Positions 1-63,944 of a DNA stretch of 63,944 nt are shown piece by piece. A program made the position numbers and the translations under genes. Origin of the DNA: Acanthaster planci (Eukaryota); contig NW_019091357.1 in NCBI RefSeq assembly GCF_001949145.1, forward strand, positions 810,671-874,614. Direction: 5' to 3'. Positions within the stretch are counted from its first letter, which is position 1. Every line of letters starts with the position of its first letter. The notes under the pieces were generated by a model that did no database searches, was not told the DNA's origin, and worked only from the letters and a program-made list of their open reading frames with translations.

Positions 1-2749
1 TGCCCCTCCAAAGCTAAGGTGAACAGCTATCTGTCCAGTGAAATATGTCAGATTGATATCCATAGGTGCTATCTGACACCATGTACACACTCTACCGAGT
101 GGTTTAGAAGGAAAGAAAAAGATCTAGTCGCCACTGTTCAAGGTTTGTGTTAAAAATTGGGGTTTGGAAATATTGTACAAGCAAAATTTACCTCTCTTAT
201 GATATATGGGGGGTTCAGCTTACCGGGGGGGAGATTGAATTTGCTGGCATTTTTGTCGGAACAAATGCAGCAATAATTCAATTAGATCTGTCTGTTTCTG
301 TGAGCATAAAAACAACGAGCATGAGTGTAAAAAATGAACTTAATGAAGTATGTCTGCCAGTCAGACGAGTTTATTAGATTAGTCTAGGCTGCTTTCCATA
401 CACTCTCTTGGTCTAAACTCGAGCATGCAACTCAGGTTGTCATGACATGTTCATCATTTGCATTTGGGATTAAAATGTTGAACAGATTAATATGTAATGA
501 AGCTCACCACGAAATGAGTGATAATTGAAATGATGTGCCTACATAAGACCCTGCACTCTCAGTCTAGAGGATCCCAAATTAAAAACACTTGAAGCCAGAT
601 ACATTTCAGCAACTATTACAATGATAACACTGATGGCGATATTCATAATGCTCTGTTGTCTGCCAGGAAACGGCGTTCAGATCACAAATTCTATGCTGAA
701 ACAGGAAAGTCAGATAAATCGGTCATTTTAGGCTAAAGCTATCCATGCCACCCAGTATTGCCTATCTGGTTTGAAAGTGTGATGTCACTTTAGTTTAAAC
801 TACACCCAATGAGAGCATGCAAGTCGTGGCGTGTCCGCCTTTGTGACGAAATCACTTACAAACCGGATACTCCTTGGAATGACTCACTGCTTGAAGTACT
901 GATGCATGTAGATATCGATGTAGATGTGCGTGATGCCTTAGTCAAGATTCCCAAAATGCAATGAACAACAGAAACCAAAAAACAAGAGAGCAAACAGTAG
1001 ATAGAAGATAGAAAAGCTCAAGTCTGATTTCACTTTGTAAAACGATTTTCCTTTTTTTTTAACGTTTCACATATATTTCCTGAGTTCCACATCTATTTGT
1101 ACATGTACATGCATGCATACCTATAGATAAAGATTTTTCAAATGATGTCACTTGACCAGCAAAGGCAGTTCAAGAAGCGTTCCAAATCTGCAGCAGCGCA
1201 TGCATTTTCGAATTTGCGTCTTTCAGTTGGCAATTTCATGTACACCAGAATGCTGGGAGACTCCAAAGGCGTGCACTTTACCCCGCACATCCGTGTATAT
1301 TGAAAACTGATGGTCAAAAATCACGTGATTGAAAAACCTGTATAATTATATGCAATAATTATATAAGGCTTCTATGCTTTGTTCTAACTTTTTAATTAGA
1401 ATCATGAATGACTAAAAGCAGAAAAAATGTCACGTTTGAAATAGAAGCAACACAATTGGACTGTAATTGGCCATACATGTGTGCATTGCATGTACACTGT
1501 GCATCTACATTAGCACCCTTGCCAGATAGGCACAGAATACATTGGAAGGACTGCAGTGTACATGCACTTGCTATTGTCAATATGCTGGTATAAATTCATG
1601 AATTACTGATCAGCCAGTGGTGGGATACATCCCTCAGTTGCTAGGCTGCATATCGTCATTATCGCAAGACTTGGGGGGTTAAGGGAAAAACCTTGACATA
1701 CATGCACAGTGTAGTGAGAGCCAACCGAGACGATAACAATCACAATGTGTGATGCTGAGGGCTATGGTTGGCATGGCAACACAGGCTGGTAAACAAACCT
1801 GTCGGGCGAGGTCCCTTTGAAGTAAAGAATGTACATGTATGATGGAATGAATTGGTAAACCGTATGGGCATATTTTTTACTTCCATACAAGAATGAAAGT
1901 CCACAGAACTTAACTGTACAACACATGCTTATGCAACTTCCAATCAGTGCATGGTACTTGTCCATGTAGTTTGCCTTCTAGACTCTTCCTTTGTTCATCT
2001 TGACACTACACATTAAGATTCATGTTCTATGTGGTTTTGATAAATTGATCTCAGGTGTGGAAAAAGGGTTAATCTCGAGAGTCGCTACATGTAATTTCCT
2101 GAAATTTGGCCTTGCTAAACAAGGTCAAAAGATTGAAATTTTATGCACTGGTATGTCCACTACATGTATATAACATGAAGTGGTACTACCCAACATCATA
2201 CAGGTACATGTACATTTGTGATTTATTCTTTGCATTGAAGCATAGTTCCACCAACCCTACTAAACGGCACTCTTGTCGCCATTCATATTGTTAATCATAC
2301 ACATCCATGTTTGATTAATTGGAGAAAATCAGCACTTATTCTTGAAATTTCAATGTAGAGTTCACCTGGTTATCTGCTCACTCTGATAAGGAATAGAATA
2401 GAAAACAAAGTCAGTAACAAATGGTACTGTCAAACCAAATTAATCATTAAAGAAATTGTAAACATACCTGGTCAAGTTTGAGGCAATCTATCCCGAGAGT
2501 AATCATAATTGATTTGTTTACAGAGAAATTCTATCATTCATGTACCTCATACATGTAAGTATGTGTACATGATGCACAGACAGGTGAATTCTTAAGAAAA
2601 TGGAGAAATTCCTAACATTTTGTGGCACCTTTTTTACCTTTGTACATTTAGGTAACATGACAGCAACTACATGTAAATGCTTTTGACAAGTAAAAGCACA
2701 TGGAAAAAAAAGAAATGTTTCATATATTTGTGTCTTTCCAATTTTGCAG

Positions 2750-5700
2750 AGACAAGTTATTCCCAGAGTCAGTAATTCGTAACATCATGTTTCAGATTCT
2801 ACAAGGAATGGCATTTATACATAAGCATGGTAAGCTCCTAAACAGATTCTACCTAGCAAAATCAGACAAAAGCTATTGAAAATCCAGAGAGAAATTGATG
2901 CATTTTGTGAAAAATCTTTTTGTGTACCTGAAGATGATGGTTCATACCAATTGATGTACGTGTGTGAATTCCTCAGGTTTTTTTCATCGCGATATGAAGC
3001 CTGAAAATCTGCTCTGTCAGGGGCCCGAGTTGGTCAAGATTGCCGATTTTGGCCTTGCCAGGGAAACACGATCCAGACCACCGTACACAGACTATGTCTC
3101 AACAAGATGGTGAGTCTAGATGCTAGATTTCAACATCTTCACTGCAGGGCGCATAGCTGTGCACTGAGGCGATTGCTTCTGAAATTTGCAATCATTTCAA
3201 GTATGTTCCTGTTACTTGATGGTAGAGTGATCTAGAAGTCTGATGGAAACCTCTAACTGCTGTTACCCCTTCCAGTGTTTTAACCGTCGGAGACAGTCCA
3301 AAAACTGTTAATCCTTCATTGCATCTGCGTAAATACTCTTAGTTATCCTACAGGTGCGACTGGCACACAGAATAATGAAGTGTGTCTACGTCCCATAGAC
3401 ATGTACCATGAGGCCGAGGTAGAGTGGTATACGGGACACAGACGCACAACATTATGCCGTGTTTCACGAGTGATAAGGAATTTATCTTCAAGCAAACTTG
3501 GCACGCAGTAAAGATGTGCGTGCAAACGCGCCAATTTCAAATTTACATTGTGCATTTGCTTTTAGCGTAAAAGTAGTGCAATGCACAGATTTAGAATTGC
3601 ACATTACACAGGATTTGGTAGGAAGCATGCATTACAGTTATGTCACACTGTTTGTTGCCATGGATCGACCAATCAGATTTGAGAATTCAAATTTTCTTGA
3701 AGATGAATACGAGTCACCAGTAGTCAGATCACATGTCTAGTAAGCACCGGGACTAGTCAAATTCTGTCAACAGGTGGAGTGATGGGATAGGCCTTTGGAA
3801 CTAGTACACGTAGACTGTGTGTGCAGAGATCTATCAAGTAACTGCTCAATGTTAGTCAGTCTTGTCAGTGTAGGCACAGAATTCCTGGAAGTTAGAAACA
3901 GTCCTGTGATTGATGTTTGCTAATAGAGGATCTGTCTCCATTTTGTCACTGATAGAGGTAGCGTTAATATCCATACTTGTAGCTTGCTGTGGGATGAGAT
4001 GAACCAATTGCCTACTCTCTGTCCCAGGTATCGCGCCCCTGAGGTCCTGCTGCGCTCCACCAACTATAGCTCCCCCATCGATGTGTGGGCTATCGGCTGC
4101 ATCATGGCCGAACTCTACACATTGAGGCCGCTTTTCCCTGGCAACAGTGAAGTGGATGAGATCTTCAAGATCTGCTCAGTCCTGGGAACGCCAAAGAAGG
4201 TGTGTAGTCCACAAACATCCTTTCTGTGATTTTGTCCCTTTGAAAATCTAAAACAAAACGAAACATAAGGAACAAGGGATTGTAAATTTATTGACTTCCC
4301 ACTTGCTCTTTCCCAGTTCTGCAATCACAGTAATTTTAGAGTTGTTATAACAGACACATGATCTCGGCACAAATACCATCTGACTCCCGTGTCATCTAAC
4401 TCACCTCGCCAGTTCACCAACAGATTGCGGGCATGAACACCCATTTATACTTGTCACTAAACCGACCACCAATGCAATTTGGTGATGGCAGAGCAAATAT
4501 TCATTTCACGAATGTAAAACTGGCCTTAAGGCTGGTCAGTTCAGTTCAGTTTCTTTCCTTAGCTCTAAAGACGATTTCTTTCCTTTGTACGCTGTTTAAC
4601 AGGATGAATGGTCAGAGGGCTACAAGCTTGCTGCCAACATGAACTTCAAATTCCCCCAGTGCGTCCCAGTACCCTTGAAGACCCTCATACCAAATGCCAG
4701 CAATGATGCCTTGGCATTGATGAAAGACATGTTGGCATGGAACCCACAGAAACGGCCCACCATCATGCAGGTCAGACACCACATCTGGTGATCTAATCCC
4801 AAAGCTCAAGTGAAAATATAGTCCATTTTTTAGCTTTATGGTTATTTCTGTAAATTTGTACCCTTGTATTGTAATTAATGTTAATGTGGGGTTTTAATTG
4901 TGTTATCAGTTTTTAAGGTTTAAGTTTTAGTAAATGTATATTTAATTTTAATTTCATGAGTATATTGTAATTGGATCTTACTGCTCGCAAGACCACAACG
5001 AATTTCATCCTATGTTCATACCGAGGACAATAAATTCAAATAAATTAAAATTCAATTATCTCAAGATGATGTAAAGCTTGATACAAGATTTAACCTTCAA
5101 CTGAGAAAGCTGTACATGTACCTTGTGTTTTCACAGAGTTGATAGCAGGGAAACAGGAAATACTTTCGTTTTGGTCAGAGTCTAACCCCCAACCTCCTCC
5201 ATGCATTGTGCAGGTGTCTTAACCTGGGGCTAATTTCAGGTTGTGATGCATATAGTGTTTTGCAACATTCCCACGAGTTGAATGCACCGCTCGTCCTTTC
5301 AGAACATTCAGCATTGTTAAGAGTCTGATTTGTTGATTGCAGGCCTTGAGATATCCCTACTTCCAAGTCGGCCAGAATCTTGGCCCAAAGATGCCACCTG
5401 TCACAGCAAACAATCAAATGGTTGGCAACCTTGGATACGGCCAACAGCAGCAACAGCAAGTGCAGCAAAGAAGGAACCCATTACTCAATAAGGATAATAT
5501 CTTGAACTCTCCGACGGACATTAAGAAAACGACGAGGATGGATGACAGTCTGGATGATTACCTCACGTCGCTAGGGAATGCCAAACCGGCCAAGGCCGTG
5601 CCAGCTAAGGAAGTGGCCCCTGTTCAGAGACAGCCAGCCCCACCTGCCGGGGGCGCAGCAGGGATGGGAGGACCTGGGAACAGGAGTGGGCGGAGGCGAT

Positions 5701-8700
5701 GGGATTTCCAGAAAAAGGCGCCGGATCTGTTTGACAGCATAGACGACTTTGGGGACTTTGAAAACAAGAAAGCTGCAGCTGCTCCTGTCATGCAAAGGAA
5801 ACCTCCCCTGAAGAAGAAATCATCATTTGACTGGGATGATGACGATGATTTGTTTGGGTAGGTTTTTCCTCTCCATGCGGAGTCATCCTCTTTCCCTTCT
5901 CTCGCAACCCTCTTCCCGACAAGAAGAACCCCGAAAAGGAGGGTAAACAAGTATTAATTCATTTGGTTCTGGTAAGATGTATGCGTGATTTATAGTATAG
6001 GAAATTACTCTGTCCCCAAGTATTGGTAAAGGGGAGCAGTTGGCCATTGGATATGAGGCAATCTTTGTTCAGATCTTGCTGTCTTCATTCTGAGTTCAGC
6101 TCCTCAATGGAAACCTTTCCTTGCCTCCTTTTCCTTGGCCATTTGCCTTGTCTCTTTCCACTGCCCTGATTTCTTCCCGGCATTCCTGCATCTCCAAGAT
6201 GCCTCAACTAAGGCAAGTTACATTTTAAAGAAGCTGTTATTGTGAATGAGTTCTTTCTCTTCCGCCCCCTGCCAGGAGTCCACCAAGGAATAAGGCCTCC
6301 TACTCCAAGGTTCAGGCTCCGGGCAGACCCACCTTGGAATCGGGCCGATCTTCAGCGTCGTCAGCAAAACAGTTCTACATCAGGTCGGCGCGGTACAAAC
6401 CAGGTAAACTTGAGGGGGGGTCATCACATCAGTCATTTTCTGTTGTTTCTGTCCCTTTTGGGCCAGTCTGCCCATGCCACATATTGATGCAAACAGTACC
6501 GAACTGGTCAAGAATCTGTCATTGAGGGCACATCTGATAATAGTGTGTTCCTTGAAAGATATCCTGTTTATTCTCTTCAGGTCTGAACTTGAAGAGCCCT
6601 CGGAAGGAATCTTCCCAAGGCTTGCCACCTCTTGCCAAGCTACCCCCATCTGGCAGCACTACTCGGACAATAGGTATGGACAGCCATGCTGGGAAAAATT
6701 AACATTAACACAAATTGGCAACAACTCCTGCTGCATGAGATGTGCTTGTTCGCAGCGGATTGGACCTAGGTTTCTGTTGTTGGCTGACGAACTCTTCTAG
6801 AATCTTGTTAGAAACAAAGTAAAAATTGAAGATCGAGACTTTATACAGTGACATAAGCTGGGCAACCATCCATTATGTGTTTGTTTGACCTTTTACAGTG
6901 TTTTCATGTATTTTGGGTAATGAGACAAAATTGAGGTCTTTAATGCATTGGTGCCTTGTGTGCATTTTGGTATTCGCCCTNNNNNNNNNNNNNNNNNNNN
7001 NNNNNNNNNNNNNNNNNNNNNNNNNNNNNNNNNNNNNNNNNNNNNNNNNNNNNNNNNNNNNNNNNNNNNNNNNNNNNNNNNNNNNNNNNNNNNNNNNNNN
7101 NNNNNNNNNNNNNNNNNNNNNNNNNNNNNNNNNNNNNNNNNNNNNNNNNNNNNNNNNNNNNNNNNNNNNNNNNNNNNNNNNNNNNNNNNNNNNNNNGCAT
7201 AACCTTGTTGGGTTCAGCATGGTTAGGCTTAATGAATTATCAAATTCTGCACACTTGTTCTAAATTGTGGTGTTGATGTGCCATCACCAAAACTGTGATC
7301 TAAAACTATAAAAACAATGGAGCCACATGTCCAGTGACATAGCCAAGAAGGAAACTCATTCCTCAATTCCCCCCCCAGCTTAGAAGAGCCAAGCGATGTA
7401 GCTTATTCCACCCCCCCCAACTTAGAAGAGCCCGGCAATGTAGCTAATCTTATTTTGTGTCCTTGGTCATTACCAGTTTGCAAGTTGATTAGGTATGCAT
7501 GTGGTGAACGTGTATAAAGTTTTATTTTAGATACATTTCATTTCAGATTGTGGTTGAAGAGATTTGCTTAACATTTCCTAATTTTTTTCCCTCGTCATGT
7601 TCAGGAGCTCGTTACAATGCTAAAGTAGACGGAGCCTTCGGGACAAGCTATATGCCTTCATTTGGTCAGAAGCAAGCCTCTGGCATTTCTGGTAAGGAAG
7701 ATTCTGACAAAGACGTTAACCTACTCCAACCTGGGAGGCATGTCTTGTGGACTTGGCCACCGACTCAGTATTGGACCTGTTGATGGCAGTGTGTTGCCAT
7801 GAGAATTCCAGTGGGAGGGACACGCCCACACTGTATCAATGCACTTGTTATTATGCAAATTTTATGCAGTGTGCATCGTTAAGGCCACATCTTAGTCATG
7901 TGACTGTTGCTGACAGTAACACATATGGCTATGAGACATGCACTAATCTGCTACCTTGGGCAAGTAATTTTGACATGTCTTACTTTTCACCAGAATGTGC
8001 ACAAACTCACAACATAAAAGGTGCATGATTGTGCCATTGAGTTAGAGGTTAGAGGTCAAACCCATGGCATGATGGTGCCATTTGTCCAGAGGTGAGAGGT
8101 CACACCCATGGCATGATTGTGTCTTTAGGTCAGAGGTGAAAGCAGTCAAATAGAATGGCTGTTATATTCTTTGGATTTAAATGGAATGGATATTTCTGTC
8201 TTTTTTTTAAACTGCCTTTTCCAAACTTTGTTGGTCATTTGTTACTTGAAATCCCAACACTCTTTGTAGCCTTTTTATCATGACCGTCTGGTTTTTCATC
8301 AGCAGATCTCAATTCATGGAGTAAGCCCAGAGCACCAACGATCCCAGGAAGTAATTTCAGTGGATCGGCTGGCGTTCGGCAACCAGCAGTACCTGTCCGA
8401 ACCAACTGGGCAGCCAAGTAAGTACACATCGTTTCTTTCTCTGATTGTGTTCCCATGAGGTTTCTAAATTCATCCATAACCAATGTTGCGATGGAGTTGG
8501 TGCCGACTGTAAAGCTGATTGGTGTAGCCTCAACATCTAGTTTCCACTTTCTCTCCATGTATTACTGTCTCAAACCTTCCATTCTTGTACTGGCTCCAGA
8601 CTCATCCCAGCAAGCTTTGTCAGATACTCCAACTGGCATGACTATTTCATATTCAATATCACTGACTTAAATAGTCATTTATCACATAGGAAATAGTTTG

Positions 8701-8863
8701 GCTGTGGGATAATTTGGGCCTAGTTTAATGTACACTCAAAGTATCTGGTACATTTTGAAAGGGTTAATAAGTGGCAGCTGTTTTCAAAGCATTGCAGTGG
8801 TAATTAATTTCTCTTTGATTTCATTGTTTCTTGTATTCTAGGTATGGAGGAGGTGTTCACTAG
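2750..8863 (+). CDS. MAK: MAK/ICK(CILK1)-family Ser/Thr kinase, 3' part; 5' exons lie upstream of the window. Exons: 2750-2829, 2977-3109, 4028-4199, 4603-4770, 5343-5857, 6276-6403, 6581-6673, 7605-7691, 8303/8306-8417, 8842-8863 (TAG)
   Basis: Hand splicing across GT-AG introns with consistent phases gives [107 protein letters not shown]../[11 protein letters not shown]. The TDY activation loop is present, and the C-terminal motifs [19 protein letters not shown] and RTNWAAKYGG match the MAK/ICK tail. MAK versus ICK cannot be resolved. An extra exon could be hidden in the gap at 6981-7196. Confidence 0.93.
6981..7196. other. Assembly gap
   Basis: Run of N within a MAK intron. Confidence 1.
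8025..8140. repeat. Short degenerate tandem repeat (~43 bp x ~2.7)
   Basis: CATGAT.GTGCCATT...AGAGGT.AGAGGTCA.ACCCATGG repeated within a MAK intron. Confidence 0.65.
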
Positions 8864-10717
8864 CCACGACGGAGTCCTGCCGTTTTGCATGATGACAATC
8901 CGAATACACAGATGGGCACTGGCATAGTTTGACATCCTACTGCTGTGGATTCATTCGAATTATACTTTTTTATGTAATCCATTCATGTAAGTTTCAATTT
9001 AGGTAATTAGGCTGATTTTGTAGCAGTCCACAGTGTCATAAGATGGATTAGCAAATGATTAAATGATTGTCAGATACCCAAACAGTGACACCAAGAACCT
9101 ACGCCAAACTGTTCCCTTTGTCATTCCGGTTAGAGAGACAAGACACAACTTTCCAGGCTTTTAATTTGTAAAGATTAAGCCATGAACACTATGCAGAACC
9201 CTTTGGCTTTTCATCTCTTTAAGTTCAAACCAGCTCATCTCTTGGGTGCTAGATACGATACTATGAGTGGTTTCAATGAAGTGCTGTTGCTCAACCAGAC
9301 AAAGTCAAGAGGTCAAATAAACAGCATTCCAAGTTTGGAGGCTTTTTCTCCTTCAAACCAGAATGCAGTTTGCTTACTTGTCTCTGTTTCCGGCTTCCCA
9401 GTTTCTTTGAATATTGAATTTATTCAGGGAACAAATGCGAGATTTTTAAAGTTTCCCCACCTTCAATTTTAAAGAGAATTCTGCAGACTAGAAATTGGTG
9501 TCATCAGAAGATAGTTAATTATTATCAAGTAAAACCTGTGACCAATGTACAGTGTACTTGTATATATATATACAGATAATGTTTTCTATCCCAAGAAGGA
9601 TTCAGAAAATATTCAAATGAGGTAGCAAGTCTTTTGTAAATATAAACTGCAGTATTGCAGCTGATTAACATATTTTGCTCATAATTTATAGTCACATGGT
9701 TATTTTACAAGTTGTACATAGTTTTATTTGTAACATACAGACAGTATTGTTTTTAGCTCAGTTTTTATTTTGGTTCCCAGTTTTGTTATTTTGGTTGATG
9801 TGAAACAGGGAAAGTTAGGAAAAAGCTCAGAGTTTGTTGTCACGGCATGTGGAATGAAGTATTTGAATAGTATGTAACCTTTTCATTTAATGGAACAGTT
9901 GTTACTGGCTTGATACAAAGCATGATCCTCAAATGCTGACTATTCCAAAGTACATGTTTTATAAGGACATATTCCTTTTTCAGAACCAGATGTTAGGTTT
10001 TATGCACATTCAGTTGAAGATTGAAGGTAGTGACTTAGCAAACATCATAAGTAAAGGTGCTCCACACTCGTCCCCTATTACAAAATTAAACACTGCCCTC
10101 TGTTTGTGCAGATTGGTATAGATGCGAATACTTCCTTGATTACATAACATGAAAAGCTTCACTTTACTCTTACAAAAGGCTACAAAATTTTGTTTTTGAA
10201 ATTTCATTCACTTTTTAACAAATTTGTAACGTGAACGACCTACTGCATATTGGCCTTTTCTTAATACATTTTAGCTGATTGCAATGATTTTTAGAAAGAT
10301 GTCAGTCGACAAATATCCTTTAAGAAATGCTTTGTTTGATTATGCAGTGTAATTCTCGTGCAATAACCTAAGGGGAAATTGATTAACTTGATCTACTAGT
10401 TGTGCTTTAGTTTCAATTTTCCTGCAAAATACTCGCACCAATTCTGTCCCCACAAACTGTCATTCACTTTGCATGGAACTCCATGTTACACCGCTTTTTG
10501 TGATGTCATTGATGACATTTTATTGATGTTTGCTGTAAACAGATTATCATCAAAGTGGTAAATCGAAACCCAACAGAGACTCTGACAAGTCTACTGTTTT
10601 TGCAGTTCATTGGCTGCAGATGTAGAGGACTGTTGAGTTTGCCAAGTGAAAGAAGCTATTCTTAAATTCATTATCATGAGGAAATACTTCTGTTTCAAAT
10701 TCGCCATGCCTTCAGTT

Positions 10718-10940
10718 TTAACCCTAACCTTCCCCAACCACACATAATTAAACAGTAGTAAAGTGTTTCATTCTGTGGGGATAGGTCTGGTAGGCCCATA
10801 ACAGCTGGCTTTTGCATTGGGTTTGGCATACCTCAGAAAAACAAAGTCCAACAGCCTCTGTGCACTAAGTCCCACATGGGTGTTTAACTTTGTGTTCATG
10901 GGGCAGGTTACGGCCAGCAACCCTTGGGGGTTAGGGTTAA
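10718..10940. mobile_element. piggyBac-like MITE (TTAA-CCCTAAC...GTTAGGG-TTAA)
   Basis: TTAA flanks and CCCT/AGGG termini; the right end is shared with the copies at 13886 and 44358. Confidence 0.6.
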
Positions 10941-12440
10941 GAAAATCATTTTTCGGGGGACGAGGACAAATTATTAAAAGGGATGTCCAGTTTGTTCCTC
11001 TTGAAGCTCTGTGCAAACCAAAAGAGAATTCCAGTTTTGAGTCCATCCTGAAATCTTGCACCGTTTGACTTGATTCTTTCCCTGAAAAGATGCATATAAA
11101 TATTTACAGAGCTGATGAACTTGGCAAAAGCTGACCTTGTTGGATTGTCATAATATTTATGCAGTTATCTGCAAAAGCTACAAAGCAACATTCATGAAAT
11201 GTTTGTTGAATTATTGGCTCTGGCATTTATGTCACTTCATACTGAGGTCTTTTATATTCGTAAACATAACTTGTCTTACATGCAGATAGGATGTTCGATG
11301 TGTAAGGTTGCACACTTCATGACTTGGAAAAGAAGTTTTGCTACATCGTTTACCCTCTCCAGACAGAATGTTTGGAATAATAAAATTTAAATTATTTAAG
11401 TTTATGAAGAGTCATTACATGTGTAAGTTGTTAGAGTGTTCACATTCAAATCGCAGCTTACTTTTTATTCAAGACATTAATGGTGTAGAAATATGAACAG
11501 AATACAGAGCTTACCAGGAGAACATCCAAGCTTTTAGGCCAAGAACGGAATGGATTTTTTTTAGTTTATGAAATGTACAAGTAACTATTTTTTTGTTTTG
11601 TTTAGTTTTAAGTATTCCTTAAACTAGTGTGTGTGACATTTCAGAGAATATTACGTCATTCATTAAAAATGATACTAGTAACAAAACCTAATTATCTTGA
11701 GTGGACAGAGTGTTTTCTTTCCTACGATGAAATGTTTCATGTTTTCTTTACTTCCAGTGCCTGTATATTTGCCAGAAAAGTGGGGAAAATTTTAAAGGAC
11801 ATTTAGCAGGACTTGAATTTGCAAATCTTGTTTTCTTATTTATGATAATTTATTTACTATGTTCCAGAGCAGTGGAGATTACTTGATTCATCAAGGCATA
11901 ATAAAAAAGTCGGTAACTTATCCGATATTGGAACGTTGAGGGGAAGTTACTGTATTAAGCAGCTGCAGCAGCCCGTAAAAATTGAGCTTAAAGAAATTAA
12001 GCTTCCTGAGAGTTCCTCAAAATTATGTGCTCTCTCAACATCAGAATTAAGCATTTCATTGTAAACTCCGAACTTGGACGTCAAACAGAACCCCCGGACT
12101 TTGCGCACTACGCGAATGCATGCTATGTGACTTGTCGCCAGTGACGACAACTACTGATGAATAAACATAAGTCCGTGACCATGATGACTCATGGTTGAAA
12201 GGTTAAATACCATGATCTTCATCCAACAGTTTACAAGTCCCATGATGCATTGCAATTTAATACACTTTATTGTTGGAAATAAAAATTCAAGCTTATATAT
12301 CCATTAAAGTACAACTATGTAAAATAAAAACTCTTTCAAAGTGTAAGTGTATAGTTAATGTGTTTTGAAATTCCTTTTTTGAGGGTTCTTGTTCGAGATT
12401 TGTTTATTGGGCATGTAGAGAAAATGACTGCGGTAACGTC

Positions 12441-12454
12441 CGGCGGCCATTTTT
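12441..12454 (+). promoter_or_regulatory. YY1-like motif in the Rab10 exon-1a promoter/5'UTR
   Basis: CGGCGGCCATTTTT lies ~55 nt upstream of the ATG. This is a motif match only. Confidence 0.3.
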
Positions 12455-12503
12455 GGGTTGGACATAGTTGGCATACATTCTGCCACTTTTTACATGCACA
12501 ACA

Positions 12504-12630
12504 ATGGCGAAAAAGACGTACGATTTGCTGTTTAAATTACTACTAATCGGAGACTCTGGTGTCGGAAAGACGTGTATTCTCTTCAGATTTTCAGACGACA
12601 CATTTAATACAACATTTATATCTACGATAG
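12504..12630 (+). CDS. RAB10: Rab10 first coding exon 1a (canonical; P-loop GDSGVGKT, switch I ISTIG)
   Basis: ATG at 12504; 127 nt; ends ATA G|gtaagt (phase 1). Confidence 0.95.
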
Positions 12631-15600
12631 GTAAGTATTGCGCCTTTTTTTCTCTGGACCCAAACCGTCTGCTCAACCGTGTCAGTCATGTGAATGTGTG
12701 AAACCCATTTGTTTGTACGTAGGGCCTAATCGTGATGATTGATAATGATATACTCAACTCAACGGTCACTGTACATTGCTTTGGAGGGCCTATTCTGTAA
12801 AATATCTGGACTACTGTCAGTTGACTTTATCTGTCCTTAGAGAGTGCACTGCCTTCGTTATCAACTAATAATTTACAGACAGTCATTACTGACATGATGG
12901 ACATGCAGACTTGGTCAGAGACAAGACAATGTGACACTGTGTATGACTACTGACAGAATGCAAAAGATTCTCTGTGATTTGGGAAAGATTCAGTAAGAGT
13001 TCCCATCAGCATCTGGAATGTCTGGTCAGCATGTTCATGTTGAATTCGCAGTCAAACATAACAACAAACATAAGTTCTACCCCTCCATGTATTTTCGTGA
13101 AACTGTCAAAGATAAGTCCACACAGCTGGGCAAAAACCGACATTGCCTGTGAAAAGTTGGAGTTACAGTACAGGTCAGAATTTTAGCCGACACGCTAACA
13201 TGATCAGTGAACCTGACATGCTGTTCAATATACGCTTTGCGGTTTTTAACGTGCATTGCTAGTCCAATGTACGATAAGCCTGACCCCAGACCTCATTATC
13301 TCGGCAGGGCTTGTGACCGCAGACCGCAAAGGTGGCCGACAACGTGTAGTGAACCACTGCGCATGCAGGGCCGTTGCTCCAGCTTCGTGCATGGGTGTNN
13401 NNNNNNNNNNNNNNNNNNNNNNNNNNNNNNNNNNNNNNNNNNNNNNNNNNNNNNNNNNNNNNNNNNNNNNNNNNNNNNNNNNNNNNNNNNNNNNNNNNNN
13501 NNNTTCAACAAGGGCCTGGCTGTTCTGGGGTTTGCGTGTAGCGTGTGCAAGTTTATACTCGGCAGATCAGATTGCGGTGTCGGCGTTCTCTGTTATGCAG
13601 GGGTCAGCGTGTTTTGTGTTCGCGGTTACTTCCTTCCATGTCTGTTTGACTTGATACACGCTGACACACTAAGTGTGTCTGCGTGTCGGCTAAAATTCTG
13701 ACCTGTATCGTAGGTCACAACTCATAACTCATAAAACTGTTGCTAGGCCAAACGTTACTTATAAAACTCAAGAATCGCAGTGGACAGATTTGTTCCTCTC
13801 CCCACAGGTAGGCCAAGCAGAAAACCTGAAAGTCTGTGTTAAGATGCGTGTGCCTGTTGCAAAATGTGCAGTAGGCCTATTGTCCTTTACCCTAACAGTC
13901 CCAAATCCTCCAATTTCAATACGATTTTACATACCACCTTGGGGGTTAGGGTTTTAACGTATTCACAACTCCAAAACTAACAATATCAGTTGGTTTTTAA
14001 CCAAATTTGCAAATTTTGTGCCTTGTTGCTGAACATATGCATGGTATGTCCTATTGTTTTTCAGAATAATTTCTTCATTTGATAACTGATGAATTTTCAG
14101 GTAAAAAAAATTAAATCTTACACGTAGGTACGATAGAAATTGTTGTTGCAAAGTAGCTGTAGGCTACGGGGTCGATATCGTCAAGATCAAGATATGCCAA
14201 TAGGGTTGGAATCAAAAGTACAACTGTTAGTATGTTGATGCATAAACTGCTGCAGGGTATAATGCAGATGGTCTCATGTTAAATCATTCACCTGTGTGCT
14301 TATAATCGGTACATTCAGATTTGTGAATCTGGTATTTTGATGAATGTTTTAATACTGTGCAGTGAGAACTGATTTTATGAGGTGACAGATGCTGCCTTTA
14401 CCTGTATTACATAAATGTGAGATATCATTCTCATCTATACAATACCTCAATAAACCCTTGTAAATGTCCCATACTTTGTCATATAAGTAAGAACTTATTT
14501 ACTTCAGAATTAGTGCTGCAACTGAGGTTTCCTGTGTGCCCTGCAAATTTCTACTAATTATCTCACAGAACATTCAACTTTCTCTGCTTTACTTATCAGG
14601 GTCACAGATGAGTTCAAAAATTTCTTCATCTGTTTGAATAAGGCATGGTAGTTTTTATTCATGGTCTGCCATTCTTTGGGAAAAGCCTAGTGGAAAAGTC
14701 CTGTAGATAAAGTGTGACCACACAGGGTTCGCACACCTCCTGGAAAACCTGGAAAATCCTGGAATTTTATGCCCATCCTAGAAAGTCTGGAATATGCTTA
14801 ATTTTCAAAAGAAGTCATGGAAATTCCAGGATATTGCAGTAATGATTAAAAACTTTAAAATGAGACAAAAATGATCTTATAAACTGTGACCGAAAATTTA
14901 CCGCGGGCAATCCGTCCCCATGTACATTGTTGCTATTGTGTGGTGCAATGTATATTATTCACCATGCGTGGTCTATACAATCGAAGACACTCCCGCGCTG
15001 CACGTAACGCTGTGAGTGAGATAATATTTAGATGGTGCCCACAATTGATTCTTTCTATTTTGCATGCGTGGGTCACCAAGGATATCATTACTAAACTTTC
15101 TTGTCAAATTTTACCTTCGTTTTTTCTAGCTCCATGGTAAAGTATCTGTTGTGGATATAATTATGAAATTATTCTCTTTTAAATTGATGTACTTTATTTA
15201 GTACGCAATTAAATATTTCCAGTCATTATAACCTAATAAAGCTCAGTGTAAAAGTAAAACTTGTGACTGTGTCGAACCTTTTTCTTTAGCGTTGCATGGA
15301 CTAGGGAAAGTTTATTTTGTATGATGTCACTGTCAGAAAACTTGCCACGTCTTTGTCGCTGTGCTGCTCGATTTCTACACGTTGTTATGTTATAACTTCA
15401 CAATCTTTTATCGTATGGTCATGATGGTATTCATTGATTTAGTCAGGTTGGACACGCAATACAAGATGTATTCCAACCTGACTTGAGTCCTTGAAAAATC
15501 AAACTTGTGACCTTGAACATTCTGGAAAAGTCCTGGAATATTCTTTTCACAAGGATGTATGACCCCTGCCACACTTGAATACCACAGTGTACGTACATGT

Positions 15601-18600
15601 ACCAATAGTGTGGGGGCTAGATACTCTGTCTTGGGTAATGACGGTAGAATGTCTATTTTTTGGCATCCTGGCTGTGCTTAATGTGTTATGTTATATCATT
15701 AATGACAAGTGAGCAACAATCTACAGTACATGTACAAACATGTATGACGAGGATTCAGGTGTTGTTTAAAGGGTGTGATCACTACATGTAATACAATGTA
15801 CATGTACATGTCATTTTGGGAGATACATGTAATAATCACTAAAACTTCACTATGTTCAATGCAGCAGGCCTGAAACTCAGCACTGCTGCTGCTGCTATTT
15901 CAACTGTGACAGATGTACATTGTACATGTACCGTTACAGCTCAGTTAGTGATACCTTTTTTAAACATGCCGGAATTAGAATTCTTCCACATCAGAGAGGT
16001 ACCTTTTGACTGTAACCAAAACTTTTTTATGCTGGGTATTCATTTCAGAAACGTGATACAGTGAGAAAGGTCTCATTTGTTGCATGTTATTGCATTGGTA
16101 TGACAAGCTTCTCAATTTTGCCAAGGCAAACTTCTTAACTTACGGTACATGTATGGATGTGACATAATGACAAGGGTTTTACAGCACATCTGGGATGTTG
16201 CAGGGCTGGGATACTCACCAATCTTACCAAATCCCAGCAAATCAAAGGCTAATTTATTGATAGACACAAGATGAAATACATGTAGCTTTTGTTGGGGAAT
16301 GGTCTGCTGAGTTGCCATGAGTGAGTGCTAAACACTTTTACTCTTGTAGGGGACTGGATGTGCATCTTGGACAAGTTTAAAACATTTTTGTGAGGGATTA
16401 AATGTACAAATAATTATATAGCACTCAATACTCCTCGGCCTGTACCCCTTGAGAGCTTGCCTTGTTCCGTCACACACCTTGCGGTAGACTCTTTCCCTAA
16501 ATAGTTTGTAGAACTCATTGTGAATTTATTCGGATATATTGTTTTGTACACTCACATGACAAGAGCATTGTATTCTTGTGATCGTAATCATAATCAATCT
16601 GTGAATTAGTTTAGAGACATTGGAGTCCAGTTCGTTGGGTTGTGATGGGCCTGGTCTAAAGCGAGAGTCTTTGCTATTTCTATGTTCCCTTTGTCTGATG
16701 ACGTTGTTGCATTTAAATGAGCTTTTTATGTAGGACTGAGTCAATTTGAATAATTCACTTTTCGAATATTCAATCTTCAATTTCGGATAGCCAGATATTC
16801 GGTCACACCAACAAACCATTTACAAAATCATTTGCAAAAATGCATTCAATGGTACATTGTAATCACTATAACAGCTCACTTCTAGGACTATCTCCAGCCA
16901 TGATTAAGCAAGATTAAAGAGAAGAACAATACATGTCCTTGTCCTTCTTGCCTTGTTGAATGTTTCTATTCCTTTTAAATTTTTTAATGAATTAAGTTTT
17001 TACATTGTAGGACGTATTATTCTGTTGCTTTTCATTTCAATCTGCTTTGGAATAAACTTCCATTTTGCGATTTTTCTCATTTAATTAAAACAAAAAAATT
17101 TTCCCTTTTCATTAATTTTGCATTTGAATATTCGAGTTTAGAAAATAGTATTCGAATATATATTCGATAATCGATCGAATCAGCCCCTTTTTTTGTGTTG
17201 AGGTGGCAGTGTGGAGTTGTATGGTCTCCATATCTTTACCCAAAGTGTGCACAATATGGGCCCGATGGGTACCCCCCACATGTCAAATTCCTATACACAC
17301 ACAAGACTACACACAGAATTTCGTCTCTTTGCTTTGTGTGACTTCTCATGGTCAACATTAAACCACAGCTGTATCAGCTAAATGTCTGCTTGTAATTAAA
17401 TCCTTTTGAGGACCTCATGCAGAAAAGTCAGGTTGGTGTAGTGGCTCTTTCCTCACCTTCCACCTCTGCGAACCCGGGTTCGAATCCCACCGACTGGTAG
17501 GCCTGCATGTGGATTGGGTTTTTCAGTTCCTGCCTGATTCTGTGGGTTTCCTCGGAATATGTATCCTGGGTTTTCCTTCCATGTCTAAAACTGAACATCT
17601 TTTCGTCGTCTTTTTAACTGTCACTTCCTTGTGTAATTGTGACTTCCTTCTGTAATTGGTGCTAAATGCGCTGTTGGATGAACATGTACATAGATAAATA
17701 AGAGAGTCTTGTGCAACAGACAGTAAGGGTAGTGAATGCCAATTAAAATTGAATTGGATTATTCATTGTTATTGTTAAATCCTAGTACAAGTCCAGTTGT
17801 TGGGAGCTTCTGGAATTCTGGGCAGGGGTCACAAAAATAGGAGGTCAACCCCCAAGAGGGAAAATGTAGAAACACTGTTCACCGCTCTGGCTTTGTAGGT
17901 CAAAGGTCATCAGTCAAAAAGATTTGATGACATTAACACTGATTTACTAAAAAAAAAAAGGGAAAATTACCCTATGAACTGTGTCTCTTCAGCCTGAGGT
18001 CAAACTTCAACAAGTCACCATAGTTGAGTAAATAAATCGGGCCAACATTGGTTTGATTTTATTTAGATCCACCGCACATGTGTAGATATACAGTGTATGT
18101 ACATGGATTTGGATAGTTTATTTGTGTTGGCAAGGAATTCTGGACATTTTTTGTACATGTTCTCTTCAAGAGCAAGCACTGCTTCAGTCAGCTACTGCTC
18201 GTGTATGGTAGGCTGTTGGCTGGATGTTTCCTTGTCCGTGTACTCTGCCTGTTGATGCTTTCCAACCCTGTGTCCAGTGACTGTAAAAATTCAGGAAGGT
18301 GTGTCCAAGTAGGCAGTACTTTGTCACTCAATGGCCAGAGCCAGTCAGGTCAGTCTTGCTTGACCTGTTGTCGATGAGTGATGACATACAAAGGCATGCT
18401 TTATGAGGATAGCATGAACTTTGATTTCTCCTGCAAGCTGCTTCTCACCGGCGATTCTTCAGTTGGAAAGTCTTGCTTGCTTTTCAGATTTTGCAGTGAC
18501 TACTTTGAGTCATCATTCATTCCATCAATCGGTAAGTTTGACCTTGAAGTGGTTGTTCCTGGTATGCTTGCAAGGCAGTTGCAGATCACCTCAATGAGGC

Positions 18601-21600
18601 TTCATCTAAAGCTGATTAAAAGAGGGTCAATTCATGTCATTGATCTCTGAATCTGAGAAGTGGTATTGTTACCAGCAACTTGTCTCCTCTGTGATACTGA
18701 AGAAGGCAGAATATCATAGTGAATAAGGAAGAAAAAAATGAGAGAAAATAAAAGTAATAAACATTTGGATACAATACGGAGGTTGGGATGCATGTAGAAT
18801 GGAGCATAATAAGCAGTATTTGAAGCGTCTTTTTCTTTTATTTCTTGCCCTCCATGCATCTCATCGTGGTACTTCCTGGTACATTGTACATGTACCAGAA
18901 CGATAGCTGGCCAAACGCATGTACACCAGCATCACTGGTAACATGGCAGTACTGCAGGGATTTGTATTTCATTAGGAACGGGAACCAGCAGAGCCTAAGT
19001 CAACATGTAGAAATGCACAGACTGCTGCCGAGGATGCGTTGGGGACTGTTCAGTATGAGACACCTTGTCACGTACGTGTAAGACATAAGTCCATGTTGCC
19101 AGCATTGCAATGTGTGTAGATTGCTACACACCGTTTGGCTCTAACTGCCTGCACGATGATCACAGATGGGTACATAGGTAAGCTGTCTCATGAATTATGC
19201 ATAAATCTTCAAGGTCATTACCCCTCTTCCACCATCCAAGGTCATTTCTTGGATTTTTTGGAATAGGGGAATAAATTTGAGCTCGGCCAGTCTTAAACCT
19301 TTGTCCATTCTCCGTATCCGGTCTTACACAAAGCACTTGTTTCAGAGTGGTCAAACACACATTTACATGTACATTGTATTCCAATGCATAGATATTTTGA
19401 GTCCGTGGTCAAAACAAAAAATGTATAAATTCCAATGATTTTGTTCAAGAATTTTACTTCATTTTTTTGAACAACACTCTAGCCATGTTATGGGATGCTC
19501 CTCTCTCACGTAGAACAAAACACTCCATTTATATCATGTACATGGGAGATTGGCATGTGCACTGCATGAGGTGGTGCACGTCATGTGATGGGGTCTCAAC
19601 CAATAGGAATGTCTTTATTTATATCTGTTCATCCGACAGCACATTTAGTGCCAGATACAGGGTGAAGTGATCATTAAGAAGACAATCATGAAATGTTCCG
19701 TTTTAGAGGTGGGAGGAAAACCCAGGATGAATATTCCATAGAAAACCCACAGAGTCAGGCAGGGACTGAAAACCTACTCCACATGCTGACCAAGGTGGGA
19801 TTTGAACCTGGGTCACAGAGATGGAAGGCGAAGAAAGAGCCACTACATATACACCAACCTGACTCCCCTAAACTGCTAAACTGTATGATATATTAACCCT
19901 AACAGTCCTCAATCCTCCAACAGGTGAAGGATTGAGGACTGTTAGGGTTAATGATTTTTAGAACACCTAAATGATTGTATCTTGCATACATGTACATGTA
20001 AATCCGTGCCCTAAACGGACAGAAATTACAGTTGCCATTTGGGGTGTGCCTTCTATCCTCTAAACTTTTATGGCAGGGAGAAGTGAGCTTTAGCACGTGA
20101 GGTGGAACCTAAACCCATTTGTTCTGGATTTTGATTACCATTAGGCAAGGCCATGTAGACCTCGGTGTTGTTGCATGATCCATCATTAGCACACATTGTT
20201 ATTTGGTGCTACAATATCATGCAACCTTCAGAATAGTCCATGAAATACATTAATATTGCTATGACGCAGAGTAAACATCTAAGTCTCTCTCAAATGACCT
20301 CACATTCTACAGATTGCCATGGGAATGGGCTTTTTTACATCGATTTTCTACAGATTGCCATGGGAATGGGCTTTTTTACATCGATTTTCTACAGATTGCC
20401 ATGGGAATGGGCTTTTTTTACTTCGATTTTCTACAAATTGCTATGGGAATCAGCTTTTTTTTACATCGATTTTCTACAGATTGCCATGGGAATGGGCTTT
20501 TTTTACATCAATTTTCTACAGATTGCCATGGGAATTGGGCTTTTTTTTACTTCGATTTTCTACAGATTGCCATGGGAATGGGCTTTTTTTACGTCGATTT
20601 CCATGACATGCATCGGCTGTGCCGTACTTCGAACATATTTTGATCAGCCCATGGATGAGTTTAGAACATTTGGCACACTGCGAGCACACACACCTGTTTG
20701 CATTATATACGCAGTTGGAATTTGCCTCCAAAGATGGCGTCCAGTGAGAAAGGTACATACATGTACAGTGTACATGAACTTGGCAGACTGGAAACATACA
20801 TTCACATATATGTACCGGATACTTAACCAACACCACGGTACATGTACGTGTACATGTAACCTTGATTCAGGTTGTATTATGATACGGAGTCAAGGTACAT
20901 GTCGTGTCGTGTCGTGTTTTGAATTGCGTCCGAATTCAGCGTCTGGGACACATTCTCATCCAGCCAATTGCAACTACAATGTATATGATGTCAAAGGAAC
21001 GTTGTTTGTGATAACAAAATGTAATCAGTCTCTTTTGTGTGCAGGTGTGGTTCTCATAAGAACCTGGGGCTTGACGTTTTGAACAGCTTGCTCTGTTCGT
21101 CTTAACGAGATGTTGCACACTGAACTAACGAATCGTAGTAACTGCGAGCAAATATGTGTCAATGTGTACCCGCACTTTGTCAAATTAAAAATGAGCTGCT
21201 GGGAGTAATTTGTAAAAATGTATCGGTTGAAATGGCATTCTATCGTTATTTTTCTCCAACATCTCAGGTTGCCAAAAAGAATAATTTCTCAGAGAGTTAA
21301 AAGCGCTGTAACTTTCTCCACAGTAGTTTTGTCACTAAATTTTTGGATCGCTGTAAATAATGAACTATACATGTACCCGTACCTTTAATCTTAACCAACA
21401 AGATTCCATGTGATGTACACGTACACTAAACCTTGGGTTATGGTTGATCCCAACCTGTGATAAACCAATTGTACTGAAGCATGTGCCATGAGTCATGTGA
21501 TATGAAGTACTGTACTGCTTTAGCAGAATTATACTCTTGTATTATGACAAACTCATAAACACAAGATTGAATATACATGTACGTGTAGCTTAGCCACGAG

Positions 21601-24600
21601 CGTACTAAGAGTCCAAACTTCAGCAAGTGACCCCTCTATCTCAGTCAGCACCACTGTGTGATAATACATGTGTGTCTAACTGTATAACGGATTTTCCCTT
21701 GGCCAAAACTGTCTGAGTGCTTTGTCAGTATCAAGTAAATATGCAAGTACCTGCTTTGCAAACCCATAGTGGATTGTTCTGTAACAAGTGTACATTGGAC
21801 TGTGTCATTGTGCACGCACTCATATCAAAATGTGTTATATTTTTATACATTTGCACACTGCTTTATGAGTCTAGGTTTCATAGTGTCAAAACTGCCTCAG
21901 TTACATGTGTACACACTTTTGTTGTTTTTGTTTCATTCTAGAAACAGAAAGGTCATTCAGAATGAAACTGCCTTGTAACTGTCTTTGTTCTAGAGCTTGA
22001 AATAAAAAGCAAACCCTTTTTAGTGCACACACTGCCTATCAGTTGGCTGTTTTTAGCCTGTACATATTAGCTTTGCTTGTTGGATGTTTGGTTTCTCCAA
22101 TTATGTCCGGCCGAACCTATGACTGGCTGTTTCAGTTGATTTTAATCGGCGATTCAGGAGTCGGCAAGACCTGCGTTCTGTTGAGATTTGTCAATGATGA
22201 ATTCAAAACTTCCTACATATCAACAATCGGTAAGTTTGGTATAAATCGACACCAACAAATGTGTACATTGTCAACTGTCCTGCGTCATGTTGGTTGTTAT
22301 TCATCAGTATCTGTGTTTGTAGTCACAAATTCTGCACATACAAATATTATTGTAGCTATTATAGGAAAAACAAATCACAAAATCCCATTTTTGAAGACAT
22401 TTTGCCCTCTCCAAATAGAACAGGCCATAACATATTTTGGAATTGCGTGACTTATTGCCCCATTTTTGTCAGCGAGTCACATATCTAATTTGATGGATGT
22501 ATTACCCATTGATACCTGTACGTGTGTAGCTGTACTGTACATGACAAGATCTCAATGTGCAAAGAGATACATTTTAATTCACATATGTACATGTACATGT
22601 ATGTAGGGGTGGTGTTCATGACAAACACTGAAGAGAAATGATTATTTCTTACCTCCTCTGACCATCGCCCTGGTTGGAAAATGAGAAAAGTGTGCATATA
22701 CATGACAGTATGGGGACTCGTGTGTTTCGGGCATATGAACTTGCCAACATAATACCCATTGGTATAAGGAAGTTCTCATCAACTTGTCATTTGGCAACCC
22801 ATTGAGGAAAAGCTAGAGTGACATGTACCACTGAAGACTCGGAGATAAGAGGAAAGCCGTTCTGAAGAGACTGCTATTATTTCATTTTTTTTTTGGCAAT
22901 AGATGCATGTGTCCATCCTCCACACTACTGGTTGCTGGCCAGTTGCCAATGATAAACATCAAATAAAAGGCCAATCGTAAATGTCTTCTTGAAGCTCCAG
23001 TTGGACAGTCACAATGTGAAACAAATTGGAGAGTGTAACGGTTACATTTCAAAGTGTACCCACAGTGCCCCTCCTGCGCCCTTCAAAATCCTCCAGGAGA
23101 GTTTGGAGGAATTTGTAGCATTACAAAAGATAGATCCTGGCCACTGGTTGTGATTTGATGCCCCAGGAAAGTTGCAGTGTGCTAATGACTTCTGACAGTT
23201 CACCGGGGAAGAATACAAGAGGGTTAAAGAAGGGAATAGGGCCATCCAGATCCGAAAATAATCACATTTTTCCTTCTGTAATTAATGTTGATAGAGGAGG
23301 GGCTGTTTTTTCCTGAAAATCTCCATGTACATTGATCTCATGATCTAACGTGAATCGATCTGTCACAGAAAGTGGCAAGAGGTTTAAATGAGATTTCTGG
23401 CTCACTGAGTACAGAATAACACTGGTCTTGATGATTGAATACCCTAACCTGACATTGGTACAAGCCCAGCATAAGAACCACCTGTCAGTAGAAGGAATTG
23501 GCGAATTCAGTCCGAAAATACTGCACTAAACTACCCGGTAGGTATGTTGATAGACCTGAAGGCAGTGTCTTAGTCATGATAGAGATCGCAGAATCAATGA
23601 AATTTCTTTTAGCAGTCACTGGAAATAAATACATCATGTACATGTACACAGAGCATGTTGGTCATGCACATTACAGGGCATGCAAGACCATGATTATGCC
23701 AAAAGGAAAAAAATCTGTTATCAGAAGCATACTACGGCATGTGTTAAAGTACATATAATGTAGGTAATGTACATAAAAGCTTCCTTCATGAATTTGTGTC
23801 GTCGACAGCGGTAGCCATATGCTTGTGCATACATGTACATGTACAATGCTGTGTGATCACATGGTTTCCCCTTCCGATTTGGTTGCTACATGTATATCTA
23901 TTAATATTATAATGCGTAGGAAGGATTTTGAAAGCACGGTTCATTCTTTGCTATTTCTGCTTCCAGGCTTCTCTTTCAGTATCCTTTCAAAGCTTTTCAT
24001 TTTGGAGTTTTGGTCTTGTGCTCCATTTAGTCCAGTTTGTTCAAGGAAACACGGACGTGTTTCAGATTTCAGAATCTATTGCCGATTTGTCATCAATGGA
24101 AACTTCTACCACAGAGCTGTCCACTTCTGTATTGGTTGCCAGTGCTGCATTTGTTCTGCAGGCACTTGCCAAAAGCCCTCAAATGAGTTATAAAATTCAA
24201 GTTTGAATGCCAAGTTCAGACCATCGTAATGTTTGTGTGTATATCGGTACACACAGCACTGTTTGAATACTTCAGAGGTCTGATTTGTGGACAGGGTTGG
24301 TTTGTTTGTCCTTTCAAGATGCTGGCTTTGGATATTACCAACTGTCTGTGTGGACGCCATGTATTAGGCAAGTACGTGTATCAAACATGATGCTTGCTTC
24401 ACATTGTCTAGAAACAAGAACCCCCATGCCAAAAACGAATGGTAGACCCCACTTGAAAATGGTAATACCCCATAACCTTCTAGTTCTAGTTCTTTTCTCA
24501 GTTGGGACTTAAAAAGAGTTTGTTTCCAAATACTTGACTGCATTCACTCTGGCTATTGGCATTGTATTCCTATCCTTTATACATACAGCATGCCCCACTC

Positions 24601-27600
24601 ATTTGATACCAGAAACAGGTGTACAACTGTAAATATACCCAGTACAGTGCGTTATAATTCATTTAGAGTTATTTTAACTTCTTCCACCTTGAAGGAAGAA
24701 TCCCCCCTCCCAGCTTTGTCCATTGAATTTCCACCACACTTGATTAAACTCCGGTTGGATTCTGCATTCCTTACGGTCCAAACGTGAGACACAAGATGCG
24801 ATATTTTGATTCAGAAGGTTTGACCATCAGTATGTGGGAAACAGAGGTCCTTGAAAAAGAACAATCGCTTGAAAAACCAGACTTTGTTGAAATTCTACCT
24901 CACAGTGTGTGATTCATGTGCCATGTTCCCCAGTTGGCCACCAGCCTTGGCAAATTGGTTGATTTCCGTGACCAGAGCAGTTCCGTAATTCACCCAGTCT
25001 TAAAAAGAGGTCATCTTTGTACATGCAAGTCTCCAGTAAAAAAAAAAAAGAAGACGAAGAAACTCAGCCCTGGGACCCTGGTTTTGTTTCCTTTTGCAAC
25101 TTTCCATGCTTGGAATTTCATTTCTTATATCTTGCAGTGTAATCTTTCCTGAAGTGGCCCTCCAGGATGTGGTCCAGATTTTCGACCCAGTGAAACTTGG
25201 CATAAGTTTACAACTTGCTTGCTCATTTTTCTTTCTGAGTGTTTAAATCATTTCCTACATGTTGACCTTGGCTCTCGTGCATGTTAACAGATGTGAACTT
25301 AGCTTTTCAATGTGTACATTGTACACACCGGTATAATGATAAGTTTAGAATAGCAGGTGTGGTCGTGTAAATCTGGTCACTTTGATGACTTCTGGGTAAA
25401 CCTTTTTAGAGCTGCTCTCTTCAGCAGATTTAAGGAAAACTTGTTTGTGATGTGATTGTAATGCAGTAGTATATTACTTCCGTCCAACGCAGCGTCATGC
25501 AATGACATCATGTTTGGCAGTTGACCTTTTGTTTCCATGGCTGAAATCATCAATAGAGGGCGCTATAACAACATACAGGTCCTGTTTTAAAATGAAAATA
25601 AAATGGACTAGGATTTCCTGAAAGTGAGGTTGAGCAATCTCTCTGGTAACTTGCTTTCCCCGACATGGATAACCACACCATGTACATGTATGATTGTGAA
25701 ATATACATGTATTATTTTGCAACGTAGTTCCTTGTTTGTAAGTTCTTGAGTTTTTCAGTAACATGACGGGAAAATGATAATTGGAATAAAACAGAGGCCA
25801 TACATGTAGGAAAACTGGAACCTCAAAATGACTTTCTAGCATTGTCCTTGCACGTGGACCAACTTGTGGCAGTTAAATGTCAAAGGTTTTGTAACATTTG
25901 GGCTGAAATGTCTGGGTGGTCATTTACAGTGAAGATCATTATTACATGTACATAACATTGTACATTTGCCAGCTGAGGCATACAAGCACATTGCTATAAA
26001 ATGTAATGCAATCAGTGTTCTGGCCACAGTGGGCGGGTGCGGCATCCGGCGGCACCACCCGGTACTGTAAATTTCCGCCTTGTTCTTAGGTTCAAATTGG
26101 CTGTACTGCCCAGCGCGGATTTTCCCAAATCTTAACTGAAATATTGCTGAAAATGTACCGATTTGATCATATTTCAAGCTTACAAAGTCGCAATTGTGCA
26201 CTATTTTGCAATTTTAACCAATTAAGTAAAGACTATTTCAAAGATGGATTTGTGCCGGGGAGACGAAATAAATTATGGATTTTTTCCCTGTGCTGGTAAG
26301 CAAGAGGTCATGGGTTCGAGTATACACTGAGTATACAGTGTTACCGGTAAATATATACATGTCGGGCGGGGGAAAAAATCCAAAATGCCTTCATGATGAC
26401 ATTGGGGAAATCCCTTCTAGGATTCCCCTAAAAACCCAGCTATGGGCTACGAGAGCTTCACTCACTGCGCTCGCTATGCTTGGTAATCCAAAAATTTCCC
26501 CGGCACTAAAATGGTCCTACGGTAGCAAGAACACCAAATACAATGTTACACATCTAAGGACAACTGAATCCAATTTTCAGCTACTGTTTAATTAGTCTGC
26601 AGTAGTCTGCAGTTTCCACTATTACATGTATATTTACTTCTGGGGACAAGACCTCACAGTTTACACGTACAGTACATTGTACATATACATGTAGCATTCC
26701 ATCTTCACATGAATTGTTTAGCAACATGAATTTCTTTGTTGACACATTTGGATCCCTTACATGTACATTTTGCAGATGTAGACATGCATGACATGTCCCC
26801 AACATATCAGGTTCACATTATCAAAATATTTGTACGTTGTTTTGGCAGGAATGGCAAATCCAAAACCTTGAGCCAGATTAATGCATGTAGTGTAGAAACA
26901 CACACCTACTGGTGCACATGGGACCAAAGCTCATGTACTTGTTCATATTTCAGTTTCTCTGGTTGTGGAATCTGTTTAGCGTGAAAGTGGAAGGAAACAT
27001 GAAAGCATATGTTATTATCGTTAACAACCTGTGGGTCATTTGACTGACTCCCTGTTTTATTTTTGATTCATACTTCCTCCTTTGTTTTAAGGATTTAGTT
27101 TGAGCGCCGCTATCAAGTACTGCGCCGTCAAGGCTGACATTTTTTTTTGGTTTCTTTGAACCTGTTGTGATTTGTTCTTGTTGTACCGGTCTTTCCCTCA
27201 CTGGTGAGTGTTGAAATTTGCTGACATTTCATGCAGTTTGGGACTTGCTCATCAAGATCATGGCTGTGTGGTTTTGTATTAGCACAAGGGAAGTTCACAC
27301 CAAATCCGCGGTATAAATTACCAGAAAGTTCAAGTTGTGTTTCCTTTGACGAAGCCCAACCAGGAAGACGTTTGAAGATGTACAGCGACAGTTGGTTTCG
27401 GCTGAAGTGCATAGTACATACATGCACGCCAAGTGGATATTTTGTTATGTTTTAGTTGACAAGTGTTGTTCTCGGACTACTGAAAACGCCTGAAGACACA
27501 TGAAGCCTGTTACCTTGTAACCTTACTGCCAATTTGTTGAACCTGTTGGTACCTGTGCCTGTGTGGATACTGAATTATCCTTTTATTGTACTTGTATATG

Positions 27601-30600
27601 TACTGCTGCTAATGTGGAGATGTTCTGAAGTTAGCAGAGCACATCAAAAAGCAGGAATCATGCCTTGGGATTGGAAGTTCAAGTTAGCTATTTTGGCACA
27701 GTATCACGCTAGCATGCAGTGGAAGTGGCATGATCCCACCTGTTGGTAGGCACCGGTGGCAGTTTTGATGGATCAGAGATCTACCCAAGTGGGCCTGGAA
27801 CGTGATGCCATTGAAGCCGTGATTCAAGTTGAGGAGTGCAGCTTTGAATGTGAACTCTCACTGACTTGTGTTAGATTTGAACCACCTGTGGTGCTGTGTC
27901 AGTTACATGTACATGTAGAAAATTTCCAAAGAAAAGACTCAGTAGGGATTCGAACCCACAATAAGCTGTTATTAGATGTGTTTTTTTATAAAAGTTTCCA
28001 TGTACTCCCAGTGCTAGTTATTGGAACTCAACTTGTTCGGGCCAGAAACATTTTTCTGTGGTGACCTTATAAATTTGTCTCCTGAACTCAACCAGGATGC
28101 CATCGAAAAAAGGCAAAAAGAAAGGGAGTTTATCCTCTAATCGTAGCCAAAACTCTGTGAACAGCCGGCCGGTGTCCACTGTGTCTGCCGTCAGTTACAA
28201 TCGGGAATCCGTGCAGTTGGGCGGGCAGCAGTACGGACGCTCCTTTTTCGATCTGATCTTGAAATACTTGCTCATTGGGGATTCGGAGGTGGGGAAGTCG
28301 TCACTTGTGCTACGCTTCTCCGACAACAATTTTAGAGAAAACTTTGTTTCGACTATAGGTGAGTTTATAACGTACCGGCAGCAACTTGGAAACATACCTC
28401 CATCAGTGCCTGTTGTTGACATGTCCATACTGGTTCATGTGTACATGAATGTACACTGCACTACATGTTCATGTGCATGGGTAATTCCAGACATTAGGGG
28501 TTCATTTTTTTGGTGTCCCTGTCACATCTGACTTGTGATTTTGTAAGTTCAGAACACATTTTCTAATTTCCAAGAATGATGAATGAATGCATATTACCTG
28601 CCAAACAAATACATTTAGTAACAGTTTGGAATCAATTCTAGTGATACTTCAATGTCAAATAACAAAGGGCAGATATAACAGGGACACAGAAATGTCACAC
28701 ATTTAGACCCTTAATTTCTGAAATTACCCATTATTTTATTTATACTGGTATTGTTTCTGAAAAGAATTCTTAGTACGCTGTGCAGGTTTTGTGTTTCAAA
28801 GTTATTTAGAGCAATAAATGCTGATGCTATTGAATTGAACACGCACAGTACTCACTGGTACTTGTGAGCATTGTACATGTTGTACATACATGTACCTGTC
28901 TGGCATTATATCGGTACCTGCTCTGTGCATGTGTACATTAATTAATTAATATGCATTGTGCAGGTGCATGCGAATACATATATGTCTGTATTTCGTTGAG
29001 TTTTGTGGATTTTCGCTCAACAACATTATGTATACATAATTGTACATGTACAGTTACGTATTCACATCCATCCAGCGTGCAAGTTTTCCTCGGATCAGCT
29101 GATCTCAGTTTTCACTTCACACCTGTGCTGTTGAAAATTGAAAAAACACTGTGCAAAGCCTCGTAAAGATTGGAATTTCCTTGTTTTTTGTCAAAATCCA
29201 AGTTCATGCTTGATACATAAATACAACTGTAAGAATTGTAACGCTGTTGATTATTCCACATTCTGTANNNNNNNNNNNNNNNNNNNNNNNNNNNNNNNNN
29301 NNNNNNNNNNNNNNNNNNNNNNNNNNNNNNNNNNNNNNNNNNNNNNNNNNNNNNNNNNNNNNNNNNNNNNNNNNNNNNNNNNNNNNNNNNNNNNNNNNNN
29401 NNNNNNNNNNNNNNNNNNNNNNNNNNNNNNNNNNNNNNNNNNNNNNNNNNNNNNNNNNNNNNNNNNNNNNNNNNNNNNNNNNNNNNNNNNNNNNNNNNNN
29501 NNNNNNNNNNNNNNNNNNNNNNNNNNNNNNNNNNNNNNNNNNNNNNNNNNNNNNNNNNNNNNNNNNNNNNNNNNNNNNNNNNNNNNNNNNNNNNNNNNNN
29601 NNNNNNNNNNNNNNNNNNNNNNNNNNNNNNNNNNNNNNNNNNNNNNNNNNNNNNNNNNNNNNNNNNNNNNNNNNNNNNNNNNNNNNNNNNNNNNNNNNNN
29701 NNNNNNNNNNNNNNNNNNNNNNNNNNNNNNNNNNNNNNNNNNNNNNNNNNNNNNNNNNNNNNNNNNNNNNNNNNNNNNNNNNNNNNNNNNNNNNNNNAGA
29801 CACAAGATGATTGAAAATAAATTGATCAACCGGAGCGGTCCAGGTGACGCATCCCACGGTCAAGGACACTATTCAGTGGCGTCCATTCACCCAGACCTAC
29901 CCGTACAGTACATATCAAAAGCACATGATTATGCACCCAGATGAAATACGGTGTATACGATCACTGGATCAGTGTTGGCATGGGACTTACACACTGTATG
30001 CCGTAGGGTCATATGCAAACAAACAAACAAACAAACAAACTTTTCCACAGAAATTTCATCATCAGTTGCGACCCACCTGCTGCACCAGTATATTTGAACT
30101 AAACCTGTGACGACAGGAATATCCAGAGAGCCCTTCCTGACCCTGAAAGCATTATTATAAAAGTAGGACAATCGCCCACACTTAAAGTTTCTCCAGGGAC
30201 GACAAGTCCGTCCAGCTCCGATGTACGGCAGTTTATCAATCACAATTTACAGCCACACAGCCGTATGTCTCGCATACAAAATGTACCAACCTCTCGCGTC
30301 AGTTTAGTCACATGGGCTGTTCCAGGATTCTGGTTATACCCCCTTTGTATAATTTCAAGTTCGCCTTTGCTGAGTACTTTCCCGATATAATTAATATTCA
30401 GTAAATCATGAAATAATAAATCAAACAAATAACATCCCAGGTTTCGAATGCATTGATTTGTACGGGTCTCTGGCACCACAAGTAGAGTAGTATGACCAAA
30501 AAGGGAGTCGCCAACGGGCTCTCAGACGAATGGCACTGTAAAAACTTTTCCTAAGAAACACGTACATGCGGTCACGTTCCAAACTAAAATTGCCTCCAGT

Positions 30601-33600
30601 TGCCCAAAAGTCCATCTCCCCACATCATGTTAACACGAATTTAAAGAACTCAGATTTCATTCAAAGTTAACATGCAGAAGGCTTACATGACTACCGGTAG
30701 TTGACAATCTTGCCTGGACGCTTGCATCTCACACCTTTTTCTCCTACATCACTGAATGCTTTATGGGTGGACTTTTTGAGCCATGCCATGTGCTCAAGTA
30801 CATGTACATGCTAACAAATTTCAACTTGCCTCAAGTCTCTGGGGGTCAGAAATGCTAGTGGCCACTCAGTTATGAGGGTCAGTTCTCTGCTGGTCATTGG
30901 AGAGATGCCTGCAGGGGGGGCAGGGACTCAGTTTTGACTATCACCTCTTTAAAAGCCAATCAGTGTCAATTATTAGGACCTTGTAAATCAAAGGCTTCTA
31001 CTTAATATGTTAGAGGCCTGTTTTCTTTTGATGACAAGCATGCAGTTTTATTGCTTGCATAGTGACTCTACCCAATTACTGGTACATGAAAACAAGTTGT
31101 CCCCTTTTATCAGAAGCTGTTTGATTTATCTGCTGGCTGTACATTTGACTAAGGCAGGTCAATCTGTTTGCTCCATTGTGTAACCTATTTTAATAACAAT
31201 GCCAGTGGGCAGTTGGATTTCACTGGCACCCTTATTTTAATTGTTTGAAATACATTGCTATACAATTGATAAGTGATCATTGTGTTTGCTTGACACCCTT
31301 CAGTCAGCAATAAATCCTTGATGTAGCAACAGTGATGCTTGATGAATCAGCAAATAATTGTGTGATTTATCGATTATCAAAGTGATAGAGATTTGATAGG
31401 AGGAAATGTTTGTGCATGCCATGTGAACAATGTATGGTACAAGGCGCAGTAATGGGAACTGGTTGGTAAAATCTTTGAACTTTTTAGAGCAAGAAACTTG
31501 AAATTCTGCCTTAGATATACAGTATTAATTAATCGAAAACACACTTTTTGTGGAGTTTTCTCTGACTTTTTAAACAGTTTTCTACTCTTGGTTTCAAACT
31601 CAAACTTGCCTGTCTCTCACGAGGGTCGAAGAATGAATTATGAAACATTCCCGTCAGCAAAGAAAGCCATCCAAGAGAAAAAAAATTTCTACATGAGAAT
31701 GCCATATTTCAGAAGTACCATAACCATAAAATAATTCTTGAGAGGCCACCCATGCAGTCCCTCTGCACAGCCCATGGTGGGTACTGTTCATCCTTCTTAC
31801 ACAAGCTGGACTCATTTGAATAATCTTTTGACAGGATCACTCAGTCCAGTGGAGAAACTCAATGGGCCTGTGAAGCAATTGGAATGGAAACTTCTACTGG
31901 AGTCAGTGTGAGGGGCAGTAGGACACTTCATTTGTGGCCCTGGGAGTGAAAGGCATTTTGGCCGACCATGGGCAGACTGTGCACCTCTAGTCATTGTCCC
32001 GGTTGTGATGTCACGGTTGTAGCAAGGCTGTCTGTTTCCTACCTGCATGGTCTGATGAATTGAATTACATGTATCAATGGTCGCCAGTTGTATGTATATC
32101 AGTACCCATTGCTCTCTGTATTAGGTGCCATATTCTGTCTAACTTTGGGATGTGTACATTTGTACCTGAGCCCTTCTGGTGAAAGCTGTTTGCCGTAAGT
32201 CTGCATACATGACAGAGAAAGGACTATGTGACCCTAAGTTGGATATCCAAGGGGTATTCAATTGAGTGTATAGTACTTCACGTTGGCCTAATTGTTCAAC
32301 ATGGTAATTGTCCTTGTTTTCTCTTGACTGTTTGCTGAATTGAAAAAGTTGTCTGAAAGAGTATAGAGACCACAGACTGAACTTGCTACTACCAGCTTGG
32401 CCGACTTGTCATGTTGTGTTGGACTGGTCAATTTAGGTGGACGAAGGATCAATTTCTGGGCTGATTTGTTGATCGACAAGGAAGGAGAAATTTGGAAGAC
32501 TCATCAGCGTGGACTTTTTTTTGCCATATCACTTCCTTACCACTTCATGTACCGGTAAGGTAGAACTGTTTACATTGCAAGTGGAGAAGGGAGTTTCATT
32601 TAGATGGCAATTCCAAAATAATTTGTATGTCTGGACTGAAAACGTAACCCAACACAATTCAGAAGTGGATTGGAATTTTCGGAGAGTGGGTGCTGTGGAC
32701 GTGCCATGGGCAGGCATGGAGAGAAATGGAGGACTCAATCGCCACTTGTATGATATGCTCCTGAAGCTGATCGTGGTGGGCGACAGCTTTGTGGGCAAGA
32801 GTGCCATCGTTGGCCGATTTGTGAACATGATTGACCCCACCCAGCGACAGTTTCACTCAACGATTGGTAAGCCTTGCTAGTACAGTGCCAGAGCTGTGCA
32901 CGTATACATGTAGCTCAACAGAGAGCAACAGTTGTCCTTGTAGATTGTCATTGTGGCCACAGAATTTAAAGTTTGAAACAGTGTACAGATGCAGCTTTAC
33001 ATGAGCCAGTCTGTTATCGATAGGTTTACTTACATGTCCATAATCCACAGTCCACTTCTCAATATTACAGGGTTACCACTTCTCATTCACAGATGTGACC
33101 TGTCACCACAAAATGACCTGAAAGTCAGTATTTTCAGAAAGCAAGATATTAGTATTTTTGAATTCAGCAGAAAGAGATCTTTTAAATGGTACATGTACAT
33201 GGAACACTTTAAGTAAAGTATATAAAGTGACAATGTGACATTATTTTGGCAGCTTTACGTCTTTGTTCCTGACATTTTTTTTTCAACATTTCTGACTGGG
33301 CACGAATAATGCTGTCATCAAAAATGCTGAAAAAATGATATTTTGATATTATGATCCTGCGAAATACATGCATTTGGAATTAAATGGGAGACGGGTACTC
33401 ATTCCAAATAATTCAAAACCCAAATATTGACCACTTCAAGATGACTTTGAACCCTCAAAATAAAAACGAGTGGGATTCATCCTTACTCTCATTTTGTTGT
33501 GACAGGTCACAAATACCGGTAAAATTTGTGCTGGATAGTCACAAGTATACCTGAATTTAGAACTCCAACATTTCCAATTTTGTTAGGGATTAGACTAACA

Positions 33601-36600
33601 ATGGAGTAACAGTATTATTATCCCTAACCCTCCTCAATCCTTCACTTGTTGGAGGACTGAGGAGGGTTAGGGTTAGTGTATTCCAACAGACTTTGATGGA
33701 TGTACATGTACTGTACATGTACATCAAAGTGGTGTCGGAATTTGTTAGTACCTTGCACCATGCAGCATGTGGTTTTGCACCGTGTTCAACCACAGCGGTT
33801 TCTCCTGACTGAACTTGGACATTACAAATCTAGATCATCACACCCTGTGTACTGTGTTAGGGTCCTGTTAAGCTGTCCCTTTATGTCACCAAGCCTTGGC
33901 ATACCTGTAGGTGTCTAGGTCAAATGTGAAGGATTGGAGGAAGTGACATTTCAAAGCAATTGAAGAAAATTTGACCCACACTGACAACTTCGCCATATGA
34001 ATGCACGTGATACATGCACACTTCAGTAGTTACATTGTCATTTGTCACATGACTCATGAACAGATCAGAAATCTCATCCCTTGTGAGCACTATCGTATGT
34101 GACTTAAAGTCTGAATGCTTTGCTAAAGTTTAGTACTCGTTCAAACGTGTACGGATTGTGGTTTGATTTACAACATGGTGACTGTTTACTTTGTAAATAA
34201 CTGTATGGGCTGGGCCCTTTGCCTTCATTTGTACATGTATGTGTCATCATTCTGGGTAGGAGTGGTTGCTAGGACTTGAAGTGGGAAGACTTTGTGATGT
34301 CGCAGCCAGTTTTTCTGCTGTCATTAAATTTCTGAGAAAGTCTTTTGAAGGCAAGCCTTCCTGGTGGCCAAATATTTGTGATGAAAATACATGGAGTTTT
34401 TATGGAGTGATGTGAATTTTCGTTGAACTTTATGTTGACTTACACGTACATGTAATGAAATCTTGTTATTGGATTGTATTTTTAAACCTTGAGTGATTTT
34501 AGCAATCGAGTTTCTACACAATGTACATGTACCTTATGCCGACTGCTCTCTAAAAGCCAGTGGGAAAGAAGAAAATGATAGGACTCGAACCCCTTACCAT
34601 CCAACTTATTGTGCGCTGGTCTCATCCACAGAGCTCATGGGACTTGACCCGCCTGCTCAAATCCAGTGTACATGTTGCAGCCGATATGAGAATCAATTCT
34701 ATTCATAAATCAATTCCTTTGATTGTTCTCTCTTTGGTCTCATTTCCTAGGTATTGATTTCAAAATCAAGACAGTTGAACTACAAGGTAAGAAGATCAAA
34801 CTTCAGATATGGGACACGGCGGGCCAGGAGCGATTCCATACGATCACCACCTCCTACTACCGGGGAGCCATGGGTATTATGCTGGTGTATGACATCACGC
34901 AAGAGAAGACCTTTGACAATATCGCCAAGTGGCTACGCAACATTCAAGAGGTACCGTATGTCTTGTAAAAATGAATGAAGGTCCCTTTGGAACTGCAACT
35001 GGCAAAATTTTATTTCTTTCTACTTGCTATTTGGCTAACTCTACTCAGAACGTGAAATGGCCGTGCAAAATCTCGCCCCTACATAAAAATTAAAACTTAA
35101 AATGGAAAGATGAAAGCCCTTACTTACTCATTCATGCATGTACATGTGTCATCCATCTTGCAATCAGTCTCGCCTGGTTTTGAGTCTTGCATATTAAATT
35201 AATGCACATGATAAAGGAACCTTGTTAATCAAATTGGTTTGATTTGTGTTTTAACGAGGGGTTCCTTTTTCAAAACTGAAACAAGACAAGGAAGTGATGG
35301 GAAAGTTCAGCATACATGTACAGTGCATGAATGCTCAGCGGTTTGGCCATGGACTGCGGCTGACAGCATGCTGTGCCTGAATTGTGGCATTCCGCATTCG
35401 AACACAATTTTCTCATCAAAATAAATCCAACCAATATTGATCTCATGCTGTGAATGGTGTGAGTAGACTGCAGATAGTAATGATATAACCAACCTGCTGT
35501 ACCCTGGCATTTCAGCTTGAGCCAGTCACCCTTCTGCTACATTTATGACACTGTGTGTTTTGATGGGTTCTTTACTTATTCATCATGAGAGGGGTATGAC
35601 ATAGGCCTTAAGGGTTTATTTTCCACTTTAGTACACATGCCTCTACTGGTAAATCTCTGCCAGGTTGATACGATTGAGAGAGACTAGTATTTCTGAAATT
35701 GCCAGAAATTCAGTTTTGTTTTGTGAATACACATTCCAGTAAATGATTTTTCCAGTTCATTGAAAGTTGTTCTTTCACATAAAATCTCCTAGAAATGTTG
35801 AAGTAAGCTCATATAAAGCCTATGCGTGGCTGCCCCAATGATGTCCCATCTAGGCTGCCCCAATGATGTCCCATCTAGGCTGCCCCAATGATGTCCCATC
35901 TAGGCTGCCCCAATGATGTCCCATCTAGGCTGCCCCAATGATGTCCCATCTAGGCTGCCCCAATGATGTCCCATCTAGGCTGCCCCAATGATGTCCCACC
36001 TAGGCTGCCCCAATGATGTCCCACCTAGGCTGCCTCAATGATGTCCCATCTAGGCTGCCCCAATGATGTCCCATCTAGGCTGCCCCAATGATGTCCCATC
36101 TAGGCTGCCCCAATGATGTCCCACCTAGGCTGCCCCAATGATGTCCCATCTAGGCTGCCCCAATGATGTCCCATCTAGGCTGCCCCAATGATGTCCCATC
36201 TACTAGTTCAAATTTTGAGACAGTACTGTAAATTTGATCTTGGCTTTATTAATAATTTGCCGTCCCCTGATTGGTTGGCGCCCTCATCTGGTTACTTCAC
36301 CCAGCCAAAGACATGCCTTTGCTTTCCGTTTTCTGCAGCATGCAAATGAAGATGTAGAAAAGATGCTATTGGGAAACAAGTGTGACATGGAGGACAAGCG
36401 AATGATCAGCAAAGAGAGGGGCGAGAACGTGAGTAGCCAATGAATAGTTGAGAACCTTGGAGGTCACTGAGGGTCAGCGGACAAAGGTCATCAGAGAAGA
36501 GTTTCATTTAATCCTACTACTGCTGACCTTGAAAGGCGCCATTCTTTCACACCCCCAACAAAGAGAGCCAAAGAGTGATCGCGTGCAAGCATTGACAAGC

Positions 36601-37653
36601 ACCTACATGTACAAAGACTGCCGTACAACATGGCCTTGATATGGTGTTGGAAATAAGGTGCTGGGGTTGTTGACATGTATGTTTGGTGTTTTGGCAAAGC
36701 ACAATCTTTTGTGCTGTTAGAATGTAAAAGGGTTTAGTTAAGGACCGTTACATGAGTACATGTGAACATAAATTCACAAAGACTTCACAGTGAGGCTCAT
36801 CCATTTTCAGATGTCTGCAAACTTGTTTTCATTTTCAGATTGCGAGGGAGAACGGCATCAAATTCCTAGAAACCAGTGCCAAGGCAAACGTGAATGTTGA
36901 AAAGGCTTTCATGACACTCGCAGAGGACATCCTCAAGAAGGCAAGACCCTTTTTCCTCTGTTCCTCGTGGTTATCCCCAAGTTTCATGCCAGGAGGCATC
37001 AGCGGATCATTTTGCCTCTTGATGATATTGTTCGCAGCAAACTGGCTCCAGTCTGCCTGAAATCTTGACTTTCTAAAACAATGAGATGCTACTGCCACAT
37101 TTCATTTCTAAGTGGGACACCACAAGTGCTGACGTTTAAGTTATTTATACGTGATGCTCATGACAGTCCTGTGTGAAACACTAATTTATGTGAACTTAAA
37201 GAAATATCAGTGTGATATTTTGTTCCTCAAAAACAGCTCCTGATGTCAAATCAATCTTTTCAGCATATACAGCTGTTACCACTGTCTTGTCTCGTCCAGT
37301 GTGCATAATATGTGATAGACATGTCAATATTTGGGGCCTGTTTGTTTCACGTGTATCTGGATCGCAATCAGTGATCCCAAAGGCTGGTTCGCTCTATCCG
37401 TTAGGGGGGTTCTGATGACAGTGATCCAGTGTCGGATCGCTCACTGCGATCCAAAGCCACGTGAAACAAACAGGTCCATTCTTTCTGCCTAGTTGTCAAT
37501 TTTGTTTGAATATGTTTGAATATTCCCCAACTAGGCTGACATTTCTTCTCTTTCCGCCTTCCACAGTACCCACAGAAAGACCCAGCAAGTGGAACAAGCG
37601 GGAACATCAAACCAACGGGGGACGACGGCAGCCAGTCAAGAAAATGCTGTTAA
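12504..37653 (+). CDS. RAB10: Rab10 small GTPase, canonical isoform (201 aa). Exons: 12504-12630, 34751-34950, 36339-36428, 36839-36940, 37567-37653
   Basis: Spliced product: [108 protein letters not shown]../[34 protein letters not shown]1-G5 motifs, Rab10-type [11 protein letters not shown] and HANEDVE, and a terminal CC prenylation motif are all present. Exon lengths 127+200+90+102+87 keep the frame. Confidence 0.95.
13171..13705. mobile_element. Non-autonomous TIR element with TA flanks (Tc1/mariner-like), spanning an N-gap
   Basis: Perfect 25-bp TIR CAGGTCAGAATTTTAGCCGACACGC / GCGTGTCGGCTAAAATTCTGACCTG, with TA on both sides. Confidence 0.8.
13399..13503. other. Assembly gap
   Basis: Run of N inside the TIR element at 13171-13705. 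Confidence 1.
13886..13955. mobile_element. piggyBac-like mini-MITE (~70 bp)
   Basis: CCCTAACAGTCCCAAA..GATTTTACATAC..GGGGGTTAGGG; closely similar to 44358-44427. Confidence 0.6.
14723..15568. mobile_element. Non-autonomous DNA transposon with CAGGG termini and a 5-bp TSD (hAT-like)
   Basis: Ends are CAGGGTTCGCAC / GTATGACCCCTG, with subterminal CCTGGAA repeats at both ends. CCACA is duplicated at 14718-14722 and 15569-15573. The superfamily is inferred. Confidence 0.7.
17426..17600 (+). mobile_element. tRNA-derived SINE copy
   Basis: A-box-like TGGTGTAGTGG and B-box GGTTCGAATCCC, followed by a GTGGGTTT..GGTTTTCCTTCCA core. Homologous to the copy at 19693-19864. Confidence 0.75.
18381..18531 (+). 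CDS. Putative alternative first exon 1b of Rab10: [51 protein letters not shown]
   Basis: Open frame with an in-frame TGA just upstream (18375). Contains a Rab P-loop and ends ATC G|gtaagt in phase 1 at the homologous position. No matching exon 2 is seen before 34751. Confidence 0.8.
19693..19864 (-). mobile_element. tRNA-derived SINE copy (same family, inverted)
   Basis: The reverse complement aligns along its length with 17426-17600 (AGTCAGGTTGGTG..GTAGTGGCTCTTTC..GGTTCAAATCCCACC..CCTGCCTGACTCTGTGGGTTT..CTAAAAC.GAACAT). Confidence 0.75.
19893..19951. mobile_element. piggyBac-like mini-MITE forming a perfect hairpin
   Basis: 24-bp perfect inverted repeat TTAACCCTAACAGTCCTCAATCCT with an 11-nt spacer. 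Confidence 0.7.
20305..20601. repeat. Minisatellite, ~41-44 bp unit x ~7
   Basis: Unit TTCTACAGATTGCCATGGGAATGGGC(T)nACATCGATT, with a variable-length T run. Confidence 0.95.
22103..22229 (+). CDS. Putative alternative first exon 1c of Rab10: [43 protein letters not shown]
   Basis: Same 127-nt coding length as exon 1a, with 27/38 identity over the core by hand alignment. Ends ATC G|gtaagt, phase 1. Confidence 0.85.
28097..28358 (+). CDS. Putative alternative first coding exon 1d of Rab10 with a basic/Ser-rich N-terminal extension: [49 protein letters not shown]
   Basis: 262-nt open frame (87 codons + 1 nt) ending ATA G|gtgagt, phase 1. A possible acceptor (..caaccag|G ATG) lies directly before the start codon. 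Confidence 0.83.
29268..29797. other. Assembly gap
   Basis: Run of N between exons 1d and 1e. Confidence 1.
32716..32866 (+). CDS. Putative alternative first coding exon 1e of Rab10: [51 protein letters not shown]
   Basis: 151-nt open frame with YDxLxKL..GDSxVGKS and STIG; ends ATT G|gtaagc, phase 1. The start codon is uncertain because the frame is open further upstream. Confidence 0.78.
33094..33511. mobile_element. TIR element with TGTGACC termini
   Basis: TGTGACCTGTCACCACAAAATGA ... TCATTTTGTTGTGACAGGTCACA. Confidence 0.65.
33618..33676. mobile_element. piggyBac-like mini-MITE (opposite orientation to 19893-19951)
   Basis: CCCTAACCCTCCTCAATCCT-tcacttgttgg-AGGACTGAGGAGGGTTAGGG; the spacer is nearly the reverse complement of that in the 19893 copy. 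Confidence 0.6.
34751..37653 (+). CDS. RAB10: Rab10 constant region (exons 2-5: interswitch, switch II, NKxD, SAK, hypervariable tail, CC)
   Basis: The acceptor catttcctag|GT ATT GAT TTC completes the phase-1 Gly codon. It is the only WDTAGQE-containing exon seen between 12.5 kb and 47 kb. Confidence 0.93.
35828..36202. repeat. Minisatellite, 25-bp unit x 15
   Basis: Unit GGCTGCCCCAATGATGTCCCATCTA, nearly invariant; lies in Rab10 intron 2. Confidence 0.97.
37334..37477. mobile_element. Palindromic MITE with GGGCC-type termini (PIF/Harbinger-like) in the last Rab10 intron
   Basis: GGCCTGTTTGTTTCACGTG ... CACGTGAAACAAACAGGTCC; a second copy lies at 38900-39036. Confidence 0.6.
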
Positions 37654-38899
37654 AAATTCCACTTTGTGTCTCGTCACCCGCCCACTTCTCCCCCTCTCCC
37701 TCCCACTCCAGACTTCTTCTGTCACTGGTCACGTCAAGAGAGACTCATCTTTCAGAGAATCACCTGGTATCGGATTTATTTCATGCTGTGCTGCGACCAG
37801 ATATCTTTTTTAATGCATAATATGTTGAACGTTTGGAGGCCGTTATTCAGGTTGTAGATGCGTAGAGTAAAAAAAAGAAGCAAATTAGAGTACATGTTTA
37901 TTGTTACAGCGCACCCATCCTACATTGTGGTAGCCTGTGTTCCAAATAACTGCCACATTATCGTTACAAGTCTGTGGTGTCCGACATGTCCTTCTGACCA
38001 ACCCAGCCATTTTGTCTCCATGTGCCACATGCAATGAGGCGTACACAGCTTTGCTTATGTGATTTTTTTTAATGATGCGTGAAACGCTGTAGTTTCCATA
38101 TTTGAGATTTTATGTCATAATTGACTCCACAAGTGTCAGTGTGGTTAGAACTGACAAGAATTTCCAATCTCATTCGAGAGACTTCAAAGCACCAATGGCC
38201 CCCAGATTTATAACATGTGCGAGCTACTCCGCATTTAAACCAGGATAAGTCAGGCATCCAGATTGCTTGTGTATAGAAAATGTCATCACTTACTTGGAGA
38301 GCAGTTTATATGTTAATCAGGAAATGACAGGTGGTCTCTGGGTGGAAGTTGAGAAGGCATTTCAGTCGTAGGATCTACATCTAGTTTGAATTGTCTGGTG
38401 TTAAAGCCTTTTTCTTCTGCCTGAGATGTGAATGAGGCATGTGGTGTTTCTCTTTTGACATGTCATAACCCACAGACTATCAGGGGATATGTGAAGACCT
38501 GCCCTCCCCCCCACACACACACAACTGTATTCCACTGTGTGGTAAATTATTGTGTTGAAAGTCACTCCATAGTAGAATCCGCGCAAAACAGTTGGAAACA
38601 CAGAAACAGCACTGGAAAGTACCGTAGTTGGCATTTCTGTTCAAGGGTCTGTGTACTCTATGTCATGCCTTCAAGTGCCGATGCACATTATAGAAGTTGA
38701 GTCATTGTAAACAAAAATTAAGAAATATGGCAACAGGAGAATGATTTGGAAGCTATTGGTCTCGTTGGTTGTGAAGTAGTGCTTGGGACTTGCCAGATTT
38801 TTTGGAGTTGAGTTTTGGTTGTCTTCCAGTAGTTCTGTTTTTGTAGCCAATCCAGGAAGCTTGCAGTGTTGAGTCGCAGATGAGCCACAGAAAAGTCTA

Positions 38900-39036
38900 G
38901 GGCCTGCTTATTTAACATGGATTTGGATTGCGATCAGTAATCCTTACGTGGGTTCGCACCATCCATTAGGTGAGTTCTGGTGTTTGTAAACCAATCACGG
39001 ATCGTGATCCAGATCCGTGTGAAACAAACACGGCCC
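38900..39036. mobile_element. Palindromic MITE, same family as 37334-37477
   Basis: GGGCCTGCTTATTTAACATGGATTTGGATTGCGATC ... GATCCAGATCCGTGTGAAACAAACACGGCCC. Confidence 0.55.
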
Positions 39037-40353
39037 AGAGTGCTTTGCTCACAGTTGTGGCAAATGTCGTTCGCATGAAACTGTCACTGTTGCCACACAC
39101 GTCACTCAACCGTGTGATGTTGATGCAATCCGAGGCTGTGAAGGCAGCACAGATATTAAGAATCTTCAATTTCAAATGTCACAATCTCACTTGGCCCCAG
39201 ATTCGGATCAAATGCTCTTCAACATCATGGAAGGGTGTAAGTTGACCTGTGGTATCATCCTCAAGGAAATCTTCAACCTCACAATGGCCATTAGAGGTTG
39301 ATATTGAAGTGTCAAGTCAGTCACCAACTGCACTTCAAAACCAAACCAAAAAGATCACTAGTTGATCACATTTATCCATAGCTTTTAGGATGCAAGATTT
39401 AATTTGAAATGGTGTCCGGCACAGCAGTGTAGCGTTCATGGTGCTGCATACCAGTTACATAGATACCATGATACAGTGTTCAATAAATTGTGCAAAAAAT
39501 CTGTGAGTATCAGTAAATACTAGAGGGCGACATTTCCCCAGACAGGACAGTTCTCTGTATAGAAATGTCTCTTTTAATATTAATGTACGGGAAGAGCTAT
39601 AAGCTTTTCTCTTGTGCACATTAAACGTAAAGGAGACATATATTTTTGGGTGTTTAAAGTTTTTTTAATTTAGTTTTAAGGTCGTATAATTATGATACAT
39701 TGATGTATAATGAAACCAACACATTCAAGAGAATTTGTACAGTATTAACGATGTATGACAAAAGGACAAGAAAAAAAATGCTTAAACAAAGCTGGTGGAT
39801 GGACTAAGCAATTGTATGTGTGCATTTTACACCAAATTGTACTGGTCTTACGGGACACGCAAAAAACAAAACTAAAAAGACAAAAAAAAAAATTGCGTGA
39901 GAAAATGTACTTGTGCAATTGTTTCCTCGTTTACATACATGTCTAATCTGCAATCAAAGCCTCTGTAGTTACAATTGACGGAGAACCCTTGGGGTACTTC
40001 TACAAATATGAACTGTCACAAAAGCTGTAAGATAAATTGGCATTTTTTCTAGTATTTTCTGTACTGTAGCATTATACATTTGGATTCTTTTGACTGTAAT
40101 GAAGGCGTCAGTCAGGTTGACAGCTCTGTCCCCATGTCGTCAGTGATTCCAGGGACAAATGAATCTTTAGCCGTGGTCTTCCACAGTTTCTGGCATGGTT
40201 CCTGAGTCTTCAGTGAATAGACGCTATTAGTGTGGTGTTTCCATGGGGTGTAAGGCAGCCATCTTTGTTGTGTGCCCAGAAGTCTGTGCACAGACTTTCA
40301 CACCATGGTTTGACAGACTAAAGGCACCCGTCTGTTTTAAACGTAAAGCGTTT

Positions 40354-40487
40354 TCGAAATGAGTGGATTCGGCTTAGACTTTAGTTTCGCTGGTTCCAGC
40401 TATTTTGAAGCAGCTTTCGAAATCACATGTTCAAGCTCTGACTGGAAGCAGCAAAACTGACGTTTAAGCTGAATCCACTCCTTTCGA
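40354..40487. repeat. Imperfect inverted repeat with ~47-bp arms, probably a MITE
   Basis: TCGAAATGAGTGGATTCGGCTTAGAC..TTCCAG pairs with CTGGAAGCAGC..TAAGCTGAATCCACTCCTTTCGA. Confidence 0.6.
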
Positions 40488-43400
40488 CGGTACTTTCATA
40501 AGAACAAGAAGCTTTTGAGAAACTAGGAGTCTGTGAATGAGTGCATTGTTCCTTGTCCAGTAGCATGAAAAATTCCCACTTGGCAAGTGATGAAACAGTA
40601 ACTCAGGCACGGTTCTGTGTTACAAATAATTTGGTGACTGAAAAATATAAGCAAGAATAAATATGCCATGGACTTAAATTGGAATCTTTCCCAAAGAAAT
40701 TTGGAAGTTTGGCCTGAAAGTACCTAAACCGATTTTTCCCTGAAGCCTGAAGAGGGGTATTGTGGATGGTTTTTGATATTTGGACACTTGTTGTGTTTTG
40801 TTGTTTTTTTACAGAACCGTGTCTGTAGTGACTTGCCGTTTTCATCAACCTTTGATTTAATCAAACCTGGGATATAATCTTCCCTACAGAAATAGTAAAG
40901 TGTAGTGATCATATAGTGTAGACAGGCTCTGTATTTCAGAATCCAGAACCCGTAAAGCGTTACGGGTCTTTGTGCACCCGCGACGGCCGTTTCATGTGAA
41001 TAAAAATTATCAAATATGCTTGTAGAGAGATGCATGGTTGTAGAAAATTTAAGTGAAGAGAAACAATTGTTATTAAAAATCGACGAAAAGAAGCGAAGAA
41101 GTTTCATGATTTTGTTCAGTAAACAACGTCTAAATTCCTGTTCTGCGTTGAAAGGAGGTGTGTGTTGCTGTTTGAAATTGTGATGTTGCTAAAGAATGAA
41201 GGCATAATTCGGTGGCCCTAGTCTTTGGGGTTTAAATGGGGCAGGCTTTTTTAAGCGGCCATTTTTTTCCTGGACCAAGAGACGGGAAACTCTGTCGAAT
41301 ATAAACATTCACATTTGGTGTGGAAGTCCTCTGTAAAGATTGAAAGTTTGGAAAAAAGCTGTGAATTATTGCGTTACAATTATGCAAATGTGAACTGTTA
41401 AAAATACAAAAACATGTATCATAATTTTGTATTACATGTAAATGCCTTGCGTCTTATTTAACAATTGGATAGATATAGATAATTATTTGCGTATTTATAG
41501 GACAACCTCATTTCTCTGTGGAACTTTTGATTTTACTAATGGTGTCATAGATTAGAGTAAGTTACTGTTGGGATATCTGGCATATCGTGCCTGGCAAACA
41601 ACGGGCTGAAACGTCATTACTGATGGGCTTTCCCACGGTTTGCAGATTGTCCGAAATAAAATTCAGCACCAGTTTGGAGGCTTCTGTTTAAGTTAGCGCG
41701 GCAATCGCATTGAATAATGACGCACGCGGCGCGCTATAGCTCCCCGATTTTATAAGAATGATTCGCCATAGAGCACAGTCGATGTCAAGCGGTTTATTGA
41801 GGTACCAGCTAGCCAATCGGCGAACGATACGTCATGTCTCATTCTCTGATTGGCCAGGAGTTCTCGTTAACCCGATTTTACCGCTCAGTTGTATTTTGTG
41901 GTCTTAGTGACATTCTACATAATACAATATTATTAAGCTGAAAAATCAATAAAACAATAATTAAAGTACACGTGCAATGCCTTTCTTGTGAAATGTATTC
42001 GAGTTTGCAATCTGTGTGACGAGTCAGGAAGGTCAAAGTTTATCTCGGTGCCATTGCCATCAGTAGCTGAGAAACGTTCCACGTGCATTCCTCTTTGTAA
42101 TGTCAGTCCAATCCTAATATGCCAGTACTCTCGGGATGCGAGTAAAGTAGGTTGCTTAGAGACACAACTCGTCCCGTAAAGTTTCGAACACAAACTTCAC
42201 ACGCACTAGCTTGCTACACTGCTGAAGTGATCAGCGATTTTTTTTGTCTCCACAGACTGGAGAAATTTAAGAACCCCCTCGTTTGACCTAGGTTTGCACT
42301 TTGTTCCCGGCGGCCACGGCAATCACATTTGCCCGCAACGTAGTGCGCCGTGGAATTTTGGCAATTTTTTTTCTCCGTAGTCAAGTTTTGTTAGGTCCTG
42401 CTGAGTTTTCTCATGGTCTATTGTACTGCCCATACAAATCATGTTCGGGTTACTTAATAAGCCATTGTAAGTCCACACATTTCTAAAGGTGATAGACAGG
42501 GCTATTGAAGTTGCCTTCAGTTGATTTCTCGAAAGTAGTTTTTATCATGTTGCATGAAGTTGCCCTGCCTGGCCCAGCTTCTATACTCCCTTCCAGACCG
42601 CGCTAGCGATCGCCGTATCAAACCGTAGTAGGACGCAACGCGCCGCATCGCACTGGGCCGTGATTGAACGCGACAAAACGGCTACCATACACCCTAGCTT
42701 GCCGTGAGAACCGTGACAAAACACCCGACCGTAACTAAAACCCTATACGCGGCAGAACGTGGACTAAACTTAGAAGGACCGTGAGATGCCGGGGAATGCA
42801 CATGCTTCCCGTCCCACCATAACATGGACGGTCTCCAAGCTTTGTTACGACCTATCACGTTGTTGCGTTCACCCAGTTTTACTGCGGTCCACTAGATTTC
42901 TCATTCGCACCGTGACTGCGTGGCAAAAGTTACATTAGTAAAGGAAGAAAGAAGGAAAGTCAAAGAAAAATGTTAGGAAATTTTAGGAAATCTTACGGAA
43001 AAAATCCAGTCTAAGAAAATTTAATTTTGAGGAGTGGAAACACTGGCGAGATATGAATGGCACCGACCTGAACCAACCTGCGTACTAGTAGTACATATAG
43101 TAGTCCGGCCCGAATCACCATTCACTCTACGTGAGCCTAGATGTATGGAACAAAAGGAACAAGTATCCCACGTACGTAAGGGCAAATACAAAATACTTCG
43201 TCAATGGTTGCAACTACAGGGGCTTTGAAGTATTGTTAGAAATTAGCCAGCCATGTCAGGTAGTACCCATTGATTCAAACCCTACAACGTACATGTATGC
43301 GAGCGTGTTCGGGCACTGCAGAATGTTTTCTTGTGTGTTAAGGTCTATTATGCAGACGGTACATTAACCATGGGGAACAGAAACATACACATTGGATTCT

Positions 43401-44357
43401 CTGACCAGGACTAACCCCGCTGATAGTTACACCTTGGCGAGCAAGATGTCGTCAGCCGCGGTGTGGTACAGTAGGAAGACTTTTTGACAACATATTGAAA
43501 CTGGCACGTTGCTAAACAGGGTAAGTGGATCATAATGGAGGATTTCCCGTGGTGTGTGAAAAGCCAAAAGAGCAGGTACATGAGGTCGTAGTTGCAACAT
43601 TGACATAATACAGGTCGCCGGTTTACACACAGCAGGGCATTTCAACTGTAGCAGAGTAAATAGAACACCAGCGTTTGTTGTCAATCGACATGAGCAAGTT
43701 GGAAAGGTCACTGCGACTTGAAAACATGAATTTAGAGGGTACAAATAAGCCCACTAGGCTACCCAATTACGATGTCTATTTATGCCTCAACTGTAAGTAA
43801 GAGAAGATATTTTCGATTCAATGCATCGACTGCACCGTATCTTGATCCATCCACACATACAACATACTGTATATCGACCTATTTCTCCCAACTAAAAGTA
43901 AAATAAAAGTTGGTCCCCGAGAACGAGTCTCTTACAATTGAGAATTGTTCATATATAGTGAGGAAAACCAGCATCATCGATAGCATGGAACAACAGTTGT
44001 TGCTTGAGACTGGGCCGAATACATGACGTATAAGATTACAGATGGGTCCAAAGTAAAGATAGTCGTTTGAAAATCGTGGTTATGAGCTTTTATTTTCTGT
44101 TACCATCTTATGGCATAATACGCAAAGTACATAGTTCACGTTACCCTCGAGAATGAGATCCGATGACGAGGTTTGGCGAAAAGTACGATCGGAATGTGCC
44201 CCGTGCGACAGGAAAGGTCAGTTTCGTCACCAACTCCAAGCACTCAGGAATGTCATCATTTGATTCCTCGTAAACACGAGTCCCATTCATGTCTACAGCA
44301 GGTCGTCATGTTTGTCACCTTTGCAGTACGCGAGTTAAAGCATCAAAACTTGTTCAT

Positions 44358-44427
44358 TTAATCCTAACAGTCCCAAACCCTCCAGTTTCAACATGATTTT
44401 ACATACACCCTAGGGGGTTAGGGTTAA
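44358..44427. mobile_element. piggyBac-like mini-MITE (~70 bp)
   Basis: TTAA flanks on both sides; homologous to 13886-13955. Confidence 0.6.
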
Positions 44428-45211
44428 TCAACTCTGATTTGTTGTAGCCGGGAGCTGTTGCGTAACAGGTGAACTGTCCGATACGATTATAGAGTTTTTA
44501 GACCAATAAGACTTATAATCCAAGAACTGTGTGGCGCTGATTAAGACTACTTTGTCATCTTGATTTGCAGATCTTTTGCTTTCATGGGGCTCCAGGGTTT
44601 ATGGGGGCCATTACCAACATCGTAGAAAACACTTTGCCAGTTCAATCGAAAAATCGATGAGGATCAGTTGGCGTTTTTTTGCCAGCACCTGCGTGTGAAG
44701 TCTGAACTTCGTGATTTTATAACCATGTACATGTACAAAGTTCAAGTGTTCCAATAATGCGAATAATGCAGCCGTGGTGCTGAATTTACTGCCTTAGTTT
44801 TGTTCCTTTTGGCGCAAGAATTTAAGTTTTACTGTATGTGACCTGTTTCCTTGACAACTGTTGACACTCACTTCTGCAGAAGAACTGACTCGTCATCACT
44901 CGAATGAAGTGGACCTGTGCCGTACCCGACTTCCGGCCGGACCACCGATGTGTACATGTACAGCGTACATGTACCCGCCGGTATGCACTCACGCCGCGCC
45001 GGCACGTACCCATTGTCAGCCCTGGGCCGTTCACTCGCAGATCGCTGAGCTGATGCACACTCGTCTCGGATGCAACTCTAACAGTTAACTGTTGCACTAA
45101 TCTTCCAGTTTGGTAATCAACACCTCGAATTAAATTCGTGGAGAGTCACACGGATACCAAATCTTAATCCTATTGATGCCAGATGTCGATTAAACATGGC
45201 AGCAAGAGTTC

Positions 45212-45235
45212 ATGGTGACAGCGGCGGATGACGTG
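45212..45235 (+). CDS. Candidate start exon (MVTAADDV) for the Rab paralog
   Basis: An ATG follows an in-frame TAA (45191), and a strong GTG|gtgagt donor is in phase 0, matching the phase-0 acceptor ctctctcag|GGT at 47349. There is no homology support. Confidence 0.3.
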
Positions 45236-47348
45236 GTGAGTATGACTTTAGGGGTGAGAGCGTTCTGCTGTCAGTCCAGGAGAGCCATTTTTAAGGTCTT
45301 GTAAATGCGTACCTTTTTGAAGTGAAAAGTACCAGTTTGAAAACTTTTTGAGCTGGACTGAAGCGTGCAGGGTTGTGGGACTCACGACACCGAAGAAACA
45401 TCTTGTAGGCTTAAATCAAAGTCAGTAAGCCAACATGTGAAAAGCTCCCTCTTTCAAGGGATTCGTATGCAAGAAAGAATCACCGGGTCTGAAAATTGAT
45501 CGAAGTGATGAGCAAAGAAAATCGGCAATTACTGTACTGACAGCTTCCAAATCAAATCGCTTTATCTAGACCCCTTCCCAGCACGGCTAGTACTTCCATG
45601 ATCCATCCAAACTCGATGGGGATTTGTATACAGTCAAACCTCATTAATGAGAGCACTGTTTATACAGCATATTGTGCTTGGAACACTTCGGAAATGTTTA
45701 GGTCCCACTCCGTTAATAATTGTTTTTCATCGCTGATAATACATGGTTCCTATTGTATCAAGGTCCAAAGTTTAAAGCACCGCTTATTAATGAGGTTCGA
45801 TCGTAAAAGATTTGGTGTTTGTGACCCCACTGCCATGTATCGATATGAAATATCCATACAGAGCTTACAGGACAGACTCCCCGTGTGCCTAACCGAGCCA
45901 ATAGACCTTTTTCCTATGATTTCACAATCGTGACACCATAAGAAAAAGGACCGCGATGTGTTGTGATCGTAATCTACTTATTCGTGATAAACTATTTAAG
46001 TATGCAGCGTTCGCACGTGCGCTTGCACGTGGTTGAAGCTGCCCGTAGGAATATTAGCGATCACCGTGGCCAAGGCGGTCCACACGTGGTGGTATTGTTT
46101 ACATTTAGCGAAATCCAGTCACGTGGGTGAAAAAAGTCTATAGCTTGGTTGGATTCGAACTAGAACATGTTGAAGACTCTTAGTACGAAAAGAACGAAAA
46201 TTTCATCCACCAGTATGGAGACTCGATTGTGCCTTGATGCACGGTATATGCACCTGCCATTTGAACAGGCTTTCACGTTCATGGTGCTCCCCGGCCTTCT
46301 TGTACGACTCCTCCCCCTTAAGAGAAGGTGTTCACTTTTTTGTAGACGAACAGACCTATTCAGGAATCCAACTTAACAATTAGTTCCAATTTGACAAAGC
46401 AATCAACTGGGTACTGTTTGTTTGTAAAACAGATTGCTGCAGTGAGAAATGTGAATCATCCTTTCCTGTCTGTGGGCACAAAACTTTTTTTTGCTAAACA
46501 GTAGTAGCTCTTAGATATCTTTAAGTCAGCCTGTTTTGATACAAACAGGTCAACTGTAATTTTGTCGATCAGACAATAACTGAAAAGAACGCGACCGTCA
46601 CTTCTGAATCCTCTTCACAGGTTGAAAACATGGTCGACTAGTAAAAAGAGAGATTCGTGGTATCTGAAGGATATACATAAGGGAATTGAAACATGTAGTG
46701 GTGAGGACTCTGATGTTTATTATCTACTGGAAATACTGACGAGTTTGCCCCTTTAAACCTTTAGCCTGGGAGTTGTAAATCCATACCTAAACTTTACTTT
46801 TCCCAGATCTTGATAAATGATTGTATCATCCATCCATAAAACACAAGAATGCGAACAATCATATAAACAAATTTTATCTGTTGTCTGGTTGACACAAGTG
46901 CCAAAGACCTGTAAATTGTTGGATAAATTTTGACAGCTACAAGGCCGGTTAAGAAAGATGTAAAGCCGACCTCGTTTTTGAGGGCCTCTCGTTCCGTTGC
47001 GTTTACTCACATTGATAAGTGTCGTGTTAGGTTTATTTACAACTCGGTTCGGTCCAACCTCCATTAATTTATGATTCATTGGACCAAGTTTCTAACGTAA
47101 ACTGGCACGTAGGCGTGTAGCTGTGTACACGTACACTGTACAATGTGCTGTCTTCCTGTAACGTGGTGAATCACAACCTTGCTGTAGTTTTATATTGCTC
47201 GAGATCACTTCCTATTCGTTCCTGTTCGAGTCCTTCTTTGACGAGACACATCCGTGTCTACCCAGAATCAGCCAATGTAGACAATTGCGCCTGACGCCAT
47301 TTTTGGAACGCCTCTAGTAAACAGTTTTCTGTTTTTCACCTCTCTCAG

Positions 47349-50300
47349 GGTTTGTCTTTACGACACTCCGTTTGGACGCGAGTGTCTCGACAAGTCTCCA
47401 TGTTCAGTTACAGTCCGCATGTCTACATCATATCCACTAAGAACTTTGCATCTCAACATGACCAACTCCGTGTGGACGACGCCAGTACGAAGATCGAAGC
47501 TACTAATCCACGCCTTACCATTCTTCCCGAGGGCGTTTCTCACCCCTCTTACCACATGAACGGTCACGTGGTATCTGACAGACAACCTTTCCTGGGCCCT
47601 GGGTATAAGATAGTGGAACCGCCTCAGGGGATCGTACCCAGACGGCCAAAGATGGCTCCAACACCTGACCCCGCTGGGGCGAACACTACCCTTAGATTCA
47701 GTGTCTCCTCCGTCTCAAACACGCGGGAGGATCCTGTAAGGAGTGAGCCAAACACCAAAGCAGAGACAAGTAAACCCAGATTGATGAGAAGCCAATCCAC
47801 ACAGACAGAGCAGCTGTGTGGCTTGGAGAAGGCATCCATCTTGAGCAGATCCCCTTCAGCCCCTCCCTTCCAAGAGTGCTGCTATCACACGGAGTCTGTG
47901 CTTCGGTCTCGGGGAGCGTTCACTCGGGCCTCCTGGTCAGCCAAGGCCCACTACTCGGACTCGTCGTCCGGCGAGGGAGCCGATGCTGCTACTGACACGG
48001 ACTTGAGTTACTCTCTGGTGACGGCCAGGAATCCGATCGAGGAATGCCCATTGTCGGTCATCCTCATCGGAGACAGCGGCACGGGGAAAACTTGCCTCGT
48101 GGCTCAGCTCGCTGACAATATCTTTATGACGAACTATGATGTCACCGTAGGTGAGTTACAGCTCAATTGAAATTGCAGGTTTTCTTTATCGGCGCAATTG
48201 GGCGGTGAGGGGGACACCCCACCCCCCTGCCTCGATATCTGTGTATCCCCTCTCTTCCCACCGGTATAAAGAGCTTTGCTTTGGCTAATACCGTAAACCA
48301 AGGTAACTTTGGCACTCTGGGGTATTTTTGGCACAAGCCACACCCGTTGGTTGTGGTCGTCATATCTTTGCAACACGCTATATGAATGATATAAGATTCT
48401 CTTAAATTATTTAATGAAAGTAATTTTATCATAAAATACTGCTGGAGGCTTGGCCTGAAGGATTTTTTTTGTTGAAAACTTTGTTATAATCCTTTTCTAA
48501 TTTTTTTTCATTAAATTCGAGCAACCTGCCAAACCTGCCCCGAACCACAAGGTAACTTTGGTAGCACTGAATTAGACTCTAACTCACATAAAAAAAATAG
48601 ATGGATGTTTGCTACTACTAGATTGGACTTAAGGATTCATATGACAAACAAATACAACCAACCATGAAAACTGATGTTTGTTTTTGGAAAAGCAGAAACG
48701 GTCATCATTTTAACCTGCCAAAGTTATTCCTGTTTACAGTACTGCATGGCCAAACCTAGTGCACCTCTAAGTTAAACGAGGGTCGTAGTTTCACCGCAGA
48801 TTGAACGTCAGAATGTACTCTTGGGTGAAAGGAATTTAGCCACAAACATGCAAGAAATTCATTTCCCCAACACTTGATAATGAATGAAAACAAATTACCA
48901 TACAAGTTCAAAATGGTTCCGTTACGTTTCCCGTTTGAATGACACGAAGGCCTTATATTTGTATGTGCAGGCCTACGTCTAGTTTTGGGGGTTCCCCCAC
49001 AGCTCCTGAAATTTTATAGTTAACCAATGGAGGTAATATTCAATCGATCAATTGAGTTACCACGTAATAACGGTAAAGTAAGTGGCTAATGGCACAATTC
49101 TGCGAATAAATATTTCCCAACTCCTCTTAGTGACGAAATATTCCATTGTGAGTATACGAATATATGTATATAAATGTCTCGTTATTTTCCCTTTGTATGT
49201 TGCCGACGTAAATCAACAGAGTTTAGACCAAAACATGCACAAATTTATCTGCAAACATTTCAAAACGAAAGTAAAACTCTTTTTGCTGGGTGTTTAACTT
49301 TGGAGGTATAGTTCGGAGTGAGTTGATGTTACATGTATTTTGACCAAAGAGCGTAGTTTGCTTATGTAGGAACCGCCTCAACTAATCTATCACGTGCATT
49401 TACTAATCAGCTATCACGGCTACTTTACGGTACTCGTCCGGAATGATTGCACAAGAAACCATGATGTTGCTGAAATTACATTCGCAAATTGATACAGCTA
49501 TCATATTCAGTGTGGTTACATGTACTTGTTCCGGACACAACACTCCTCTTGCCTTTTTGTTATACTACGCTGGCGACTGTTTCCGTTCTGGTCCGCTGCC
49601 ACCGCGTGGCCCCGGGGGTCGAGGCTACTGTCTGAACTTTTCAAGGAAATACAAAGAAAATACGAATACTAGTCAATCACCGAACGAGGAATACAATTAC
49701 TCAACAAACAAAAAAATGTCAATTTAGCCCAGTAGGCCTACACGTTGTTCGACTTGCATGACTCCGTAAACAAAATATGAATTTAGAACGCTGTAGGGCC
49801 TATTTAGGCCTACGTCTGAGTTTTTTCTGAAAACTAGAATAGACACGGGAAAAGAGTGAGAGTAGTTAAACAATTGTGAAATTGTATTTGTCACCGATAC
49901 ACGCACACACTATTCTTTCTCTTTTATATTTTCGCTTTTTTACAGTCGTGACTTGTCAAAAGATATTTTATTGTTTTCACTGTTATTCACAGCGTTACTC
50001 CTTTTAGAATCGGATATCAACGTCCTTTACTCTCATTTACAACTCTAAAACCACTCAGTAACGAACACACATTATGGTTTATACCAATCAAATCTCATGG
50101 CCAAGTACGTCCGTCTTGTAAAAAAAACACTACCGATTGTTTCATTTTTTACTCTCTTATAAAGAAGAATCGAAATTAAACACGCTTGCTTACGTTGAGT
50201 TTTGTGAGGAACACAATCTACCCCATGCAAGACTGCTTGACCTCTGGTAAGCTGTATGCTCGCCTCGAAAAGAGTCCAATCCCCTATTGATAACAGAGTA

Positions 50301-52474
50301 TTTGTCTTCAGACAAGACAGTGTTGTTTGGCATCGGTCCGAATCGGTCATGGACGAAAGCAACCTGTTATCATGAAGTTTATAAAGCAACTCCTCTGTGG
50401 AGAAATATTTGACAGCTTAAATAGACGCGTTTCTATCATTTACTAAATGACCAACATCAGATAGCAGTTTCACTCTCACATAAACTCTTATGGTCGTACC
50501 TAACTGTGTGTGTCCTATCTTAGTTATAAGATAAACTGGAATTGATCCATATTTTCAAAACTTGAATACAATAATTATAAACCGATAAGGATAATCCGGT
50601 GGGCTCAGTGGTTTTCCGCACGTCGTGTTCCAAATCCCACATAGTACTTGTGCAGGACATGACGCTTTTTGTACATTCTCACACTTAGCTATCGAGGTGA
50701 CCTCGACTGAATATTTGTCAATCACAACAGAAACCAGTATTGAAATACACATGTATCTCGGGACAAAGGTCATTGTCAAATTTTGCCAACAGATTTCAAA
50801 ACCAAACAGAGACTTTAAATATTATAATACAATTAAATTTAAGTGTACATGCGTTTTGTGAGAGCGAGGTTGATTGGAGTAGGGAGGAAATCCTTTTGGC
50901 GTGATCTTAAGACTGAGACTTATCATTGTCAGGAAAAACCTCATTCTGTTCAGAAAACTCTGACGAGTAACGTTCTTCTCTGAAGTTTGAAAAGATGCTG
51001 CCTTGAGCAGAAGCACCCCTTAGTAGATTGAACAGAACCCCGGTTGGTTGGGAGTGTTCATGTTGCTGTTAGCGACGCGCCCGTAACGTGTGCATTTCAT
51101 AGTCGTTGGTGAACCAGCGAAGTGCAGTTCTGCCCAAGGGAGCCTCCGTTGCAAGGAAAATTGCGCCTTCTCTTGGTCCAGCTAGGGCTCATAAATTGAG
51201 ACTAGTTGACCACATCACTGATTATTTTTCGCCGTCACCCCAAACCCCTCCATTTCTTAGGAATCGACTTCAACATCGCTAGATTTCATCTCCCTGACGG
51301 TCGGCCAGTCAGGTTACAGGTATGGGATACGGCCGGTCAGGAGAAGTATCGCGCCATCACCAGCTCCTACTATCGCAAGGCCATGGGCGTTGTCTTGGTC
51401 TATGACGTCACCAGACGTGAATCACTGGACAACATTCTGAACATCTGGCGGAAGGAGGTCGAACAGGTTAGAAATTAGAGGCCCAATCTATTATGTTTAT
51501 CCACAATAAGAGCACATCTTTCGTTACTTCTATTCCTGTAAATATCACCATATTTTACATCTATTTAGAAAATTCAAGGTATGTTGGCACATTATATATT
51601 TTCATTTTGCATCCTTTTTTGCAGTACGCCGAGTCGGATGTTGTCCTTATGTTAGTTGGAAACAAAATGGACTTAGACGACTATAGAACCATCACAACCA
51701 GAGTAGGAGCAAAGGTACTAGACCAGGCGCAATAATCTAATACGTATTTGATATAATTTTAGGGTTTTTATCAATTATCATTTTGGTTTATTTAAAGTCT
51801 GGTGAAATGCATCATTTGCCAACTTCTCTATCACAGAATTAAGAGAATGTTTTTTAATTAATTGGCTTTGTGTATAGCATTTTGTGTTCATGAGAGTTAA
51901 AACAGCCTATTGTGTAATTTTTTGTAGGTAGCCGAGCAACTAGGCGCTATATTCTTTGAAGTCAGTGCGAAAGAAAATCTCAACATTCACTTGGCATTCC
52001 AGGCTTTTGCAGAAGTTATTGTAGAAAGTGTGGTACGTATTCAGGTGTACAGACGTGATCCATTCATTGGTTGTAATATTATTGGTACCACCTTACTGTG
52101 TGGGCTTCGTGCAGATGGTCTTCTGATGTACGGACATAACTTCAGGATACGAAATTAAGAGCATCTAATGCTGTGATTTACACCTCACGTTGTGAGCTTT
52201 ATATTCATTTTACATGTACGTGCATCTCCTAAGTAAATGATGTGTTATCTCTTTAGGGTATGAGACAGGGTGAGGCCCACCAGTCTCAACCGTGTCCCGT
52301 ACAGAATTTTCCCGCATTTTTTAGACTGTACTCACATTTTGTCCGGTTTTGTTTCTTGCTCAGTATTCTAAGCGGAATCCCTGTCTGAGCACCACCGCTG
52401 TCCACCTCGACTACAGCAACCACGACAGAAACGAGAACGTGAAAAAGACTAAACGTACATGTAATTGCTCATAG
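47349..52474 (+). CDS. Divergent Rab GTPase paralog with a long N-terminal extension. Exons: 47349-48150, 51261-51466, 51625-51714, 51928-52032, 52364-52474 (TAG)
   Basis: Spliced product: ..PLSVILIGDSGTGKTCLVAQLADNIFMTNYDVTVG/IDFNIARFHLPDGRPVRLQVWDTAGQEKYRAITSSYYRKAMG..EVEQ/YAESDVVLMLVGNKMDL../VAEQLGAIFFEVSAKEN..IVESV/YSKRNP..KRTCNCS*. All G motifs and a di-Cys tail are present, with GT-AG introns at the same positions and phases as Rab10. The exon-4 donor could be 52029 or 52032. Confidence 0.88.
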
Positions 52475-52856
52475 AGGGCGTGCTGAGCATGACAGAGGGC
52501 GCTTTTCGTCACTGCTGCAACATGAGTGGCTCGCTTGTTGAAACCGAAATGATGGATTAAGCGTCAGGGCACATGGACAATAAGCACACAATAGCTACGT
52601 GCTGAGATGCACTCATAGTGAACAGCCATTTGGGTTCCAAAGTCTAACGTTGTAGTTACTCTCTATACATGTGATTTAGAAGCATGTTTGCTACGTTCTC
52701 TGTCCCAACATGCTGCCAGAGTATTATCATAAGGTGCTCCAAGTGTACACGCACTGCCCTTTTCTTGAATGGCTGTTTAAAATTTCATAATTTCCTGAAC
52801 GTCTCTTGAATATGAATTTACAGCTTCATGTTTGAATGCGAGATACCATCAATGCA

Positions 52857-53012
52857 ATAGAGTACTGAAATGTGACGTCACTGTAAACCAGAAAGTGCAG
52901 TGCAAACGAATAGAGTACGCGCGCGTGTTGGTTCACGCGCTGGTTCTCGCGCTAATGCCTTTTAGGCCTACACACTAATTGTGCGCGTGACGTATTCACT
53001 TAGTTACTGTAT
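52857..53012. mobile_element. MITE family copy with TATAGAGT..TGACGTCA termini
   Basis: Aligns along its length with 58793-58937; imperfect TIRs. Confidence 0.55.
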
Positions 53013-53184
53013 AGGCCTTAATCCGCAGTTCGTAAGTAACTTCGTCACACACAGACGCGCCACTGATTGCATGCAGGCTTCCATTGGACCATGGTTCCAT
53101 GTAACTTTAATGCAGTGGGCGTGGTTTAGACTGAAGTGACGTCACATTTACGAACCGGATACACGCCTAGCACATGCATTACTA

Positions 53185-53361
53185 CAATACGGGCGTTTCA
53201 CAGTATTGCGTCTCCAAGAGTTTGCAGCGCGTTGGCCAATCACAATGCGCAAAATCTGTCGACCCAATGCGCGTTTGGAAATGGTCGACAAAATTCGCGC
53301 GTTGTTATTGGCCTGCGCGTAGCAAACTTTTGGAGACGCAATATTGTGAACGCCCGTACTG
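53185..53361. mobile_element. Fold-back MITE with ~78-bp imperfect arms
   Basis: CAATACGGGCGTTTCACAGTATTGCGTCTCCAA..GTCGACC pairs with GGTCGAC..TTGGAGACGCAATATTGTGAACGCCCGTACTG. Confidence 0.7.
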
Positions 53362-54278
53362 CACTTAATGTATATAACTTATTGTTGTCCGTGAAATTCA
53401 AAACATCCTGCACTTAGGGTGGACAAATAATGCCATGACCGTCATTTCTATGTAGACGATCACTGAAATTATCGAAACGCTCAAATTTTATACACTTAAA
53501 TGGAGAGTTCTTTATAATCCATGTCAAAGGAAATGGGTAAGAGGAGGTGTGTATATTGTCACTGGTTAAAACGTCGTAACCGACAGGCGCAGTCCGTTCA
53601 TCTATTCCAACTTTAACGAAATTAATTCAATACAGTTGTCGGTATTTTTAATCTTTAAAAAGGAAAGACGATTTCTTAACATATTCAGAAATCATAAGGA
53701 AAATCGCTAAGTTTTTTACATGTGCCAAGATTTTGGAATTAAGAGTTTTAGAAATTGTTTTTAGGATCTAGGCACTGCATTTTATTAAATGTGACTAACG
53801 GTTGCTTTTGTACATTATTTCGGGAAAATGCACAGTGTGATTTCTAGAGGATATTTTTCAGGAAATTGTTTCGTGCAATTGCCTTTATTGGTGAGTTACG
53901 GTTGGTGGTGGAGTAGTGCGTGCAATGATAGTGAAAAGTTGGTGAACTTGGAAATTGAGGTTTTTTTAGCGAAAGCTGTTTGATTCCTGTTTGTTAAGCA
54001 TCGTTTATTCTTGTCAGAAGTATCCTGGAGCCAAGAAGAAGGGTTATGGCTGTTTCATCCTGTTTGCTACGCAAACTGTGGTTTGTTTCATCCATCCTAA
54101 GCCAGAACAAGATTCCTCACAAATGAATAATATATTGCTATCATATTCAACCAAAGCCTTTAATGCGTTGTGTAAGCGCAATGCCTAGCAAAATATTTTT
54201 ATTTTAAACAGGTGCAAAGAATCAGCAAGACCAAATTAAACCAGTTTCTATTTACAGTATGGCATTGTAAATACGTGT

Positions 54279-57200
54279 ATCTCGTCTTAAAATAAAACTT
54301 CAGGAGGTCGAGATTGAGGAATCATCTTGTCTGGTCTGTAGTTTGTTAGATGTCTTACAAGGAGACCTTTGGCTTTGAAATACATGTACATTGCATTATC
54401 AGGTGTCTCTCCATGTAGGTGAGCATGACCCAACCTCGTCGTCAGTGGCTACTTTATGTCCGGGATGGCTGCCAATAACCAGGGGTTTATCCTGGGGGCA
54501 CACTACTGGGCATGATTATGTGAGTACTGCGTACGGCGGCCAAATCACAGTGTGTGTGTTTCTATGAAATAGAGCATTTTGTGGCCCACGAACGTGAAAA
54601 CTTTTAGAAAAGGCAGGTTTAGGTGACCCAAACGAACGCTAGCTTGTGCTGATTTGGAACAAATCGGTGCTTGAAACGGTCTATTTCTCGAGAAGTGTGT
54701 AGGTATCCAATTTTCAAAGTGGCGAGGGCTGCACGGCAGCTTTTTACGGGTAAGCTTCTGTAGAAAAAGGTATTTTTCAGGTATTTATCACGATTGGCTG
54801 TACTCGGTCTGCACCCTACGTAGCTCGGGGACAAGTAGCGCACAGGCCGTTACCGCGGAATGACAAACGGGGGCGCCACCAACAAACGTAGACTCCTTGG
54901 TGAACAAAGCCATAAGAATTGGACATTGTACTCAAAACTATAGCTACCTCATAGACGTTCCTTCGTGTAGGCTCCTCCCAATTATGTTTTGTTTGAGACT
55001 TGTCACATTCCTTGTTAAAGTTGAAGGAACATAATATGCATTCCGTCACTGCTGTTCCACTTCTTCTACTACCGACTTTGTACTGCACCGTCAGACCTCG
55101 TTATTTTGGAACCATTAGGCCTATGCCATGTCTGTTGCACGGCAGTGCTCCATCCAGCAATCTACACTGTTGAATTGAAAGTTCTGAGTTCTGCTGGAAT
55201 TCCGGTGGAACCGAAACAAGGAAAAGTGTTTGAGAAATGTCACATGTGATCTCATCTGCCCACAGGGTCAAAGGCGACGCTTAGCGCTAATATGACGTGC
55301 GTGCCTCATGACTGCGTCGTGGTGGCGATGAAGAAAGATGTTTGTGTTTTCCGAATTCCATGTAGGAGTATGATAATTTCAGCCTTCCGGAGAAACAGGT
55401 CTTCGAATGTAAGTAAATGAATATCATATTCCTCAAAACACTATGTAGAAAACTTGCTTAATACACCGCCCCTTTCGTGCTTATTTACGTTCAAATGTAT
55501 AACTCAGGCATGTAATTTTCTGGCAGTTACCAATAGGCTTTTTAGAAGCGTGGCGGACACAATAGGAGAGTGCCGATTGGTTTGGGTAAAATCTTTTGTT
55601 TGGTCCAAATTTACCCATTTCAAATAGTGTCCTCCCGTTTCCGCCATGCTTCGAAAAGGCTAAAGTCCTCTAGCCTGACAGGCAGACACTGCAGACTAAA
55701 TGGATTTTCTCAGCACACAAAAGACGTGTACACCCATTTGCTCCATACCTTATTGGCAAACTAACAACGTACGCAATTCAAGTAGTTTGAGATTAGTGGA
55801 CCATGTCAGATCAGTTTTACTGACATGGAAATCTTACTTTATGGGCCACTTCATAACCACTGTGTATTTGTCAATGCTGTCAACCGTACATGTGAAACTG
55901 AGTTTTAGTAAAATAATTTGAACGATTTCGCTAGACACCGAAAACTATGATTTTTCTGAGGTGAGCACGTAATACAAAATACAAAACAAAATTTATAGAA
56001 TGATCCCCAGAACACGCTTACATGGACCTATATCTCTCCTGTTTTACGACATCTTCATTGGCTACCAATGAAATTCCGGATAACTTTTAATTAATTCTGA
56101 TCTTGTTTTACAAATCTATACATGAAGCTGCTCCAGTCTATCTCAGTCCAAGGATTAATCAGAAAATGTAATCCGCCAAGGATTCTTCGCTCCAACAACA
56201 AAGATCTCACTCCATATCCAATTCTTACCAAATCATATGGTCAATGTACCTTCAAGAAGTATGTACTGTATGGAACTGTAACTTTCACAGCTGATTGTAA
56301 TTGTATCTTTCTTGATACTTTGGTCTACAAATCAGCATTCCCTTGACGAAAACCAATCTGCTAGTAACTCTATCTTTAAAATATATGCAGTATGGCATTG
56401 TACATATGTGACCCACGCTGTGGAAATGAGTCTAAGTCGCCTGAGCCACTTTGGAGTAAAAATCCTTCAGAATAATTTTGCACAGTGTAAGTCAGTGGGA
56501 ACCTACAGCATTTTTCACCATGGAGTATCCAATTTATCAGGAAATACCAAACTGAGTGATACATCAAAACAAAAAACTCAATTTGCTCTTTCCAGTACAA
56601 ACGAAAACTCAAAAAGTAGCCCTGGCAACTGAAGACTCATTTTCACAGAATGGGTCACATATCTCGTCTTAAATGAAACTCCCAGGAGATTGTGGATATC
56701 GTTTTGTCTGGTTCGTAATTTATTAGGGGTCTCGCAAAAACACCTTCGGTTTAGGTGAGCATGACCAAAGCTCGTCGTCAGCGGTTATTTTATACCCAAT
56801 CATGGCTTCCAATAGCGAGCAGTTAGTCATGGGGGCGTACTACTCGACTTTACGGGGCCGAGGCAGCGCATGAGTTGTTGTTGCAGAATGACAAAAAGGG
56901 GGCGCCGTTCACAAACGCAGACTACCCCGAACTAGCTACTCAGGGCTTCAAAAATGATGCGCCGAATTTTGACATAGGATATCACTGACTATCTCTTATG
57001 CAAGCTCCTCACGTTTTCTTGGAGACTTCAGCTAGTGCTAATACAAAATTTGGTCAAATTCCTCGTTCAAGTTGAAGGAGCTTAATTAGCATTCCGTCAC
57101 GGTTGTTCCACTTCCAAGTTTAATGACCCACTATCGACTTTGTACCGCACCGCCAGCCCTCCTGGTCACGTCAGACACCGGCGTATAGTGCTCTATCCAG

Positions 57201-58390
57201 CAATCTACACTGTTGAATAGAAAGTTAATTGACTGCTGGAATTCCTCTGTAACTAAAACCAGGAAATGTTTTGATAGATAGGAAGCGACTTAATACTAGC
57301 CCGTGAAACCTGGTGCGCTACTTTTTTTCAGTAGCTGGGGTGACAAATGATTCATGAAGAGGGGACAATGCACTACACCATTTAAGACATTTCAAAAACG
57401 GGAATTCATTACGTCGCTTCGATAGCTTAGATAGATATCACTTGTAATGTCATCTGTCCACAGGGTCAAAGGTGGCGCTGTTAATGTGACTAGATGAGGG
57501 GCAAGCAGTGACGTTGGTAGGATTTTACAAGTTAGAGGGGACTCAAGGGGGCACCAGCTTTCAGTGTTGTATTTTTTTTTTGGGGGGGAGCTTTTGTTAG
57601 TCTTGTTCACCATCCAATCATCAGTTTTTTTGTGGTGGGGGTACTGGGAATTTGTGGGGGGTAGGTGCCCCCTGATTAATCATTGTTGTCTGATTGGCAG
57701 AAAGCATCACAGTCATCATAATCGACGGTATGTTTCAACCAAAACTGATCTGCTCCCTTAGCCTTTAGGTCGCTTTGAGTGATCTCTGGACTGAGGAGGA
57801 ACCCGAGTTTAGGCGAGGGTCGAGACCCCAACCGGTTTCAGACTTTATCCTCAAACTAAGGTTAGGCCCGGGGAAACAACCACATACCCACATTATTTAT
57901 GATCTCGTCATGGGCAGAGAACAAATCCATTCCCGAAATTTAGCAAAAGAATATGCTAAAAGCATACATATGTTGTTTTCCCAAGGCTTGCGTGCCACAT
58001 GACTGCATCGTGATGGCGATGATGAAAGATGTTCACGTTTTCAGGAATAATAATTTCAGTCGTCAGGAGAAAGAGCTCCTAGAATGTAAGTAAATGTTTA
58101 TCATATTCCTCAAAACACGCGTTTTTTTGGTTGTTTTTTTCTGCGCACAATAGACGTGTACAGCCAGCTTCACACTGCACCTTATTGGTAAACTAACCAC
58201 GCACGCTGTTCAAGCATTTCAAGGTTAGTGGGCGATGTCAAATCTGCAAAACTGAAAATTTTAATTCATGGGTCACCTCATAGCCACTGCGTATTTGTTA
58301 ACTCAGCCAAACGTACATTGGTGCTTGAAATTAAGTTTCAGAAAAAGAATCTGAGCCATTTTGCTAGACACCAAAAATTTTGATTTTTTT
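54279..58390 (+). repeat. Diverged direct duplication: ~54279-55960 versus ~56661-58390
   Basis: About ten colinear shared blocks, e.g. AGGTGAGCATGACC (54418/56754), ATCCAGCAATCTACACTGTTGAAT (55152/57195) and GAATGTAAGTAAATG (55406/58082). Confidence 0.8.
56404..56662. mobile_element. TIR element with ATATGTGACCC termini, related to 33094-33511
   Basis: ATATGTGACCCACGCTGTGGAAATGAGTCT ... AGACTCATTTCACAGAATGGGTCACATAT. Confidence 0.6.
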
Positions 58391-58792
58391 TTGGGGGGGG
58401 GGCGTAATTTCTGTACCGTGTCGGCACAAACTGATGTGTTAAACTCTTTGAAACGGGTGAATATTAATAAAGTTGAAATTTGAATGTAGGTTACCCGGAC
58501 TTTCAAGCGCCCGTTCAATGTTCGAGCAAGCGTAACAAGTAATTGTTGTTGAAATTGTACGGATGTCTATTTTACAGACTGAGAGTACATTTGGAAGTAA
58601 CTGATTCCGATTTTAGTGCAATGGACAGTTTTGTACGCTTAGTGATCATTGCTGTAACTTCGTGGCTGGTAGAGTTGGAGTAGTGATACCTAGTCTCCAT
58701 CTCCAGCGTGATAAATCGGTCTTGTGGCTTCACTCTTGATAAGTAGGTAATTATGTTCAAGTAAAATGGAAATGATTTAAACTTCTGGCTGC

Positions 58793-58937
58793 TATAGAGT
58801 ACCGAAGTGTGACGTCATTCGGAACCAGTTGATGCCGTACAAATGAATGGAGTACGCGCGCGCGTTGATTCACGCACGGGTACTCGCGCTTTTACACACT
58901 TAAGTGTGCGTGTGACGTTTCACTTCCGCACTCTATA
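58793..58937. mobile_element. MITE family copy (same family as 52857-53012)
   Basis: TATAGAGTACCGAAGTGTGACGTCA ... TGACGTTTCACTTCCGCACTCTATA. Confidence 0.6.
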
Positions 58938-61099
58938 TCCACACACTTGTATTCTTTCAGTCCAAGATAATGTTGAGTAAAGTACTGACGTAATACGCAT
59001 CTACCATAAACAGCAGTATCAATGTGCTAAAACGTAGCTGCACCAAGTTCTCATTCAATAGAAGGATTTATTTCACTCAAGGGAAACTAGGCAGAATCGG
59101 CCCTATACCAAAAATTGGGAAAAACCTAGAATTTGTCGACTAACGGTATGCACATCTGCTTGACTAACACAACGACCTTGAATCAGCCAGCTTGGCGCTT
59201 GCGTTCAAACACTGAGTTAGTAGGCTGAGCGCTTGCTAAAATTAACAGCAGTTTCATAAGTGGGTTTGCCGCGTTACGACTTCTAACTTCGGGGTTTGCA
59301 GTAATGGGATACCCGATAATTATGTGTATTGCGCTCTAGTGCAGTGTCGTGTGGAAGAACTCTCATATGGATTGTCTTCATTTACTGTTTAGTGGATTGC
59401 AGTATCCACGCGGCATTCCACTTTTCTTTCTATGTACCATACTGATATGCACCATTACTGTGGGGGATAATGATCTCTCGTGTACACATAAAGATCTGCA
59501 GACAGCTTTGAAATGCACCTACAACTCGTCTAATCTACTATAAGGTTGTGCTTGTCCTTGGCTATGTTCTTCAAGTTTCTTTATGAGAAGATTGATTGCT
59601 TTCCCCAAACCCCAGCCGCCAATTGGCAACCGCATTTCCACCTCACACTGATTTTTGTGTGGTAGGGGAATCCAATGTGGCCGGGACCTGATTTCAGACT
59701 ATCAACAAAAACTCGGACATCTTGTTTGAACTGGTGCGTCCCGAAGATTACAGTCTGGTGTAATATGGCACCACTGAAAGGAATCAAACATGGTTGTCAG
59801 GATAGGCAGATAAAAAGTTATCGCGGCTCTTTGTCCGCTGTGTTAGTCTTTGGAACGTTGAACTATTTGCGGTGGGAGTAATTGTGGTCGAAGTTGAAAT
59901 GTTATCTGCAGGAGATTAATGGTTTTTACAATATCTTGGTGAAGTGCCAAAGTTCTCGAATGGAAACCTAGAAAATGTAGGTAATAATCAGCCGGCCGCT
60001 GTTTGTAAACCCTGGCATGGCAGATGAATGGTTTTTTTCAAGTCTGGGCTGCTTCCGGTGTTCTGGTGTTAATTGTACCTTTAAATTCAATATTAAATGT
60101 GTGCTAAATAGTGAAATACGTACTGATTTGACGTCCTTTTATGATGAGCTAGCTGCTTGCTGTGTCAAAAACACTGACTGAGTACAGCCTTGGACACAAA
60201 GTGACCGATGTTGCTGACTCGGAGGTCATCTGTCGCTTCCATAGTGAAGTTTGCAGTGTAAGCTGCCTTCTATAGTGTTGACATTATATGGTTTAGCCGA
60301 AAGTCGACACGTGTCGACAGGTTGCTTTATATTGACTTCTGTTAGCTGAGTGTATGCCGGCACAAACATCTCCAGGAAACGCTGGTGATACGGAGCTTGG
60401 AACTGACGCCTCAGATGTGAGAAATCACACCTATTCATTCTCAACGGCTGTGCAGTGGTTTGCTGGTGAGTGTATCATATTTATTGACAATGGTAGAACC
60501 AAAGAAACTGACTCTTTGTCGTTTGATGAGAGCAACTTTGGCAATTTCTACAGGTGAAGGATTACAGAGAAAAACCTTCGTAAGGAAAAAAGATGAAAAA
60601 AATCTTCTGGAAACGCAGGACCAAACTATAACGAGACCGTTACACTCGATTTGTGCGCAAGCCAAGATTGTCCAACCAGCCCAGTCTATCGCAGCTCTTG
60701 TCCACTGCCTGCTGTGATTGGAAGACAAAGCTATTCTTTCTGCTAAAAACCCTCCGGTTGATTTGGTGTAAGGCTCAACAAAACCTTAACACCTATCATT
60801 TATGTCATATCTCGTTTTTACACGTTACGGGCGTTCAAGGAACTGAACTCTATACAATTAATGTACATGTTGCAAACTATTTGGAGAATGATACATTCGT
60901 CTTGACGCCCGCTGTGATTAATAGCAGGTAATTTGAAGTTCTTCTTAGACAACCTTTTCGATAAAATTGTCAAAAAGTACCGGTCACAGCTCGTAAATAA
61001 TTATATTTACAAACTATTAGTGAACGGCACTTTCTGGGTTGTATGAGTATAAAGCTATTACCGACTGAAAATGAAATCACAATCCAAAGAAGTCCACTT

Positions 61100-61220
61100 T
61101 TCAGAAGTGCGATCTGAACCTAAAGCCTCCAAATGGAGACTCCAGCCTGAGAATACAGGGATTCACAATCAGCGAAGGAGTTACTTGAGTCTGCGCCTTA
61201 GACCGCTCGGCCATTCTGAC
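61100..61220 (-). pseudogene. Degenerate intron-containing tRNA-Leu(CAA)
   Basis: Minus strand reads GTCAGAATGGCCGAGCGGTCTAAGGCGCAGACTCAAG-[~40 nt insert]-GTCTCCATTTGGAGGCTTTAGGTTCAGATCGCACTTCTGAA. It has the Leu D-arm, a CAA anticodon and a long variable arm, but the anticodon stem, T-arm and terminal acceptor pair are damaged. Confidence 0.75.
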
Positions 61221-63944
61221 GCGATGGTTCGCGAGACAATTACGCAAAACTTCTGAATTGCTCGCAGAATGCATGTCACTGCATTTTTCTGTACCCTCAG
61301 AACCAGTGAAATGTTGACAGAAGGAGACCTAGCTAGACGTAGAATCTTCAACTGAGAGTGCTGAGTGAAACCTTTTTCTTTCTGAATCAGCCCATATATG
61401 TTCTTTTGGGTGTCATCAAAGAGACCATTTCATATGATTTTTTGGCATTTAAACGCTCGACGCACAGCACGTTCGGCTGGTGCCTGGTTACTGGCTTCCA
61501 AGTTAGCTGATTTATTTACCAACCTCTGACCTTTGGTCAATACTCCATCATGTCAACGCGCTGCTTGCATGGAATACGGCTAATCCTTTTTATCAATGTT
61601 TACAAGGCTATGCGTCGCGTATTTAATAAGTTTTACACACTGGGAAAATTGCAGGCAATTGTAAAATTTTCTGCTCTGTAAAAGTTAAGCGGGAAATAAG
61701 TTCAGTGCTCCTGACAACAATCACCTGTATAGTGCAAAGTTAGATTAATGACTCTGAATTCTACGTGGTTCAGTGGTTTGACTGACCCAAAATCCCACAG
61801 AAAACGTTCCACTCGATATTCCGAAAAGGCATAAATGCGCCCATCACAAAAATTGGGCAGGCTTAAAACGGGGCATGGACTAGCTGAGCGCTCAATCACA
61901 ATATGTACATGTAGTAATAAGAGAGATTGACGGTCATTAAGTTGATTAATGTTGGAGAATTAACAGACTCCAAGTTCCACCTTCGTACTAGTGGATGATG
62001 GAGAAAAACAATGTTAGTCCAAAGTCACTGTCGCAGGGTCACCCCTGAGAACGAATCAAGTAATGCACATGCATCGAATGGGAGTTAGGAGGAAATATTC
62101 GAAGGCCAAACAGACAACCCTTTTACTAAAACATGAAGTCGTTGCGCACGAAGAACATGCTCCCTGTGGGTAGGCAGTCACCCGTGACTCCCTAGCTGAC
62201 AACAATCTACGTTAAGAGAGTGACGGGTGAATTTTGCATACTGTCTCCAGTGTACTGGTGATTTAATTAGACTTCGAGGAGGGTGAAATGAGAACCACGA
62301 GGATCAGATCGACATCTTGGGGAAGAAACGGTGCGGTTCCGGCGAGCCTCCGGAATGATGCTTTTTGGCCCCTGGGTCGGGAAACGATCGCGGCATCGAG
62401 TGTAAATGGCGTGGCCGTTCTTTATCGTAACCCAGGTATACGTGTGCTCATGCATTTACGCAGATTTCTTTACACCTCTCGTTGGCTTACTTGATAGTAG
62501 CGAACTCGGCACGATTTCTCCTACCGCACTGTACGGTGAAGGATTGTCTGCTAGTACAAGATACCTTATTAAGTTTTGAGACTATAAGTTGAGAAATCAA
62601 AGGCAAGTTGTGAGATTGATCCCATGCTGTTGCACCAATTCGTGCAGGTTTGTTGGAATTCGGCGAAAGTTTGCTACTTGTTGTTTTTCGTTCTTCCATT
62701 TGGTTTTTCGAAATTTCGTGACATCGTTGAGCAACAAACAAAAAACATCGAACTCCAATTAAAGCCCGACAACCCAAGTCTGTACTGAAATTGCTGTATT
62801 TAGAAAATGGTAGGGAGTGTGTCTCATGGTCAGCTTTTTAGTGGAATCACTAAAGGGGAGTACAAGTACCAATACTATACTGTCCACTGAGCGTACAAAA
62901 AAACCTGTGAGTATGCGTCCATAGTGAGCAGGACAATGCCAAACATTGAGACCTCATTGCCAAAAATCGTTCAACTGAAATGCCTGGGCATTTTACCAGG
63001 AATGGCAGTCTCATTATACGGTAGCTAACGACAATGCACCCGATCGCGCGGCTGTGACCTCTGTTCTTTACCCAAGTTGGCTCCAACATTCTAACTTGGA
63101 CGAAAAGCAGTGTGTGCCAGGTTGAATGAATGGCATCTGTGACCTGTCTTGAAAACTCCTGCGCGTAGGCCTACCAGCAGCATTCTGGAGTTGATGATTA
63201 TTAAAGACCTCAACTACAGAGGTACAGAGATAACTTTAAGTATCGCGAAGACGACACGTAAGTGAAAGGTCTAGAGTCTCGAGTCACAGCCCAATGGAAC
63301 TTATTAAGATGGCGCAAAACCCTTGTCTTGAAAGAGTGAGAACACTGTACCAACTCGCTGTATGACGTTGCAACATCGACGACCAAACACTTAGCTACTG
63401 ACCTAATCATGACCTGATACCCTCAGGGGTATAGGCTCGATACAATGCAGGACCAAATACAAACGGGAAAGAAGAGCCATGACCAGGCATAATTGTTCCA
63501 TTGTGTTGCTATATTTTACAGTCATTTGCAAGAATTTAAGGCCACCTGGAATTTTGTTGGTATTTCTGTCGCTAGGCCTGCATTACATTGTCTCATTGAC
63601 TGATTACTTAACATGATTTTTACAGTGGTCCATAACATCAGTGTAGTGCTACATACCCATTTAAATGGAATTTTTTGCAAAGGCAGGTCTAATATGACAC
63701 GTTGTCTGTAAGGCAGCATTGGTAAAAAAAAAAGGCCAGCCTGAGTAATCAGAAATAAAGTCAGGGCACAATAAATATTACTGTTAACATTTCAAATCAT
63801 GGAAATGTACCTTAGTCTAATAGCTGTTTAACCAAGATACTAAGGTTACACATTGAAAATAAATTTGACTGATTGGTTTATGTTTGCTTTTCTTCAGTTA
63901 AAAGCATTTTTGTATGGGTGGTCCTAAACTTTTTCAAATGACTG

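Follow-up and report, generated by a model that had tools for sequence, protein, structure and literature searches.

Small GTPases can be made in alternative forms by swapping homologous exons, as described for RAB6A/RAB6A', RAB28, KRAS4A/4B and CDC42 in the accessible text of a study that catalogues 39 human N-terminal homologous substitutions (PMC8373072). The closest of these to the locus described here is human RAB37 (event 171), which has two isoforms with differing N-termini encoded by homologous P-loop/switch-I exons. The RAB37 event has a Drosophila orthologue, its last common ancestor is given as Bilateria, and the authors suggest that a differing surface patch may allow the two forms to have different partners (PMC8373072). 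RAB10 has no hits in the human table of this catalogue (PMC8373072). The protocadherin and UGT1A clusters are treated as the same kind of event in the part of a second study available to us (PMC9741552), and are also discussed in the accessible text of the first (PMC8373072).

The window analysed here is a stretch of 63,944 nucleotides of the Acanthaster planci genome (contig NW_019091357.1, positions 810,671 to 874,614). It contains the Rab10 gene of this starfish, with five homologous copies of exon 1 on a single gene body. The features, numbered from the first letter of the window, are as follows.

12504..12630, forward strand: coding part of exon 1a (127 nt), with the canonical Rab10 N-terminus, P-loop and switch I; RefSeq isoform X4, XP_022089805.1.
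18381..18531, forward strand: coding part of exon 1b (151 nt), with Ser at position 19, Ser replacing Thr41 of switch I, and Pro at position 40; isoform X3, XP_022089798.1; RNA from at least 18197.
19156..19177, forward strand: short first exon of RefSeq isoform X6 (XP_022089820.1), seven codons, non-homologous and without a P-loop.
22103..22229, forward strand: coding part of exon 1c (127 nt), with the P-loop intact, K11Q and D31N; isoform X5, XP_022089813.1; RNA from about 21870.
28097..28358, forward strand: coding part of exon 1d (262 nt), with 45 extra N-terminal residues (basic at their start) and G19E; isoform X1, XP_022089788.1; RNA from at least 27762.
32716..32866, forward strand: coding part of exon 1e (151 nt), with G19F, no F34, and two added residues ahead of switch I; isoform X2, XP_022089793.1; RNA from at least 32255.
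34751..34950, forward strand: constant exon 2, with the interswitch, WDTAGQ, and switch II with T73.
36339..36428, forward strand: constant exon 3, with NKCD.
36839..36940, forward strand: constant exon 4, with ETSAK and a GC donor.
37567..37653, forward strand: coding part of constant exon 5, with the hypervariable tail and its CC end.

The variable exon thus encodes the N-terminus, strand 1, the P-loop, helix 1 and switch I through I42, and the constant part supplies G43-F46, W63, Q68, T73, Y78, the later G motifs and the CC tail. Each exon-1 copy starts with ATG, is open over a length of 3n+1, contains GDSxVGK[T/S] and ends at G|GT(A/G)AG, so that all five are intact at the positions where the first-pass annotation had placed them. 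The coordinates give distances of 5750, 3571, 5867 and 4357 nt between consecutive copies from 1a to 1e, within the 3.6-5.9 kb reported there, and the divergence from 1a was reproduced as well (core identities of 22/38 for 1b, 27/38 for 1c, 22/38 for 1d and 20/38 for 1e). The donors of the copies match the donor consensus used for scoring at 6-8 of nine places. The same annotation had described a single set of exons 2-5, and a tblastn search between 12504 and 34751 indeed revealed no further copy.

A hidden Markov model built from the five exons detected no sixth copy in the array. The scores were 74-85 bits for the five copies, 27 for the first exon of a separate Rab gene, and below 2 for everything else in the window. 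The separate Rab gene lies downstream, with its exon 1 at 48057, and is absent from the first-pass annotation. Self-blastn found no upstream DNA shared among the copies, and their CpG profiles do not clearly mark them. A bacterial promoter scan was discarded as not applicable to an Acanthaster planci locus.

The profile PF00071 is matched over its full length in all five isoforms; exon 1 spans only about the first 32 of its 162 positions, isoform X6 beginning at profile position 32. The best PDB matches of the 1e isoform are human Rab10 (2.5e-87) and then Rab8A (3e-77). The core of 1a is identical to hemichordate and amphioxus Rab10 at 36 of 37 positions, and the canonical N-terminus, T73 of switch II and the C-terminal CC occur together only in the 1a isoform. 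A search of the ESM Atlas returned generic Ras clusters only.

All six RefSeq Rab-10-like isoforms (X1-X6) are letter-for-letter equal to joins of exons in the window, five of them corresponding to the five exon-1 copies as listed above; exon 1e, for example, is a 100% match to a RefSeq protein of Acanthaster planci. The five isoforms are thus already known in RefSeq as automatic models, which carry no comment on paralogy. Because these records are probably based on the same assembly as the window, and their support is not visible, we did not count them as independent evidence. The first-pass annotation had overlooked the X6 exon at 19156-19177, and its donor joint occurs in none of the four RNA data sets (X1, X12, X16 and X19).

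RNA data were placed on positions 17700-34990 at a likeness of 97, using the raw runs X12, X16 and X19 (all from 2026; 18-24% of each) and the contig set X1. Placement at a likeness of 88 is swamped by repeats and hides 47 joints; at 97 all 13 joints are listed. Exons 1b-1e are each joined to exon 2, always by GT..AG introns. The 1b joint has 5, 2 and 0 reads in runs X12, X16 and X19, respectively, and the corresponding counts are 8, 0 and 0 for 1c, 6, 2 and 23 for 1d, and 3, 21 and 9 for 1e. In the contig set X1, the joints of 1b, 1c and 1d are present at depths of 7.8, 4.36 and 5.26, and that of 1e is absent. The 1e joint was also found in run X15 (3 reads) and in an X4 contig of depth 44.6. 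Across the four data sets, the exon 2 joint therefore appears in three for 1b, two for 1c, four for 1d and three for 1e. For 1a, the consensus of the loose ends at exon 2 equals the 3' end of the exon in all three raw-read runs (46, 72 and 73 reads in X12, X16 and X19). All five junctions from the copies to 34751 that the first-pass annotation had proposed thus exist in RNA, and the outcome it had set against its own proposal, a junction of 1a alone, did not occur. For comparison, the joint between exons 2 and 3 has 105, 67 and 144 reads in runs X12, X15 and X16.

Exon 1a accounts for 68-74% of the junction reads in X12, X16 and X19, and each of 1b-1e for 0-22%, shares that should be read with the reservation that 1a lies outside both RNA-placed stretches and was counted from loose ends, perhaps unlike the joints of 1b-1e. 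The three runs differ in their proportions of 1b-1e (the observed value was not attained in any of 20,000 permutations, whether of reads or of distinct starts); the runs come from two studies and carry no tissue label, so this is a difference from run to run. For 1b and 1c, the junction reads (7 and 8 in total) have 1-6 distinct starts.

The junction contigs consist of the exon 2 overlap and colinear genomic DNA beginning at 18197 (1b), 21871 (1c), 27762 (1d) and 32255 (1e). They follow the genome for 184-461 nt 5' of the ATG and have no loose 5' part, and five molecules in run X12 begin at 21870, ahead of 1c. Both features fit first exons, with the reservation that contigs also break at branches. 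The 13 joints listed, which cover 1b-1e, include no copy-to-copy joint; 1a, or a common upstream exon, may still be joined to one of the copies, as 1a lies beyond the stretch and 201 loose ends are outside the listing. An acceptor-like site at 21942 was considered and rejected: joining it to 1a would produce a stop, it lies inside a colinear 1c contig, and no joint to it is listed. The RNA-covered leaders of the copies hold 3-17 ATGs, which calls for caution on translation.

We take the locus to be one Rab10 gene in which five tandem 5' exons, likely with separate promoters, are spliced to a shared exon 2 and yield the canonical protein and four minor forms (probability roughly 0.7). That five homologous 5' exons of one gene are spliced alternatively to one constant region, as the first-pass annotation had it, has the support of both RNA and sequence. 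Each copy is joined directly to the shared exon 2 and likely has a promoter of its own. Exon 1a would give the major, canonical Rab10, and 1b-1e would give minor forms that share switch II and the prenylated tail with it and differ in predicted nucleotide cycling and effector binding. An artefact of the assembly, or a set of five independent genes with 3' exons of their own missing in gaps, is scarcely credible as an explanation. Two runs of N do interrupt the array (13399-13503 and 29268-29797, nominally 105 and 530 nt), but reads and contigs join each copy to one and the same exon 2 sequence, and in six further species the constant part is the same in the variant and the canonical forms; the idea is largely refuted.

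The first-pass annotation had argued for selection rather than decay, and comparison of the copies bears this out. Between copies, pS is 0.63-0.97 and pN 0.16-0.48. The excess of pS is significant in 9 of the 10 pairs, the exception being 1b-1e (p = 0.12), and in 5 of the 6 pairs that lack 1a; no copy is disabled. In a neutral simulation, frame, motifs and donor were retained in 102 of 200,000 copies at 0.5 changes per site and in 4 of 200,000 at 0.75. With synonymous sites saturated or nearly so and amino acids held, the substitution pattern shows long constraint on the copies, not present function.

Exons 1b and 1c could be lineage-limited, decaying exons with leaky transcripts, leaving only 1a, 1d and 1e at work. 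No orthologue of either was found among the proteins of relatives that were compared, their few junction reads come nearly all from one run, and 1b carries Ser for T41 and Pro for S40. We nevertheless consider this very unlikely, as both exons are open with strong donors despite saturated synonymous sites relative to 1a (pS 0.86 and pN 0.26 for 1b; pS 0.89 and pN 0.16 for 1c), both also occur as contigs in a second study (X1), and both are as common as 1d in run X12.

By protein comparison, 1d is conserved in other starfish and a brittle star; orthologues of 1e occur in starfish and a sea urchin, and probably in a sea cucumber as well. Isoforms of the 1a, 1d and 1e types are all present in Patiria miniata and Asterias rubens. 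In Asterias amurensis the 1d and 1e types are found alongside a 1a record identical to that of Asterias rubens. The 1d orthologues in Patiria, the two Asterias species and Amphiura are 30-33/37 identical to 1d; isoform X1 of Amphiura filiformis, for instance, matches 1d at 30/37 positions and 1a at 19. Exons related to 1e occur in Patiria, Asterias, Diadema and Apostichopus, those of Diadema (isoform X1) and Apostichopus (GenBank model PIK37720.1) being divergent, with Tyr at position 19 and a longer loop. Seven species are represented by more than one record, and in every one of them the constant part is the same across its records.

In trees of 42-43 columns, from which near-identical canonical rows, X6 and in some cases 1b and the downstream Rab gene were omitted, the 1e clade has a support of 97/98 with starfish, Diadema and Apostichopus together, 100/99 when only Diadema is included, and 89/95 when only Apostichopus is, a sequence that sits on a long branch. 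The 1d group reaches 82/86 and 82/80, the latter with Amphiura, and dissolves in two of the four trees. A search with 1d among 1.84 billion representatives returned 749 matches, and the best 150 of the 749 include three clear 1d-type open reading frames (P0238, P0242 and P0247). In all three, similarity stops at the same I-G boundary and unrelated sequence follows, as would be expected for an intron at the same position. Outside the echinoderms, no homologous exon-1 variant was found among the 88 scorable members of 10 outgroup clusters, 85 of which have the canonical exon 1 (12 of 100 members were unscorable); this is a weak test, because divergent isoforms can fall in other clusters. The crinoid records bear isoform numbers only (X6 and X4 for the canonical form).

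The array would have arisen in the echinoderm lineage by repeated duplication of exon 1 together with the DNA upstream of it. Probably, at least one of these duplications predates the split of sea urchins, sea cucumbers and starfish, and 1a would have retained the housekeeping role as the copies diverged. The echinoderm classes split in the early Palaeozoic.

In the KRAS register, G19, F34 and T41 of Rab10 correspond to G13, F28 and T35. G19 is replaced by Ser in 1b, by Glu or Gln in the 1d group (5/5 named 1d records) and by Phe or Tyr in the 1e group (7/7 1e-type records). G16, D17, G21, K22, S/T23 and S/T41 are retained in all five copies. Each variant also changes several sites of known contacts. 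In the accessible part of a structural study of human Rab10, Y6, D7, L9, K11, D31 and S40 contact bMERB effectors and K3/K4 face an acidic patch; the N-terminus sets specificity, a four-residue N-terminal swap having raised Rab1 affinity five-fold (PMC5026484). The aromatic triad and the switch II contacts belong to the constant part (PMC5026484, PMC7442826, as far as the accessible texts go). The changes at these contact sites are K3S, K4M, Y6F, L9S, D31S and S40P in 1b; K3G, K4R, K11Q and D31N in 1c; K3R, K4S, Y6F and L9I in 1d; and K3R, K4H and D31N in 1e. Because the exon carries several of the known bMERB-contact residues and the G1 loop, we predict that binding of Mical/EHBP-type effectors differs, and that all variants have a shifted effector preference.

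The change at position 19 may also affect nucleotide exchange. Loss of F28 in Ras gives fast cycling. In KRAS G13D, exchange is about 14 times faster than in the wild type for GDP and about 9 times faster for GTP, according to the accessible text of PMC13536840. By analogy, 1e is predicted to load nucleotide faster and with less dependence on a GEF, and 1d may perhaps do so, because the residue equivalent to Ras G13 has a side chain in both, and 1e additionally lacks the F28-type Phe. The analogy with G13D may overstate the effect, because unrelated natural Rabs (P0240, P0241 and P0365) also have a residue other than Gly at this position (Glu or Gln). Dedicated literature searches for fast cycling of the F28/G13 type and for Phe33 of Rab8 found nothing. 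Two AlphaFold2 models of the 1e isoform (from 30 and 120 rows) have a mean pLDDT of 59.0 and 67.6, with about 35-55 in the exon-1 part, the first strand missing and the constant switch II drawn as a strand. Given this poor quality and the lack of a 1a control, we rejected them as evidence either way.

Do the proteins differ in function, or only in where they are made? The copies might exist for their promoters, supplying extra Rab10 in certain cells or stages, with proteins that act like 1a and whose changes are drift that the G domain tolerates. The use of the copies does vary between runs, the nucleotide-binding residues named above are kept in all five, and other Rabs tolerate residues at position 19. 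We consider this reading improbable, because the canonical exon 1 is identical at 33-37 of 37 positions in 118 of the 135 proteins scored (a set biased to 1a), where a drift of 11-18 residues is not tolerated, and because the derived states at position 19 are themselves conserved in the 1d and 1e groups.

The opposite view is that the variants, chiefly 1e, bind nucleotide poorly and, instead of serving as active switches, modulate canonical Rab10 in a naturally dominant-negative or GEF-trapping manner. The missing F34, the bulky residue at 19 and the two extra residues ahead of switch I of 1e would agree with this, as would the prenylation site common to all forms and the existence of the P-loop-less RefSeq isoform X6. 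However, GxxxxGKS and the Mg-binding Thr41 of 1e are kept in four starfish, Diadema and Apostichopus, which suggests that nucleotide and Mg binding has been selected, and the X6 joint is not seen in the four RNA data sets; we regard this view as decidedly improbable.

A stronger form of our preferred reading, one gene with five alternative 5' exons, is possible but tentative. Echinoderms may have kept promoter-selected front halves of Rab10 since before the living classes split, and 1e (and 1d) may be self-loading, GEF-independent forms that have their own effector range and a normal tail and LRRK2 site. If so, the cell would set the kinetics of one trafficking GTPase by promoter choice. The protein products and altered biochemistry of the variants are, as throughout, deduced from their sequences.

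Rab diversity normally grows by whole-gene duplication. At this locus, four additional copies of one of the least variable Rab10 exons have arisen within the gene itself, and two of these derived copies persist in other echinoderm lineages, 1d in starfish and a brittle star and 1e in starfish and a sea urchin. The isoforms are natural chimeras in which the tail and switch II are fixed, a design that makes the contribution of the N-terminus, P-loop and switch I to the nucleotide cycle, effector choice and location directly testable. On the practical side, a knock-down or an antibody aimed at echinoderm Rab10 acts on several proteins simultaneously.

How new is this architecture? The first-pass annotation knew of no such arrangement in a Rab gene, a claim that does not stand: human RAB37 is a precedent (PMC8373072, accessible text), and the isoforms are also in RefSeq. 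The RefSeq entries (Rab-10-like X1-X6 in Acanthaster planci and X1-X3 in Patiria miniata and Asterias rubens) come from automatic annotation and are silent on the paralogy of the exons, their conservation across classes and the P-loop change. Our literature search, with subscription papers and bioRxiv supplements outside its scope, found no description of the Rab10 array. Like Rab10, RAB37 is a Rab gene that swaps homologous P-loop/switch-I exons on one constant body. As far as it is described in the accessible text, RAB37 differs in having two copies rather than five, and its exon is termed internal, comprising 37 residues without a start codon and with IGxF, whereas the Rab10 exon extends from the start codon through I42. 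The Gly equivalent to Ras G13 is present in both RAB37 forms and replaced in 1b, 1d and 1e. Because RAB37 belongs to a different Rab subfamily, we infer that the two duplications arose independently; together, they suggest that segment swapping is a repeated route in Rabs.

As in other tandem exon duplications, the homologous exons lie in tandem in one gene, and transcripts hold one copy and not both (none of the 13 joints listed connects two of 1b-1e). The array resembles the protocadherin and UGT1A clusters, as far as our sources describe them, in its tandem homologous 5' exons (at least three), shared 3' exons and unequal use between samples. It differs from them in that the Rab10 exon covers only ~42 residues at the start of one G domain and one copy dominates. 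The variable exons of protocadherins and UGT1A encode whole domains, and protocadherins have a shared promoter element and stochastic promoter choice. Among the small GTPases in the accessible text of PMC8373072, RAB6A swaps switch II and the others their C-terminal tail, whereas the Rab10 array varies the P-loop and switch I. The principle of the swap is thus already known in Rabs; the new elements are an array of five copies, the age of that array and the fixation of changes in the P-loop.

The first exon annotated for RefSeq isoform X6 (19156-19177) would leave this Rab-10-like protein without any P-loop. Its donor is good, and its splice junction is absent from the junctions listed in the four RNA runs (three raw read sets and one contig set). 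Among the homologous alternative first exons, exon 1d opens with a lysine-rich stretch (28097-28130), which is kept in Patiria and Asterias and not in Amphiura. This start may supply an extra signal for targeting to a membrane or to the nucleus. Two short unnamed open reading frames from the protein-sequence search, P0277 and P0323, carry the FRENF[IL]ST signature of exon 1d and [IV]-G at their end; P0323 also contains GDSYVGKS, as in exon 1e. They may be variant exons of further lineages.

Among the RNA-read rows listed, allelic differences fall at 27468-28010 and 32142-32691, in the leaders 5' of the ATGs of exons 1d and 1e respectively, with none in the coding parts of either exon. Exon 2 has two in the same rows, both silent. 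Exon 4 of Rab10 has a GC donor (36940-36942), and the exon 4 to exon 5 junction is present in the RNA reads.

Intronic tandem repeats are located at 20305-20600 and 35828-36202, and dispersed short repeats, to which many reads align, at 19888-20004 and 33614-33725. Directly upstream of exon 1a, at about 3900-8000 (+ strand), lies the 3' portion of a gene for a protein kinase (PF00069), which appears to resemble MAK/ICK.

A divergent second Rab gene is found approximately 10 kb 3' of Rab10, at 47400/47556-52474 (+ strand).

Exons of the second Rab gene
ending 48150, +, exon 1
51261-51466, +, exon 2
51625-51714, +, exon 3
51928-52032, +, exon 4
about 52364-52474, +, exon 5

Its product has a long N-terminal extension and ends in CNCS. 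The nearest solved structures to exon 2 are Rab8A/Rab1. The four intron positions in the protein are the same as in Rab10, and the second gene is probably an old tandem copy of the whole gene.
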